Source: a virus. Taken from it: a stretch of DNA of 64,000 nt. Position numbers and translations under genes: made by a program. The notes under the pieces are model-generated. The model saw nothing but the letters and a program-made list of their open reading frames with translations. It did not search any database and was not told the origin of the DNA. Position 1 is the first letter of the stretch. Each line of letters begins with the position of its first letter. The DNA is taken from the IMG/VR virus record IMGVR_UViG_3300017957_001843, positions 11,244 through 75,243 of that record, one strand, 5' to 3'. Positions 1-64,000 of this stretch are shown here, piece after piece.

Positions 1-350
1 CTTAGTTCTCTTGCATCGTTTGTACATATTGGATAATGAAATCCAGTATAAATTAAGTGTTCTATATTATTTCGTTTGATATACTTTTTTAGTACTGTTG
101 GACTAAGTGTTGACAAATCAAAATCTATATCTAACAAAGGATGCGGGTCATTTGGAGAAACATAATTTATTTCTATAATTTTAGCACCTTGTTTTTTAAG
201 ATCGTGTAATCGCTGATTTAGATAAGACACAAACGCATCATTTGTATATTTTTCTTCGTCATACCTATAAGAATTTTTAGGTAATCCTACATCTATTACT
301 ACAATACCAATATTTTTATAGTTGGTTATATTTTCCTTTAAATACTGCAT
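1..350 (-). CDS. Partial ORF running off the window; isochorismatase-like (cysteine hydrolase) fold protein
   Basis: Not in the ORF track. Translated by hand from ATG at 350: MQYLKENITNYKNIGIVVIDVG...LKKYIKRNNIEHLIYTGFHYPICTND. 'VVID' and 'IEHLIYTGFHYPIC' resemble the isochorismatase motifs. TATAAATA lies 9 nt upstream. Confidence 0.55.
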   Translation of the reverse strand, partial: MQYLKENITNYKNIGIVVIDVGLPKNSYRYDEEKYTNDAFVSYLNQRLHDLKKQGAKIIEINYVSPNDPHPLLDIDFDLSTLSPTVLKKYIKRNNIEHLIYTGFHYPICTNDAREL

Positions 351-367
351 AGCATAAGGTATTTATA
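339..367. promoter_or_regulatory. Pair of face-to-face late-type promoters
   Basis: TAAATAC on + at 339-345 (upstream of ORF 368, with AAGGT RBS at 356-360). Exact T4 late consensus TATAAATA on - at 367-360 (upstream of ORF 350). Confidence 0.55.
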
Positions 368-1201
368 ATGTATGTATATATTGATTTCGGAGATATGGTT
401 ATACCTGTTAATTTGTGTGACACTCCTTATAAAAAACATCTAATAGATAATTTAAATAGCATTGAAGATTGGAGGGCAAAAAGTTTATCTCGTCCTACAG
501 TAAAGGAATATAATGACAAAGTAGTAAACGACAACTGGTCCATTTTACACGAGTATTATTATAAACTTTGCCAAATACTACAAACACCGCCAAAGTATAA
601 TTTGCCTAACAAATTTGATAATACAAATTATTATCTTAATATACTACATAGATACTTTACAACTGCACGTACACATAAAACGTGGGACAATAAACATTTC
701 GATATGAATGAAGAAATATACGATTTAATAAATGGCTTGAATGATTCGGTGCATATAATTGAAACGTATACCAGCAATTCGATTATAGAAGCATACAAAA
801 GTAAACCAGTCCGTTGGTTAGAATTAATCGGAACACCTGAAAACAACGATAATTTGTTAAAAGTAGACGACTATCCTGAATATACGTCTCAAAATTATAA
901 TGTTTATGCAATAAAACAAATAACTGGTAAAGACTTTATTACTTCGTTTTTTGATAACGATACAGCAAATGCTTGGGATATACAAAATTTTCATATTACA
1001 TATATAGGATTTTGTATAGATGTATTTGGAGACTTTAAAAGAATATGGAGTGACGAAAGATTTATTAAATGGCTAGAACAATCTAATTACAACGGCAAAG
1101 TAGGTTATTTTCCTGTCGGAAACATAAAGGGCAAACACCTAAGATATTTACAGAAAAATTTCAAAAAAATTAATACAAAAACTTTATCAGTTTATCTTTA
1201 A
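368..1201 (+). CDS. Hypothetical protein (277 aa)
   Basis: Long ORF with RBS-like AAGGT and upstream TAAATA; no recognised motif; converges on and overlaps the next gene by 32 nt. Confidence 0.7.
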   Translation: MYVYIDFGDMVIPVNLCDTPYKKHLIDNLNSIEDWRAKSLSRPTVKEYNDKVVNDNWSILHEYYYKLCQILQTPPKYNLPNKFDNTNYYLNILHRYFTTARTHKTWDNKHFDMNEEIYDLINGLNDSVHIIETYTSNSIIEAYKSKPVRWLELIGTPENNDNLLKVDDYPEYTSQNYNVYAIKQITGKDFITSFFDNDTANAWDIQNFHITYIGFCIDVFGDFKRIWSDERFIKWLEQSNYNGKVGYFPVGNIKGKHLRYLQKNFKKINTKTLSVYL

Positions 1202-2342
1202 TAATATTTTTTGTAGGCTGTTTTAAAAAAAGATCTTGGTTGTGTTTACATTTTTCTAAAATGTGTTTATCTATATCTATGTCTCTTTTTAAATTTTCTA
1301 TAACAATACGCAATTGTTGCTTTGTATCCGTTTGTTCATCATAATTTTCATTAAATAGTTCAGGAAAAGTTTCGTATCCTAAACTTCTCAAATATTCAAG
1401 AGTTCCGCTAGTGCCGTGTAATAAAAATGGATGCCCCATTAATATAGGTTTGTATGTTTTTTCAGTAATAAATTTTATTTTGTTACCAGTGTATGTTTCA
1501 CTTACTAAACTATATTTTGTTTTTAAATACAAATCTTTATCTGAATGTTGATCGTTATTCGGATCGTCGAGAGGTAATAAAAGTTTTTTTGGTACAACTT
1601 TTTTGACTAATTTATACTCAGACTGATCGTAATTATACCAATAATCAAAATCTTCTTTAGATAGTATATTTGATTCGTGCCAAAGGTTACTTACTAAATT
1701 ATTATCTAATAATTTATGTTTATGAATATAATATATAAGAGCTTGTTTGTTTGGCCTCATTCTTTTATTGAAATTTAAAAAATTTTTATTTTTTACTGCT
1801 TTTTGGTGTTCACTAATAATTTGATCATAATTATTTCCGCTTATTTTTAAATGTCTAAACAAATGCATTATTTCAAAAATGTCAATTCCTAAAACATTAA
1901 TCTTACTCCAGTAATCATCATTATATTTTTTATGATTATTAGCAGCATCAAGATCTCCGCAAATATAGTAAACTTTTTCAGGAGGAATATCTTTTTCTAG
2001 TAAAAAATCTTTTAACTTATTCCATCTATATTTCCAAAAATAAAATGGTGTTGCTTCGGTTGCTTGATATAATAACAAAAAGATATCGTTATTATCTTTA
2101 ATCTTAGACCATATTTCTTCAGGTAATCTATATAAATCAGAATATTCTGTTGGAAACATTAAATTAAATTTTATAAAACTTTTTGACGAATACGTTGTAG
2201 TATACTTATAGCTTATATTAACTGATTTTAACAACCATTCGAAACTCCAACAATCACTAGGATTGCTAGGAGTAAATGTTGTTTCCAAATCATTATATTT
2301 AGAAAAATCATAATCATTATCTAGATATAAAAAATTCAACAA
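1170..2342 (-). CDS. Putative glycosyltransferase with GT10 (fucosyltransferase)-like C-terminal motif
   Basis: KYSLVSETY...FITEKTYKPILMGHPFLLHG resembles the GT10 'F.L.FEN...Y.TEK...A...G.VP' signature; last gene of the operon. Confidence 0.5.
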   Translation of the reverse strand: MLNFLYLDNDYDFSKYNDLETTFTPSNPSDCWSFEWLLKSVNISYKYTTTYSSKSFIKFNLMFPTEYSDLYRLPEEIWSKIKDNNDIFLLLYQATEATPFYFWKYRWNKLKDFLLEKDIPPEKVYYICGDLDAANNHKKYNDDYWSKINVLGIDIFEIMHLFRHLKISGNNYDQIISEHQKAVKNKNFLNFNKRMRPNKQALIYYIHKHKLLDNNLVSNLWHESNILSKEDFDYWYNYDQSEYKLVKKVVPKKLLLPLDDPNNDQHSDKDLYLKTKYSLVSETYTGNKIKFITEKTYKPILMGHPFLLHGTSGTLEYLRSLGYETFPELFNENYDEQTDTKQQLRIVIENLKRDIDIDKHILEKCKHNQDLFLKQPTKNIIKDKLIKFLY

Positions 2343-2350
2343 TATCTTAC

Positions 2351-3139
2351 CTACCTTACTATTTCTTTTGTAATTCTGTTTGCAAACTCAGTATGTCTTT
2401 CTTCCGGAGGATGTCCAAAGCCACAATGATCATTTTGTTGCATTTCAATATAACCGTTATATAAAAATTTATCTTTATGTTTTTGTTTTATGTAATAATA
2501 CAAATCTTTTACTATATAATGTATATTATTGTCATCAAAATCATTTTGTGGATCACAAATTGGACGCATAAACTGTACATACACATTATCATTTAAGTTT
2601 AGTATATTTTCAACTGTTTTTAAATAATTTACAATAAAATTATTATACGACCATAAATATTCCAAATTCCATTTTACTACTTCTTTTGGTACTTTACCTA
2701 AATAATTTAAATTTGTTAATGCTGTTGTATAAGTATCATTGCTCGGCCATTTAAGTATACGAGTATATTGTGTAAGGCCTAATAATATTAAATCACCTTT
2801 TCGAAAATCTTTTTGGAAAAATTTAAACATTTCTAAAAAATGTTCGTCTATTCCTGTGCCGCCTTTAGCTAAATTTAAAAAGTCTAAATCTAAATTTTTT
2901 GCTAGTTTAGCTGCCCAAGAAGAATTTAAATTTTTATGCTTCTGATCTTTTATTAGTTCTTGATATGTTATATTGTCGTCATTACGCAAATTATAAAAAC
3001 CACTGAGCCCATTTTTTATTTTTAACTCTTTACATTTTTCGTAATTCAAATTTAAAATTTTATGATCGTTTAATTCATCACCGGCAGTCCAACTACATCC
3101 AAAAGCAACAATACGATTATAATTTTCAAGATTTATCAT
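2351..3139 (-). CDS. SGNH/GDSL-fold hydrolase or acyltransferase-like protein
   Basis: Block I-like AFGCSWTAG, block II-like NLAKGG, C-terminal GHP...H. Start placed at ATG 3139 (MINLENY), which overlaps the upstream gene by 14 nt, rather than the track start at 3178. Confidence 0.65.
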   Translation of the reverse strand: MINLENYNRIVAFGCSWTAGDELNDHKILNLNYEKCKELKIKNGLSGFYNLRNDDNITYQELIKDQKHKNLNSSWAAKLAKNLDLDFLNLAKGGTGIDEHFLEMFKFFQKDFRKGDLILLGLTQYTRILKWPSNDTYTTALTNLNYLGKVPKEVVKWNLEYLWSYNNFIVNYLKTVENILNLNDNVYVQFMRPICDPQNDFDDNNIHYIVKDLYYYIKQKHKDKFLYNGYIEMQQNDHCGFGHPPEERHTEFANRITKEIVR

Positions 3140-4349
3140 TTCTCGAGTATATCCTATCAATTTCGCTATTACTGCCACAAGTCATTGCACAATAAGATAA
3201 CTTTCCTTGAGAATATTTTTCTTTTGTCCAAGTTTCTGTATATACCTTATCTAAATAACCATTTTTAATTATTTCGTTTATATTAGTCTTTTTAAGATCA
3301 AACTTGTCAATACCAAACTTACGTATATGTACACGTAATTGGGTATCTTCATATAAATCAATAGAGCTATCTACTCTTGTACCTACATAACAACAAGGAA
3401 ATACAATACCATTGCAACTTACATATATTTCACTTCTTTGATCTTTCAAGCAACTTTTACAATTTATTTCCATATCTTGGTACTGAAGAAGATATGTATT
3501 CCAGTGTGGTAATTCTTCCTCAACAAAAGTATCAACTCTATGCTCAACTTTAGGATGGTAACCTTTTTTAATATCTTTCAAATAACCTAAATCTTTTTTT
3601 GGTTCAACATCTCGGTTAATTTTTTGAAAATCAGTCCTGTTTAAAAAATCTAAATTTGTTGGAGGGTCAATTATATATTCTAAATTTCCGTCTCTATCAT
3701 AGACACCTTTTGATTTTAATTCCCCATTTTTGAGTGTATCGAATCCTAATGCTCTTTTAATTTCAATATCTCTAAAGCCTAATAGTTTACTATATTCTTT
3801 TGCTTCTTCAATTTGATGTTCATTATAACCGAACACAAGAAATTCCCACCGTGCTCTTGCCCCCGTTGACAAATATGCTTTTACATTTTCCATTAGTTTA
3901 GACCACTTTACATTTCGTCTATATAAATGATTAGTATCTTCTAGTCCATCAATACTAAATGTAACCCGATGATCAGTGTTTTTAGAAACTAGTTTTTCTC
4001 CAAAACTTTTCCAAAAGTTAGCATCTCTCATTCCTCCATTAGTATGATATACTATTGTACAGCGCGGAGCAGTCTCTTGAATATATTCTGTGATTTCTAT
4101 AATATCTTTAGCCATCATTGGATCACCGTGAGTACCACAAAATAGTATTCTAAGCATATTTTTCATAAATTCGGGTGGGAACCAAGTTTTAAATTGATCA
4201 ATTGAAATCGATTCTAATTTCAAATCTGGTCTTGTCCTAGCAGTAGAATCTACAAACCTAGGACACATAGGACAAGCAGCATTACAATAGTTGCTAAGTT
4301 CTATATGCATATGTGTTACTGTAGATTTACTCCACTCAAAATTTTTCAT
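3126..4349 (-). CDS. Radical SAM protein with C-terminal SPASM/twitch-like domain
   Basis: CNAACPMC motif, GTHGDP, TNGG, FSIDG; C-terminal CKSC...FPCCY...CAMTC. Confidence 0.9.
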   Translation of the reverse strand: MKNFEWSKSTVTHMHIELSNYCNAACPMCPRFVDSTARTRPDLKLESISIDQFKTWFPPEFMKNMLRILFCGTHGDPMMAKDIIEITEYIQETAPRCTIVYHTNGGMRDANFWKSFGEKLVSKNTDHRVTFSIDGLEDTNHLYRRNVKWSKLMENVKAYLSTGARARWEFLVFGYNEHQIEEAKEYSKLLGFRDIEIKRALGFDTLKNGELKSKGVYDRDGNLEYIIDPPTNLDFLNRTDFQKINRDVEPKKDLGYLKDIKKGYHPKVEHRVDTFVEEELPHWNTYLLQYQDMEINCKSCLKDQRSEIYVSCNGIVFPCCYVGTRVDSSIDLYEDTQLRVHIRKFGIDKFDLKKTNINEIIKNGYLDKVYTETWTKEKYSQGKLSYCAMTCGSNSEIDRIYSRNDKS

Positions 4350-5524
4350 ATTTTGTATCCATTCTTTTTCATAAGGGTATAAAACTCTGGAAAGGTTTTA
4401 CTAAATGACTGTCCTCTATATTCGTCTTGCATTTTTGTTACTTCTAAAAATCTATCCCAATGTTCTTCTTTATATGGTTCAGAATTCATAAAATTTATAA
4501 TACTGTTTACCCAATACTTTTCATTGATAGTTTCAAGTTTAGTTTGGACTGCCTTTTTAATTTCAGGCGGTAAATTTTTAATACAATAATGATGCGGTCC
4601 AAAAACTAAATTTAAATATATATTTCTAGTATGTGGTAAAAATTCATTGTACATTTCATCTATATAATAAACGTTTAATGTGCTAATCGTATTACAAATA
4701 CTTACATTAAATTTTGGCATCTCTTTAGAAATACTAATTAATTTCAGTAAGTTAGATTTTACTGTATCCCAATCTGCAGGATATCTAACATAATTTAGCT
4801 TATCTTTTACTCCGTCAATACTAAAATCAATATCTATACCTTTAAAATGTTTTAAGATATTATATTTTTCATCGTCCCAAATAGTTCCATTTGTATTGTA
4901 GTGTAATGTAATGTTTTTTGCTATGTCTTTTTCTATTGCATACTCCAACATTTCCCATTGTTTTTTAACAAGGAAAGGTTCACCACCATAAAAATCAATA
5001 TGAAGAACGTGTTCTAAATTATTTTCAAATTCTTTCCAAAACTTACTATCATCATCAAATGCGTGATTAAATCTTTTTAACCATTCTTTATATTCTGGTT
5101 GACTACCTTTAAAGAATTTTAAATCGAACCATTCTTTGTTCCAGAAACTACTATTAAAAGGTCCACAAGTACGACACTTAATATTGCAAGTAGTACCCAT
5201 ATTAATATCTAATAACTGAAAAGTACCATCTATTTTATTTGCAGTATGACGTTCATTGTCTCTAAGTCTTTTACTTTTTTTGCCTGCTTCTTCTTCTGAC
5301 CAACAGTGTTTGCAAGCAGGATGTTTTTTACCTTTATTAAAGGCTTTTATAATTTTTTTTCTAGTTTTTGAATTAGCAATTTCAGTAAAAGTATTATCTT
5401 TTACATTAAGCGGATTGTCATTATCGTCAAAATAATTTTCAGACATCATACAACAGGCTTTACACGACCCATCTGTGTTAATTCTTAAACCTTTTTTTAA
5501 ATTTACGCACTCTAACTGATTCAT
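4346..5524 (-). CDS. Radical SAM protein with N-terminal twitch/SPASM-like domain
   Basis: N-terminal C...GSCKACC...CKHCW; CNIKCRTC; GGEP, TNG, SIDG. Confidence 0.9.
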   Translation of the reverse strand: MNQLECVNLKKGLRINTDGSCKACCMMSENYFDDNDNPLNVKDNTFTEIANSKTRKKIIKAFNKGKKHPACKHCWSEEEAGKKSKRLRDNERHTANKIDGTFQLLDINMGTTCNIKCRTCGPFNSSFWNKEWFDLKFFKGSQPEYKEWLKRFNHAFDDDSKFWKEFENNLEHVLHIDFYGGEPFLVKKQWEMLEYAIEKDIAKNITLHYNTNGTIWDDEKYNILKHFKGIDIDFSIDGVKDKLNYVRYPADWDTVKSNLLKLISISKEMPKFNVSICNTISTLNVYYIDEMYNEFLPHTRNIYLNLVFGPHHYCIKNLPPEIKKAVQTKLETINEKYWVNSIINFMNSEPYKEEHWDRFLEVTKMQDEYRGQSFSKTFPEFYTLMKKNGYKI

Positions 5525-6705
5525 AAGTATTTTCTTATCTCCGGAAATATGTCAGTTAAAGACTCGTTTCTACGATCATCTAACCATTTTGTTCTTTCAA
5601 CAAATTTGTTCCATAAATCCGGAGAACCCTTTTCTTTTAAATTATTTAATAAAGCTTCAAATTTTTCTGGATATTTTTCATACCATTTACTATTTAAAAT
5701 TTTCTTAATTGCTTGTTTTTTTAATTTTTGTGGCAAAACTTTAGGCTGCAAATATTCCGGATATACTAATAATTGAGGGTAAACATTTGATGTCATTACC
5801 CAAGGTTCGATGTCAATTTCATCAAAAAATTCTGTAATATAAAATGCATTATAAATCATCCAAGTAGAGTTTACAACAACTTCTTTATTACTGCCAAAAT
5901 GTTCTACTATTTTATTTAAATTATTTTTTACTTTAACATCGTTGTAACCAGATCTGATGTATTCTCCCAAAGACCCTAAACCATCTAGACTAACGCTATA
6001 TGTTACTCTAGAAAAGTTTTTCCACATATCAATTATATTATATTTTCCATATTTTATAATGCTGCCATTACTTTGGTAATATAATTCAGGATGTAAATCA
6101 TTTTTTATACACCAATCTAAAAATTCATAGTGTTCTTTTTGCACTAGCGGTTCTCCGCCAGCAAAATACACATACTTTATGTTTTTTAAATATTCATAAT
6201 TATCATCGCAATATTTTACAATATCTGGAATACTAGTTAATGTATCGAGAGGTGGATTAATTGTATCTTCATACCATTTAGTACTTGCTCCAGCACCACA
6301 CATTCTACATTTATAATTGCACACGTTACTAAATCTAACATCAAAATACAATATATCTACATCATAATATCCGTCAGATTGTGTATTGCTAATTATTTTT
6401 TGTTCTAGTTCAGCAGTAAGATACTTTGTATTGCTATGCTTCCTTGCACTATGATTTCCATATTTTTCTAAAATATAGCATTTTTCGCAATTTTTTATTT
6501 TTTTATCTGCAAGCATATCTTTTCTAATACGCTTAAAATCTTTATTGTTTAATGCTTCATTTATACTTGTATCTTTTGCATTAACAAAATTATCTTCTTT
6601 AGAAAACTTTTTAGCCATACAGCAAGGTATAACAGTTCCTTCTGTTTCTACGTGTAAATGCATCCAAGGTAATACACAAAAATATGGTTTATCTTTTAAA
6701 CTCAT
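5521..6705 (-). CDS. Radical SAM protein with N-terminal twitch/SPASM-like domain
   Basis: FCVLPW...GTVIPCC...CEKCY; CNYKCRMC; GGEP, SNG, SLDG. Confidence 0.9.
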   Translation of the reverse strand: MSLKDKPYFCVLPWMHLHVETEGTVIPCCMAKKFSKEDNFVNAKDTSINEALNNKDFKRIRKDMLADKKIKNCEKCYILEKYGNHSARKHSNTKYLTAELEQKIISNTQSDGYYDVDILYFDVRFSNVCNYKCRMCGAGASTKWYEDTINPPLDTLTSIPDIVKYCDDNYEYLKNIKYVYFAGGEPLVQKEHYEFLDWCIKNDLHPELYYQSNGSIIKYGKYNIIDMWKNFSRVTYSVSLDGLGSLGEYIRSGYNDVKVKNNLNKIVEHFGSNKEVVVNSTWMIYNAFYITEFFDEIDIEPWVMTSNVYPQLLVYPEYLQPKVLPQKLKKQAIKKILNSKWYEKYPEKFEALLNNLKEKGSPDLWNKFVERTKWLDDRRNESLTDIFPEIRKYL

Positions 6706-8098
6706 TGTATACCTCTTTGCAAGTCTCTAAAAAATTCTTATATAAAGGAAACGTATTTGTAAAGTTTAAATTACTGCGTTTATCATAATCTGTAAAAAAT
6801 ACATAAAAATCTCGTCTGCCTCGACTAATTAAATCTGAAGTAATCTTTTGAGATCCGTCATAAAAATAATCTCTTACTCTTTTAAATTTTTCGTATTCGT
6901 GCTGGCTAAATTTAAAGGTATCGCCACCATCACTTCTTAAATTTTTATTGATAAACTGTAAATCATCGTCTAAATATTTTCCAAATTCATTAGGTAAGAT
7001 ATTAATCATCCAATGTGGCGGCTCTTTAAGGTAAGGAGTATCAAAACCAAGCATTTGTCTATGATCGTTTTCTGTATTGTATTTTTGTCTTAGCTCTAGT
7101 ATTTTTTCTAATAAAGGTCTAAAATATGCAACAGCAAGAACATTATATGTAATCATAATACTTACAGGAGAATTTGTAGTTGTAATAAAGGTATCTAAAT
7201 TTTTCTCCCAAAGTTTGCAATCAAGACCTCGACGCATATATTCTGCTTGTTCGCCCCAACTATCTATACTTGTATATAATCTAAATGATTTAATTTTATT
7301 TTCATCGAGGAGTTTTTTTACACGTTCGCTTAATCTTTTAACTTTGTTATGAGTTACTCCTAAATTACTATTCATATTAATTTCTAATTCAGGTGCAGGT
7401 TCTCTATCTAACAAGTCTAACATTTTAAAAATATTAGAACTCATTAAAGGTTCTCCGCCTGTTAGTCTCAAAACTCTAAGATCATTTTTTAAATCAGGCC
7501 ACCAATCCCAAAATGCAGTAACATATGGATTTTCTTCCTCATTTTGATAAAAATGTCCTTCTTTATCTAAAAATTCTATACCATACTGGTTATATGTTAA
7601 ATCATAGTTACCGTGTTTTTTTATTTCGTCTACCCATAAACTACTAGCCTGAGGGCAACAATAACCGCATTTAAAATTACAACCGTTACCAAAACTTAAT
7701 TCTAAAAATCTAGGATTAATATTTTTATCCCACGGCATTGTTTTTATTAAATCAATATCGTCCTTAACCCAAGAACTGGCACTATGAAACATTCTATCAC
7801 TAAAATGTTCTCCTGGTAAATCTTCAATATTCCAACAGTAATAACATTCTTCAGGCCGGCCGCCTTCTAACATTGTCTTACGCTGCATTTTCTTATAGTT
7901 TGTATTGTGCAATGCACTAGGATCATTTAAAACTTCTTCAAGGGGAATATGATGAGGGCGCGGATGATAACAACTATGATTATCACCTGTTTGCAAGTAT
8001 AATGTTTCGTTTAACCATTTCATTGCACAGAAGCCAGGGCCTACTTCATTTAGCTTGTCCCTTGTGCGCTTTACGTGATCCATATATCCGTCACTCAT
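6689..8098 (-). CDS. Radical SAM protein, N-terminal twitch-like domain (CYH variant)
   Basis: FCAMKW...HSCYHP...ECYYCW; CNFKCGYC; GGEP; SIDSWGEQAEY. Confidence 0.9.
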   Translation of the reverse strand: MSDGYMDHVKRTRDKLNEVGPGFCAMKWLNETLYLQTGDNHSCYHPRPHHIPLEEVLNDPSALHNTNYKKMQRKTMLEGGRPEECYYCWNIEDLPGEHFSDRMFHSASSWVKDDIDLIKTMPWDKNINPRFLELSFGNGCNFKCGYCCPQASSLWVDEIKKHGNYDLTYNQYGIEFLDKEGHFYQNEEENPYVTAFWDWWPDLKNDLRVLRLTGGEPLMSSNIFKMLDLLDREPAPELEINMNSNLGVTHNKVKRLSERVKKLLDENKIKSFRLYTSIDSWGEQAEYMRRGLDCKLWEKNLDTFITTTNSPVSIMITYNVLAVAYFRPLLEKILELRQKYNTENDHRQMLGFDTPYLKEPPHWMINILPNEFGKYLDDDLQFINKNLRSDGGDTFKFSQHEYEKFKRVRDYFYDGSQKITSDLISRGRRDFYVFFTDYDKRSNLNFTNTFPLYKNFLETCKEVYNEFKR

Positions 8099-9521
8099 TC
8101 GTTAACTCCTTGCATTCATTTATAAATTTTTCAAATGTAGGGAATACTACTTGTATATTTGTATTCCTTCTCTTGTCGTGTTCTGTAAAATATAGATAAA
8201 AATTCTTTTTAGCGATATCTTCTAACGGTGGCGGCATCTTATCACAAGCCCAGTCATACAAACGTTTTACTCTATCAACTTCGAAATCTTTAAAACCTTT
8301 ATATCTATTTTCTTTAGTTTCTTTATTTGCTTCCATAAACTCTATGCTATTTAATAAAGGCTGTAACATCTCTTTTGATGCTAACTTCATACTCATCCAG
8401 TTTGGATCGTGTAACATAGGAGTATCAAACCATATTAACTGTCTATTAGTATTAAATTCTTGCCTCATTTTTAATATATTTTGAATATATACTTCCCAAT
8501 TAGGCAAACTTAAAATATTAGCAGTAACTATAAATGTTAAACTATGCTTATCACTCTTATTAAGGTAGTCACATACATTTTTATACAATGTATTAAAATT
8601 CATTCCATTTCGAATGTATTCTGCTTGTTCTCCCCAACTATCTAAACTGCAATATAACATAAAGTGCTCAATAGCATCTTTATCAGTAATTTCTTTTAGA
8701 GAAGTTAAAAACTTACTCCATTGTTCGCCTGGCGGGCAGCAATTACTTGTTATACTTAAATGTAATTGTTTGTGTGGGTTATTTTTTACATAATCAAACA
8801 CCTTAAATGTATTTTTATCCATTAAAGGTTCACCGCCTGTCATACGAAATGTTTTTAATTTAGAATATATTTCAGGAAACCATTTCCAAAATGCTTCTAC
8901 ATATGGATTATTCGGACTGTTATCTATTTTCAAACTGTCTACATAAGAAGGATGATTGTGTTCTTTGTCATATAATTTGTATGCGCCATATTTTTTTGTT
9001 TCTTTTAGCCATTCTGTTGATAACGAAGGGCTACAATATGCACATTTTAAATTACAAGCCTGATTAAAGTTTACTTCAACATATCTTGGTACAGGATTGC
9101 CTGTGGCTCCTTCCTTTAATGCTTCTTCAAATATTCCTTCTTCAATTACATCTAAACTTCTATAAGCTCTATCACTAATATTACCTTGATCTTCTAATGC
9201 CCAACAGAATTCACATTCTTTAGGACGTTCTCCGTTTAGCATCTTTGCACGTTGTTCTTTTTTATGCTTTGTATTATGTAAAGCACTTGGATCTTGTTGC
9301 AATTCAGTTAAAGGTATATGGTGACTTAACGGATGATAACAACTATGTGTGCGGCCAGTAGGAATATGTATGCTTACATTAAACCATTTAGCAAGACAAA
9401 AGCTAGGACTTATATTATTAAGTTTATCTTCTAATAGTTTAATATCTTCAAAATATACACTTTTGTATGCAGTACTAGTTGAATCTGTTTTTACCTTATC
9501 ACCTTTTTGGTTATCGCTCAT
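8091..9521 (-). CDS. Radical SAM protein, N-terminal twitch-like domain (CYH variant); paralogue of 6689..8098
   Basis: FCLAKW...HSCYHP...ECEFCW; CNLKCAYC; GGEP; SLDSWGEQAEY; shares DPSALHNT and NPYV.AFW.W.P with its neighbour. Confidence 0.9.
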   Translation of the reverse strand: MSDNQKGDKVKTDSTSTAYKSVYFEDIKLLEDKLNNISPSFCLAKWFNVSIHIPTGRTHSCYHPLSHHIPLTELQQDPSALHNTKHKKEQRAKMLNGERPKECEFCWALEDQGNISDRAYRSLDVIEEGIFEEALKEGATGNPVPRYVEVNFNQACNLKCAYCSPSLSTEWLKETKKYGAYKLYDKEHNHPSYVDSLKIDNSPNNPYVEAFWKWFPEIYSKLKTFRMTGGEPLMDKNTFKVFDYVKNNPHKQLHLSITSNCCPPGEQWSKFLTSLKEITDKDAIEHFMLYCSLDSWGEQAEYIRNGMNFNTLYKNVCDYLNKSDKHSLTFIVTANILSLPNWEVYIQNILKMRQEFNTNRQLIWFDTPMLHDPNWMSMKLASKEMLQPLLNSIEFMEANKETKENRYKGFKDFEVDRVKRLYDWACDKMPPPLEDIAKKNFYLYFTEHDKRRNTNIQVVFPTFEKFINECKELTNE

Positions 9522-10438
9522 TCTTTTTCCAAAAATCTATCAGACATTCTCATAGGATTTTGGTAAATTTCTTTAAAAAATTTACTCTGAGAACCGCTTA
9601 GTGGTATTTCTGCTATAGGAATGTCGAGTTTATCTATAAGCAAGGCACCTAATTTTTCTATTTCATCGTTTATATTTTCTTCCGTGATGTCTTTACTAAT
9701 TTTATCCCAATGCTCATTTAAATATTCAAAATCACGTACATTTATATAATCCCAATCTGTACACATTGTTTTGTACAACCCTTCTCTTGCACCATAAACT
9801 GCCCATAATCCGTTTTCTACGTCAGCACCTACCATTAACCAGATATACAATCGGTGTAGGTTCTTCCAATGATTTTTGTAAAAGTCTTCTGGAGAAACAC
9901 GCACACCTCTGTCCAGTGCCATTTTAACACCTTCACGAAAACCTGCTCTCCAGGCTTGATGAGGAGTTGCATTATTGTGTACATCACAATATACTCCTTC
10001 CATTTGTATATATTTTATATCCCAGCAAAAATCTACTTGTGCGTGTTGATTTCTAGGATCAGCATTTTCGTGTGTTCTCATTCTAAGTACATAGTCTTTA
10101 GGCCAACATTTTAAACCGCCATTTCCATAAATTAATCCATTTATCATATTATTTCCGGCCCAGCTAATAACGCAGTTTGATAAATCTTCGTTTTCGTCAA
10201 AATCTATTGTTTGGTTTAGAAAATCTTGTCTAACAATATTGTCGCCGTCAACTGTAATGAACCTATCTGTTTCACTAAGTTCTGCACACGCTTTATGTGC
10301 TGCATCCGAACCTTCTACACCGTGTACACGTTTAGCCCAAGGAACTTTACTACACAAGTCTGCATAGTTTTTTTCTGCGTTAGGTTCATCATATGAAAGA
10401 TATATGATATCATAGTCTAATACTTTGAATTTTGTCAT
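9518..10438 (-). CDS. Putative GT-A fold (GT2-like) glycosyltransferase
   Basis: N-terminal DIIYLSYDEP, then AAHKACAELSETDRFITVDGDN (DxD after a hydrophobic strand) and GNGG. Confidence 0.6.
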   Translation of the reverse strand: MTKFKVLDYDIIYLSYDEPNAEKNYADLCSKVPWAKRVHGVEGSDAAHKACAELSETDRFITVDGDNIVRQDFLNQTIDFDENEDLSNCVISWAGNNMINGLIYGNGGLKCWPKDYVLRMRTHENADPRNQHAQVDFCWDIKYIQMEGVYCDVHNNATPHQAWRAGFREGVKMALDRGVRVSPEDFYKNHWKNLHRLYIWLMVGADVENGLWAVYGAREGLYKTMCTDWDYINVRDFEYLNEHWDKISKDITEENINDEIEKLGALLIDKLDIPIAEIPLSGSQSKFFKEIYQNPMRMSDRFLEKE

Positions 10439-11052
10439 TGTCTCACTTCAAAATTATACTTGTCAAAATACTTAGCGGTATAAATGCTTACGTCAGTTGG
10501 ATTTATATTACCATCTACTTGATCTGTAACATTTACCTTTTCTTCATACAGTAAAGATTGATAACCAATCTTGATTGTGTTATGTAGAACATTAGGATCA
10601 TTTTTGTCTGTAATACTAAAATTCATAACCAAATCAAATACAAATTTGCTCTCTAATTCTAGCTGTTCTAATCTTTTATCTTGGTCTAAGTAAATATACC
10701 ATTCATCTTTGTAATTGGATATTGTTAGATCAGCATCGGGAACATTTTGTGGTATATTGTACAATCTATCTCTAACATTAGGAATCTTTATTTTTTCGAT
10801 TTGATCTGTAACTTCTAATCTATTTTCAATAGGATTAAACGTAACTATAAAATCATCTAATCTACGCAGGCCTTTTTGAATGTCTTTAACATCGTCATAG
10901 TTTACATATATTGAATGATAACCAGGAGTTTCTTCTTCTTGATTGCATATTTTTATAATTTTACCATTATCGGGATCAAAATAAACGTGCATACCAACAT
11001 TACTTTTTGATACTTCTAAATTCTTAATAAACTTTTGTAGGTTGTTTATCAT
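10435..11052 (-). CDS. Hypothetical protein (205 aa), coupled within the glycosyltransferase operon
   Basis: 4-nt ATGA overlaps with both neighbours; no catalytic motif recognised. Confidence 0.75.
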   Translation of the reverse strand: MINNLQKFIKNLEVSKSNVGMHVYFDPDNGKIIKICNQEEETPGYHSIYVNYDDVKDIQKGLRRLDDFIVTFNPIENRLEVTDQIEKIKIPNVRDRLYNIPQNVPDADLTISNYKDEWYIYLDQDKRLEQLELESKFVFDLVMNFSITDKNDPNVLHNTIKIGYQSLLYEEKVNVTDQVDGNINPTDVSIYTAKYFDKYNFEVRQ

Positions 11053-11885
11053 TTTATATTCTCCATATATGTATTCAACATATAAGGTTTAACAAAATCT
11101 TTTTCTGTATAGTGCAAAATACCAGTCTGTTGGAAATTACCAATTTTTAACTGTCCTTTTTGATTCATATATACATCTACACAATCTTGCCAATTTGATT
11201 TTGGTTTAAGCCAATCTTGTATCTGAGACTTCATATGCACAAAATTAGGAAAACTAGCAACTTTATTTGTAATTTTGTCTTCACAATCTAGGATTATAGT
11301 TACAATTGCACTACAAACATCTATACTACACCAAGAAGGTCTGTTATCTTTTAGAAAAATTTCGTAAAATTTTTGCCAATTTTGAACTACAAATTCTAGC
11401 CACTTATAAAATTTGTGTGCAAAATCTCCTTTTTCAAAGTAATGAAAGCCACTATATAAATTTGGTAGATTATTAGAAGTAAAAGTTTTCCTATAATAAT
11501 CATTTTCTATTAGTGTTCCTCTATATGTATACACTTTGTTTGTAAAAAACATTTCGTAGTTATCAAGAAAATTCCACCAACTAGATATGTTTTGTAATAT
11601 TAAAATATCAGTATCAAGAACAATAGTTTTATCGTAGGGCGACATATGGTAAATTTTCCATCGATTTTGAATTTTCCACTCAAAATCAACTGCATCATCG
11701 TTCCATATGATAGGAATAATATTGTCGAACAAATCTACATATTTTGCAGGTACAGCATCATCTGTAATTATACTGATAAGCTCGTTAGGATTATGTTTTT
11801 TTAAACTTAGTGCTAATAAACAAGCCTGTTGAACATAATCAACTTTTTCGTTGTTTTGCGCAAGAACAACAATACCTTTAGTCAT
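11049..11885 (-). CDS. Putative GT-A glycosyltransferase (GT8/mannosyltransferase-like)
   Basis: SPYDKTIVLDTD (DxD), NLYSGFHYF, FVHMK. Confidence 0.7.
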   Translation of the reverse strand: MTKGIVVLAQNNEKVDYVQQACLLALSLKKHNPNELISIITDDAVPAKYVDLFDNIIPIIWNDDAVDFEWKIQNRWKIYHMSPYDKTIVLDTDILILQNISSWWNFLDNYEMFFTNKVYTYRGTLIENDYYRKTFTSNNLPNLYSGFHYFEKGDFAHKFYKWLEFVVQNWQKFYEIFLKDNRPSWCSIDVCSAIVTIILDCEDKITNKVASFPNFVHMKSQIQDWLKPKSNWQDCVDVYMNQKGQLKIGNFQQTGILHYTEKDFVKPYMLNTYMENIK

Positions 11886-12729
11886 AGCCTACCTCGTCAA
11901 TTATTCTATTAAGACTAAATTTGTTCATTACGTGTATACTTTGTCCTTTAGTACGCAAAGGAGTATATTCTCCAACATATTTGTCTTTTTCTACTAAAAA
12001 AATAAATTCAGTGTCATTTAGTTTCCATAAAATGTCTCTGTCTGTTGTATATAAATGTCTACCAGGAAGTTCAGAAATAAAACTACCTTTAGAAAATCCG
12101 TTCATTATATGTCCAGCAATGCTAAAAGCAAAATCATTTCTAAATAATGTGCTTGCTAGTTGATACACTGTACAATAATGATTCCAATTTTCCTGTATGT
12201 GTTTTATTAAATCAAAATATATTTTGTTCAATTTAGTTTTTCTAAAAAATACAACTGTTGCCCAATAAAAATCTATACTATAATCGCTTATATGATCAAA
12301 CTCTCTTTCATCTCTTACTTTTGCTATGTCATCGGATTTTCTAAACATTTGTAAATCATTTGGTGAATCAAAACAATTTGCAAGTAGACTATTAGAAATA
12401 ATGTAGTCTGTGTCTAACAACAAAGTTTCTTCATATGGAGATAAGTCATATGCATCTACTCTATAGTTATTTTTAAAATTTAATTTTTTGCTAGTAAGAG
12501 TGCCATCATAATAATCACGTTTGTTAGGTCCATCGTCTCGATAGTCTATTTTTATAATATTATCAAAAGTATCTTCAGGAAACTGTTCTTCAAGATACAA
12601 GACACTGTCTGTAATAATACTTACAGGTATATTAAGATATTTTTTAATTCTATTTGCAAGGAAAACTGCCTGTTTTACATAATCAATAGTATCATTATTT
12701 CTTGCAATTAACAATGCCCCTTTAGTCAA
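11878..12729 (-). CDS. Putative GT-A glycosyltransferase; paralogue of 11049..11885
   Basis: Both start MTKG...A.NN...DYV.QA; SPYEETLLLDTD (DxD); RNDFAFSIA; HVMNK. Confidence 0.7.
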   Translation of the reverse strand: MTKGALLIARNNDTIDYVKQAVFLANRIKKYLNIPVSIITDSVLYLEEQFPEDTFDNIIKIDYRDDGPNKRDYYDGTLTSKKLNFKNNYRVDAYDLSPYEETLLLDTDYIISNSLLANCFDSPNDLQMFRKSDDIAKVRDEREFDHISDYSIDFYWATVVFFRKTKLNKIYFDLIKHIQENWNHYCTVYQLASTLFRNDFAFSIAGHIMNGFSKGSFISELPGRHLYTTDRDILWKLNDTEFIFLVEKDKYVGEYTPLRTKGQSIHVMNKFSLNRIIDEVGYD

Positions 12730-13078
12730 TTTCTAAACCCACTAATCCTTCTACAGATCTATTCTTTTTTAGATTTTGATATTCAACAAAATAGTTGTTA
12801 GATGCGCTAAAATATGTATCTAGTATTTCAGAATTGAATTCTTCAATATTATCTATTTGTAAAGGTATACTATTATCATCAACTAAAATTATTTCATCTT
12901 GCTTAAAAGCTATCATAGTACTACAAAAATTAATAAGTTCTTTAGTAACAGTAAACTGACATCCGTTGTAAAAGAAAATTAAATCTTCTAGATATTTCTC
13001 TTTCAGTAAACGCTTTTGGTTATTTAATGTAACCATATAGTTAGAAAATTCAATTGCTTTTTCTAATCTTTCGTCCAT
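12722..13078 (-). CDS. Hypothetical protein (118 aa), first gene of the modification operon
   Basis: AGGAG RBS and a sigma70 promoter upstream; 8-nt overlap with the next gene. Confidence 0.8.
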   Translation of the reverse strand: MDERLEKAIEFSNYMVTLNNQKRLLKEKYLEDLIFFYNGCQFTVTKELINFCSTMIAFKQDEIILVDDNSIPLQIDNIEEFNSEILDTYFSASNNYFVEYQNLKKNRSVEGLVGLEID

Positions 13079-13103
13079 ATTGACACTCCTATAAGATTAT
13101 AGT

Positions 13104-13132
13104 AGTATATAACAAAAAAATGCTTTTGTCAA
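13104..13132 (-). promoter_or_regulatory. Sigma70-type promoter of the glycosyltransferase/radical SAM operon
   Basis: TTGACA (13132-13127), 17-nt spacer, TATACT (13109-13104). Confidence 0.8.
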
Positions 13133-13143
13133 GAAAGATCTGA

Positions 13144-13863
13144 CTACAGATTTCTTTGGTGATCAGTAAACTTGTTACCTTGTGTGTCCTCGCCCCGCCA
13201 ATACCTTTTTCCTACACCGTGAGGTTTTTGCGTGTCAGGACCGCCACGTTCTTTACCTGCGTTTATCATTTCTTGTTGCTCGTTTTTTACTTCTTCAATT
13301 GCATTATAATTTTCAGCAAGATCAATTTCAAAATTGTCTACAAAATATCTAGGTATTGGTAACACTGCACTGATTATATCACCTTTCTTGACATTTACTT
13401 TTACATTAGGAGTTAATATTTTTAAATTAAATGTAAAATCTCTGCGTAGATTGTCTGTTTCTACAACAGCAGTCATATTAGAAAGATTAGGTGTAAAATA
13501 ATTAGGCGGATTAATCACCATTAAATTTATGCCTTTGGGTGTTTTGAAAGTGAATCTATTTTGTACCGTAATCAACCCACTACCAAAATGCGCACTAATA
13601 TGTTGTTTATCTGTACCTTCACTATCTATAATTACATCATTAGGAGCATCGCCGCCATTCCAAATCGCACTAAAATTAGTTGTGCTTTTTATAGCAAATC
13701 CATACTGATTGCCTATTACTACTGGTAAACAATGTACTACGTGTTTATTGATCCAATTTCTAGTTTTTTTGCCCTTGAGAGGTTCTACAATTTCTAAGTA
13801 ATCGTTTTTATGTAAATCATTTTCTGGTACTATCAGTATTTTATTTTGAGGTACATTAATCAT
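13144..13863 (-). CDS. DUF6065-like protein
   Basis: HCLPVVIGNQYGF...FGSGLIT...FKTPKGINLMVINPPN...VVETD...FTFN matches my recollection of the DUF6065 pattern (CLP..IAN..G, PPN, ETD, FTMN). Confidence 0.65.
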   Translation of the reverse strand: MINVPQNKILIVPENDLHKNDYLEIVEPLKGKKTRNWINKHVVHCLPVVIGNQYGFAIKSTTNFSAIWNGGDAPNDVIIDSEGTDKQHISAHFGSGLITVQNRFTFKTPKGINLMVINPPNYFTPNLSNMTAVVETDNLRRDFTFNLKILTPNVKVNVKKGDIISAVLPIPRYFVDNFEIDLAENYNAIEEVKNEQQEMINAGKERGGPDTQKPHGVGKRYWRGEDTQGNKFTDHQRNL

Positions 13864-14383
13864 CTTTTGTTAAAAATAAAACTATTGTATATCTTTCTCC
13901 ACTAGTAACTTCACTGACTCCGTGTAGATACTCTTTTGTTCCTTTGAACTGTACAAGAGTGCCCGGAACAGTCTTAGGTTCAATGTTTTGATTTGGAAAA
14001 AATATTTGTCCGCCTTTGTAATCGCTATTTAGATAGATCAAAACACTATAATGTCTATTTGGATACGGATGCGGAGATCCGTCTAGATTTTCACAATCTG
14101 CGTGAGGTGGATCTAGTTTATCTCCTTTGCGCCACCTAACAATTTGACAAGTTTCTACAAAACTTTTTTGTTTTTCATTTGCTTCTATCAATTTTACAAT
14201 ACGATCTTGGATATCTTTTATTTGTGCTAAAACATTTGGATTTGTTATTAAGTTGTAGTGTATAAATTTTTCACTCCAATGATCATTTGTAACAACCCAA
14301 TCGGAAGTTGTTTTTGCATAGTTACAAATATCAGTGGTAGTTTGTTCGTCTAAAAAATTATTGTCAATGTAAATATCCTGCAT
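13856..14383 (-). CDS. 2OG-Fe(II) oxygenase, prolyl 4-hydroxylase-like
   Basis: HxD (PPHADC), SVLIYLNSDYKGGQIFF, distal His and 2OG-binding Arg in LHGVSEVTSGERYT. Confidence 0.88.
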   Translation of the reverse strand: MQDIYIDNNFLDEQTTTDICNYAKTTSDWVVTNDHWSEKFIHYNLITNPNVLAQIKDIQDRIVKLIEANEKQKSFVETCQIVRWRKGDKLDPPHADCENLDGSPHPYPNRHYSVLIYLNSDYKGGQIFFPNQNIEPKTVPGTLVQFKGTKEYLHGVSEVTSGERYTIVLFLTKDD

Positions 14384-14413
14384 ACATTATATATTAGTAT
14401 ATGCAGGATATTT
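14371..14413 (-). promoter_or_regulatory. 14-bp perfect inverted repeat that would sequester the oxygenase start codon
   Basis: AAATATCCTGCATA (14371-14384) and TATGCAGGATATTT (14400-14413) with a 15-nt loop; the ATG at 14383-14381 lies in one arm. Confidence 0.7.
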
Positions 14414-14425
14414 TATATAATTTGA

Positions 14426-17400
14426 CTAAAACGAAGGTAAACCTCCCCCGGTAATAGTGAAGGTTGTGCTTGCACTTCCGGCTCCTGTTTGTGCAACACC
14501 TACTGAATAACTTCCTACTGGGAATGTTGCGTCTATAAAATCGTTACCACTAGAATTAGTAGTTCTAGATCCACTTGTATAGAAAGTACCATTTCTGTAT
14601 ACAGCATAAGAATAACTTGTATTAGGTATGCCTCCTGTTACACTAGCAATAGCCGTAGTACCAACCACGGATACAGATATCCCAATCTGATAGGACGGTG
14701 GAGGTGGCGGCGGTGGTGGTGGCGGAGGTGGTGGTGGCGGAGGTGGCGGAGGTGGCGGAGGTGGTGGTGGTGGAACCGAAGCCGTCACCGTTATACTGTC
14801 CGATGCTAATGTTGTTTTTGATCCAAACCAATCGTTCACCAAATATATTGTAAAATTACCAGTAGAACTAAATGTTTGTGGTAAACTACCTGGATTTTGT
14901 GTTGGTGCAAACGCTCCTATATAACTACCGTCTCTATAATATGCAAGATATACATCTGTTCCGTTTGACCAACTCCAAGATGCAGTAAATGTAGTACTAT
15001 TAACAACTCCACTAGAAGGCGAAATAGCATAACTTCCACTAGCTGGTGGTGGTGGTGGCGGTGGGGGTGGCGGTGGGGGTGGCGGTGGCGGAGGTGCAGC
15101 CACCACTGAAAGATTTGCAGTTACTGACACACTTTGGCTTTGGCCGTTTTCGTCTGTATATGTCACAAATGCGCCGCCGACATATGTTCCTGTTTGAGCT
15201 AATATGACACTAAGAGAATGAGCACTTGTAGTTGTGCTTGATGATGTAACTGATCCACTAGGATTTCTAATATATGTGTAACTACTATTTCCAGTAAATC
15301 CTAGATTAGGCTGGTAATAGAACGTACCTGTGTCGCCAACATAATGAGGTGCAGATGATGTTACAGTTACACTCGGTGTTGGTGCAGCTACAGGTGCATT
15401 TGCAATAGGAATAGTATCTGATGCAGTTGCATAACTTGTAGTTCCACTAGAGTTTGTGTAAGCTGTTGCAATACTTGCTCTCCAATTGCCTGTGCCGCTT
15501 AATACTTCGTGAAGTAGTGTTCCACTAGCAGCAGTAGAATTTGTAACTGAAGTGCTCGAGCTCGGTGGATAAATTGCTGCATAAGAGCTGTTTCCTCCTC
15601 CTCTAGAAAAATTAGCAGCTATCGTGTCGCCTATTATACCCGATGGTTCATCAAATGCTATAGAGGGCGTCGGAACAACCACTGCTGCACTTGCTGTCAT
15701 TGTTGCATCTGCACCTGTTGCTAAATTAGGATCATTTCTGTTAAAAACAGCTATAGATGCTGTATATGTTCCTACGACACTAGCAGTACCAGAATCAGAT
15801 CCACTATTTTGTGTGCTATTATAGATCTGCTGGCCATTAGGGTCAGTAACAGATACGATTGTACCAAATATTGTTTCGTTATTATTTGCATCCCAACTCA
15901 TAGTGTAATTTGTAGAATTAACTGTACCTGTAGTTGGAGACCAACTTATGCTAGGAGTGTTTGGGCTAGGATTTGAAGGTGTTGTACTTGTATCTCCTAC
16001 TGTTGTTGATGTTGTAGCTACTGCACTTCCACCGCTGGTTGCACTTACTACTACCTGGAATGATTCTTGCCCTTCTGTAGTTTGATCAGCTGTAGGAGAT
16101 ATTGAAAATTGTCCTGTATTATTATTAATAGTAAATGAACCACTTGTAGAACTAAAATCTGCACTTGAAGTTGTGAGGTTATTTATACGCCAATATAGTG
16201 AAGTTCCGTTTGGTATTCCTGATGTTGTAACTGTATATGTTCCAGAACTACCTTCACTAATTACATTACCCGCAGGTCCTGTAATCGAATAACTAGGTGC
16301 TGCTGTTGATACTGATGCTGTCCTAGTGTTGCCTGTAGAACTAAAGTTTAATGTTGCAGCACAATTAGGATAAACAGAAGTTGCTATAGCTACTAAACTT
16401 GTATTACCTAGTGAATTTGTATTTCCGCTACCTACAATTTGTGAAAAACCAGAAGTATTTGTAATAGTAAATGTATCAAACGGTGTAGCATTAGTCACAT
16501 ATATTCCTACTTCGCCGTTTATTCCGGGATCTATGGCTACCATTTGCACATTTTCATTCACTGCTGCTGTAACCGTAAAACTTATATTTGCTCCTGTATC
16601 AAGGAAATTTGCAGGAGATAGGTTATAATTTCTTGTACCCGGTGTATTAATAACAGCAGATAGAGACCAATTACCGTTGGCATCAAAATTGTCTGCGAGG
16701 GTGTCGCTTCCTGATATAGTAAATGAACTGTTTGGTCTGCCACCTGTTGCGCTAAGTGTAACTGTATCGCCTGTAACAGGATTAGTAGGAGATACAGATA
16801 ACGAAACTGTATACGTATCAGTAACTGTATAATTTAACGTAACACTACCACTATTGTCATCTGTAAATGTAATACTGTAGTTGCCTGCGGGAGAACTTTG
16901 TACTTGTATACCTGCTGCAACTCCTGACGAGTTAAAATTACCTAAATTAAAACCATTGGCATAAAAATTTCCATTAGGAAATCCACCGCTCAACGAAACT
17001 TCTCTATTTGCTCCAGTAGCACCTGTTGTAATTGTAAAATTATTTCTATCCAATTGAAGATTAGATGTTACAGTCTGTGAAGCACTAGCTGTTGAAGGAT
17101 TTCCTGTACTAAAAGTTGCTACCGCATTATATGTTCCAGGAGAAATGTGGTTACGTGACCAAGTTCCTAAACCACTTGAATTTAATGATATAGTATTAGA
17201 CTGATTAATCAGCAAAGGACTTGTGTGAGAAGTGTTTATAGTAACTGATTGGAAGGGATCTCCAGAAACAGAAATGTTAAATGGCGTATTAGCTCTAATA
17301 GTAGAAGGCATAGTAATACTATTATTAGGATTGTCATTGTCTAATAAATCTAAAGAGGCACTAGCACTGTCTCCGCTGTCTCTGTGCGTCCAAGTAAATG

Positions 17401-19813
17401 TGATAGTTTTGTTGCCGTCATTTATGCTATCATCTTCAGTCTGCTTAACTATGCCAACATACCCACTATTTACTCCTCCGCTTTGTGTTTCGCTCCCTGT
17501 CAAACTTGCATATGTAGATGTAAAATCATTAGAATTAACCCCACTAATACTCCAATCAAAAATATCACCAGAACTATAACCAGTAGTAGCGATCTGTGCA
17601 ATAAATACTCCGCCTTCTGTGATGCTAGTTATAGATTGTGAATTCTGGGTAAATGAAGGAGTGATACTTTTTGCAACAGGCGTTGTTGAAGTGTCTTGTA
17701 TTGTTGCAAATTTAGCATTTGAAACATTATTAGGTCCACTTACTCGTGTCCCGAAAATTTCTGATCCTTCAGTTGTGGAATCTGCAACAGTTGTTCTAGT
17801 AAATGTGTATGTACCGTCGCCTGTGTTTGGTAGATTAGTTATTGTAACTGCTGCTGAGCCGCTCATTACACCGCCAACAAAGTCTGCTGCAACAGCATTT
17901 GTTCCACTAGTTGCATTTACATTAGACCAACTTACGTTTCCTGTTGATGATGACCAATTACTTACTGTACCTGTATATGTGTATGTGTTATATGTAGTTT
18001 CGTTACCAATAGTCGGTGATGTGTAACCAGTATCAACAGATAAATCATTGTTTACTGTGGGTATGTTATTGTCAACGCCTGCGCCCGTCCAATAAATTTT
18101 ATAACTTTGACCATCACCTTCAGCTTTTAGTGCAGTAAAATCAAAAGTTCTATTTACAGCACGAAAATCAAGTACACTTTGAGGGATAACACTAATAGGA
18201 ACTGTCAATGATGCAGGACTTGCACCTAAACTATACGTTTTAGTTGCAGATCCGGATGTTGAACTTATACCGTCTACTGAAACATCCCAAGCCGTTGGTC
18301 TGCCAGTTTCTTGTACTGTAACATTTCCGCTTGCATTGCCTGTGCTTGTAAGAGTAATATTAGTAGTAGAGCTTGTTCCTATTTGCACATCGCCTATATC
18401 CCACGCTGTTGATTGTGTTAAGTATGAACTAGGTGAAACATCAAATGTAAACACTTGCGGAGGAGGTGGTGGCGGTGGTGGCGGTGGTGGCGGAGGTGGC
18501 GCAACACTAGTATCATTTATTGTCATACTAATGCTATCTTTTCCATTATCTAAACTTAGAGTAAGTGTTTCAGACCCTTCTGTAATTTGATCTGCTACAG
18601 GACTTATTACAACTGAATTAGTTGTACCTACAACAAAAGATCCTTGTAACGGAATACCTAAATCAGCCTGTGAAGTTCCTGTAATAGTATAAGGAATTAC
18701 TGTACCATTAGATACGTTACTAGTAGACAATGTTATGCTTGCGCTACTGCCTTCGTTTACATTACTTGCAGACCTACTCAAATTGTAAGTAGCAACAGGC
18801 GGCTGCGATGCACTTAGCTCAACAATGTTACTTCCTACAGGTACATCTGCTGATCCATATACCACTGTGTTATAAGTCTGCCCGTTAATATCTACAGATC
18901 CGTTTGGTATAAGTAATTGTGCGCTACTGGTCCAATTACCAAATACAGGCTCATCTATACTGAATCCGCCTGGACTAGGATCAGCAAAATTTACTTTAAA
19001 TTGTATAGTCCTTGAATCTACATCTAGTGCATACAATTCATATTGACTTAAATTATAAGTGCCTCCTGCATTTTTACTGTAGCAAAGTTGGTAGCTACTA
19101 CTAAGGTTAGTTGCACCAACATTTTGTCCATTACCTACGCCGGCATTGCTAAAAGTTCTATCACCTTTAAAACTTACAACTCCCATACTTTGCATTTCTG
19201 TTTGCCAGTCCACAGTTTTTTGTTGTGATCCTGTATAACTTACACTTGCACTAAATCTTACCTCACCCCCTGCGTTAAAAAAATGACGGCGAGTTTCGTC
19301 TGTAGGGAAAGTAATCGTAAAAATATGGTTAATAAAACTAGTCCATTGACCATTTACAGAATTTAAATATGTGCTGGTAATTTGATTGCCACTGGAATTA
19401 TTCAAATCAGCAACATTTGCTTGTCCTACTGTATCTATCTCAAATCTATCATTTTCGATTTGAGTCATTAAATTTTCTAAATTTTGTATATAAGTAAGTT
19501 CTACAAGCTCAGCGTCATTGGGATTGTTGACAAAGTCTCCTACAACAAAATCATTTACTGAAACATTTCCAGCACCTAATTGGTGTGCTCTACATCTAAT
19601 TAAATCTATGTATAAGTCTTCGTATTGTTGTGCAGTGATTTTATCACTAGAAGGAGGCGCAACAGATCTTGTTCCGTCTACATTTTGAGATGCATTAAGT
19701 GTTTCACCATACCCAAAGTCGGGTGCTGCTGTTAAAGATGTCCCTAGTACTTTTTCTAGCCTATCCTGTAGGCTGTTAAAGCGAGACGCTAAAATCGTTG
19801 TAGTTGTTGCCAT
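14426..19813 (-). CDS. Long tail fibre/adhesin-like virion protein with Ig/Calx-beta-like repeats and three polyproline tracts
   Basis: N-terminal ~300 aa shared with 19870..24825 (GYG.TL, RRHFFN.GG..RFS); S/T/G/N-rich beta repeats of the type EG....T..T......DF.....G; pure poly-Pro linkers. Confidence 0.8.
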   Translation of the reverse strand: MATTTTILASRFNSLQDRLEKVLGTSLTAAPDFGYGETLNASQNVDGTRSVAPPSSDKITAQQYEDLYIDLIRCRAHQLGAGNVSVNDFVVGDFVNNPNDAELVELTYIQNLENLMTQIENDRFEIDTVGQANVADLNNSSGNQITSTYLNSVNGQWTSFINHIFTITFPTDETRRHFFNAGGEVRFSASVSYTGSQQKTVDWQTEMQSMGVVSFKGDRTFSNAGVGNGQNVGATNLSSSYQLCYSKNAGGTYNLSQYELYALDVDSRTIQFKVNFADPSPGGFSIDEPVFGNWTSSAQLLIPNGSVDINGQTYNTVVYGSADVPVGSNIVELSASQPPVATYNLSRSASNVNEGSSASITLSTSNVSNGTVIPYTITGTSQADLGIPLQGSFVVGTTNSVVISPVADQITEGSETLTLSLDNGKDSISMTINDTSVAPPPPPPPPPPPPPPQVFTFDVSPSSYLTQSTAWDIGDVQIGTSSTTNITLTSTGNASGNVTVQETGRPTAWDVSVDGISSTSGSATKTYSLGASPASLTVPISVIPQSVLDFRAVNRTFDFTALKAEGDGQSYKIYWTGAGVDNNIPTVNNDLSVDTGYTSPTIGNETTYNTYTYTGTVSNWSSSTGNVSWSNVNATSGTNAVAADFVGGVMSGSAAVTITNLPNTGDGTYTFTRTTVADSTTEGSEIFGTRVSGPNNVSNAKFATIQDTSTTPVAKSITPSFTQNSQSITSITEGGVFIAQIATTGYSSGDIFDWSISGVNSNDFTSTYASLTGSETQSGGVNSGYVGIVKQTEDDSINDGNKTITFTWTHRDSGDSASASLDLLDNDNPNNSITMPSTIRANTPFNISVSGDPFQSVTINTSHTSPLLINQSNTISLNSSGLGTWSRNHISPGTYNAVATFSTGNPSTASASQTVTSNLQLDRNNFTITTGATGANREVSLSGGFPNGNFYANGFNLGNFNSSGVAAGIQVQSSPAGNYSITFTDDNSGSVTLNYTVTDTYTVSLSVSPTNPVTGDTVTLSATGGRPNSSFTISGSDTLADNFDANGNWSLSAVINTPGTRNYNLSPANFLDTGANISFTVTAAVNENVQMVAIDPGINGEVGIYVTNATPFDTFTITNTSGFSQIVGSGNTNSLGNTSLVAIATSVYPNCAATLNFSSTGNTRTASVSTAAPSYSITGPAGNVISEGSSGTYTVTTSGIPNGTSLYWRINNLTTSSADFSSTSGSFTINNNTGQFSISPTADQTTEGQESFQVVVSATSGGSAVATTSTTVGDTSTTPSNPSPNTPSISWSPTTGTVNSTNYTMSWDANNNETIFGTIVSVTDPNGQQIYNSTQNSGSDSGTASVVGTYTASIAVFNRNDPNLATGADATMTASAAVVVPTPSIAFDEPSGIIGDTIAANFSRGGGNSSYAAIYPPSSSTSVTNSTAASGTLLHEVLSGTGNWRASIATAYTNSSGTTSYATASDTIPIANAPVAAPTPSVTVTSSAPHYVGDTGTFYYQPNLGFTGNSSYTYIRNPSGSVTSSSTTTSAHSLSVILAQTGTYVGGAFVTYTDENGQSQSVSVTANLSVVAAPPPPPPPPPPPPPPPPPASGSYAISPSSGVVNSTTFTASWSWSNGTDVYLAYYRDGSYIGAFAPTQNPGSLPQTFSSTGNFTIYLVNDWFGSKTTLASDSITVTASVPPPPPPPPPPPPPPPPPPPPPPPPPPSYQIGISVSVVGTTAIASVTGGIPNTSYSYAVYRNGTFYTSGSRTTNSSGNDFIDATFPVGSYSVGVAQTGAGSASTTFTITGGGLPSF
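14696..14773 (-). repeat. Polyproline-coding tract (~26 Pro)
   Basis: Run of CCN codons (mixed CCA/CCG/CCT) on the - strand. Confidence 0.95.
15044..15094 (-). repeat. Polyproline-coding tract (~17 Pro)
   Basis: Run of CCN codons using all four Pro codons. Confidence 0.95.
18458..18499 (-). repeat. Polyproline-coding tract (~14 Pro)
   Basis: Run of mixed CCN codons. Confidence 0.95.
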
Positions 19814-19836
19814 TAACTTTCTCTTAGTTGCTAGTG

Positions 19837-19844
19837 TATTTATT
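19837..19844 (-). promoter_or_regulatory. Late-type promoter (AATAAATA)
   Basis: In the short intergenic gap 24 nt upstream of the 1795-aa fibre ATG; one mismatch to T4 TATAAATA. Confidence 0.6.
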
Positions 19845-19869
19845 CAAAAGCAACTTCAACGATTTTTTA

Positions 19870-22800
19870 CTATCTTATATCAATGCCAGTTTCAACAACT
19901 ATAACACTTTGTGATACAGTTGTACCGTCTACCTGTAATGATGCTTTCACTTGCCTAGTCGGCTGTCCGTCGTTTACACCCATTACATAACCCGGAACAT
20001 ATATACTTCCTGATCCTGTCGAAGTTGTAAAAGTTTGATCAAGCCATATGTTATTACCCACCATATCTTGTATAATGACTCTAAAGTTTGTGCCACCGCC
20101 GGTTGTATAGCTCCAAGCTACAAGGTCTCCTGCTCCATAAATAGTCAGCGGACTACCAAAGGTAATTGTTCCATCTGGTGTAGGTGTAGTAATAACTTCT
20201 ACTGATGTACTATCTATCAATACTTCTTTTGTGATTGAATCATACAAATTGTAATTCCACACGCCAAGAGTATCCGGAGCATTTACTGTAAACGATCCTC
20301 CAGCACTAGTTAAAGCAATTAGCTGTGCTATTGGTCCAGTTACCGGATCTACAAATTCTAAATAAACTTGAGATCCTGGAGCATTTTGCACTGACCAAGT
20401 ATATGTAAGATCTGTATCACTATATGCAACAGCAGGTAAAACTGTAAGAGATCCTGTAGCAGCTTGTTCTGCAAGTTCATACGTTGCATCAGCAATAAAT
20501 TTACCATTCACAAACAACTCGAATGTATAGGTTCCAGTTCCGTTTTGAAGTGTACGAGATTTAGAGCCACTTGTGCCTACATTTTCTAACTGATTATCTC
20601 TTTGCACTAATGCACCATTTGGACCTATTATCTGTACATAGATGCTAGTTGCACCAGTTGTGCTCCAGGAGTATGTTGCTTCATTATTTCCTGAACCTGC
20701 TGCAACTGATATACTACCAGTAACTTGTTCAGTTATTGTTAGTGCTGCACTATCGACCACGGGTCCTATTTGACTATTTGCGTGTGCATTTACAAGATAC
20801 TCGCCTGTAGACAATAATTCAGTTATATTAATTGAAGTACCATTGCCACTTACTGTAGTTGGTCCTAGGAGACTTCCGTCTCCACTTGCATCATATACAC
20901 TCCACCATATAGATGTTCCGTCTGCAACATCAGTTGTTGCTAGATCATAAGTAGCAGATTGTCCCTCCTGAACAGTTTGTGTTGCAGGTGTTATGATATA
21001 AGTTGGGGTAGGTGCAGGTGCTTCTTCACGCTGTATCGTTAGTGTAAATTCTGGATAATTGCCGCTGTAACCAGGAGAAACAAATGCATATTTCACTCTA
21101 TATGTTGTATTGTCATCATCTGGTACCGTTGCTGCTACACCTATATCTGCTGTATTGTAGTTTGCAGCGTATTGTAGCGTTCCGCTCGTTGGTGAAACAG
21201 CAGCATAAACGCCTGTTGGTTTTTCACTTACATAAGCTGACCAATCAAGGGGTAGTTGCCTTGGAGAGCTGCCTTCATCCTTGTATAATTTGAAAGTTGT
21301 TGAAGGTGTATGGCTTCCAGTCGCAGGAATAGTTATAGTCTCACTGGAGGTACTTAAATAAAGAGGAGTGTCTTCAACTTGTGGTTGTTCCACTGTAACA
21401 TATTTTGTATCTGTGTTAACTCCTGGATAGCTATATGATATAGTATAGGTAATTTCTCCAGGTTCGGGTTCTGTAATTTGAACACTTGCATTGCCTAAAT
21501 TATTAAAAGTTCCACTAATTAGTCCTGACCCAGATCCGTTTATAGTCCACGTTGTATTAGGTTGACCGCCTGTTGCTGTTATAGTGAAAGGTACATCTTC
21601 GGTTACTGTACCAGGAACTGTCCATACCACATCACTAGGCGGAGTTGTTGCGTCTTCATATGAAATATAAATTGTTTTTAGATTACTACCGTTTGGAGTA
21701 GTACGCAACACAGTGCCAAATCTTTCTGCATCTGCTATTCCGTCGTCAGCAAGGGTTCTAGAAAACTGTGCTGTGTTGTTTTGTATTGTAATCGAACCAT
21801 TCATTGCACCGTCAGTAAAATCATTTCCGTTAACACTTTGAACAGCCTGCCCTGATTTGTGTGCCCAATAAAGAGTTGTACCGTTTGCTACATTCGTTGT
21901 AGTAACAGTAAAGGTTACTGTTTCACCTTCTGTCATAGATGACTTATCTGCTGACATATCATAAGTGGGTGTTGTATCCACTTCAGGAGTGACTCTTACA
22001 GGATAGCTAATAGATGTACCTGCAGTATGTCTTATTAATAGACTCATATTTACCTGTGTATCGCTATTAATAATAGCACCTATTTTAATGCTTTTCATAG
22101 CTAGGGGAGTAACTAAAAATGGAAAATTTATTGCACTGTTGGATGGGTTTGATACCGTCAATGCGCCCTGTGAAGGATACTGGGGTATAATATCGGTTAC
22201 TGAAACATTACCACCTATGGAATATATATCAATGGTAGCAAATCCTGTATCCCCAGGAGGTAAAGTAAGGTTTGTACTTGCAGGTGCTACTTTAAGTTCT
22301 GGAGTTTCTGGTGGCTCTACTTCTATTTCAACATATGAAATTTGAATTGCGCCGTCGCCGCCGCTGTTAAATCCTGTAGACGATCCGCCGCTTGCGCCGC
22401 CACCGCCGCCATATGTTCCGCCAGTTGCCCCAGATCCAGAGTTTCCTCCAGCACTGCCGCCGCCTGGTGAACCTGATTGCCCTGCTGCACCAAAAGTGCC
22501 CGTGCTGTCAAGTTGTTGGTTAAAACCAACACCGCCGCCACCTCCAGCATCAAGGCTAGGACTTGATGATCCTGAGCCACCACCACCACCGCCGGCACCT
22601 GCGCCGCCGTTGCTGCCGTTAGTTGCTAGTATACCTGAAATGCTGCGGCCACCGTTACCTCCGTCTCCGCCGTTGGCATTAAGTCCTCCGGCGCCACCGC
22701 CGCCGCCTCCACCATAGGTATAATAGCCGCTTCCACCTCGACCACCGTTGCCGCCTGCTGATCCAGGAGATACAAATCCTCCAGGAGTTCCGCCAGACGA

Positions 22801-24825
22801 TAAAACTGTGTTATCTAAAATTTTGCCGCCTGCGCCTCCGCCTGAGGCTCTAAGAAAACTGCTGGAACTCCACCAAGTAGATTCGCCTGCGCCACCTGCG
22901 GCTCCGCCTGCACCAACATCTACATTAAATTCCAATCCAGCAGTAGGTCGAGTATATGTATATTCGGCATAGCCGCCACCACCGCCACCGCCGGCGCCGT
23001 TATTTTGACCAGAACCGCCACCGCCAATAACTTTGACTGTTAAGGTTTCGAGATTTCCAGGAACTCTATAATAATAGCTACCAGGTCCTCTAGTTACACT
23101 AGGGCTAGTATTTGGTATTTCTGTACGCACATTTGTTGGGAATGAGCTATCAGTGATCCTAGTCCTTGCTTCTGGTGGTTTGTTAAGCACAATTGTACCG
23201 TTAATACTACCTGTTCTTATTTGTACATCAAACGCTTCAGGTCCTTCTAGTAAATTGTCAGGTCTAGTTATTAAAATAAATGATCCAGTATTGTTATTAA
23301 TTGTAAATGAACCGCTAGGTGTTTCTGCAAAATCATCTTCGCTTATGTTACCTTCAGCCTGGAATACTGTGTAAAATAATTCTGTTCCATCATCGAGATT
23401 GGTAGTAGTGACAGTATATAATACTGTTGCATTATCTTCGTCAACAACATTTGTATTTGCACTAACTGCATAAGTAGGATCTGGAGCTTCTACAGTACCT
23501 AAACTATCATCTATGATTGTAATTGCACCTGTTTGGGCAACCTGGGTAGTTCTTTCTATGTTTGTAAATAATCTCAAACGGAAAGATTCACTACCTTCGG
23601 TAATTGCATCTGCTCTTATGTTTCTATTTACTGTTCTTTCAGCCTGTGTATATGAAGATGTAATTGTAACACTACCTTGCAGTGTATTATCCTCAAAATC
23701 TGCTGCTGTAATATTGCCACTTAATATTTGTGTGTCCCAATATAGTGTCACAGGAAAATCTACATTTACTGCCTGTACTATGTAATCTACACTAGAATAT
23801 TGTCCATTAGCAACATTTCCAATTTCATACTGATCTCTTGCTGTAGTAATACCGAAAGAATATTCTGGATTCTTATTCACTTCGGGGGGAATCTCATAAC
23901 CTGATAGTGATGTTTCAGTGTATAATGAAGGAGACTTAACACTAACATAGTTACCTACTGCTCTATAAACTTGTATGTTGCTTTCTAACTTTCCGTCAAC
24001 GTTGTTGTCATAATTAGATCCTGTAGACGAATCATTGAAATCTACTTTGAATTCAATCTTTTTATCATCTACTTGTCTAGCTTTTATAGAATAGTTATTA
24101 GATGCATAAAGACTACTATAAGTTCCGCGGCCACTTTTTTGAAAGATTGTCTGGAAGCTAGTTGTTAAGTCATAATTACCAATGTATGTCTGCGGAACGT
24201 TGCCTACAGTAGTTGTTGTATATCCAAAAGATACAGTGCCTACATCATTACACAAATCAGCCCAGTCTAATCCTTTTGCATTTCTTGCTCCAACATTTGC
24301 AGTAGAAAAACGTATTTGTCCGCCTGTATTAAAAAAATGTCTTCTATGATTAGCATCATCAAAAGTGACTGTAAAAATGTGTGATATTACATCATTCCAT
24401 CTTGCAGATCTATTATCTGTTAACTCTAATTTTTGCTCAGCCTGTGAAGGATGAATATTAAATTTATCTGATTCTACTTGGGATATTAAATCTTCAAAAT
24501 CTTCAAATCCTTTTAACTCACCCTCAGGATCTGTAGAAACTAAACCATCATCATTAACAAATTGGCTTGTGTCTTCAGCAATTGTATTTAAATTGGCTGT
24601 AACCCTTGCAATACTTAAATCGCCTGGTCCTACTTGGTGCACCCTTGCATTTAAAATATCTGTATAAATGTTGTTTATATCAGAAGCTCTAATAATACCG
24701 TCTGTGGCATTAACTTGAGAACTGGCTAATGTTTGTCCGTAGCCATTTTGGCCCGATCCTTCTCCATATACTAACGCAATCCTATTTTGCAGGTTATTAA
24801 TATCAGCTGCTTGGATATTAGCCAT
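19870..24825 (-). CDS. Long tail fibre-like virion protein with Calx-beta/Ig-like repeats and a glycine-rich domain
   Basis: N-terminus paralogous to the 1795-aa protein; EG.E.F repeats; glycine-rich segment VIGGGGSG...GGGGGG (about 22340-23030). Confidence 0.8.
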   Translation of the reverse strand: MANIQAADINNLQNRIALVYGEGSGQNGYGQTLASSQVNATDGIIRASDINNIYTDILNARVHQVGPGDLSIARVTANLNTIAEDTSQFVNDDGLVSTDPEGELKGFEDFEDLISQVESDKFNIHPSQAEQKLELTDNRSARWNDVISHIFTVTFDDANHRRHFFNTGGQIRFSTANVGARNAKGLDWADLCNDVGTVSFGYTTTTVGNVPQTYIGNYDLTTSFQTIFQKSGRGTYSSLYASNNYSIKARQVDDKKIEFKVDFNDSSTGSNYDNNVDGKLESNIQVYRAVGNYVSVKSPSLYTETSLSGYEIPPEVNKNPEYSFGITTARDQYEIGNVANGQYSSVDYIVQAVNVDFPVTLYWDTQILSGNITAADFEDNTLQGSVTITSSYTQAERTVNRNIRADAITEGSESFRLRLFTNIERTTQVAQTGAITIIDDSLGTVEAPDPTYAVSANTNVVDEDNATVLYTVTTTNLDDGTELFYTVFQAEGNISEDDFAETPSGSFTINNNTGSFILITRPDNLLEGPEAFDVQIRTGSINGTIVLNKPPEARTRITDSSFPTNVRTEIPNTSPSVTRGPGSYYYRVPGNLETLTVKVIGGGGSGQNNGAGGGGGGGYAEYTYTRPTAGLEFNVDVGAGGAAGGAGESTWWSSSSFLRASGGGAGGKILDNTVLSSGGTPGGFVSPGSAGGNGGRGGSGYYTYGGGGGGGAGGLNANGGDGGNGGRSISGILATNGSNGGAGAGGGGGGSGSSSPSLDAGGGGGVGFNQQLDSTGTFGAAGQSGSPGGGSAGGNSGSGATGGTYGGGGGASGGSSTGFNSGGDGAIQISYVEIEVEPPETPELKVAPASTNLTLPPGDTGFATIDIYSIGGNVSVTDIIPQYPSQGALTVSNPSNSAINFPFLVTPLAMKSIKIGAIINSDTQVNMSLLIRHTAGTSISYPVRVTPEVDTTPTYDMSADKSSMTEGETVTFTVTTTNVANGTTLYWAHKSGQAVQSVNGNDFTDGAMNGSITIQNNTAQFSRTLADDGIADAERFGTVLRTTPNGSNLKTIYISYEDATTPPSDVVWTVPGTVTEDVPFTITATGGQPNTTWTINGSGSGLISGTFNNLGNASVQITEPEPGEITYTISYSYPGVNTDTKYVTVEQPQVEDTPLYLSTSSETITIPATGSHTPSTTFKLYKDEGSSPRQLPLDWSAYVSEKPTGVYAAVSPTSGTLQYAANYNTADIGVAATVPDDDNTTYRVKYAFVSPGYSGNYPEFTLTIQREEAPAPTPTYIITPATQTVQEGQSATYDLATTDVADGTSIWWSVYDASGDGSLLGPTTVSGNGTSINITELLSTGEYLVNAHANSQIGPVVDSAALTITEQVTGSISVAAGSGNNEATYSWSTTGATSIYVQIIGPNGALVQRDNQLENVGTSGSKSRTLQNGTGTYTFELFVNGKFIADATYELAEQAATGSLTVLPAVAYSDTDLTYTWSVQNAPGSQVYLEFVDPVTGPIAQLIALTSAGGSFTVNAPDTLGVWNYNLYDSITKEVLIDSTSVEVITTPTPDGTITFGSPLTIYGAGDLVAWSYTTGGGTNFRVIIQDMVGNNIWLDQTFTTSTGSGSIYVPGYVMGVNDGQPTRQVKASLQVDGTTVSQSVIVVETGIDIR

Positions 24826-24834
24826 AACAATTCC

Positions 24835-26310
24835 TTATACTTTTAGAACACATTCTACTAATTTTTCATCTTCATCGTTATTTGTTTCCAATGCAATTCC
24901 GACTAAAGCATTTGATTGTATAGTAGTACAAACTCCTTCATCCCAAGCATACACAGCTTGACCTTTGGATACTGGGCCTTTTATCCTTACCGGAACTCTC
25001 CCTTTCAAAGCAATAGCTTGGCCGTCTGCTTCTGAATTCATCAAATATGCAGGCTTTTCTGAAATAACACCTATGCACAAATCGCTAGTTTTTGCAGGCC
25101 TTGTTTCTTCATCTCCGCCTACTGCCATTGCTGTTCCTACAGGACATTCACAACAGGTGGTATATTTTTCTGCTAAGTCGGCATATCTAGCCTGTGTAGC
25201 TGTACCTTGAAACAAATTAGCAACAATATTTCCGTCTGCTGTACGCACAGCAACAGTATTATTAGAAAGCAATTGACTTCCTGTTGCATATTGGCCTGTT
25301 GCATATTTTAATTTATCTGCGTTGTCTGCTGTTCCTCTTAAATTTGTTGCATATACTTCGTTCCATCTAAGATCAGCAGTACCTATATCAAAAGAATTAT
25401 CAGAACCAGGTTTAATTCCTATAGAATCAACACGCCCAATTTCTTCTGTAGTTCCTAGGTTATTAGTTACTCTCCAAATTATACTTTGTGTAGGTAAAGT
25501 ATTTTCTAATATTCCATTGTTATCTGCAACATACATTCTAAATTCATTATTATTTCCTATTGTTATACCATCGTTAGGAAAATTTGTTACACCAGTAAAT
25601 GTTGCGCCATCTCTTAATAAAAATTCGGTTACTGCTTTTCCATCTAATTTAGCTGCATTAGAAGCAGTACCGTGGAATTCATACTCTCTATCAGGAATTC
25701 CTGCACTATTTGTCACACCATTATCAACTAATTGTGTCCATTTCAAAGTTACACCTTTTCTAACAGTGTCAAAACCGGCAATAGCATTACTAGGATCAAT
25801 AGAAAATTCTTTTGAACTTATGATAGTGACAACCTCATCTTCTACAGTAGAAGCTATACAAGTATATGTTTCGCCATCAAGTCCTAAAATATCAAGGCTG
25901 ACCATTTGTGTAAGTCCTTCGCCTGCGTTTTGAGGACCAATCAGTACATAAACTGCACCATTATACACATATAATTGATCATTACCTGAATCCCACCAAA
26001 AATCGCCAACAGTTGAACCAGTGGGTTGAGAATCAGCTGCATTAGCACCTCCGGATGTTTTCCAAGTATTACCATCATAGAATTTTAATTTTGTAGCAGC
26101 ACTGTCATACCAAATTTGTCCGCTTAATGGTCTTGGCGGAGCAACTGTACCTGAAAAGTTTTCTAAAAGATACAAAAAGTTTTCATTTTGTATTTCTCCG
26201 TACCCGGCATAATTTTTACCTATAAACTTAAGATCTGTTGTTTGATCTAAAGTACCATCCTCTACATTGGTTAATATAGTATTGTTAAATCTATCTATTT
26301 GGTAAGCCAT
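24835..26310 (-). CDS. Baseplate/tail fibre protein with C-terminal peptidase G2/intramolecular-chaperone-like domain
   Basis: Shared N-terminus MAY.I...GKNY.GYGE..NENF..LLENF...GQ.WYD; C-terminal YADLAEKY...GVISEKPAYLMN...ALKGRVPV. Confidence 0.7.
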   Translation of the reverse strand: MAYQIDRFNNTILTNVEDGTLDQTTDLKFIGKNYAGYGEIQNENFLYLLENFSGTVAPPRPLSGQIWYDSAATKLKFYDGNTWKTSGGANAADSQPTGSTVGDFWWDSGNDQLYVYNGAVYVLIGPQNAGEGLTQMVSLDILGLDGETYTCIASTVEDEVVTIISSKEFSIDPSNAIAGFDTVRKGVTLKWTQLVDNGVTNSAGIPDREYEFHGTASNAAKLDGKAVTEFLLRDGATFTGVTNFPNDGITIGNNNEFRMYVADNNGILENTLPTQSIIWRVTNNLGTTEEIGRVDSIGIKPGSDNSFDIGTADLRWNEVYATNLRGTADNADKLKYATGQYATGSQLLSNNTVAVRTADGNIVANLFQGTATQARYADLAEKYTTCCECPVGTAMAVGGDEETRPAKTSDLCIGVISEKPAYLMNSEADGQAIALKGRVPVRIKGPVSKGQAVYAWDEGVCTTIQSNALVGIALETNNDEDEKLVECVLKV

Positions 26311-26336
26311 TCTTGTTAACCCCTAGTGCTATATGT

Positions 26337-26344
26337 TATTTATT
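26337..26344 (-). promoter_or_regulatory. Late-type promoter (AATAAATA)
   Basis: Intergenic, upstream of the ATG at 26310. Confidence 0.55.
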
Positions 26345-26347
26345 CGT

Positions 26348-28276
26348 TTAAAATGAATAAGGTGATGTTGTACTTACGTGATCCCAAGTTGTTCCATTTG
26401 ATGAGAAAGTCATAAGTGTCCTTGTTGGTGTAAGTATAACACTACCACTTGCTGTATTAGATGCTACAATATCTTGTACAACTGATTCATTTTGTGTTCC
26501 ATTTGAGTCTACATCTAGTGCAGACTTTGTTAGTACACCAGACGTATCTGGTGATAAAGTTACACTAACGTCTATACCTTCTACTATTGCTCCAGCATAA
26601 GATGTAGCGTGAACTTTTGCATTTTTTCCTATGTTAATAGTGTGTGCAGGATACATAGATTGTATAATAGTAGCAACATTATTTTCCAATGTTGCTCCTG
26701 TTCCTAAACCTGTAATATCCATACTAAACACAATAGGCTCTTCGGCAATTGAACTATCTACATAGTTTTTCGTTGCCGCGTCTTGAAGATCTGTTGGATC
26801 AGCTATTCCTGTAATTTTTTGTGAATCTTGAACTGCAATATCACCTGCTGCTGTGATGTTTATGCCATTATTTGAAACAATGGCAAATGTTCCTGCAGAG
26901 GGAGATGCTGTTATAGTAGCGCCATCTAAATTTATATCGTCAACATTTAACTCTACTAATGTTCCTATTCTAACTAAATCATCTGCATACAGTATATTAG
27001 ATAAACTGTCATTAGTAAGTTTATCCTGGCCGCCTATTTTATAGGCCCTAGTATTATCGCTCAAATCAGCATTTACATTTGATGTCCAAGAATTTGTAGC
27101 ATTTATCCAAGTCCAATTTTTATCGCCCATATCAGAAGTAGATAGTATCAAACCGCCGTCATCTGCATTAGCCCCTGTCACAACGTTTCCGTCTGATGTT
27201 TTAGCAAGTTCGATATTTTTATCTTCTACTCTTAATGTAGCAACGTCTATACTTGTAGTTTCACCTTCAACTAACAAGTTTCCTGTTACTCTTAAGTCAC
27301 CGTCTACATCTAAAGTATACTCAGGCAATCTAGACGAAGTACCTGTTGCATCTTTTGTAAAAATACCTACACGTTCTGTACTTGCATCAATATAAATTGC
27401 ATCTACTGTAACACTTCCTGCTTGACTAGACTTAACACGTAAACTAATATCTTCGTCTGTAATTTGATTTTCTATATAAAATCTAGGACCAACTATACGC
27501 TGCACAACGTTTTGTGATAAACCTAATGTAATACCACCATTATTTGATACAGTCAGTGTTCCAGTAGTTGTGCCATTTGACGTTGAAGGTAAAAATGAGT
27601 CAGCTGTTCTAACAACACCACCTGCTGTTACTAGAGCATTAGCAGACTCAGCAATACCTCTGTATTTAAAATTGTCTTTATCTACAATATTAAACCCTTT
27701 GTAGATAATACCATCAGGATTTGCATCAGTAATTAATCCTGTAATTCTTTGACTATAAGTAGGAGTAAATTCTAGCTCACTAACCACAGCGACTATTATC
27801 CCTCCTACATAAAGACTTGCAATAGTTCTCGATCTGCTTTGAGTATCAAGAATACTTTCTACTTTGAATCCTGTTTCTTGTTGTGTAGCTGTATATCCAG
27901 GACCTACTAATATTAAATCGTTACCGTCATAAGCATAAAATTGATTATTAAGATTGTCTATCCATAAATCTCCTGCAACCATAGTAGGCGATTCGTCTTG
28001 AACAAATGGGCCACCAGATGCTTTCCACTGTTGTCCGTCGTAAACTTTAAGCCTTTTATCACTTTTATCCCACCATACTTGCCCTTCTAACGGATTACTT
28101 GGTGCAGACGTACTTGAAAAACTTTCTAACAACCTTATAAAATTTTCGTTAAATGCTTCGCCGTAACCAGTATAATTTTTTCCTACCAACGTTAAATTTG
28201 TAGTAGTGTTATCTATTTGACCATCTACTAAGTCTGTAAGTATAGTTCCGTCTGTTTTATTAAGTTGATAGCTCAT
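26348..28276 (-). CDS. Baseplate/tail fibre protein
   Basis: Same N-terminal module (GKNYTGYGEAFNENFIRLLESF...GQVWWD); fibre motifs LDVDGDLRVTGNL, VEDKNIEL, DAATKNYVD. Confidence 0.7.
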   Translation of the reverse strand: MSYQLNKTDGTILTDLVDGQIDNTTTNLTLVGKNYTGYGEAFNENFIRLLESFSSTSAPSNPLEGQVWWDKSDKRLKVYDGQQWKASGGPFVQDESPTMVAGDLWIDNLNNQFYAYDGNDLILVGPGYTATQQETGFKVESILDTQSRSRTIASLYVGGIIVAVVSELEFTPTYSQRITGLITDANPDGIIYKGFNIVDKDNFKYRGIAESANALVTAGGVVRTADSFLPSTSNGTTTGTLTVSNNGGITLGLSQNVVQRIVGPRFYIENQITDEDISLRVKSSQAGSVTVDAIYIDASTERVGIFTKDATGTSSRLPEYTLDVDGDLRVTGNLLVEGETTSIDVATLRVEDKNIELAKTSDGNVVTGANADDGGLILSTSDMGDKNWTWINATNSWTSNVNADLSDNTRAYKIGGQDKLTNDSLSNILYADDLVRIGTLVELNVDDINLDGATITASPSAGTFAIVSNNGINITAAGDIAVQDSQKITGIADPTDLQDAATKNYVDSSIAEEPIVFSMDITGLGTGATLENNVATIIQSMYPAHTINIGKNAKVHATSYAGAIVEGIDVSVTLSPDTSGVLTKSALDVDSNGTQNESVVQDIVASNTASGSVILTPTRTLMTFSSNGTTWDHVSTTSPYSF

Positions 28277-28277
28277 T

Positions 28278-30407
28278 TTATTGTCCAGTATAAATTATAT
28301 AATTGACAGCTAGATAAGGATTCATAATATTCAATGGTGCACCTACAAATTCCGGATTTTCCTCTGTACCTAAATTTCTAAAGTCACCTGTTCCTGTGAC
28401 ACCACCTCCGTCTACGCCGCCGCTAGATGAAAGACCCTGTGTGCCGCCTAATCCTGGTTCTACTGTTAATGTAATTGCATTATCATCAGAAGGTTCTCCT
28501 GCTGCTTCTCTAATTGCATAGTATTGGTTACCGCTAGGTCCTTCTAAATCGTGTTCGTGCTCAGGCAAATTAGTATCTCTAATTGTTATTTCTTCTGCCC
28601 CTGCATTTCCGCCAATTTGATCTGCTGCCTGAGATGTTACTCTGTTAGCAGATATATCATTCATATTATCTAAACCTAGTGCAAATCTACCTCTAAAATC
28701 AGGTAAGCCGAAAGTTGTTGCACCATTATTTGCAAGTAAAGTTCTATCCTTAAATGAATAGCCAATAGCTTCAAATAGTATGCTATAATCTGCAATATTA
28801 ACTACTGCTCCGTCACAAAATAACCAACCATTAGGTAATGCTATACCTCCGAATGGTACAATTACACCTGCAGGAACTAAAGGAATTGTGTTTAGAAAAG
28901 TACTTTTCTTAACTTTATAAACGCCGGATGTGTAACCGCCACTAGTATTTAATTTATTGATTAGTATTTCGTCTTCATTGCTTGAAAAAGGTAATGAATC
29001 TTTATTAGAAATAAAACTGTTTGATATACTTAAATTGAATGTCTTGTTAGTTCCTCCTGTTTGTCCATCAAACTCGAAACTTACATTTTCTACATCTCCT
29101 GTAGCTTGAAATGTAGTTGCTGTTGCTAATCTATCTGCAGATCCTGCTCTACCACTAACTGTGCCACTGACGTTACCTTGTATATTTCCAAAGAAAGTTG
29201 TGGCGTGTATTTCTTCATATTTCGAAGTGCTACTACCGATATTACGTGTACCGCTGCCATCAGGAACAATATTGCCGGAAGTAATTACTCCTGCACCGTC
29301 TCCAGTTCCCATTGATAAGTCGCCGCCAACAAATAAGTTTCTACCAATTGCTGCGCCACCTTTTGTAACAAGTGTTCCTGTATTGAGATCATTTGCTTGA
29401 AATGTCGTGTCTATTAATATTTGCCCTGTAGTAGGATCACCTGTTCTTGAATTAACTTTTAACGTACCTTTTAGATCTAGCTCTTCTTCAGGTGCAGCAG
29501 TGTTAATACCAATTAATCCTCTTGCATCTACTCTTAAAACATTTGAATATGTAGTTCCATTTAACATTCTTACGTCTAAAGATGCACCACTACTATTTTG
29601 TTGTATTACTGCACTTTGGTTTTCAACTTGCAAACTTAATTGTCCACTAGAACCTATAGAAACACCATCATCATTTCTTACATTAAGTTTAAAATTAGAT
29701 GACGTTTCAGAATCAGCACGTAAAAAATTACTTGCAGGTATAGTTTGGCCGCCTATAACAAGGGCATCTGCTTTTTCTGCTACGCCAAAATATTTTAAAT
29801 CTTCTGTGCCAACTAACGGACTAGAGCTTAGATTTATACCAGCACCTATAGTCGCAAATCCCGGTATTGATGTTTTTGGTGTGAATGCTTGACTACTAAT
29901 TATTATTGCATTATTATTTCTTACTTTGATAACAAAAACACTATACGTAACATCATCGATGCCCACAATCGATTCTGTTTGGCCGCCAGTAAGTAATCCA
30001 TCACTAAAGTCCGGACCAACTAAGATCCAGCCTGCTCCTGTAAACAAATATAACTGCTGTGTTTCTGTATTAACCCAAAGATCGCCCCTTGTTGAGTTTG
30101 CTACATCTGGTTCATTTGTTGCTTTTTTTACACCATTAGCTGCAACCCAAGTTGTGCCATCATATAATTTAAGTTGATTAACCCCGTCGCTAATATCATA
30201 CCATAATTGCCCTTCGACAGGCCTTTCTGGTGCATTTTCATTTGCAAAGTTTTCTAATAGATGTAAGAAGTTTTCATTTATAGATGCGCCATATCCTGTA
30301 TATCCTTTGCCTGGATAAGATAAAGATGTTTCTTGGTTCAATGAATTGTCTTCAATAACAATACTTCCTTTGTTAACACTATCGGTGTATCTAATTTCGT
30401 ATGCCAT
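28278..30407 (-). CDS. Short tail fibre-like protein with phage tail collar domain
   Basis: Same N-terminal module; collar motif PAGVIVPFGG..LPNGWLFCDG...FGLPDFRGRF (about 28670-28885), HEH motif, C-terminal NPYLAVNYIIY. Confidence 0.8.
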   Translation of the reverse strand: MAYEIRYTDSVNKGSIVIEDNSLNQETSLSYPGKGYTGYGASINENFLHLLENFANENAPERPVEGQLWYDISDGVNQLKLYDGTTWVAANGVKKATNEPDVANSTRGDLWVNTETQQLYLFTGAGWILVGPDFSDGLLTGGQTESIVGIDDVTYSVFVIKVRNNNAIIISSQAFTPKTSIPGFATIGAGINLSSSPLVGTEDLKYFGVAEKADALVIGGQTIPASNFLRADSETSSNFKLNVRNDDGVSIGSSGQLSLQVENQSAVIQQNSSGASLDVRMLNGTTYSNVLRVDARGLIGINTAAPEEELDLKGTLKVNSRTGDPTTGQILIDTTFQANDLNTGTLVTKGGAAIGRNLFVGGDLSMGTGDGAGVITSGNIVPDGSGTRNIGSSTSKYEEIHATTFFGNIQGNVSGTVSGRAGSADRLATATTFQATGDVENVSFEFDGQTGGTNKTFNLSISNSFISNKDSLPFSSNEDEILINKLNTSGGYTSGVYKVKKSTFLNTIPLVPAGVIVPFGGIALPNGWLFCDGAVVNIADYSILFEAIGYSFKDRTLLANNGATTFGLPDFRGRFALGLDNMNDISANRVTSQAADQIGGNAGAEEITIRDTNLPEHEHDLEGPSGNQYYAIREAAGEPSDDNAITLTVEPGLGGTQGLSSSGGVDGGGVTGTGDFRNLGTEENPEFVGAPLNIMNPYLAVNYIIYTGQ

Positions 30408-30417
30408 TATCTACTCC

Positions 30418-31020
30418 TTACCCTGCCAAACTCTGTACACGTACCGTATAATCAATTTGTATAAGCCTATTAAGAGATTTTTGTACAGGATGGAAAATTA
30501 CGTGTGTCAAAAGTCTGCCTTCGCCGTCTGCAGAATAACTTCTAAGGCCTAACTCGTCAAATACATAGGCGTTATTTTGGCTTGATGCTGTATCAAATGC
30601 ATCTTGGCCGTCTGGTTCGCCGTAATCTAACAAGCAACTTACTAAAATGTCTGTATAGTTTACACCGCTTAAATGTCTTACTTCGGTCTTGTTGCGTACA
30701 GGATCAGTATTGTTAACACTACGTTCATCTACAACTTTTTTGTATGTTTGATTATATAACGTAGCGTTTGAACCAGTGCTATTTGGTGTCAAATATGTAA
30801 TTATACCAGTAGGATCAACACTAGTTCCGCCATTTCCAAAGGCCATTTCATTTATAAATCCTTGGCCCTGGTTAGCTAAACTCTCTGCTAATGCAATACT
30901 CATATTTTCATAATGAATTGCATTACGTTTATTAATATAAACCTGTTGTGTTTCAGGATCATATATTTTTATATGTCCTTGCACTAGTATTCCGCTGTTG
31001 TCTTGCATTTTATCGCTCAT
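30418..31020 (-). CDS. Putative virion/baseplate structural protein (200 aa)
   Basis: Lies within the structural operon with its own late promoter and AGGA RBS; motifs MAFGNGG, FDELGL, HPVQKS. Confidence 0.65.
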   Translation of the reverse strand: MSDKMQDNSGILVQGHIKIYDPETQQVYINKRNAIHYENMSIALAESLANQGQGFINEMAFGNGGTSVDPTGIITYLTPNSTGSNATLYNQTYKKVVDERSVNNTDPVRNKTEVRHLSGVNYTDILVSCLLDYGEPDGQDAFDTASSQNNAYVFDELGLRSYSADGEGRLLTHVIFHPVQKSLNRLIQIDYTVRVQSLAG

Positions 31021-31037
31021 TTGATTTTCCTATACTG

Positions 31038-31045
31038 TATTTATT
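31038..31045 (-). promoter_or_regulatory. Late-type promoter (AATAAATA) overlapping the stop codon of the giant gene
   Basis: GAATAAATACAGTATAGGAAAATCAAATG on the - strand. Confidence 0.6.
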
Positions 31046-34000
31046 CAGGCAGTTCAGATGTTCCTGCACGTAAGAATCTACTTATACTATTGTCCGACTC
31101 TCCTAATGTTTCGTTGTTTTGTGTCCATAATTTACCTTGCTTTTTAACAATGCTTATTACAGTTCCTTCAATTGGAATTTCACGTAAAACAATACTTTGG
31201 CTTATAGGGTCAAATTTTACGTCAGGATCAATTGTCACATCACCTTCTGGACTATCTTGTTCAAATATTGGTAGATATCTTTTCTGTTCTTGTTTGTCCA
31301 TACGTTTGCCGCCTACAAAAACCTCAATTTCGTCAATGAATGCAGTCGGATCTGTAATTTGATAGACTCTACTTAATCCATCACTTGTAAAGTTTTGAAC
31401 TATCGAAGTGTCTCTATAAGGAACTGTTTTACTTATGTTTTGATCGTAAACTTTTGTACCTATATTGTAAACGTCTTTTATTCCTGTTCCAAGTGTGCCT
31501 CTGCGCAATTGTCTAAGTATATTGTTTTCCTTGACAAAGTATTCTATTCTTTCACCGTCTATAAAAATTATACCTGGTAAATTTTGGGACTTATTCGGTT
31601 CAGAAAGATTTTCTCCACTTACTAATTCAATGCGTAAATCATATTGATTTAATGGAGCTGCAAGTGTTGTTGCAGCAGCATCTAATCTTTTAAAATGTGT
31701 TCTATTTAAAATATCTTTAAATTGTCTATAAGCAAATTTGCTTTCACTTGCTTCAGCTGTAAAGTGCATAATATCTAAAACATCATCGGGTTGTGGAATT
31801 TCTTTTAATATTACTTTATCTTTAACTTCGTTGAGTGTATAATCAACTTCAGCCGACAATAATGTGCCATTTTTTATTACCCATACATATTTAGAATCAA
31901 TTGCTGGCTTGCGAAGTTCTATCTCACCTACTGTAAGCCTATTGTATGTAATATAATCATTACTATCAACATTTAATGTTGTTCTAGAAACTACATCATA
32001 ATTCATTCTTTCTATTTCTAATATATCGTGATTGCTGAATTGATATATTTCTATTTCGCTTTCATCAGCAGGTGGATTTGTTAATGTTACTGTAGTTGGA
32101 CTTGTTAGTGTGTATTCTCCGTCAGTAATAACGTAAATTTCTAAGGAGTCTCCTGGATTTCCTACATCATCTGCTAGTACAACACTACTATTAGCAATAT
32201 CAAATCGCCATTGTAATTCTTCTACAGTTATTAAAGATCCGTTTAAAAATACTACAATATCAGTTGTAAGTAGCGATCCTGAAGGCTGTTGGAAGACTTC
32301 AAGGGCAAATTCACGTTGTCTATTTTCTGGTATTGTATATTGAATATTATATCCAGGTGATAAAATATTATTATCTACTTTAACAATTAAGTTATATTGA
32401 GTCGGTTTACTATAAAACGGTGCTGAACTTAATTCAAAATTAGTCTCTGTACCATCTCCTAAGAATGTATCTTTCTTCAATTGACTATAATTTACAATAG
32501 AATTTCCAGCAAATATTGCAATATATACTAAACTATCTTCTGGAGGTGCTGTATCAAAATCTACAACTAAATTACTATTAGAACTATCTTCTCCAAATGT
32601 AACTTCTTGTTTTACACCATCTATACTTGCATACACAGAGATATCTTCTTGTAGTCTAACATTAGTTGCAAAATGTCTGTTGACACCGTCACCAAAATAT
32701 GAATTATAGTCTAGAATACTTTGTCCTGCTTGTGACATTGTAACAATGTTCAACGCTGCGCCTTCTTGCCATATTTCTATATCTGTTACAACAGATCTAA
32801 TGACTACAACATTATTATTCCAATCTATATCGTAATCTTCACCTTGTGTTAAAATAGTATTATCTATTTTTACAAATACACTATCTACTGTTCCGGGAGC
32901 TACACCTAAATTATAAACGTTTTGTGATTCTACAATTCTATAATTTTGTAAAAATATTTTACCTTGGCCGCTGCCATCTCTTGTGTAAACCTTAATATCT
33001 AACGTATCAAACACCTGTCCAGGCACTAATTCTTCTGGACCTGCTTGTGCAGCTTCACTAATAAATCCGTCACCATCAGTAATGATATCTTCAGCATTTA
33101 TCCCAGTTGCAGTAGTGTAGGCTAAATCGCCGCCTGATAATTGTGTATCATAACTATTAGTGTCAGGTAAAATACTACCGTCGCTTGTTGTTTTTCTAAC
33201 TATTAAAGTATCACCGTCTAATAATACAACACCAAGATCTTGTAAATTTATAATATCTGTTGTGCCGTCTCCTGTAATACTTTGTATAATTGCATTTGTG
33301 TTTGTTACAGGAAGTGTAGTTCCAAAATTTGGATCGTCTAATCTTACAAAAGGATTAGGGTTAGGTTCCTGTGAGCTGTAAGATCTTCTATAAACATTAT
33401 ACTCTACACCATTTTCTAGTGGCTTGGTTAATTGAACTGCAATTGTAGACTGATCTGCTGTGAAAACTTCGTCTTCAAATTGATCGTCGAACTCGTCCCA
33501 TAGGTCCGTATACCAACCTTTTCTATCCCAGCCAGATATTCCAACAAATGCATAACTTCTAACTTCTACACCGCCATAGTCTACGCCTGTCATAAGTTGT
33601 GCCAGATCCTTACCATACATATCAGATAACGGATTATATGCAAATTGTATTCTATCTTCTGCTCCTAACATACTTAACGGTATTTGATACTGTACTGTAA
33701 TAGTATCTCCTAGTGCAGGAGGAGTTGTAAATATTATCTTACCTCTTGAACGTGTATATGATTTTGAGTTATCTATAATATTTTCGTATGTATACTTGCT
33801 TCTTAATTGCTCTATTTCATTTACAAAAACTTTTACTTTTGAATTATCTAGTTCTATTGGAAATGGTAGATCAAATACAGTTTTATTGTTTGTTCCTTCA
33901 AAAGTTTCACTCTTTTGTATAGTCTGGAAGAAATAGTCTCCTAATAATCTATCAAACTTTACAACTATATGCGGAGATCTTACAACACCGTTACCTAAGA

Positions 34001-37000
34001 CTGCAACTGCTTTTGCATCTGTGCCATTTTCGTCTTTTGACCCTTCAATTGTTACAGTTGGCAAACTTGTATATCCATTACCAGGATTTGTAACAATTAT
34101 TTTTGTAATCTTTCCATAACCCAAAACTGCTTTTGCTGTTGCACCAGCGCCACCTCCGCCGGAAATTTTTACTACCGGAGTAAATGTATATTCAGAGCCG
34201 CTGTCAGCTATTTCAATATCTTTAATTTGATAGCCAAAATTATCTCTCCAATGCTTTCTTGGATAGACCAAAGTATTAGTTTCATCTCCAACTAAATTAT
34301 TTGTTACAAGTGTAGTATTACTAGACCTTATATTTCCTGAAGTAGTATCATAATAAGGTGAAAGGTCAAAATCAGTTAAAACACTTCCAGTAGGTTCTAC
34401 GTGATCATAACTATCAACAAATTTCCTTATATTAGTGCTATAGGGTTTAACTTCTTTGACATATTCTTCATAGTCTTCAAGATTACTATACTTAAATGTG
34501 GGTGTCATTTCTAACATACCTAATTTATGTGTAGCTGATATGAAACTTGTTTTGAAAAACCAATCTACATTAGTTTGTTCAGACAGGATATATCTTAAAC
34601 TTGCAAAGAATAGCTGATTATATTCAATTTCAATATCACCAATGAATATATCATCTCTAATTGTTTCTAGAATAATTCTTAATTCTCTAACAGGATTTGT
34701 ATCATAAAATGCACTATCAAAACTTTTGTTATCATAACCTATGTCATTATTTGCAAAATCATACAAGCTCGATGCAAGCTCTATAGTTCCATTTTGTCTG
34801 CCGATGGTCTTATAGTTTATTGTATAGTCTTCAGTATTTTCATTAGATATTTTTTCTAATAGGATCCAACCGCCAGATCCTACATTTTCTATTTTGACAA
34901 CATCTCCTATCGTATCATCTAACGCCGCTAATTGATAAGAATTTTGGACAGCATAATCTATATCTGTAAATTGATTATATCCCTCAGCATAATAATCTAC
35001 ATAATTCCAATATAAACTTACATCATAAGATTGTATTGCTGTTCTTAGCCAATTTTTTTGTACTTCGTTATATTCATATATCGTCCATTTATTAAATGCT
35101 GTGCTATCTGCATTTACAAGGACACTAAATTTTCTTAACTTTATGGCTACATTATCATTATATCCGACTCCTTGTGAAACAACATCAACATTTGTAATTT
35201 GTCCAAGGTTATTAATAGATATTTCAAAAACAGCACCTGATCCGTCACCTTCTATTTGATAACTAGGTTCAATTTTATATCCTCTGCCGGGATCTGTAAT
35301 TTCGACACGTAAAATTTTTCCGTTTACAACTATAGGTGTAAGTTTGGCAGGAGTGACTCTATTTGTGCTTACAAATTCTAATTCGTCAAAGGTATCAATT
35401 GCAAGATCATATCGGCCTGTAAATGTGCTTGGAGCATTTTCTTTTTGCAAAAGATTGTTTATATTTTTTTCATCTACAATAGGAGATTGTGAACAAACAA
35501 AGTTAATTCTTTCTACTGTTTGCTTTAATGCTTCTATCCTATTAACAAAAATACTTTGTCTTGGTTTATTTTGAATGCCAATCCTTTTTGCAGGGGAAAT
35601 TTTTGGATCAGGTACAGGACGCAAAGTACTGTCAACACCTATTAAGCTATCAAACCATTTAAGTTCTATATCTTTATTAGGCTTGCTTGAGCTTAAATTC
35701 TCCGAAATTATCTGGTATTGTGTATGTTCATTTTGTTCTTTGCCAACTTCTTCTTTATACTTGATGTTTAACACAATGTCATCCGAAGTAATAATCTTAT
35801 CTAGATTATTAATAACAAGCTTGTTTTCTGCAATTAAACTAACATATCTATAACCTGATTGTCTAGGTCTTGCAATTAATTGGACCATATTTCTAAGATT
35901 TAATTTTCTATTAGGCAAATTTGGTACAGTTTGTTTGTTTTCTACCCAGAAATAATATTTTGTACTAAAAGTTTGACTGACTTGATCATATTCTAGTTTT
36001 GCACTATACTTTGTATCTCCATAAATTGCTGTGCCGCTTATTCCTAGAGAAAGGCCATTATCTGTATCTGCTAATTGATTCCATTGGCTAGGCAAATAGT
36101 CACTTTCAACCCACTCATATATGTCAATTGTTGCTCCAGGTAATAATCTATTCCATTCATTTCTTTGGAAGGTAGTAGATCCTTGGTATGGGAAACTAAA
36201 TCTTGCAGTGCTAACATTCCACCAAACTTGTCCAACATAACTAGCACCCCAGAATAATTTAGGATCAACGTCTTTATCTGCAATTGGACCTACATTGTAT
36301 TTTGCAGGATCATAATTTAGTTTGTATGTTAATTCTTGGTCTACTATACCTGCAATTTTACCTTGTATTGGATCAATATAATCAATATAAGATATTATTT
36401 CATTTGATCTTTTATTGTAAACAAACATACCGTCTATTTTATCAAGGTCTACAGGAAGTCGGCTAGATCTAAGTGACGTCCAACTCTTTGTATTTTTTAC
36501 TTTTCTATAGTCTATAACAAAGCCGCGTTCATTGCCTATAACATTTTGTGCATAAGGTAATCCTACGTATATATGATTTCCTTGTGATAAAATATTATCA
36601 CCAAAATTCTCTCTTTGATTAGGATACAGTAATTGTTCCGAATATATCAAACCATTACCGATATCTTCAAAAATGTAAACAGTGCCTTTGTCTACTTTCC
36701 TATTAGCAAAAGTTGTAAAGTTTTTATCAAAAGTAGTAGCATCTCTTTCTTCACTATCAGTATCCAAAATATAGTTAATTTCATTTAACCTATTGACATA
36801 AGTGTCAAATCTAGTAGGAATTACCATATCACCATTTAAACTAGAAATAGCTAAATTTTCATTGCTATAATCTAAGCTATATCCAAATCTTTCTACTTCT
36901 TCATTATTAGGAGATTGTAAAGTAAATGTAGGTGCTGTAACTCCGTTATCTTCTATACCAAATTTGTTTGCATTATAATCGTAACTGTAAATCCAAACAG

Positions 37001-40000
37001 CTCCTTGGTCTATCTTATTCGCATCATCATAAGGAACACTTACTGCTATCGAGCTCCCGTCGGGTTTCAAAGATATTGAATTTGCCCATAAATTTTGATC
37101 AACATATACATCAGGTGTTTCTGAATCATTGTCGTGATCTTTCAGTACATAACTACTACTTGGTGCCTTTATAATTTGTTTTAAATTATATTTCTTTTGT
37201 TCTAAATTATAAACAGCAATTGCTGATTCAAATGTGCTATCAGATAACATTTGTTTTGTTTTTACAATTAAAGTTTCGCCGTTTTCGCTTACATCAAATG
37301 CATCTGCAAATTGTTCAATATTTTCAATTGGATCATACACTTGTTCAAATAGTGTTGCGAAACCTGTAAGATTTGGAAGATAACCTAGGTAATCAATACT
37401 ATCAATCTGCGATTCCCAAGAAGTATTTGTTAAACTAGGCGCATCTGCTCCTGCACTAATATTTGTAAGAGCTTTCCAGAATGTACCGTCTTGTAAGACA
37501 ATATTGTTTTCTGCATAAGAATACAAATCATTAAATTGTCCTCTGTACTGTTCGTCTTTGCCTCTTCTCCAAGAAATATTGTTCCATAATACAGGATTTC
37601 GTATATCTTCTTCAGCTGACGAAGCAATATCTTTGTTTGCACGGAAATAATCATCTTTGAATATTACTACATCACCTTTTGTATACGCCGCATCTAATTT
37701 ATATCCTCCTGTCAAATTAACAGTAGTATCAACACCTTGATTATATATTTCTATTGCTCCAGGATTTGTGCGCCATTCATATGGATCATTACGCGAATCA
37801 CCCGAAGGCTCGTTAGATATAAACAGTGTGTATAACTCATTATTTTTACTAATTTTTACTTTTGATCCAAAACGCTTATCTTTACCGGCATATTCTGATG
37901 CTATTGCAATCTGGAACTGATAAAGTCCTGTATTGTCTCTTCTATAAATTGAAACTACACCCTGATTCTCGTATCCGCCAGTTCCGAATCTATCAGCCGG
38001 TATATTAAAAACCTGTGTATAATCTTTGTTAAGACTGTACGGAGCATTCTGTAATCTATCAATTCCACTAAGTGTATCTTCATTAAAAAAGAAATATTCT
38101 TGATCAATTATAGGTATTACATCATTCCAATTTTTGCTAACAGGAAAATTCCTACCAGCATCTATTAATAATAATTTTCCTATTATAGAGTTTCCAATTG
38201 CAATGTCGTCATCAACACTATCTACTGTGCCTATTACTTGATCAGGATCTCCTGCACCTCTTAGTGAAGGATTACTTAAACGTTTTATTTGGTATCTACC
38301 TATATTAGTCTGTTGTTCAAAATTGCCGGGTTGTAAATCTGTCCTTACTTTAACATATACTCTTACTCTATTAAAGTTTCTTTGATAAAATACTACTTCT
38401 GCTGCACTAGTTGTGTTACTTGTAAGTGCAAGGCCGCCAAAGCCGTCTCTCGGAGTTTGGACATCGACTAGTATATCTCCAATTTCTGGTTCGAACACAT
38501 CGCCTTGGAAGTCAAATTCTGTAAACTCAAAATCAATGAATCCGTCCCATATATCTTCGACTAGTTGATTTTTCGTCAAGTCATTAATACTAATACCACT
38601 TGTTGTAATATCATAGTCAGGATTATCAAAAAATTTCATTCCAAAAGTTTGATTTGGATCTTGTAAAAATCTTGCATACAGTTCGTCTGAATATTCTTTA
38701 GCAGCCCTTATAACCAGTTTGGTGCTAGGACGGGCAAGCTCTGTACCGCCATTATCGCCTGTATAGGCTAAATGAGAAATAAAACTAGCTTGGTTTTTAC
38801 GATTTATATAAGGCCCTATCGTACCTATTGCATCTTGTATATTGCTATACAAATTAATAGGATGTTGCTCTACAATTTCGCTTGCTAATCTTACATCAAC
38901 ATAAACTAAACCTCTGCCCACATCATAATAAGTTGAATTATTTCTATATGTAAATTCTTCACCAGCAAATGTAGTTGTAGTATAACCACTTGTAGGTGCT
39001 TCTGAAGTCCTGTACGTTTTGAATAACCAATATCCGCCCACAGCGTCTGTAGTCGCATAGGTGTTTTCTTCAGTATAAAATCCTACAAAGTCGTCGTTAC
39101 TTGTATATAATTCTCCTGTTACGCTAAATGTACCATTAGCATTTATTATGTAAATTACTGCACTATCTTCATTTTTAGCAGTATAATATACTTCACCTGC
39201 GCCTGTGTCTGTAACTACCCTATCACCGATAGTCGGTAAAGTAACAAAAGCATCAATGTAAAAAATATGATCAACTTTTTCATTGATAATATGTTCTTGT
39301 CTTAAAAATTCAGGAGTAATTTCAGTTATTTGGTTGTTAAATGGATAATAATTGTCAAGTGTAGGATACGTAAAACTTCTTATATTCCACGCTAAACTTA
39401 CGCCGTCACCTACATCAGTACCATTATACATATCAGCTGGTGCTCTAACTAAGAAGTGGTCAACAATATTATTAGGCAATCCGGGATCACCTGCTACAAG
39501 TAATGTTAGACTTGTACTATCAGCATCTGCTTCTTCGGTAATATCAATGTAAGAATCAAAAGTTGAAAATGGTTGATCTTCAATACGAGGTAAAATATTT
39601 CTATTTGCCCTCCATAGAGATTCTCTATATCTTACTATATCACCTTTTACATATGATGTGTCAGGATCGAAATCTCCCTTGTATCTTGTCTTTACATAAC
39701 TAGCATTTGGGGCGCCTATTGCTAGATATTCTCCGTCAATGGATACATCTATTGATTGTCCAAAATTACTGTATATTGGATCAAAATATGCAAACGGATT
39801 ATCTTCCTGTACCCAATATTCAGCTATTTCTGCATCGCTAAACACATTGCCACTAGTATGAGATTGGACAGATTTCCAATATGTGCGTGTACTATCTATA
39901 TCGTAAACAACAATAGTGTTTCTTCGATATAAAGTATTAGGTAACCAAGGTCTGATTCTATCAGGCGGAAATATACTTTGATCAACTTGTAGTAAATTAC

Positions 40001-43000
40001 TGTCACTTCCTCTTCTATAATAATCTACTTTGCCGTTTTTATCTTTGCCGGAAGATACAAAGAAATTTTTATTATCGCCAGTTACAGCCATACTATCAGA
40101 AAATCCTTGATCTTCATCATCATAATCACTTATGTTAATAATAGATTGATGAAGTTTGTATGCAGGGTTATTTTCAATTACTTTCCAGTCACCATTTTCA
40201 TAATCCTCAATCCAGAATTTTTGTTTATCATATATTTTTGATTGTGCTAGTAGATTTGCTGTTTCTACATTTTCTGTCCTAACATTTCTTAACTTAGTAA
40301 CAATGTAATTTTTTCCTGTAAAGGTTTCTGGTTGGTTACCCGAAATGGTGCTAAAACGTATTTTATCTAGCTTTATACTTTCAACTTTGTAAAATCCAGT
40401 TAGGTTAAATTCATCTGCACCTTTAACACCTATAAAGTCGCCTTCTTTTACATTACCACCGGCCCAGCGATCTACTTTTAATTCCCATATAGGATCTCCG
40501 TCATCATTTGCAGTCAACGTCTCGGTTAATTCTTGACCGTACACGTCGGCTTCAATATGTTGATACACTGCCCAAGGATTATTTCCTGTTTCTACTACCC
40601 AAATGTAGTCTCCAATAGCTAATTGATTTACATCTCCATCGGGCAACTCGCTTTCGGTGCCTGCTACAAATGTAACATCTTCTTCGTTAACAAAACCTCC
40701 TGATTTAATAATCTCTTCTGTTAAAATCTTTGTAGGAAATGGTTTATGATTATATTCCAACGGAGTGTCGTACATTTGAAAAGGTAATATTCTATAGTGT
40801 CTGTCAAAATTTGTATCAGGTAAAGATTGCACAAGTTCTATAGCCTGAGGAGACTCCTGTATTTTATCTTCTTTGAAGTTTATTTCTATTTGTTTTTTAT
40901 TATCAACATTACCATATCTTCCTACTTGTAAAGCCCATTCTTCGTAGAATTCTAAAGTATTTTCTCCTGCTGTACCGAGAGATTTGAAAAGCTTATCTAA
41001 AGCATTTTGTGTCCCTTTATCTTGGATATATCCTTGATAAAATTTATACTGACTTACATCATCAGGAATAATATTTGCAAGATATTGACGTTTTTGAAAT
41101 CCTGTCAATTGCTTTGCCATTTGTTGTAAATTTATATCAAACCCTTGCGTGTCTAAACTGTAAAAATCTGTAAACTGGTTAATTCTATAATCAAAATTTG
41201 TTATTAATTCTGACTCGGGCTTTTCTGATAATCTATACCAATCGTTACTATTAAATGTACTAGAACCTGGAACATTTTTTGTTGCCACATAATAGAATTG
41301 CTTGTACTTTACTAAAGTACCTATATCATAATCTTTCCAAGTTGTCCAATCTGTAACTTTTGCATCATCAAAAACAAATCCCGGTATGTTTAAACTACCA
41401 TTCCAATCTGCAGCTCTATAACCTGTAACTTTAATTCGCTCTTGTCTATACCCAGTTGAAGGTTGGAAAATAATATCATTAAAAACTGTGTTGTTATCAA
41501 TCAATACAACGTGTTCTTTATGTACCAAAGGCAACACAGCACTATACAAACCTTCAGTCTCATTATTAGTTTGTATACCGAAGCTATTTTTATCTCTCAG
41601 TAAACTTGTAAATTCTCTAGACAATGGTTCTCCATTTGCTTGTAAAATAGAGTAAGGATAAAAATCATCATTTATGTTATCAACAACAAGATAATCTTTT
41701 TGGAAATTAAATCTATTAGCAGCAGGCGACAATGTTATAACTGTTCCGGACGCCCAGCCTTGTGTTGTCCAGAACAAAAATTCTTTACAAATTTGATCCC
41801 AATCGTTTACAATGCCTTCGCCTTCTACAAAGTTGAAATCAAATCCTATCTCTTTGAGATATTCACCATAACCTAACAAAAAGTCTACTACTTCTTGTGA
41901 ATTTTTAAGTGTTTGCCCGTAAGGAATAGATAAGGTTTCATTTTTATCAAAATTACGTTTGAACAAAGCTGTCTTGCCGCCAACTGTTGGAACTTCAGGT
42001 AATTTTACTAAATTAGTTGTAGTGAAAGATTCACCTGTTGTGTGAGTTTTTGTAACTCTGTAAAAATTATTCACGTATTCTACTATTGTATCTTTTACAT
42101 ATAGTTTTTCTGCTTCCCAATCTGTAGTCGCTTCAGATACTCCGCCAACTGACACTGGAACTGCTTTACTACCTATAATAGGTGCATAGTAGTTAAAAAA
42201 CGGATTTTCGTTATTATATCCACGTATCGTAAATCCGCTGGCTCTCTTTTCTACAACTACTCCGCTATAAGATGCTACAAACTGAGGAGAACTTGTGTTA
42301 AAGAATATTTCATAGTTTTCTGGAGGTATGTAAATACCTCCATCTTCTAATTGTTGTTGAGGACTTCTGCTATCTAGAATTAAGTTCAGCTTTGTTTTAT
42401 CACTAAAGCTTCCTAGTTTAAATCCTAATTGATTTGTAATTGACAAAACTTCTTGTTGATAATCATTGTATACTGTAAGAATATCACTTGCTACTAAATT
42501 GTAGATGTAATTAACAAGTCCGGACGTTGAAATCCGTAAATTATCTGCAAAGGTATTAGGAAAAATTATTTTATTTGTTGTTAAATTTTTTCCTGTTTCT
42601 TTATAAACCTGTTGACCTGCAAGGTTAGTAATTGTTCTCGATACATCAAAGCCTTTTCCTAATGTATCTGAAGGCTTGTTTAAAATTAAGCTGGTAATAA
42701 TAGCGAATGGATAATCCGAACTTCTTCTCCAGGCAGTTTCTACAGGAGATTCGTCGCCAAAACTAAAATTATTTGTACTTTGTCTTTGAACAAACTGATT
42801 CACATAACCACTTCTTTGTGGTGCTTTTACAAACCCTTTTGTATCAACAGGAATGTGACTTGTGATATTAGGTTTAGCATATTTCTCAGTGTATCTTACA
42901 TTCCCCGGTTCTGCAATTTTTCCTACTTCGATATCTCTCCATAAAATTAAATTATCAGATGTGTAAGGAGCAGGACCATACACAGTATCCCACCATTTAG

Positions 43001-46000
43001 GTTTTCTTTTGATGCCAAGTATTTCCCAAGGATGAGAATGTGGACGATCTGTGCCAAAAGCTCTTTTGTAAACGCCTCTCCAGAATCCAGGCAAAAGCTT
43101 ACCATTAGGATCTAATGCAGATGAATAATTGTATGTAAACGGATTTGTTCTATCGTAGAAAAAATTATCAGTATAATCAGCATCAACAAATGTTAGCCAT
43201 TTTTTGAAAAACTGTAGTAATGAACCATTTACTTCTGACCTATCAAATTCATTATCACCTTTATCGTTGCCTTCAAATGCATCTATATCTATACCGGTTT
43301 TATCATAGTCAACTTTGATATTGTTGAAGATACGTTTTTCTAGTTCTAATAATAATTCATCTCTAAAATCCAAATATGCTCTAACATAACTGCCGTCGTG
43401 TCCTCTAATCATAGGTATGCCTACAGGATACGCATCTATTTCTATGTTGTCATTTACACCGTGGAAGCCACCAGTATCAGGCATATACAAGTTCCTGTTA
43501 TGACCTTTAATTTGATGTATATGGAACGATCCTGTGCCGCCGTTTTCTACGTCTTTATCAATAGCTGCTTGTTGTGTAGTAAACACAGGGTAGAACCATC
43601 CCCTAATTCCTGCATTCTTAAATCCTTCAGAAACTTCGCCGTATATTTTATACTCCTTACCATCTACAGAACTTTCTGTTTGATAAGTGTCGTCTAATGT
43701 AAGTTCAGGATAGTATTTTGGATATAACCCTAGTTTACTTGGTGTCGGTGAAATGTATGATCCGTCAGTAGTTTCATATTCGTATATTTCAATTAAATCA
43801 TTTTCTATTTGGCCTGCACTGATAATAACATACCCTTGATTGTCAAAAGTATAGTCTTTTTCAAAAGTAAGTTGTTTTCCGTTTAGATATATGTATACAG
43901 ACTTAGATGATAATTCTTCTAACCCAAACGAATTTGTAAGTGCATACTGTGTGATTCTTGAATCTAATACCCGATAATCTATTTTGTTGTAAGGTCCATA
44001 ACCTAACATATCTGAAAAATAGAAGGGTTGAGATTTTACTTTATCTTTATTGATAGCTGCAAGTATTTTATCAACGTGTTGTTTTGTTTCTCCATCAAAT
44101 CCTAAAGTTGTTGCAGTATCTAAAAACACTCTTTTGAATCTGTTGTATTCAGTATTTGCATATTTAATTGCTTTAATCAAATTGTATTTTTTATTTGTTA
44201 TATGATATAACGGCAGATTGATAGGCGCAGCGTGTTTAACAAATCGTTTTCCGTATTTGTTTATATTACCAAGGTCTCTGATATTTCCTCTACCAGGAAA
44301 TACTCCTTTAAAGTCATTGATTTCACCGACCATACTATCAACGTGGTCAATAACTTCGCCCAATGTAAATTCTGATATGTCTTCGTTTAACGGATTTCTA
44401 TCTAAGTTGATAGGAACTTCGTAGTATCCATTATTATTTTTTTGCGATTTACTATCTGATTTTACAAGCAAAACATCATTTACAGATAAATTAGATGTAA
44501 ATCGTATCAACGCTCTCTGGTTAATCCTGTTTATTGTGTAATCAACATTCTTATATTGTAATTTGTTATTTACATATACAATTAATCGTAAGTCATTTAA
44601 ATCGCCTGCATTATTATATACTCTCACAGCAAAATCATTTACTTGTGATATGTCTACAATTCTTTGATCAATCACCCATTGTTTACTTTGAATAGGCTGC
44701 GATGACCAGCCATTGACATAATCAAATTCTGTTCTAGTTTTGTATTTGCGTAAAAATGCAATGTCAGTGTTCACTGTTACAATTTGTTCATTTTCCTGTA
44801 TAGTAAATGAATCATTTTGCAGATTAAATTCAAAAACAATGTCACCTGAGTTTTCTAATGATCTGTAAGTTAGCGGAAATCCTAATTCGTCGTCTTCTGT
44901 TCCTTGGCCTTGTTTGTAAGAAAATATTTTTGTTCCCTTAAACGTAGAAGAATTAAACACATCTAAATCGCCATAGGGGTTACCTTGAGGACAACACAAA
45001 TCAAACATAGGAGATTGATTAATCTTATTTTTTACTTGTGCAAGTGCCCATTCATTGTTATGATAATGATAAATTTGTCCGCTGTTTTTATTACCTTGTT
45101 TTACTAAAACATTTTCTAAAGATAAAGGCGTAGTGTCTTCAGTTTCTACTAAAGATATTTGACGCCTATTGTTGATTGTTATAAACTTAACTTCGTAAAT
45201 TTTACCTCTAACTATTAAATCTGTATCAGCAGCAAACAATACTCGCATACCTTCTGCAAGTTCAATACCGTCTACATTATATCCAATAGTTCCTTCGATA
45301 GTAGAAAATACATCACGTGTAAACGTATCTATAAGATCAACGTCTTGTTTGGCTTCAACACCATAATCGTAAAGTTTCAGCCCTGCATTAAATTCAATTA
45401 TCGGTCTTTTAGCTCTAAAATTTTCATCTATATTAATAGGTAAATTATTATATGTATAACTTTTTTCTATTACATCTTTATGAAACCACTTATTATACCT
45501 AGACCAAGAGTTTTTATCTTTAGCTGCACGATTTATAATAATATAATCTTTGTCTTGCGCATACGAGCTTGCATTTGAAAATGGTAAAACATCAAATGCA
45601 TCGCTGTCATAAGGTACTAAAACATCTTGATTGTAAACAGCCGGAATCAATAGATCCTTTTCATTTATTAAGACAATTTTGTCTCCTACACCTTCTACAT
45701 ACCACAAGTCTTCTTCGTATTTTTTAGGTGTAATATTGCCTTGAAATTTAATTTTCATTCCGTTTGATAATTCAACACCGTTTGCACTAGTATATTGTTT
45801 TTTACCTAAAACTTCGTTGCCAACATCTAAAAATGTATTTTCTTCTATATCATATATTCTAATAACACCGCTTGTATCTTGGTCATTTTTTGAAACATAA
45901 TATAATCTATCTGGTGCACTAAAAGGTATTGTAAATTCAATGGTGCCTCTTTCAATGTATGCTGTTGCTACTTCTTCTCCGTCTTCGCCTAATTTTCTTA

Positions 46001-46853
46001 TACCATCAGGATAAAGAGTGCTTACATTTTCTCCTTCTTCGAATTCAATGCTACCACTATCAGGTAAAACAATAAACTCACCTGTATCGTAACTTAAATT
46101 ATTTGCATCATACAAACTGCCATCAAACAAGCCGTTGTCTCTAAGTCCTTCAGTGCCTGCGGTTATAACAGCAGTTCCGGGAGTAAATGATCTACTAATA
46201 GCAATAGCCATAGGATGTCCTGGCGCATCTATTTCAAATCTATAAGTTTGACCTCTATAAAGTTTTATAGAGGGGTTACTTACAAAACCGTCATTAAATA
46301 TATACGTTGTATTATCGCCTTGATCTGACGTTGTTACAGTGTATGTGCTTGTAACTTCTTGACTTTGTCCTCGTACTGGCACAGATAAAGGACCAGTAGG
46401 TGCCCAATAGTATTCTCTAAAATTAACAAACTTATCCCAATCAATATGCGGGTTCCAACTATAATATTCTGAACTGTTTAATCTACTGTGGTTTTTTGTA
46501 TTAGCACCAAAATAATTTAATGTGCCAATATAGTCATTATAATCTTTATAAAAAGTAACATTATTAGACTCGTCTTTTATTACAGTTGCAGGTTCGAGCT
46601 GATATGCTTCTCTAGAATCGTTTACATCATTCAAATAATTATCAGAGGGGTTAAATGACTTTGCAGTTTTACGTCCTACATAATCATTTAATTTTTCAGC
46701 AACGCCGGGCTGTATAAGTTGATCTATTGTTCCTTGTAAGAATTTTTTATTTGTAACACTGCGGAAAAATTTAGGAATAAAATCACTAGCAGTACGGTTT
46801 TGTTCTCCGTCAGCTGGCAATGCACTTTCATTCTGTTCGTCGTTGTAAGACAT
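31041..46853 (-). CDS. Giant (5270 aa) multidomain baseplate wedge/virion structural protein
   Basis: Uninterrupted 15.8 kb ORF directly after the gp6-like gene; contains FG-GAP-like, CBM5/12-like, 'PG.GY' and 'GDG....F' repeats. Confidence 0.8.
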   Translation of the reverse strand: MSYNDEQNESALPADGEQNRTASDFIPKFFRSVTNKKFLQGTIDQLIQPGVAEKLNDYVGRKTAKSFNPSDNYLNDVNDSREAYQLEPATVIKDESNNVTFYKDYNDYIGTLNYFGANTKNHSRLNSSEYYSWNPHIDWDKFVNFREYYWAPTGPLSVPVRGQSQEVTSTYTVTTSDQGDNTTYIFNDGFVSNPSIKLYRGQTYRFEIDAPGHPMAIAISRSFTPGTAVITAGTEGLRDNGLFDGSLYDANNLSYDTGEFIVLPDSGSIEFEEGENVSTLYPDGIRKLGEDGEEVATAYIERGTIEFTIPFSAPDRLYYVSKNDQDTSGVIRIYDIEENTFLDVGNEVLGKKQYTSANGVELSNGMKIKFQGNITPKKYEEDLWYVEGVGDKIVLINEKDLLIPAVYNQDVLVPYDSDAFDVLPFSNASSYAQDKDYIIINRAAKDKNSWSRYNKWFHKDVIEKSYTYNNLPINIDENFRAKRPIIEFNAGLKLYDYGVEAKQDVDLIDTFTRDVFSTIEGTIGYNVDGIELAEGMRVLFAADTDLIVRGKIYEVKFITINNRRQISLVETEDTTPLSLENVLVKQGNKNSGQIYHYHNNEWALAQVKNKINQSPMFDLCCPQGNPYGDLDVFNSSTFKGTKIFSYKQGQGTEDDELGFPLTYRSLENSGDIVFEFNLQNDSFTIQENEQIVTVNTDIAFLRKYKTRTEFDYVNGWSSQPIQSKQWVIDQRIVDISQVNDFAVRVYNNAGDLNDLRLIVYVNNKLQYKNVDYTINRINQRALIRFTSNLSVNDVLLVKSDSKSQKNNNGYYEVPINLDRNPLNEDISEFTLGEVIDHVDSMVGEINDFKGVFPGRGNIRDLGNINKYGKRFVKHAAPINLPLYHITNKKYNLIKAIKYANTEYNRFKRVFLDTATTLGFDGETKQHVDKILAAINKDKVKSQPFYFSDMLGYGPYNKIDYRVLDSRITQYALTNSFGLEELSSKSVYIYLNGKQLTFEKDYTFDNQGYVIISAGQIENDLIEIYEYETTDGSYISPTPSKLGLYPKYYPELTLDDTYQTESSVDGKEYKIYGEVSEGFKNAGIRGWFYPVFTTQQAAIDKDVENGGTGSFHIHQIKGHNRNLYMPDTGGFHGVNDNIEIDAYPVGIPMIRGHDGSYVRAYLDFRDELLLELEKRIFNNIKVDYDKTGIDIDAFEGNDKGDNEFDRSEVNGSLLQFFKKWLTFVDADYTDNFFYDRTNPFTYNYSSALDPNGKLLPGFWRGVYKRAFGTDRPHSHPWEILGIKRKPKWWDTVYGPAPYTSDNLILWRDIEVGKIAEPGNVRYTEKYAKPNITSHIPVDTKGFVKAPQRSGYVNQFVQRQSTNNFSFGDESPVETAWRRSSDYPFAIITSLILNKPSDTLGKGFDVSRTITNLAGQQVYKETGKNLTTNKIIFPNTFADNLRISTSGLVNYIYNLVASDILTVYNDYQQEVLSITNQLGFKLGSFSDKTKLNLILDSRSPQQQLEDGGIYIPPENYEIFFNTSSPQFVASYSGVVVEKRASGFTIRGYNNENPFFNYYAPIIGSKAVPVSVGGVSEATTDWEAEKLYVKDTIVEYVNNFYRVTKTHTTGESFTTTNLVKLPEVPTVGGKTALFKRNFDKNETLSIPYGQTLKNSQEVVDFLLGYGEYLKEIGFDFNFVEGEGIVNDWDQICKEFLFWTTQGWASGTVITLSPAANRFNFQKDYLVVDNINDDFYPYSILQANGEPLSREFTSLLRDKNSFGIQTNNETEGLYSAVLPLVHKEHVVLIDNNTVFNDIIFQPSTGYRQERIKVTGYRAADWNGSLNIPGFVFDDAKVTDWTTWKDYDIGTLVKYKQFYYVATKNVPGSSTFNSNDWYRLSEKPESELITNFDYRINQFTDFYSLDTQGFDINLQQMAKQLTGFQKRQYLANIIPDDVSQYKFYQGYIQDKGTQNALDKLFKSLGTAGENTLEFYEEWALQVGRYGNVDNKKQIEINFKEDKIQESPQAIELVQSLPDTNFDRHYRILPFQMYDTPLEYNHKPFPTKILTEEIIKSGGFVNEEDVTFVAGTESELPDGDVNQLAIGDYIWVVETGNNPWAVYQHIEADVYGQELTETLTANDDGDPIWELKVDRWAGGNVKEGDFIGVKGADEFNLTGFYKVESIKLDKIRFSTISGNQPETFTGKNYIVTKLRNVRTENVETANLLAQSKIYDKQKFWIEDYENGDWKVIENNPAYKLHQSIINISDYDDEDQGFSDSMAVTGDNKNFFVSSGKDKNGKVDYYRRGSDSNLLQVDQSIFPPDRIRPWLPNTLYRRNTIVVYDIDSTRTYWKSVQSHTSGNVFSDAEIAEYWVQEDNPFAYFDPIYSNFGQSIDVSIDGEYLAIGAPNASYVKTRYKGDFDPDTSYVKGDIVRYRESLWRANRNILPRIEDQPFSTFDSYIDITEEADADSTSLTLLVAGDPGLPNNIVDHFLVRAPADMYNGTDVGDGVSLAWNIRSFTYPTLDNYYPFNNQITEITPEFLRQEHIINEKVDHIFYIDAFVTLPTIGDRVVTDTGAGEVYYTAKNEDSAVIYIINANGTFSVTGELYTSNDDFVGFYTEENTYATTDAVGGYWLFKTYRTSEAPTSGYTTTTFAGEEFTYRNNSTYYDVGRGLVYVDVRLASEIVEQHPINLYSNIQDAIGTIGPYINRKNQASFISHLAYTGDNGGTELARPSTKLVIRAAKEYSDELYARFLQDPNQTFGMKFFDNPDYDITTSGISINDLTKNQLVEDIWDGFIDFEFTEFDFQGDVFEPEIGDILVDVQTPRDGFGGLALTSNTTSAAEVVFYQRNFNRVRVYVKVRTDLQPGNFEQQTNIGRYQIKRLSNPSLRGAGDPDQVIGTVDSVDDDIAIGNSIIGKLLLIDAGRNFPVSKNWNDVIPIIDQEYFFFNEDTLSGIDRLQNAPYSLNKDYTQVFNIPADRFGTGGYENQGVVSIYRRDNTGLYQFQIAIASEYAGKDKRFGSKVKISKNNELYTLFISNEPSGDSRNDPYEWRTNPGAIEIYNQGVDTTVNLTGGYKLDAAYTKGDVVIFKDDYFRANKDIASSAEEDIRNPVLWNNISWRRGKDEQYRGQFNDLYSYAENNIVLQDGTFWKALTNISAGADAPSLTNTSWESQIDSIDYLGYLPNLTGFATLFEQVYDPIENIEQFADAFDVSENGETLIVKTKQMLSDSTFESAIAVYNLEQKKYNLKQIIKAPSSSYVLKDHDNDSETPDVYVDQNLWANSISLKPDGSSIAVSVPYDDANKIDQGAVWIYSYDYNANKFGIEDNGVTAPTFTLQSPNNEEVERFGYSLDYSNENLAISSLNGDMVIPTRFDTYVNRLNEINYILDTDSEERDATTFDKNFTTFANRKVDKGTVYIFEDIGNGLIYSEQLLYPNQRENFGDNILSQGNHIYVGLPYAQNVIGNERGFVIDYRKVKNTKSWTSLRSSRLPVDLDKIDGMFVYNKRSNEIISYIDYIDPIQGKIAGIVDQELTYKLNYDPAKYNVGPIADKDVDPKLFWGASYVGQVWWNVSTARFSFPYQGSTTFQRNEWNRLLPGATIDIYEWVESDYLPSQWNQLADTDNGLSLGISGTAIYGDTKYSAKLEYDQVSQTFSTKYYFWVENKQTVPNLPNRKLNLRNMVQLIARPRQSGYRYVSLIAENKLVINNLDKIITSDDIVLNIKYKEEVGKEQNEHTQYQIISENLSSSKPNKDIELKWFDSLIGVDSTLRPVPDPKISPAKRIGIQNKPRQSIFVNRIEALKQTVERINFVCSQSPIVDEKNINNLLQKENAPSTFTGRYDLAIDTFDELEFVSTNRVTPAKLTPIVVNGKILRVEITDPGRGYKIEPSYQIEGDGSGAVFEISINNLGQITNVDVVSQGVGYNDNVAIKLRKFSVLVNADSTAFNKWTIYEYNEVQKNWLRTAIQSYDVSLYWNYVDYYAEGYNQFTDIDYAVQNSYQLAALDDTIGDVVKIENVGSGGWILLEKISNENTEDYTINYKTIGRQNGTIELASSLYDFANNDIGYDNKSFDSAFYDTNPVRELRIILETIRDDIFIGDIEIEYNQLFFASLRYILSEQTNVDWFFKTSFISATHKLGMLEMTPTFKYSNLEDYEEYVKEVKPYSTNIRKFVDSYDHVEPTGSVLTDFDLSPYYDTTSGNIRSSNTTLVTNNLVGDETNTLVYPRKHWRDNFGYQIKDIEIADSGSEYTFTPVVKISGGGGAGATAKAVLGYGKITKIIVTNPGNGYTSLPTVTIEGSKDENGTDAKAVAVLGNGVVRSPHIVVKFDRLLGDYFFQTIQKSETFEGTNNKTVFDLPFPIELDNSKVKVFVNEIEQLRSKYTYENIIDNSKSYTRSRGKIIFTTPPALGDTITVQYQIPLSMLGAEDRIQFAYNPLSDMYGKDLAQLMTGVDYGGVEVRSYAFVGISGWDRKGWYTDLWDEFDDQFEDEVFTADQSTIAVQLTKPLENGVEYNVYRRSYSSQEPNPNPFVRLDDPNFGTTLPVTNTNAIIQSITGDGTTDIINLQDLGVVLLDGDTLIVRKTTSDGSILPDTNSYDTQLSGGDLAYTTATGINAEDIITDGDGFISEAAQAGPEELVPGQVFDTLDIKVYTRDGSGQGKIFLQNYRIVESQNVYNLGVAPGTVDSVFVKIDNTILTQGEDYDIDWNNNVVVIRSVVTDIEIWQEGAALNIVTMSQAGQSILDYNSYFGDGVNRHFATNVRLQEDISVYASIDGVKQEVTFGEDSSNSNLVVDFDTAPPEDSLVYIAIFAGNSIVNYSQLKKDTFLGDGTETNFELSSAPFYSKPTQYNLIVKVDNNILSPGYNIQYTIPENRQREFALEVFQQPSGSLLTTDIVVFLNGSLITVEELQWRFDIANSSVVLADDVGNPGDSLEIYVITDGEYTLTSPTTVTLTNPPADESEIEIYQFSNHDILEIERMNYDVVSRTTLNVDSNDYITYNRLTVGEIELRKPAIDSKYVWVIKNGTLLSAEVDYTLNEVKDKVILKEIPQPDDVLDIMHFTAEASESKFAYRQFKDILNRTHFKRLDAAATTLAAPLNQYDLRIELVSGENLSEPNKSQNLPGIIFIDGERIEYFVKENNILRQLRRGTLGTGIKDVYNIGTKVYDQNISKTVPYRDTSIVQNFTSDGLSRVYQITDPTAFIDEIEVFVGGKRMDKQEQKRYLPIFEQDSPEGDVTIDPDVKFDPISQSIVLREIPIEGTVISIVKKQGKLWTQNNETLGESDNSISRFLRAGTSELPE

Positions 46854-49800
46854 TAGTAACTAGATCCTCCGCTGTTAGATGAGCTTGTGTAAGTTGTACT
46901 ACTGGTCGAAGTTGTACTACTGGTCGAAGTTGTACTACTGGTCGAAGTTGTACTACTAGTTGAGCTTGTTGCATTTGCACTTGCAATTCCACTTGTTGTA
47001 GAAGTAGAAACACTTGTGACTACACTTCCGCTTGCTTGTAATTCTGTAGCTGTAATCTCATCTATGATTTGTATATCAGAAACTTGCGCTGCACTAATAA
47101 AAATTTCATCAAATTCTGATTTTATTTCAAATAGTGATCCAAAACTTTGAGTTTCTTTTTTTGGAACAATTAAAATACTTTGTAACTTAGGACTTAACGT
47201 GTTCATTATGTATGCACTTAGTTCTTGGAAATAGAAAGTTTCTCCAAAGTCCCAATTTTCTAATTCAAAAAATTTGTCTACAGCAGAGATAATATCTGCT
47301 TTTAATTCGTTTTCATTTATGACTAAATTTTTGTTACGCACAATTTTAAAATTAACCTGCAAATCTTCTTTTGCCTTGCTACCAAACAATATTTTATACT
47401 TAACAGGATGATATACTATTTCATCACTTATTGACTTAATTGCATTTATAGAAGATCCGTAAGATCTTGTCAACACATCATTACTTGTAGGTAAAGGCAT
47501 TACATCGATTGCACCTTTTATAAATTTACGCATTTCTACATCATAATTTTTTGTAAGTAGATATGTATCTATTATATTGCTTGCGCTCGGATCGATTCTA
47601 TAATTATCGTCTGCAACGTGGATGTAATGGAATTTTAAATTGGATCTTCCAGTAAACGCTTTATAATCAGTAGAAAGAGTCAAATTTCCTGCGGCTTTAT
47701 TTAATTTTTTAAATACTTGTTCTTCTACCAAATAAAATACTTGACCTTCTACGTGTGTAGAGTACGAACCGATTGCATTTTCATTTGTTACAATTTTTAC
47801 TTCTTGGGTTCCGGCTGTAGTTATTTCATTCGCAAAAAATTTAAAATCTTCTACACCATCACTTGTTGTATATTTTTTTTGAAATACCAATTTATTTGCA
47901 ATATCAATTAAATTGTTATTCTCATCAACTAAATCATTGAAAATATCTAAATTATCTACTGCTCCGTCATCATCTAAATCAAAAAACTGCACTTGTATTT
48001 TTCTAGTGTCAACATAGCCTTCGGCATCTCTGTAGGCATCACTAATGCTCCATACATAATCTTTTGAATATGGTTCGCCACTTGCAGCTTGTCTGTTTAT
48101 ACTTAAAATTTTAATTTGGTCTCTAATAATTTTTCCTGTTTTAGGATCGTAAATTTTATCTGCTGCATCAAAGAAAAATCTAATTTCGTTTGCACTTTCA
48201 AAAATATATCTTTGATTTCTGTTAGTGATAGTATACTTTTCTCCGTCATTTGTGAAATTTAGTAGCCAACTTGAATCTAAATTAGCAGCCGTAGTATCTC
48301 CCGATTTACCTAAAGCAAAATCATTTACCGAATTAACATTTTCTGCCAATACAAGTTTCCACTCTCTAGTAGTTGTATCATATCTTAAAGCAAAATCTTT
48401 ATAAGAAAACGTTTGATCTATTATTTGTATTTTTAAATCATCACTTAAAACTTTAGAAAATTTTGCTACAATTGAAACTAATTGGCTGTTATCATTAACT
48501 ACGTCTGTAAGACTAATATCTCCTATAGTATTCACCACGCTATCGCCTTCATTATTAACAACAGAAACTTTTGTCCATTTATATAACGAAGCACCAAATT
48601 GTTCAGCATTTGTTGTTAATGTGCCATTTGGTAAAAAGTATTGTTGTGTTTGTCCTTGCATAGGTGCTTTGAATTTCAACATAGACCCTGTTTCTAAAAA
48701 TCTAAGATTATTACTTGTAAAGGAAGATACTTTAAATCTATTTGTTGTATCATTTTGTGATACTAAATTGCCTGTGTTTTCATTTATTGCTTGATACTCG
48801 TTTTTCCAAATTGCAGACAAATCAATAGTATCGATTTGAGGAAATTCACTATAATAAAAATTACGCAAATTTGTAGATTGTATAATACCTTCTATTGTAT
48901 TATATATTACACCTTCAATATCAGTTTGTGTATTAAACGTAAACGTGGAAGTTGAATCATAATATTCTTTGTAAATAACACCATCATCAGCAAATAGGCT
49001 TGTGTTAGAATATTTGCCACTTGCATCTATTAAATCAAAATATCTGCTTATACCACTAGATATCCTGTTCACACTTTTTGTTTTAATAATATCTTGGCTT
49101 ATTGCTAAAGGCCCTATATTATAATCTTCAGCTGTAATTAATCTGTTTTGCGTATAATAAGTTGCAGGAGCATTTTGTTTTATACTTGTATTAGTTTCTG
49201 TCGTTGTACTGTTAGAAACAGTATAATTTAGTCTTAGGCCAATTGTTAATTTTTCTAAATTTCCGGCTCGCCCTTGATAAGGTATTTCAATGTTGACATT
49301 ACCTATACCATTGGGTGTAACAACCATATTTTTATTTGCACTTGTTCTATAAAAAACTTTAAAATTGCCTGCAGGTAAATTTCCAAATACACCGTCACTA
49401 AAAACTAAATTTATTCTATCACCTACTCTAGTTGTAACAGCAAATACGTTTCTAATACCTTCAAACAAACTATTGTAAATTACATTATTACCTTCAACAT
49501 TATCTAATCTTGTCCAAGGAGTTGTTTCAAACCCATTTGAATCTGTATTGTACAACCAAATGTCATCGTTATTAATATTTTCGGCATCAATTGCAATTAT
49601 CTGATTAGGTGTAGGATTTGTTACATTGAATGTACCTGTATCAAGATTTCCTTGCCTAAAGTGCATAAAAAATCCAGTGTTTATACTACCTGCTCCTTGA
49701 CCGTCATCTCTAAACAAAAATGCAGGACTGGTTCCAGGTACAGGAGGTTCTTCTACAATAACATCACCTTGTATATCTGTACTAACAACTTCAAATCTTG

Positions 49801-50428
49801 TTGAAACGCCTTCTATGTTTTTAGAAAAAGGAAAGATTGCACTGTCTGTATTAGTTGCATTTATTCTATATTTTTGCGTTTGCACACCGTCAATATTTTG
49901 AGCCTTCAAGGGGTTGCCAATTGCATTGTTAGCAGGTAATGCAGCATTTAAGATTTTTATAAATTGTTCAAAATAGTTTTCATTAGTCTGATCGTTCCAT
50001 TTTATTACTCTGCCTGACAGTTGTGAACCTGCACTATCAGTTAAATTTTCACTAGTTTTAACTGTAGTAATTTTCAATAAACCCCTGGCTGGTTGATTTC
50101 TTCTAGGATTGTAAGAAAGCATACGTGCTAATCTTAGTATACTTTCACGTCTTTCTGCAGTTTCAAGGAAATTTTCTCTAGCATTTAGGTCTACACGGAA
50201 TGATAAGTTTTGCCCAAGGAAAGCAATCATATCAATTAGTGCAAGATATTCACTTGACTCAATATAATCATTAAAATCTTCTGGATAGTTTTGACGCAGA
50301 TAGTTAATCATTGTCCTGCGTAGGTTATCGAAATCATAGCTTTGGAAATCTGCATTCCTAAAACTTTGGTATATTTTTTTCCAGTCTTCAGCTACAAGTA
50401 ACCTAGACTGTCTTTCGCTTGAAGACAT
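46853..50428 (-). CDS. gp6: Baseplate wedge subunit, T4 gp6-like
   Basis: YDFDNLRRTMINYLR...DFNDYIESS...ENFLETAERRESILRLARMLSYNP; VFSDGVFG; QNRLITAEDY; follows the gp25-like gene. Confidence 0.8.
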   Translation of the reverse strand: MSSSERQSRLLVAEDWKKIYQSFRNADFQSYDFDNLRRTMINYLRQNYPEDFNDYIESSEYLALIDMIAFLGQNLSFRVDLNARENFLETAERRESILRLARMLSYNPRRNQPARGLLKITTVKTSENLTDSAGSQLSGRVIKWNDQTNENYFEQFIKILNAALPANNAIGNPLKAQNIDGVQTQKYRINATNTDSAIFPFSKNIEGVSTRFEVVSTDIQGDVIVEEPPVPGTSPAFLFRDDGQGAGSINTGFFMHFRQGNLDTGTFNVTNPTPNQIIAIDAENINNDDIWLYNTDSNGFETTPWTRLDNVEGNNVIYNSLFEGIRNVFAVTTRVGDRINLVFSDGVFGNLPAGNFKVFYRTSANKNMVVTPNGIGNVNIEIPYQGRAGNLEKLTIGLRLNYTVSNSTTTETNTSIKQNAPATYYTQNRLITAEDYNIGPLAISQDIIKTKSVNRISSGISRYFDLIDASGKYSNTSLFADDGVIYKEYYDSTSTFTFNTQTDIEGVIYNTIEGIIQSTNLRNFYYSEFPQIDTIDLSAIWKNEYQAINENTGNLVSQNDTTNRFKVSSFTSNNLRFLETGSMLKFKAPMQGQTQQYFLPNGTLTTNAEQFGASLYKWTKVSVVNNEGDSVVNTIGDISLTDVVNDNSQLVSIVAKFSKVLSDDLKIQIIDQTFSYKDFALRYDTTTREWKLVLAENVNSVNDFALGKSGDTTAANLDSSWLLNFTNDGEKYTITNRNQRYIFESANEIRFFFDAADKIYDPKTGKIIRDQIKILSINRQAASGEPYSKDYVWSISDAYRDAEGYVDTRKIQVQFFDLDDDGAVDNLDIFNDLVDENNNLIDIANKLVFQKKYTTSDGVEDFKFFANEITTAGTQEVKIVTNENAIGSYSTHVEGQVFYLVEEQVFKKLNKAAGNLTLSTDYKAFTGRSNLKFHYIHVADDNYRIDPSASNIIDTYLLTKNYDVEMRKFIKGAIDVMPLPTSNDVLTRSYGSSINAIKSISDEIVYHPVKYKILFGSKAKEDLQVNFKIVRNKNLVINENELKADIISAVDKFFELENWDFGETFYFQELSAYIMNTLSPKLQSILIVPKKETQSFGSLFEIKSEFDEIFISAAQVSDIQIIDEITATELQASGSVVTSVSTSTTSGIASANATSSTSSTTSTSSTTSTSSTTSTSSTTYTSSSNSGGSSY
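46891..46957. repeat. 18-bp tandem repeat (about 3.7 perfect copies) encoding a Ser/Thr-rich tail
   Basis: AAGTTGTACTACTGGTCG x3 plus AAGTTGTACTACT; encodes (SSTTST)n at the gp6 C-terminus. Confidence 0.95.
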
Positions 50429-50452
50429 AGCTTTTTCCTTGTTTATTAAAAA

Positions 50453-50459
50453 TATTTAT
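50453..50459 (-). promoter_or_regulatory. Late-type promoter (ATAAATA) for the gp6-like gene
   Basis: GATAAATA followed by an AAGGA RBS and the ATG at 50428. Confidence 0.55.
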
Positions 50460-50487
50460 CTGATCTAAAAAAGTGCGTATATAATTT

Positions 50488-50925
50488 TTACAGCAATCCG
50501 TTAGCTTGATCAAACTTAAATTTTAAGGATTCAGATATGTCATAGGGTATAAAAGTTACTTCGCATTCAACGCTAATGCCTTGTTCGTAAGTATCAACTA
50601 TAATTTGATTTGCTTGAAGTCTTTCATCATAATTTACAATATTTGTGACATTTTCTTGTATAGCTTCTTGTATTGCGGGAGTAAAAGGTTCATACAATAA
50701 ATCCCAAATAATGCATCCAAATGTCGGATCGGATAATTTTTCACCTTGTCGTATATGAAAGTGATTGATTAGATCTTGTTTGATAAGCTCAAAATCGTAT
50801 AGACTAAAACTTTTGTTGTCTGTAGCCAAAGTGCTAAAGCCCCTGTAAGCTCTGCCTTGTTTTGCAGTTCTATTAGGAGTTTTAACACTAACTCTTTTAT
50901 ATAGATTTTTTTCTAATTCGCTCAT
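50488..50925 (-). CDS. gp25: Baseplate wedge subunit, gp25/GPW family
   Basis: IKQDLINHFHIRQGEKLSDPTFGCIIWDLLYEP...IVNYDERL matches the GPW_gp25 pattern. Confidence 0.88.
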   Translation of the reverse strand: MSELEKNLYKRVSVKTPNRTAKQGRAYRGFSTLATDNKSFSLYDFELIKQDLINHFHIRQGEKLSDPTFGCIIWDLLYEPFTPAIQEAIQENVTNIVNYDERLQANQIIVDTYEQGISVECEVTFIPYDISESLKFKFDQANGLL

Positions 50926-50929
50926 ACTG

Positions 50930-50936
50930 TATTTAA
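50930..50936 (-). promoter_or_regulatory. Late-type promoter (TTAAATA) 4 nt upstream of the gp25 ATG; probably gives a leaderless mRNA
   Basis: TAGGTTAAATACAGTATG; no Shine-Dalgarno between the motif and the ATG. Confidence 0.5.
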
Positions 50937-50937
50937 C

Positions 50938-53733
50938 CTATTCAGCTGACCCCGGATCATTGTCATCATCGACTCCATCTGCATTAGGAGTACCATCAGC
51001 ATTTTGTGGTCCTGGTAAGTTTTGTTGATCTTCTGGCTGTACTACTGGATCCTCTAGATCGTTTCCTTGTTCTTCGTCAGGATGAGGATATTCTGTTTCG
51101 TCTCCATTCGACGGTCCTGCCGGTATAGTTCCGTTCCTTGGGAATGTAAAGGCTCCTCCTTCTTGTGTATGGGCACTGAAGTGCATAGCATCGTCTAAGC
51201 TAGTCCAGGCTCCGCCCCATCCTAATCCGTGCTTGTTTGCAATCTCAAGTGTGTTAGCAGGCATATCTGTAATAGGAGCATTTGGCGGACGAGGTCTAAA
51301 AAATCCATTTACGCCGCCGTCAACCGGATCTGGCCAGTTGATATCTATAGCGGCGCCGCTGGCGTGACAACTCCAACTTCTTCCTGCTCTAACAGATCTA
51401 TATGCATAGCCGCCAAGTTTTTTAATTTCATAACCTGTAGCTTCAAACTCATCAAGAAAATCTTGAAAATTCTTTTGGAAAACTTCTGCAACTTGACAAC
51501 TTAGTCCTGCTCTTCTAGCATATACTGTAACAAGTTTACCTTGTCCGTTAGGATCAAATTGTGCATCACTAGGTGGTGTCGAATTTGGATCATTGTTTAC
51601 TTGTCCGTCACCTGTTCCTCCACTAAAATCAGCACTTGATCCTGCTGAACCTGTTACAGATCTTGAACTATTACTTCGTGCTGTGTTTTTATTAAATGTA
51701 TCAGGACTTTCGTATCTTTCTGCAGGCACTAGTGTACCTGGCATTTCTCTATCTGTTTGTTCTTTTTTGAATGCCTGTGGATTTGTATTCTCGTGGTGCA
51801 TATAAGGCTCGTGTTGGGGAGACCTTGTAAGAATACTTTCGTAAGGAACAGGTTGTTGAGCGCCAGGAAACATATAAGGAAGCGTGATTGTAGTTAACGG
51901 TTCTATTGATAATGCATCTACAGGATCGCTTGCAAGAGTTGCATTTAATGCTGTTAATGCAATTATATGATCGTCACCTTCGGTTGCAGACGAACTATTT
52001 CCACTGTTCCAATGTATGTCAGTAGCATCTCCTGTTATTCTTGTAGCACCTTGTATGTTTACTGTGCCGCCTAATGCATTGTGAAAAGTATCTGTTCCAG
52101 CAATTAAGTTGTGTGCAGTTCCTGCTTCTTGGAACATTTCAGCTGCACTTATTAAAGTCATACGAGCTTCGGTTTCGTTAACAAAATTACCTGTTACTTT
52201 TAAACTTAAATCTCCTTCAATAACTTTATGATCCCATCCTGTAATTACACCATCCATATTACCATTAATACGGAATCTACAATCTCCACTATCCACTCCT
52301 TCACCAGTAGTTGATAGATTATAACTAGCAGATTTATCATATCTTATACCAACAGTTAAATCGTGCATATTAACGCCAGCATAACGAAATGTACTTGCGC
52401 CACTTTTTTGGTGCATTGTAGCGTCAGCTTTTATTCTAATATTTCTATTACTATGTAAACCGTAATCACCTTTTACTGTAGTTTTCTTTCCTAATCCTAC
52501 AGTTGTGTCCGATTCTCCGGTAACTGTAAGTCTATAATCTTTTCCAACGTGAATTTTTGTGTCAAACATACTTTCAAGATGTATTCTGCCACTTTCTTTA
52601 GAATCAAAATATTGCTGCTCATCGCTCCATCTTGCAGTTGCTTTCATATTAATATTTCTGCCAGCTTCGATATTGAAGTCTCTTTCTGCTGTAAAGTTAA
52701 TGTCATTATCAGACATTACACTTATACTATCCTGTGCGTGAATATCAATTTTACCATCGGATGTTAATTCAATCCAGGCAGTGCCTCTGCTGTTTGCAAT
52801 ATAGATTAAATCTTCTGAATTGTGTAATAGTATTTGATGTCCGGTGCGTGTTCTAAACCGTAGTAATTCGTTATGGGGAATAGTTTCGTCGCCGCCTTTT
52901 TCACCATTTAATCTGTTATAATACAGTGGCGGGCCGTCTTCAGCGTGGGTTGCTCGTACTAGTTTATCATTGCCGTCATCCATTACAAAACTAGAACCAC
53001 CTAATCTGCTGTATGGTACATTTGATTTTTTACCTGTAGGTCCTACATCTACTCTAGGAGCACCTTGTCTTTTATCTTGGGGTCCTGGTGTGCTAATACC
53101 GAAAACACCACTCGGTATTTCTCTCCTTGCACTAGTAGACGTTGTTCCTCTTGTTTCATCAAAAATAAGTCCTTGTATTTCTAATATATTTGAGAAATCT
53201 TTGTTATAAGGTTTATTAAATAATGTAGGATCTATAAGTTCGCCTGTTTCTATTTTTTTATTGTATTCACCTACTGGTAATTTTGCACCTTTCAACGGCT
53301 GTGGTGTAACTTCAGTTGTAAGGGTTGTAGACGCTCTTCCATCAGGAACCATAAAATTCATATAATCGTCTTGTATACAACCAATCCAATACCCAAAGTT
53401 TGCATTGCCTTCAGCAAATATAACCAAAACTCTTGTTCCGATATCTGGTGGGACTGCCCACCACCCGTAACTTTTTTGTGTGTTTTGATATCCGTCTTCT
53501 TCTTTTAAACCGAATACAGGTGTTACTCCGTAAAAAGGTGAGAGATATTTTACGTTAAGTAATTGTCCACTTCTTTGGGGAGTTCCGCCGGCACCTGTAT
53601 AGCGTATTAATTCTACTTCAAGTGTGCCCATATATTTGGTGTCAAGGTGATTTGTTACAATAGCTTCATATGGTCCACTATCATAAACACCTGTAAATTC
53701 ATTTGAAGTTCTTGTATAATTTCCTGACATCAA
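50938..53733 (-). CDS. Baseplate central spike, gp5/VgrG-like, with C-terminal M15-family zinc peptidase
   Basis: OB-fold-like VPPDIGTRVLVIFAEG..NFGYWIG; RTRTGHQILLH and beta-helix repeats; C-terminal SCHASGAAIDIN...GLGWGGAW...DAMHF (about 51170-51545). Confidence 0.82.
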   Translation of the reverse strand: MMSGNYTRTSNEFTGVYDSGPYEAIVTNHLDTKYMGTLEVELIRYTGAGGTPQRSGQLLNVKYLSPFYGVTPVFGLKEEDGYQNTQKSYGWWAVPPDIGTRVLVIFAEGNANFGYWIGCIQDDYMNFMVPDGRASTTLTTEVTPQPLKGAKLPVGEYNKKIETGELIDPTLFNKPYNKDFSNILEIQGLIFDETRGTTSTSARREIPSGVFGISTPGPQDKRQGAPRVDVGPTGKKSNVPYSRLGGSSFVMDDGNDKLVRATHAEDGPPLYYNRLNGEKGGDETIPHNELLRFRTRTGHQILLHNSEDLIYIANSRGTAWIELTSDGKIDIHAQDSISVMSDNDINFTAERDFNIEAGRNINMKATARWSDEQQYFDSKESGRIHLESMFDTKIHVGKDYRLTVTGESDTTVGLGKKTTVKGDYGLHSNRNIRIKADATMHQKSGASTFRYAGVNMHDLTVGIRYDKSASYNLSTTGEGVDSGDCRFRINGNMDGVITGWDHKVIEGDLSLKVTGNFVNETEARMTLISAAEMFQEAGTAHNLIAGTDTFHNALGGTVNIQGATRITGDATDIHWNSGNSSSATEGDDHIIALTALNATLASDPVDALSIEPLTTITLPYMFPGAQQPVPYESILTRSPQHEPYMHHENTNPQAFKKEQTDREMPGTLVPAERYESPDTFNKNTARSNSSRSVTGSAGSSADFSGGTGDGQVNNDPNSTPPSDAQFDPNGQGKLVTVYARRAGLSCQVAEVFQKNFQDFLDEFEATGYEIKKLGGYAYRSVRAGRSWSCHASGAAIDINWPDPVDGGVNGFFRPRPPNAPITDMPANTLEIANKHGLGWGGAWTSLDDAMHFSAHTQEGGAFTFPRNGTIPAGPSNGDETEYPHPDEEQGNDLEDPVVQPEDQQNLPGPQNADGTPNADGVDDDNDPGSAE

Positions 53734-55052
53734 TCTCTCTTAATTACGACCCATTGATTTCCTTGCTGTTCTACATCGAGTCTAGCGTTTGGATCTTTGG
53801 TTTTTTTGTATATTTTAGCTGCATTCAATGCAAGTTTTCTATTAGAGTATTTTTTACTAAAAGTACTTGTAGACCAACTCTTTTCCTCTCCGTTTGTATT
53901 TCCTTCTGGTAGGTTGACAACTGTAGTTACCGACACAGGTTCAGGACACGGCGTTTGAGTGGGCGCAGGTGGTGGAGGTGGCGGAGCATTCCCTTCTAGT
54001 GCCTGTGTTTCAGCAGTAGGTGTATTACCTTCTATAACTTCACCCTCGGCACCTGCGTTGAATTGGTCAGTAGATTCTGTTGTATCACTCGGAGTAGTTC
54101 CTGGTAATTGATTCCTACCTCTAGGATCTGTAGCATCAGGATCTGTGCCGGGTGGTACTACTCCTTCGTTAGTACCACCAACATTTGACTGCCCAATATT
54201 AGTCTCTGTATGCGGAGTAGCTGCTGCTGCTCCTGTGCCGTGGACTAATAAATCTTTTACTTTTGTTCCTGTTCTAAAATCATATCTATCATCTAGTGGA
54301 TCTGTAGGTTCATAGACATATACAACACTTGCAGTTGGTAATTCTGATGCAGGCATAGGCTGTGATCCCGGCCTACCTTGTCCTGATACAGCACCTACAC
54401 TTGTCCCAGCTGCTGCTCTGCCAACTTGCGTTCTTGCACTTGTTCCAGTTTCAGGTAAGGCACCGCTAGGTCCGTCTGAATTTACATCAACTTGTGTAGT
54501 TTCGCCAGGCTCGCCTGTTCTTATTTCTTCTAATTCTTGAAACAATGAATCAGGATCGTGATTAGCACGATTGAGTCCGTCGCCAGCATAATAACTTTGT
54601 CCTTTTTCAACAATTCTAGATTGGCCTTGTAATCTATAAGGTACAGGCATACTTGCAAATTCTTGTGCAAGTTTGATCATAAATCTATCAGTAGAATATG
54701 TACCAGCAAGCCATTCCTCTAATTTTCTATATCTTTTTAAGATACCTATAATTAATGCATCTTGTACATCAGGTGTATAGCGTGTTGTAAGAGGATCTAT
54801 TCCTAATATATCAATCGCACCCCTTAAAGTCCTTTTAATAAATTGATATCTACCGCAAGCACTTGACCTAAATCCGGTATCTATCCTTTGCTGTTGAAAA
54901 CGTTGTACTTCTGCGCAGGTCATTTGTACTAATAACGGTTCTGTTGATCCTGGCCATAAACTTGTGTAGGGATCTGCTCCAGCAACTGCTTCTCCTTTTG
55001 CTATTAAATCTAATAATAATTTTTCTTGATTAGTTATAGAAACAACTGGCAT
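53730..55052 (-). CDS. Virion-associated lysozyme-fold enzyme (lambda R/GH104-like) with long low-complexity C-terminus
   Basis: LLDLIAKGE (putative catalytic Glu), SSACGRYQFIKRTL, PDVQDAL, LAQEFASMP. Confidence 0.8.
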   Translation of the reverse strand: MPVVSITNQEKLLLDLIAKGEAVAGADPYTSLWPGSTEPLLVQMTCAEVQRFQQQRIDTGFRSSACGRYQFIKRTLRGAIDILGIDPLTTRYTPDVQDALIIGILKRYRKLEEWLAGTYSTDRFMIKLAQEFASMPVPYRLQGQSRIVEKGQSYYAGDGLNRANHDPDSLFQELEEIRTGEPGETTQVDVNSDGPSGALPETGTSARTQVGRAAAGTSVGAVSGQGRPGSQPMPASELPTASVVYVYEPTDPLDDRYDFRTGTKVKDLLVHGTGAAAATPHTETNIGQSNVGGTNEGVVPPGTDPDATDPRGRNQLPGTTPSDTTESTDQFNAGAEGEVIEGNTPTAETQALEGNAPPPPPPAPTQTPCPEPVSVTTVVNLPEGNTNGEEKSWSTSTFSKKYSNRKLALNAAKIYKKTKDPNARLDVEQQGNQWVVIKRD

Positions 55053-58000
55053 TTATACTCCTCCGTTGCCGCCAGGGCCTGAAGGTCTATTTTGTACTAC
55101 AATTTTGTCTTCTGCTTGATTTCTTTGTTCTGCTCTACGCTGTGCAGCAAGTCCTATTGGGCCTACACTCACTGTTTCTCCTCCAGAAAAATCATCGCTC
55201 ATTTTAGATGACTTAGGAGCACTACCAAAAACATTCTGATTAGGTGTCCAAGCAAAGTCTCCTACTTGCACTACAGGTTGACTAAACACAACATCATCTC
55301 CTGCCGTGGTAGATTTATCATTAAAAATACCCATTGCTATCAAAGCCTGATCTTCTTGTGTAGTTGGTACTCTTGACAATGCTGCAACAGCACCTGCTAA
55401 ATCAACAGGTTCTGTTGTTTGACAAGGATCCGATGCTCCAGAGGTACTGTTTACTGAGTTATTTGCGGCTGCACCGCTGCCGCTACCGGATGCCCCTAAA
55501 GTTTCATCTGTTGTTTCTTTGATATTTTTCTCTTCGCTCGGTGTAATAGGATTGCTTCCGCCTGATGGCTCGTCATCTTGTCCTCTACGCCTAATCATTT
55601 TAAGTAATTGTCTAAATTGTCCATTAGAAAATGTATTTGTAACAGCCCATATACTGTATAATCCGCTAAATTGAGGCACATTTTGTGGAAATTCCATAGT
55701 TGCGCCTTCAACCTGATAGTCAAATGGCGTTTTGAAATTTACAACACAAAACACTTCATTTTGAGCATAGTTCATTGTTTGTTCTGCAAGTACATTTGGA
55801 TTATCTGTTGCAGTCCCTAAAAAGTTTCCTGTTTGTTGTGGCAGGAAGAACGGATCTCCCCAAATTTCCATTTCAGCTGTAACCATATCTGCAGGAGAAT
55901 TTATTAATGTGTTGTGGAATTGTACTGCAATACGTTGTTTGATATCGCCGCCTATTCCGTTACCGTTATGTCTAAATGCATTTGTTTCTGAAATTTGTGC
56001 ACCTGGTTCTCTTTTTGCACCGCCTTCCACTTCAACTTCACTTCCTCTTATTGTATCTGTATTTTGTAAAGTGGTTCTATTTGCTCCGTCAAGTGCAGTT
56101 GTTGCGCTATTTTGACCGTAGTTAGCAAAAGCACTTAAGAAAAATGCATTATTAAAAGTTATATCAAAGTTAAGTACATCTTCATTTTTACCAGTATAAA
56201 AATAATTGTATTCTTTAGGCGCAAGATCTTTTAGGCCTTGTGTATTTTTCGGACTTTGCGTTGCGCCTAAAAACTTTGCTTCGTCTGTATAATAAGGCAA
56301 GACACTATAGACGTAAATTTTAGGTGCTCTTCCTCTTTGTGCTGTTGCTGATGGATTTTTATCAATAAAAACCTGGGTGTCTATTTTGAACCATTTCCTA
56401 GTTCCATTTTCGCTTTCTTCTGTTGCTCTTTCTTTACAATACTCGCTATCAAGTAAAACAGAGGTTATAATATCTTCTATTTTTTTGCCTTGTTCAAATT
56501 GATAGCTTCTGCCCTTTTCTGCAGGTTTTGCTTCATTAGATGCAATATCTACAATATCTAGTTCGTCTTGATATGAGGCTTCGTTTTCTGCTTGAGGTTG
56601 ATCTCCGGGTGCAGTTGTATCTATTACAAGATCACTTAATCCGATATCATTCATACTTCCGGTATCGCTTGCAAACGCTTTAATTGTATTAAAAAGTTGG
56701 CTAGAAGATTGCACACTATTATCCTCGATACCTTCTTGTTTTATTTCTGTGCTTCTGTCAGTTTCTGGACTAGCAATACCTTTTTCTCTGCGTTGTTGCT
56801 CAGGAGCATCAATTGTAAGTGATCCGCCTCCACCAGCCGAACCTGCATTAACTACATTTACTAATGCATCAGGAGTTTTTGGAAATGCAATTATATACCT
56901 ATCTTCTGCAATAACAGAACCTGCTTGCTCTAATTCTTGCACACGTTCATTAAACACTGCCTGTACGCTTTTTTCATCACCATTTAATATTTCGTGTACT
57001 TTTTGTCCTACAGCATTAATAGTTGCTTTGGATTCTTGAATCTTGTCGTCAAGGCCTGTTTCGCTCATAGGAACTGCATTAACTGAATATACTGCTCCTT
57101 TTCCTGTTACAGTAAAATCAATTTTTGTTATTAATATAGGTATATAAATTGGTTGTGTAAAACTTCCGGCTGCTGTGCCATATTCGTCCCAACCTACAAA
57201 ATCAATTTTCAAACAAAAAGGTGCATCAGTATAATTTGCGTATCCTGTTTCTGCGCTTATGCCTATAACTGCTTCTATAAATTGCCCCATTGAATAGGGT
57301 TCTACAACTTCAAAACTCAATGTCGTGCCTAAAGACACATTTGTTTTTTTATTCGGTGCAATTACAGCATCTAATTCTAAGTTTTCTATATAATACTCTG
57401 CATCTTCGTCGCCCTCAAGATATGTTTTATATCTTTTAGTAAGATTTCCACCGGCGGATTTGAGAATATATTTTTTTGTAAAATCTCCATTTCTATAACT
57501 TGAAGGAAAATTAAATTCATTATCATCTAAGATTCCTAGTGTTATAATATAATTCCAACTTATTGCTTCTCTCAATGGATTTGGTAGTTTACTAGCTGCC
57601 TTTCCTGAATTAGACGGACTTGTTACTCCTGACCCTGACACAAGTGCAGGATCCCAAGGAGTACTGTAATTTAAATTAAGAAAATTATCAAAAGGAGTTG
57701 TACTAGCAAACTCAGTTGCAAGTTGACGTAATCTATCAAACTCGCCGCCTACAGCACCTACTATTTCTCCAATATCTTTAGGTATAACAGTTACAACATT
57801 TTTAACCAGGCTTGAAAAATCTCCAAAGCTTCCTACAAGAGTGTTTAATCCTGCAATATCAAATCCGCTTAGTACAGATACTTTACTTTGTATAGAAGTA
57901 ACATCAGATCCAAATTGACCGCTAACTTTGCTTAGTGTTCCAGACACACTTGCTAGATCACCTAATCCACTTTGTGCCAAGGATTGTCCTTTGCTGAAGC

Positions 58001-58424
58001 CTGCACTTAATTCCGAATTAAAATCAATGCTGCCCCTTTGGGAAACACCTGCAATAGAATCAGCAATCAATCCTGCTGCTGCGGCTACATTTCCTGCTTG
58101 TCCTGGAGAGCTTACTAAGCTATCAAGTTTGCCGGGACTAAAAACATCTAATTGTCCTCTTTGTGCAAAACTTTTTGCTTGGCTAAATGCAGATGCTGCA
58201 TCAAGAGAACCTACTCCTTTTGAAATAAGATTTTGTGAATTATTAGGAAGTCCATTTGATAAATCTCCTACTGCTTCTCTAATGTTTAATGAAGCTTGCG
58301 TGACTTCGCCGACCTTGCCCGGTAATGCACTTGGAATAGCCGCTCTAGTAATAGAATTAACACTAGACACAGCTTGAGAAGCTTGCGAGACTGATTTTAC
58401 AATTTTAGAAAAATTTAAAGCCAT
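55053..58424 (-). CDS. Putative baseplate hub protein (gp27/gpD-like) with N-terminal low-complexity extension
   Basis: Position between the LysM-like and lysozyme/spike genes; FEVVEPYS, EIWGDPFFL, FSGLY.I.AV...FS.GQF.Q.L motifs. Confidence 0.55.
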   Translation of the reverse strand: MALNFSKIVKSVSQASQAVSSVNSITRAAIPSALPGKVGEVTQASLNIREAVGDLSNGLPNNSQNLISKGVGSLDAASAFSQAKSFAQRGQLDVFSPGKLDSLVSSPGQAGNVAAAAGLIADSIAGVSQRGSIDFNSELSAGFSKGQSLAQSGLGDLASVSGTLSKVSGQFGSDVTSIQSKVSVLSGFDIAGLNTLVGSFGDFSSLVKNVVTVIPKDIGEIVGAVGGEFDRLRQLATEFASTTPFDNFLNLNYSTPWDPALVSGSGVTSPSNSGKAASKLPNPLREAISWNYIITLGILDDNEFNFPSSYRNGDFTKKYILKSAGGNLTKRYKTYLEGDEDAEYYIENLELDAVIAPNKKTNVSLGTTLSFEVVEPYSMGQFIEAVIGISAETGYANYTDAPFCLKIDFVGWDEYGTAAGSFTQPIYIPILITKIDFTVTGKGAVYSVNAVPMSETGLDDKIQESKATINAVGQKVHEILNGDEKSVQAVFNERVQELEQAGSVIAEDRYIIAFPKTPDALVNVVNAGSAGGGGSLTIDAPEQQRREKGIASPETDRSTEIKQEGIEDNSVQSSSQLFNTIKAFASDTGSMNDIGLSDLVIDTTAPGDQPQAENEASYQDELDIVDIASNEAKPAEKGRSYQFEQGKKIEDIITSVLLDSEYCKERATEESENGTRKWFKIDTQVFIDKNPSATAQRGRAPKIYVYSVLPYYTDEAKFLGATQSPKNTQGLKDLAPKEYNYFYTGKNEDVLNFDITFNNAFFLSAFANYGQNSATTALDGANRTTLQNTDTIRGSEVEVEGGAKREPGAQISETNAFRHNGNGIGGDIKQRIAVQFHNTLINSPADMVTAEMEIWGDPFFLPQQTGNFLGTATDNPNVLAEQTMNYAQNEVFCVVNFKTPFDYQVEGATMEFPQNVPQFSGLYSIWAVTNTFSNGQFRQLLKMIRRRGQDDEPSGGSNPITPSEEKNIKETTDETLGASGSGSGAAANNSVNSTSGASDPCQTTEPVDLAGAVAALSRVPTTQEDQALIAMGIFNDKSTTAGDDVVFSQPVVQVGDFAWTPNQNVFGSAPKSSKMSDDFSGGETVSVGPIGLAAQRRAEQRNQAEDKIVVQNRPSGPGGNGGV

Positions 58425-58425
58425 A

Positions 58426-58725
58426 TTAAACGCCTAACACTGATTGTAAATTTTTGCCCTGTGGTAGATAAATTTTTGTTCCTGCAACAAAATCAAATAC
58501 AGGATCTTTTAAAACATCCGGATTACGCTGTGCAAATATCCACCATAATTCTTTTTTACCATATAAATCATTTGCTAACAAATCTGGTCTAAAATTATAT
58601 GCAGGTAGTATTTCGTAAAGTGTATCATCGCCTGCTACAGGAACAGGACGAGGTACAAAAATGTCTAAATAACCATTTGAATTTACTTTTGTTCTTCCAT
58701 ATGGACCAAAATTATTGCCAGCCAT
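58426..58725 (-). CDS. LysM-like baseplate wedge protein (gp53/tail X-like)
   Basis: RPDLLANDLYGKKELWWIFAQRNP...GTKIYLP. Confidence 0.8.
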   Translation of the reverse strand: MAGNNFGPYGRTKVNSNGYLDIFVPRPVPVAGDDTLYEILPAYNFRPDLLANDLYGKKELWWIFAQRNPDVLKDPVFDFVAGTKIYLPQGKNLQSVLGV

Positions 58726-59687
58726 TATACAAAGCCCTCAGGTTTTCCGACAAATCCGCCTTTTGCAAAATCAGTAAGACTAAACCTTGCTTGTGATCTC
58801 CTTGCGTATTGTGGTGTACACGTTACAGTAATTGTAGCTGCTGCAGGCACATAGTTTGTTTCTGTTCCTACAGTAGTTTGAATATAATCTACATCTGCAG
58901 GTAAATCTGTTGTAAAATTAGTTATAAGCACAGGTATATTATTCAATACGTGTTTGCCATAACCATTTAATCTACAAACAACAGGAGGTTGGCCAACTAA
59001 GTCTCCTTCGCCACCGTAAAACATTTTTGTAGCACTTCGTAAAAAATGCAATGCTGCGATAAAGTATTGAGCATCTGTTGTGGTTTCGTTAATAAATTCG
59101 CCAGTGATAGTATAATTATCTACTTGGCTGTTTTCATATGCATTGTATGGAAAATTAGAATGTGTAGGTGTAATTTGACTATAATTAGCACTATGACCTA
59201 TCAACACCGTAGGAGTGAAGGGGAAAATCATTCTGTTTCCAGTTCCAGCCAAAGGTAAAAGTATATTTCCGGTCATTAAAATTTCTGGAACACTGATACT
59301 TACTCTCCAATCAGTTTCGTCTGCAGATGAAATATTACTAGAAAGTATTGCCCTTGTTAATTCTCTTGCTCTAGGTGCAGCATTATATCCAACACCTTGA
59401 GTAGCATTTCCAATCATACGAATTGCTGCACCTACATTTGCTAAACTGCCGCCCCTGTTAATTAAATTATCAACGGCGCCAACTGTACTCCGTAAATTAT
59501 TAGCAATATTTCCAACTTGATTAAGAGTGTTTACAAGTCCGCCTGCTGTGCTAAAATTACGTATGCTGCTAGAAGCCCTGTTAAAATTAGAATTAACATT
59601 GTTTATTGTTCTAGATACAGAGTTTACATTGCTAAACGCATTGTTTACTTTAGTTGTAAGATTGTTAAATGCACTAAAAAGTCCCAT
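58725..59687 (-). CDS. Baseplate tail-tube initiator/cap-like protein (gp48/gp54-like)
   Basis: FPFTP...ANYS...PPVVCRLNGYG...NIPVLITNF...P...TITV tube-fold motifs; first gene of the late structural operon. Confidence 0.6.
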   Translation of the reverse strand: MGLFSAFNNLTTKVNNAFSNVNSVSRTINNVNSNFNRASSSIRNFSTAGGLVNTLNQVGNIANNLRSTVGAVDNLINRGGSLANVGAAIRMIGNATQGVGYNAAPRARELTRAILSSNISSADETDWRVSISVPEILMTGNILLPLAGTGNRMIFPFTPTVLIGHSANYSQITPTHSNFPYNAYENSQVDNYTITGEFINETTTDAQYFIAALHFLRSATKMFYGGEGDLVGQPPVVCRLNGYGKHVLNNIPVLITNFTTDLPADVDYIQTTVGTETNYVPAAATITVTCTPQYARRSQARFSLTDFAKGGFVGKPEGFV

Positions 59688-59706
59688 AGATTATAGTCTC
59701 CATTAG

Positions 59707-59713
59707 TATTTAG
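59707..59713 (-). promoter_or_regulatory. Late-type promoter (CTAAATA) heading the baseplate operon
   Basis: CTAAATACTAATGGAGACTATAATCTATG with a GGAG RBS. Confidence 0.55.
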
Positions 59714-59742
59714 TTGACAAAGTTATCAGAGTATATTATAAT
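59714..59742 (+). promoter_or_regulatory. Perfect sigma70 consensus promoter for the gp55-like gene
   Basis: TTGACA (59714-59719), 17 nt, TATAAT (59737-59742). Confidence 0.85.
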
Positions 59743-59767
59743 AAATAATATTAACCTGGAGCCGTTT

Positions 59768-60610
59768 ATGAGACCTAAGAATTACCTAAACAATAAAGAT
59801 ATTCTAAAAGAAATACACAAATCAAAAAATACATTTAATAGCTATGTTGACAAGTCTAATGCTGCATATGACATTATATTAGAAAGTGTAGGAAAAATCA
59901 ATATTAGAACTATTGCAGAAGCAAAACGTAACAAAGCAAAGAGACTTAGTATAGAAGAATACGATAAACGTAAAGCAGCCGGTGAAAAAGTAAAACAAGC
60001 AGAGTGCGAAGTAGATTATAAATCTATAACTAAAGAAGAATTAATTTTTCGTGTAATGACATTCGAACACATTCCGGATGAACCAGGACGCAAAAAGAAT
60101 CCTAAAACAGTTGCAGATCACAAAACAAAACTAAATTTTCCGCCTTTTCAGCACTACAAATTTAACGATGCCGGAGAGCTTGTATGTGTAGGTAAAAGTC
60201 ATTGGGTAGGTGGTATGGAAAACGGATATTTTTCAAAAGACCACGGCAAAGCAACAGACAAACTTGCACTTATGTGGATGAAATTGTGTGATCGCTATGC
60301 AACTCGTGGCAATGTGAGAGGATACACCTATAATGACGAAATGCGAGGACAAGCAATACTACAACTTGCTCAAATCGGTCTACAATTTGATGAATCTAAA
60401 AGCAGTAACCCATTTGCCTACTACACAGCGGCAGTCACTAACTCATTTGTACGTGTTATCAACATTGAAAAACGCAATCAAAACATTAGAGACGACATCC
60501 TCGAAATGAACGATTTGACACCAAGCTATACAAGACAGCACCAAGGTGAATGGGAAGCAAGCGTAAAAAGAAACGAAGAAGCATCAATGTCGCCACATTC
60601 TAAAGATTAA
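59768..60610 (+). CDS. gp55: Late-transcription sigma factor, T4 gp55-like
   Basis: NYLNNKD; RGYTYNDEM...FDESKSSNPFAYYT; adjacent to gp47/gp46. Start moved to ATG 59768 (GGAG at 59758-59761). Confidence 0.8.
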   Translation: MRPKNYLNNKDILKEIHKSKNTFNSYVDKSNAAYDIILESVGKINIRTIAEAKRNKAKRLSIEEYDKRKAAGEKVKQAECEVDYKSITKEELIFRVMTFEHIPDEPGRKKNPKTVADHKTKLNFPPFQHYKFNDAGELVCVGKSHWVGGMENGYFSKDHGKATDKLALMWMKLCDRYATRGNVRGYTYNDEMRGQAILQLAQIGLQFDESKSSNPFAYYTAAVTNSFVRVINIEKRNQNIRDDILEMNDLTPSYTRQHQGEWEASVKRNEEASMSPHSKD

Positions 60611-60612
60611 GG

Positions 60613-60641
60613 TTGACAAGTGTATAATTACATAGTATACT
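60613..60641 (+). promoter_or_regulatory. Sigma70-type promoter for gp47-gp46
   Basis: TTGACA (60613-60618), 17 nt, TATACT (60636-60641); GGAGG RBS at 60657-60661. Confidence 0.82.
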
Positions 60642-60668
60642 TTAACAAGTATATATGGAGGATTTTCT

Positions 60669-61685
60669 TTGTTTAAGAAAGCTGCGGTGTTTACAGACAT
60701 CCATTTTGGCCTAAAAGGTAACAGTCGTGTTCACAACGAAGATTGTGAAGAATTTATTGATTGGTTTATTGCAACCGCAAAAGAAAATAGATGCGAAACA
60801 GGCATTTTCTGCGGTGACTGGCATCATAATCGTAACTCATTAAACTTAACTACTATGGATAGTACTATTCGTAGTTTGGAAAAGCTTGGCGACTCTTTTG
60901 AACAATTTTTCTTTTTTGACGGCAACCACGATCTTTACTATAAAGACAAAAGAGACATTAACTCAACTGCATTCAGTAGATATATTCCAGGCATTACCTT
61001 TGTTGATGAAATTACTACAATAGAAGATGTTACACTTGTTCCTTGGCTAGTAAGCGATGAATGGAAACAAATGAGTAAACTTAAAAGCAAATATGTTTCT
61101 GGTCATTTTGAACTTCCTAGTTTTTATATGAATGCAATGGTACAAATGCCTGATCACGGAGATTTAAGAGCAGAGCATTTTAAAAATCAAAAATATGTTT
61201 TTTCAGGACATTTTCACAAACGTCAAAAGCAAGGTGCTATACATTATATCGGAAATGCATTTCCGCACAACTATGCAGATGCGTGGGACGACGATCGCGG
61301 AATGATGATACTGGATCGAGAAAACGATGCAGAACCAAAATATATCAACTGGCCAAATTGTCCTAAATATCGAACTGTTAAACTTTCTCAACTTTTAGAC
61401 GAAACTGATACTCTTGTTAAAAATAAAATGTATCTTAGAGTTACACTCGATTTACCTATTAGTTACGAAGAAGCAAACTTTATCAAAGAAACTTTCATTT
61501 CACAATATAAGTGTAGAGAGATTACACTTATTCCTCAAAAACAAATTGAAGAAATTACAACTGATCTAGATATTGCACAATTTGAAAGTGTAGATCAAAT
61601 TGTAGCAGGAGAAATAGCAGAGTTAGATACAGAAAATTATAACAAAGGACTCTTGCTAGACATTTATAACGGACTAGAACATTAA
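60669..61685 (+). CDS. gp47: Recombination endonuclease subunit, gp47 (Mre11/SbcD-like)
   Basis: Metallophosphoesterase motifs DIHFG, GDWHH, GNHD, GHF, SGHFH; TTG start with a strong RBS. Confidence 0.92.
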   Translation: MFKKAAVFTDIHFGLKGNSRVHNEDCEEFIDWFIATAKENRCETGIFCGDWHHNRNSLNLTTMDSTIRSLEKLGDSFEQFFFFDGNHDLYYKDKRDINSTAFSRYIPGITFVDEITTIEDVTLVPWLVSDEWKQMSKLKSKYVSGHFELPSFYMNAMVQMPDHGDLRAEHFKNQKYVFSGHFHKRQKQGAIHYIGNAFPHNYADAWDDDRGMMILDRENDAEPKYINWPNCPKYRTVKLSQLLDETDTLVKNKMYLRVTLDLPISYEEANFIKETFISQYKCREITLIPQKQIEEITTDLDIAQFESVDQIVAGEIAELDTENYNKGLLLDIYNGLEH

Positions 61686-63457
61686 TGATTCGAATAAAAG
61701 ATCTTACAGTTAAAAACTTTATGAGTGTGGGAAACCAAACTCAAGCAGTAGATTTCAACAAAGAACAACTTACTTTAGTGCTTGGCGAAAACTTAGACCA
61801 AGGAGGTGACGATTCCGGATCACGCAACGGTACAGGCAAAACCACGATAATCAATGCATTATCCTACGCCTTGTACGGTCAAGCACTGACCAACATCAAA
61901 CGTAATAACCTTATTAATAAAACTAATAGTAAGGGGATGTTGGTCACCCTACACTTTGAAAAAAATGGTCAAGATTTTAGAATTGAAAGAGGACGTTCTC
62001 CAAATGTTTTAAAATTTTATATTAACGATCAAGAGCAAGATTTAATTGACGAGTCGCAAGGCGATAGTCGAAAAACACAAGAAGATATCAACAACTTGCT
62101 CGGTATGAGTCACGATATGTTCAAACATATTGTTGCACTTAATACATATTCAGAACCATTTTTATCAATGAGAGCAAACGATCAACGTGCTATTATTGAA
62201 CAATTACTTGGTATTACACTATTAACTGAAAAAGCAGATGTTTTAAAAGAAAAAATTAAAGAAACAAAAGATACTATTACATCTGAAACACTAAAAATAG
62301 AAGCAATACAAACTGCTAACAGCAAAATTGAAAGTACAATCGAAAGTTTGCAAAAAAATCAACGTGCGTGGCAAGCTAAACAAAAAACCGATATTGAAAA
62401 ATTAGAAAAAGGTATCCAAGAACTAGAACAAGTTGACATTGATAACGAACTAGATGCTCACGAAAAATTACAAAATTGGACTGAGTTAAATAACGCAATT
62501 ACGGCTCTTAATAAAGAAAAAAGCACACTCGAGAGCGCACTATTACGTGCCACTAAGAGCGTCGAGAAGGCAGAAAAAGATATCGCAAATCTTGAAGATG
62601 CTACTTGTTATACTTGCGGTCAAGCATTACACGACGATAAAAAAGAAGAAATTGAAAACAGAAAACAGAAAGAATATAGTGACGCACTTGCATATCAAAC
62701 TGAAGTTGCAAATAAATTACAAAGTGCTCTTGACAATCTAAACGAGATTGGAAATATTAACGGCAAACCTAAAACATTTTATGAAACTGCAAAAGAAGCA
62801 TATGATCATAGAAGCAATGTTGATAATTTAAAACAAGCACTTACAAATAAGCAGCAGGAAATTGATCCTTATCAAGATCAAATTGACGAACTAAACACAT
62901 CTGCAATACAAGAAATAAATTGGGATGTTGTTAACGACTTAACTAGTTTTAAAGAACACCAAGAATTTTTGTTAAAGCTATTAACTAATAAAGACTCGTT
63001 TATACGGAAAAAAATTATCGATCAAAATCTTGCGTACCTAAACAACAGACTTACATATTATTTAGACAAACTAGGATTACCACATCAAGTTGTATTTCAA
63101 AATGACTTAAATGTTGAAATTACACAACTTGGTCAGGACTTAGACTTTGATAACCTGTCACGTGGCGAACGTAACCGCTTGATACTCGGGTTAAGTTTTG
63201 CATTCCGTGATGTTTGGGAAAGTTTGTATCAGCACATTAATCTATTGTTTATCGACGAGCTTATTGATAGTGGTATGGATACAGCAGGTGTTGAAAACTC
63301 ACTAAGCATACTTAAAAAAATAGGCAGAGAGCGAGATAAAAACATTTACCTAATCAGTCACAAGGATGAACTAGTAGGCAGAGTTAATCACGTACTCAAA
63401 GTAATAAAAGAAAACGGATTTACTAATTACGAGAATGATATAGAAGTTGTAGAATAA
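61685..63457 (+). CDS. gp46: Recombination ATPase subunit, gp46 (Rad50/SbcC-like)
   Basis: KNFMS, Walker A NGTGKTT, coiled coil, zinc hook CYTC, signature LSRGE, Walker B LLFIDE, ISH. Confidence 0.95.
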   Translation: MIRIKDLTVKNFMSVGNQTQAVDFNKEQLTLVLGENLDQGGDDSGSRNGTGKTTIINALSYALYGQALTNIKRNNLINKTNSKGMLVTLHFEKNGQDFRIERGRSPNVLKFYINDQEQDLIDESQGDSRKTQEDINNLLGMSHDMFKHIVALNTYSEPFLSMRANDQRAIIEQLLGITLLTEKADVLKEKIKETKDTITSETLKIEAIQTANSKIESTIESLQKNQRAWQAKQKTDIEKLEKGIQELEQVDIDNELDAHEKLQNWTELNNAITALNKEKSTLESALLRATKSVEKAEKDIANLEDATCYTCGQALHDDKKEEIENRKQKEYSDALAYQTEVANKLQSALDNLNEIGNINGKPKTFYETAKEAYDHRSNVDNLKQALTNKQQEIDPYQDQIDELNTSAIQEINWDVVNDLTSFKEHQEFLLKLLTNKDSFIRKKIIDQNLAYLNNRLTYYLDKLGLPHQVVFQNDLNVEITQLGQDLDFDNLSRGERNRLILGLSFAFRDVWESLYQHINLLFIDELIDSGMDTAGVENSLSILKKIGRERDKNIYLISHKDELVGRVNHVLKVIKENGFTNYENDIEVVE

Positions 63458-63663
63458 TGGAAAGTGACACACACGATCAATTAGTTGAAGCATATTTAGA
63501 ATACTTTAGAGCCAACGAAACGTTTGAAAGACAAAATAGTGTCCGAACACATCGTTATGTACGGAAGTGTTTGCGGAATATCAGACAACTAGCAAAAGAT
63601 CGTTCTGAAGAAATACACGAATATCACAATTCTACAAGGAAAACCAGAAAAGGCAAAGACTAA
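63457..63663 (+). CDS. Small hypothetical protein (68 aa)
   Basis: TAATG stop/start overlap with gp46. Confidence 0.7.
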   Translation: MESDTHDQLVEAYLEYFRANETFERQNSVRTHRYVRKCLRNIRQLAKDRSEEIHEYHNSTRKTRKGKD

Positions 63664-63685
63664 ATTAAAAAAAAATACATAACAT

Positions 63686-64000
63686 ATGGATTGGACATAT
63701 CAAGGTAAACAAATCAATGTAATACCAGAAGAATACGAAGGATTTGTTTATCTCATAACCAATCTAAAGACTGGGCAGAAATACGTAGGCAAGAAACTAG
63801 CAAAGTTTAAAACCACAAAGCCACCACTAAAAGGCAAAAAGAACAAACGCAGAGGCTACAAAGAAAGCGATTGGAAAGACTATTGGGGATCATCTGATAG
63901 ACTCAACGCTGATGTTGAAGCACTAGGCCCAGAAAACTTCACAAGAGAAATTCTATACCTATGCAAAGGCAGGGGCGAAATGTCCTACATAGAGGCAAGA
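63686..64000 (+). CDS. Partial GIY-YIG (Seg-like) endonuclease-family protein, running off the window
   Basis: Hand translation: MDWTYQGKQINVIPEEYEGFVYLITNLKTGQKYVGKK...DYWGSS...FTREIL; GFVY...YVG is a GIY-YIG variant. Confidence 0.75.
   Translation, partial: MDWTYQGKQINVIPEEYEGFVYLITNLKTGQKYVGKKLAKFKTTKPPLKGKKNKRRGYKESDWKDYWGSSDRLNADVEALGPENFTREILYLCKGRGEMSYIEAR

What the first reader, a model, noticed from the sequence alone, without database searches (positions are those of the whole stretch)
1170..19813. Candidate phage-encoded virion glycosylation system: polyproline fibre, prolyl hydroxylase, glycosyltransferases and five radical SAM enzymes
Seen: a 1795-aa fibre with pure Pro runs of about 14, 17 and 26 residues ends 42 nt before a P4H-like 2OG-Fe(II) oxygenase on the same strand. 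A DUF6065-like gene and a coupled operon of 4 putative glycosyltransferases, 5 radical SAM proteins and an SGNH protein follow. Known: prolyl 4-hydroxylases act on polyproline II substrates; hydroxyproline is the O-glycosylation acceptor in plant extensins and Dictyostelium Skp1; chlorovirus PBCV-1 encodes its own P4H and glycosylates its capsid; twitch-type radical SAM enzymes such as BtrN oxidise sugars. Inference: the phage hydroxylates and glycosylates its own fibres and tailors the glycan by radical chemistry and acylation, giving an extensin-like coat. Alternatives are modification of host surface polysaccharide or of phage DNA.
Basis: partly seen in the sequence, partly recalled or inferred. 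Interest (0 to 1): 0.9.

Follow-up and report, generated by a model that had tools for sequence, protein, structure and literature searches.

The report
Phage prolyl hydroxylase beside polyproline fibre
An uncultured jumbo phage carries a prolyl-hydroxylase gene right after a tail-fibre gene with long pure-proline linkers, a pairing that recurs in many unrelated phages and so looks like enzyme and substrate, whereas the neighbouring sugar-transferase and radical-SAM genes are a separate module that most related phages keep without either.

Summary
The sequence features are mostly real. There is a 1795-aa fibre-like protein with P14, P17 and P26 runs. 42 nt downstream lies a 175-aa oxygenase whose model best matches the chlorovirus PBCV-1 prolyl hydroxylase. 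A DUF6065 gene follows, then a tightly coupled operon with two GT8-like genes, a GT2-like gene and five radical SAM genes. The SGNH call and the fourth glycosyltransferase are unconfirmed.

Comparative genomics splits the region into two modules.

1. Oxygenase + DUF6065 is a conserved pair in 37 viral lineages. In 16 of them, poly-Pro runs of 9 to 36 residues lie within 5 kb upstream on the same strand, usually in the adjacent gene. These runs sit in at least eight BLAST-unrelated proteins and occur nowhere else in those loci but once, further upstream. This supports hydroxylation of the proline linkers.

2. The GT–radical SAM island follows fibre genes in 79 of 80 sampled relatives, and in cultured Ralstonia phage RsoM2USA, with no oxygenase, DUF6065 or poly-Pro. 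It therefore does not depend on hydroxyproline.

The single "extensin-like" pathway is only partly supported. Other first-stage notes on this same genome proposed the same adjacency. I found no description in the searched literature.

The parts
14426..19813 (-). 1795-aa fibre-like structural protein. Its N-terminal ~300 aa are paralogous to the neighbouring 1651-aa protein. Three poly-Pro linkers (P14, P17, P26) separate Ig-like domains.
   Evidence: No Pfam or PHROG family except a spurious Pro-rich hit. 'Fibre' is inferred from its position among tail-fibre and baseplate genes.
18458..18499 (-). poly-Pro run P14 (residues 439-452)
   Evidence: mixed Pro codons
15044..15094 (-). poly-Pro run P17 (residues 1574-1590)
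14696..14773 (-). poly-Pro run P26 (residues 1681-1706)
14371..14413 (-). 14-bp hairpin that encloses the oxygenase start codon
   Evidence: Kept in relatives L011 and L015, where both arms differ from the window's yet still pair.
13856..14383 (-). 175-aa prolyl-hydroxylase-like 2OG-Fe(II) oxygenase (H94, D96, H154, R164)
   Evidence: AF2 model pLDDT 97. Best PDB matches are PBCV-1 vCPH, P3H1, B. anthracis and Chlamydomonas P4H, and PHD2.
13144..13863 (-). DUF6065 protein, the conserved partner of the oxygenase; dUTPase-like beta-barrel fold plus a C-terminal helix
12722..13078 (-). 118-aa ORF of unknown function, first gene of the conserved GT island
   Evidence: present in 72 of 80 relatives
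11878..12729 (-). GT8-like glycosyltransferase b (DxD)
11049..11885 (-). GT8-like glycosyltransferase a (DxD)
10435..11052 (-). 205-aa ORF of unknown function
9518..10438 (-). Highly conserved 306-aa protein, GT2-like by name and motif only (SYDEPNAE, DGD). The family has at least 8000 clusters in metagenomes.
4346..9521 (-). Four tandem N-terminal-twitch radical SAM paralogues (8091-9521, 6689-8098, 5521-6705, 4346-5524)
   Evidence: The array is hypervariable between near-identical phages. Copy number is 0-5 in relatives.
3126..4349 (-). Radical SAM protein without the N-terminal twitch domain, with a Cys-rich C-terminus
2351..3178 (-). 275-aa ORF.
   Evidence: no family match
1170..2342 (-). 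390-aa ORF conserved in relatives; GT10-like lead only

Best explanation
Two separable accessory modules sit side by side at the distal end of the tail-fibre gene cluster of an uncultured Rak2/Atu_ph07-like jumbo myophage.

Module 1 has three parts: the poly-Pro linkers of the last fibre protein, the small prolyl-hydroxylase-like oxygenase, and its constant partner DUF6065. Inferred mechanism: during late gene expression the oxygenase uses Fe(II), 2-oxoglutarate and O2 to hydroxylate prolines in the P14, P17 and P26 linkers. This would stiffen and solubilise these polyproline-II rods between the Ig-like domains of the fibre. DUF6065 (dUTPase fold) would act as an accessory subunit or a second modifying enzyme. 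Its role is unknown.

Module 2 is the operon small ORF-GT8-GT8-x-GT2-like-N-twitch radical SAM array, plus the UDP-sugar dehydrogenase, aminotransferase and further radical SAM genes upstream. It is a conserved glyco-module of this phage group with a fixed GT core and a variable radical SAM tail. It works independently of hydroxyproline. Its target is not shown. Glycosylation of the Ser/Thr-rich fibres is the most likely reading because of its constant position after fibre genes.

Shown: gene content, folds, synteny and co-occurrence. Inferred: every chemical step.
For: Oxygenase identity:
- PF13640 above threshold.
- Nearest PDB sequence is P3H1 at E 1.4e-6.
- HxD...H plus Arg are invariant or nearly so in 60 homologues.
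- The model has pLDDT 97, and every hit in the 50-rank PDB list bar one unnamed 'putative oxygenase' is a prolyl hydroxylase, led by PBCV-1 vCPH at E 6.6e-11.

Coupling to poly-Pro:
- 16 of 37 lineages (80% identity clusters) have runs of 9 to 36 prolines within 5 kb upstream on the same strand. The only run elsewhere in these loci lies further upstream in L224 (Fisher p 4e-5).
- Three more lineages have PPPV, PPPY or PPPF repeats upstream.
- The Pro-rich proteins fall into at least eight BLAST-unrelated families.
- The association is spread over at least five starred clades of the oxygenase tree.
- No Pro runs of 8 or more occur in 1.2 Mb of bacterial loci, nor in 79 related phage loci that lack the oxygenase.
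- A scan starting from poly-Pro independently recovered two further adjacent pairs, L194 and L135.
- The 75-kb contig has a single oxygenase of this family and a single DUF6065, next to its only poly-Pro gene.

Pairing with DUF6065: present in 30 of 32 representative loci.

Independence of module 2. Variable radical SAM copy number.
Against: - No chemistry is shown.
- About half of the oxygenase lineages have no Pro-rich gene in the sequence available, so the enzyme family is not restricted to poly-Pro neighbours.
- Most viral poly-Pro proteins sampled have no such oxygenase nearby: only 2 of 47 loci with P>=12 in a real ORF.
- Related lineages are not fully independent samples.
- For PBCV-1, whose enzyme is the closest structure, a review's reference list cites an unpublished amino-acid analysis that found no hydroxyproline in virions (PMC7019647, ref. 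162).
- The protein is called a fibre from context only.
- A sigma-70-like site (11 of 12 matches) lies in the 65-nt gap before module 2, so the two modules may be transcribed separately.
Confidence: 0.6

Rival explanations
1. The oxygenase makes hydroxyproline in the fibre linkers, the GT8/GT2-like enzymes attach sugars to it, and the radical SAM, aminotransferase and acyl enzymes tailor that glycan. The result is an extensin-like coat.
For: All parts lie on one strand in one cluster. The order fibre-oxygenase-DUF6065-GT block is kept in four lineages down to 54% oxygenase identity, and in the L232 and L229 group at about 42%. An independent lineage (L244 group) has other sugar enzymes after the same trio: two GT7 domains fused to a ConA-like domain, a weak GT2 match, a methyltransferase and an NDP-sugar epimerase. 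GT8 glycogenin-like enzymes cap the Hyp-linked glycan of Skp1 in Toxoplasma (own knowledge).
Against: The GT-radical SAM block is present without oxygenase, DUF6065 or poly-Pro in 79 of 80 sampled relatives and in RsoM2USA. No known Hyp-specific GT family (GT95, GT31, GT60, GT77) is detected. The other poly-Pro lineages show mostly plain structural genes and few GTs nearby.
Confidence: 0.2
2. The oxygenase (with DUF6065) does not touch the fibre. It hydroxylates a host translation factor or ribosomal protein so that the ribosome can read through runs of up to 36 prolines. The genes travel with poly-Pro genes because such genes need them.
For: Bacterial enzymes of this fold hydroxylate EF-Tu; PDB 5v7y is among the top structural matches. 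Long Pro runs stall ribosomes and need EF-P (own knowledge). Two bacterial DUF6065 loci lie next to JmjC/Cupin_8 protein hydroxylases.
Against: The closest structures (vCPH, CrP4H) act on proline-rich or poly-Pro peptides (own knowledge; PDB 3gze title). Direct action on the adjacent product is the simpler reading. No EF-P-related gene was seen in the contig.
Confidence: 0.1
3. The adjacency has no functional meaning. Poly-Pro runs are plain rigid spacers, and the oxygenase-DUF6065 pair is a mobile accessory cassette that lands at the end of fibre modules and acts on something else, such as nucleotides, DNA or a small molecule.
For: DUF6065 has a dUTPase/dCTP-deaminase fold. There are weak Tet/JBP-like similarities: Pfam E 0.008 and PDB E 0.06. 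Half of the lineages lack a Pro-rich neighbour. In bacteria, DUF6065 mostly occurs without such an oxygenase.
Against: This does not explain why every Pro run in these loci lies upstream on the same strand and in unrelated proteins. Nor does it explain why, within one phage group, the cassette and the poly-Pro linkers appear together. Other fibre genes in the window have no Pro runs. DUF6065 shows no dUTPase sequence similarity.
Confidence: 0.1
4. This rival concerns module 2 only. The GT-radical SAM island modifies phage DNA or the host cell envelope rather than virion proteins.
For: Phage GTs are best known for DNA glycosylation and serotype conversion (PMC12619734, discussion). The GT2-like gene is very strongly conserved, about 70% identity over hundreds of contigs, which suits a core function. 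The island carries nucleotide-sugar enzymes.
Against: The island keeps a constant position directly after the fibre genes in 64 of 80 relatives and in RsoM2USA. No flippase, polymerase or DNA-base-modifying enzyme was seen. The variable radical SAM tail resembles surface-glycan diversity islands (inference).
Confidence: 0.25

Closest known systems
PBCV-1 (chlorovirus) prolyl 4-hydroxylase vCPH and the virus's proline-rich repeat proteins (Eriksson et al. 1999, cited in PMC7019647; PDB 5c5t)
   Same: It is a virus-encoded small 2OG prolyl hydroxylase and the best structural match to the window's enzyme. The virus also encodes proline-rich sequences proposed as substrates.
   Different: PBCV-1 is a eukaryotic virus. 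Its enzyme has a membrane anchor, its proposed substrates are PAPK-type repeats rather than pure Pro runs, there is no DUF6065 partner, and no gene adjacency was reported. An analysis of virions found no Hyp (PMC7019647, ref. 162).
Plant extensin/AGP and Dictyostelium/Toxoplasma Skp1 hydroxyproline O-glycosylation
   Different: No Hyp-specific GT family was detected here. The GT block occurs in most relatives without the hydroxylase, so the link between the two steps is not supported.
Mimivirus L230 (lysyl hydroxylase-glycosyltransferase) acting on viral collagen-like proteins (own knowledge)
   Same: A virus encodes both a structural repeat protein and the 2OG hydroxylase, with a GT, that modifies it.
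   Different: Lysine not proline; a fused bifunctional enzyme; collagen GXY repeats; a giant eukaryotic virus.
Mycobacteriophage virion glycosylation (Freeman et al. 2023, cited in PMC12619734)
   Same: Phage-encoded GTs next to structural genes decorate virion proteins. This is the best precedent for module 2.
   Different: There the GTs are of other families, the acceptors are C-terminal Ser/Thr of capsid and tail-tube proteins, and there are no radical SAM genes and no hydroxylase.
NCBIfam NF033640 'twitch domain-containing radical SAM protein'
   Same: Four of the five radical SAM proteins are full-length members.
   Different: The family has no assigned chemistry. Here, and in bacteria, it forms tandem arrays of up to 8 copies.

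Membership tests
Prolyl hydroxylase branch of 2OG-Fe(II) oxygenases (PF13640) | Profile match above the curated threshold | tested here: met
   40.3 bits against a cut-off of 27, E 6.5e-10
Prolyl hydroxylase branch of 2OG-Fe(II) oxygenases (PF13640) | HxD...H iron triad and a basic residue for the 2OG C5 carboxylate | tested here: met
   H94, D96 and H154 are invariant and R164 is nearly invariant in 60 homologues
Prolyl hydroxylase branch of 2OG-Fe(II) oxygenases (PF13640) | Fold closest to solved prolyl hydroxylases rather than to other 2OG oxygenases | tested here: met
   Model pLDDT 97. Every hit in the 50-rank list bar one unnamed 'putative oxygenase' is a prolyl 3- or 4-hydroxylase, led by vCPH 5c5t at E 6.6e-11, TM 0.73.
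Prolyl hydroxylase branch of 2OG-Fe(II) oxygenases (PF13640) | Hydroxylation of peptidyl proline | not testable with these tools
   Needs an enzyme assay or mass spectrometry
DUF6065 (PF19541) | Profile match above threshold | tested here: met
   128 bits against a cut-off of 26.6
Trimeric dUTPase / dCTP deaminase | Shared beta-barrel fold | tested here: met
   VIA-align Z 8-9.9, rmsd about 3 A over 102-123 residues for the 12 best chains: eleven dUTPases and one herpesvirus tegument protein. Z falls to about 3 once the dUTPase and dCTP-deaminase relatives end. Foldseek E 8e-4.
Trimeric dUTPase / dCTP deaminase | Sequence similarity or the conserved dUTPase motifs | tested here: not met
   A profile of 31 DUF6065 sequences finds no dUTPase among PDB sequences even at E 10. 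The invariant residues differ. It is therefore not filed as a dUTPase.
NF033640 N-terminal-twitch radical SAM | Full-length match above the curated cut-off, with a CxxxCxxC motif | tested here: met
   301-338 bits against a cut-off of 170 for four genes. The fifth scores 73 bits over profile positions 108-299 only. The CNxxCxxC motif is present in all five.
Glycosyltransferase family 8 | GT-A N-terminal region with DxD, similar to glycogenin or LgtC | tested here: inconclusive
   A joint profile of both paralogues hits glycogenin-1 and -2 at E 1e-5, but only over the first ~100 positions. The DxD motif is invariant. No Pfam GT8 hit.
Glycosyltransferase family 2 (gene 9518-10438) | Profile or fold match to GT2 | tested here: inconclusive
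   No Pfam or PDB sequence match. Only automatic cluster names and a DGD motif. No structure was predicted.
SGNH hydrolase (gene 2351-3178) | Profile match or the four SGNH blocks | tested here: not met
   No hit in Pfam, NCBIfam, PHROGs or PDB sequences. Only a GCSWTAGDE motif is visible.
Hydroxyproline O-glycosylation system (extensin or Skp1 type) | A GT dedicated to Hyp that co-occurs with the hydroxylase | tested here: not met
   No GT95, GT31, GT60 or GT77 hit. The GT block occurs in 79 of 80 relatives without the hydroxylase.

The most novel reading that the evidence does not exclude
Tailed phages of several kinds make hydroxyproline-rich, possibly glycosylated, polyproline rods in their fibres. 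They would use a dedicated two-protein machine: a minimal prolyl hydroxylase plus a dUTPase-fold partner (DUF6065) that is either a new substrate-holding subunit or a new kind of Hyp-modifying enzyme. This would be the first hydroxyproline-based virion modification in viruses of bacteria.
Probability: 0.2. Interest if true: 0.85.

Novelty: new variant of a known kind. Interest (0 to 1): 0.66.

Why it matters
If the oxygenase hydroxylates the linkers, phages would join plants, algae and chloroviruses in using hydroxyproline to build stiff extracellular rods. The many natural gene pairs found here give ready enzyme-substrate sets for poly-Pro hydroxylation, with runs from P9 to P36.

It would also give DUF6065 a first functional context. 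That family is present in 29 of 301 alphaproteobacterial genomes sampled; one of the 29, G045, is unpublished.

Separately, the fibre-adjacent GT-radical SAM island is very widespread in aquatic jumbo phages: at least 578 IMG/VR loci and at least 8000 protein clusters. It has a cultured representative, RsoM2USA, so the function of N-terminal-twitch radical SAM enzymes and a possible virion glycosylation can be tested at the bench.

Tried and rejected
Genomic context of database homologues therefore came only from the search for related loci and the genome search.
- A three-sequence alignment of the oxygenase returned only the relatives already known. A 60-sequence alignment was too diverse to scan with. 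A 12-sequence alignment worked.
- A single-protein scan with a radical SAM paralogue found nothing in IMG/VR.
- DUF6065 has no match in deposited phage genomes.
- Promoter and terminator scans were at chance level.
- Literature searches for N_Twi_rSAM, NF033640, DUF6065 and PF19541 gave no paper. Searches for phage plus prolyl hydroxylase or polyproline gave nothing on this module.
- The idea that radical SAM neighbours in bacteria would reveal the substrate led nowhere. Contexts are mixed: more radical SAM genes, GT2, PhyH/WelO5 oxygenases, methyltransferases and GDSL.
- Bacterial DUF6065 neighbours are also mixed.
- I considered filing DUF6065 as a dUTPase and rejected it, because only the fold is shared and not the sequence.
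- I considered a Tet/JBP-type DNA oxygenase and rejected it as the main reading. That similarity is far weaker than to prolyl hydroxylases.

Full report
**What the window is.** The window is bases 11244-75243 of a 75-kb IMG/VR viral contig, which CheckV rates at about 20% complete. Its baseplate wedge protein is 32-36% identical to those of jumbo myophages of 345-490 kb: Atu_ph07, Phosso, SCTP-2 and RaK2. PHROG hits show a T4-like baseplate and several tail-fibre genes at 24.8-58 kb. The finding lies at the downstream end of this structural block, all on the minus strand.

**Check of the observation.**
- The 1795-aa ORF and its P14, P17 and P26 runs are real. They are encoded by mixed Pro codons and are the only Pro runs of 8 or more in the window.
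- The first ~300 residues are 31% identical to the start of the neighbouring 1651-aa protein. "Fibre" is a reasonable label, but it rests on context.
- The 42-nt gap, the 2OG oxygenase (PF13640) and DUF6065 (PF19541) are confirmed.
- Twelve genes from 13078 to 2351 overlap one another.
- There are five radical SAM genes. Four are full-length NF033640 "N-terminal twitch" proteins. The fifth has the same core with a Cys-rich C-terminus instead.
- Two GT8-like paralogues are supported by a profile hit to glycogenin and an invariant DxD.
- The GT2-like and GT10-like calls are only leads. The SGNH call has no support from any profile.
- Upstream of the window the island continues with three more radical SAM genes, a class IV aminotransferase, an AspH-like oxygenase, a second copy of the GT2-like domain and a UDP-Glc/GDP-Man dehydrogenase.

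**The oxygenase.**
- Its nearest solved sequences are prolyl 3-hydroxylase 1 (E 1.4e-6) and the Bacillus anthracis P4H.
- A whole-library HMMER search found 2261 relatives, mostly stand-alone proteins of 170-210 aa.
- With 60 of them as alignment, AlphaFold gave a model of pLDDT 97.
- Its best PDB match is the PBCV-1 viral prolyl hydroxylase (E 6.6e-11, TM 0.73). P3H1, the B. anthracis and Chlamydomonas P4Hs and PHD2 follow. All but one of the listed hits are prolyl hydroxylases.
- The iron triad H94/D96/H154 is invariant.

**The co-occurrence test.**
- I fetched viral loci that encode relatives of the oxygenase down to 35% identity. They form 37 lineages at 80% identity.
- In 16 lineages, pure Pro runs of 9 to 36 residues lie within 5 kb upstream on the same strand, usually in the gene directly before the oxygenase.
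- Elsewhere in these loci (downstream, on the other strand, or more than 5 kb upstream) there is one such case, in L224 (Fisher p 4e-5).
- Three further lineages carry PPPV, PPPY or PPPF repeats upstream.
- With the Pro runs masked, the carriers fall into at least eight BLAST-unrelated families. These include the large fibres of the window's lineage, 230-370-aa proteins with small Cys/Tyr-rich domains between P13-P32 linkers, and proteins that end in a Hint-like domain.
- On a maximum-likelihood tree of the oxygenase, the poly-Pro-linked genes occupy at least five well-supported clades, interleaved with unlinked ones.
- Background is low. There are no runs of 8 or more in 1.2 Mb of bacterial loci. 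There are none in 79 related phage loci without the oxygenase.
- A scan that began from the poly-Pro DNA pattern recovered two more adjacent pairs. It also showed that most viral poly-Pro proteins have no such neighbour.
- The link is therefore real but not universal in either direction.

**DUF6065.**
- It follows the oxygenase in 30 of 32 representative loci.
- Its model (pLDDT 84) has a dUTPase-like barrel. VIA-align gives Z 8-9.9 for the twelve best chains, eleven of them dUTPases, and Z drops to about 3 once the dUTPase and dCTP-deaminase relatives end. No sequence similarity to dUTPases is detectable.
- In Alphaproteobacteria it occurs in 29 of 301 genomes sampled (this count includes the unpublished genome G045, which I left out of all further analysis). 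It is normally without the oxygenase there, apart from one locus.
- Its role is unknown.

**The GT-radical SAM island is a separate module.**
- The 306-aa GT2-like protein belongs to a very large family: at least 8000 clusters and at least 578 IMG/VR loci.
- In the 80 best loci, GT8a is present in 77, GT8b in 75, the small ORF in 72 and N-twitch radical SAM genes in 75-76. A fibre homologue lies upstream in 64-65.
- The oxygenase, DUF6065 and poly-Pro occur in only one of the 80, and that locus is a close relative already known.
- The cultured Ralstonia jumbo phage RsoM2USA has the same block directly after its fibre and baseplate genes. It has no oxygenase, no DUF6065 and no Pro run. Its published proteomics does not address glycosylation (PMC8504454).
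- The island therefore does not need hydroxyproline. In the window's sub-lineage, the oxygenase pair was inserted between the last fibre gene and the island, and the linkers appear together with it.
- The radical SAM tail is the variable part. Against a strain that is 98-99% identical through the GT8 genes, identity falls to 91%, 79%, 59% and 41% along the array. Copy number ranges from 0 to 5 among 36 relatives.
- The same family forms arrays of up to eight genes in bacteria and is fused to long TPR arrays in one Elusimicrobia genome. Its bacterial neighbours give no clear substrate.

**One point for the integrated reading.** In the L244 lineage (oxygenase about 40% identical) the trio is followed by a different set of sugar genes: two GT7 domains fused to a ConA-like domain, a weak GT2 match, a methyltransferase and an NDP-sugar epimerase. 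A fibre with an endosialidase-chaperone domain lies upstream. Other poly-Pro lineages show mostly ordinary structural genes.

**Verdict.**
- Module 1 (poly-Pro linkers, prolyl hydroxylase, DUF6065) is the real and, as far as I could find, undescribed finding. Hydroxylation of the linkers is the best reading, with about 0.6 confidence.
- Module 2 is a widespread fibre-adjacent glyco-module whose target is unknown.
- The single extensin-like pathway is possible in this phage, but comparison with relatives does not require it (about 0.2).
- Other first-stage notes on this same genome had flagged the adjacency, the radical SAM array and the start-codon hairpin. I tested the first two. For the hairpin, I found it kept in two relatives whose arm sequences both differ from the window's yet still pair.

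Noticed in passing
window 14371-14413; L011 and L015 at the oxygenase start: A 14-bp hairpin encloses the oxygenase start codon. It is kept in two relatives at about 70% identity, where both arms differ from the window's yet still pair (CCTGCAT/ATGCAGG against CTGTCAT/ATGACAG). It is absent in distant lineages. This suggests translational control of the oxygenase on read-through fibre mRNA.
   Followed up: partly
L063, L072, L054, L017, L027 (bacterial loci): N-terminal-twitch radical SAM genes (NF033640) form tandem arrays of 5-8 copies in Bacteriovoracaceae and other MAGs. In one Elusimicrobia MAG they are fused to N-terminal arrays of about 14 TPR repeats, which hints at protein substrates.
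   Followed up: partly
L261:985-2019, L236:2154-3236, L243:3298-5355: Proteins with PPPV/PPPY repeats or poly-Pro runs upstream of the oxygenase end in a Hint/intein-like motif (C-x-V-x-G-[ST]-P-[IV]-L-M-A-D-G ... T-H-N). This suggests autoprocessing at the end of the Pro-rich rod.
   Followed up: no
L135:4519-5926: In a viral contig of 48% GC, a P4H-like gene lies directly before a 172-aa protein with an N-terminal membrane helix followed by P26. This is a membrane-anchored version of the pairing.
   Followed up: no
L320 (alphaproteobacterial genome G159, 1.9 Mb): This is the only one of 29 bacterial DUF6065 loci where a close relative of the phage oxygenase (E 1.9e-54) lies next to DUF6065. 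It may be a prophage or a transfer of the pair.
   Followed up: no
window 19870-24825, about 22300-23100: The paralogous 1651-aa fibre has a long Gly-rich low-complexity region (GGGGxG-type) where the 1795-aa fibre has none. It has no Pro runs.
   Followed up: no
window 31041-46853: A single 5270-aa ORF lies between the fibre genes and the baseplate wedge gene.
   Followed up: no
whole window: TATAAATA, the T4 late-promoter core, occurs only twice against 14 expected from shuffles. One copy lies just upstream of the gene that starts at 350 (-).
   Followed up: no
window 13104-13132: A sigma-70-like site with 11 of 12 matches lies in the 65-nt gap between DUF6065 and the first gene of the GT island. 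The two modules may be transcribed separately. Promoter-like sites as a whole are at chance level.
   Followed up: no
homologues P0273-P0290 of gene 9518-10438; L008:8360-10048: The GT2-like domain also occurs as C-terminal part of proteins of about 530-560 aa, including a second copy 11 kb upstream in the same contig. The added N-terminal part has no family match.
   Followed up: no
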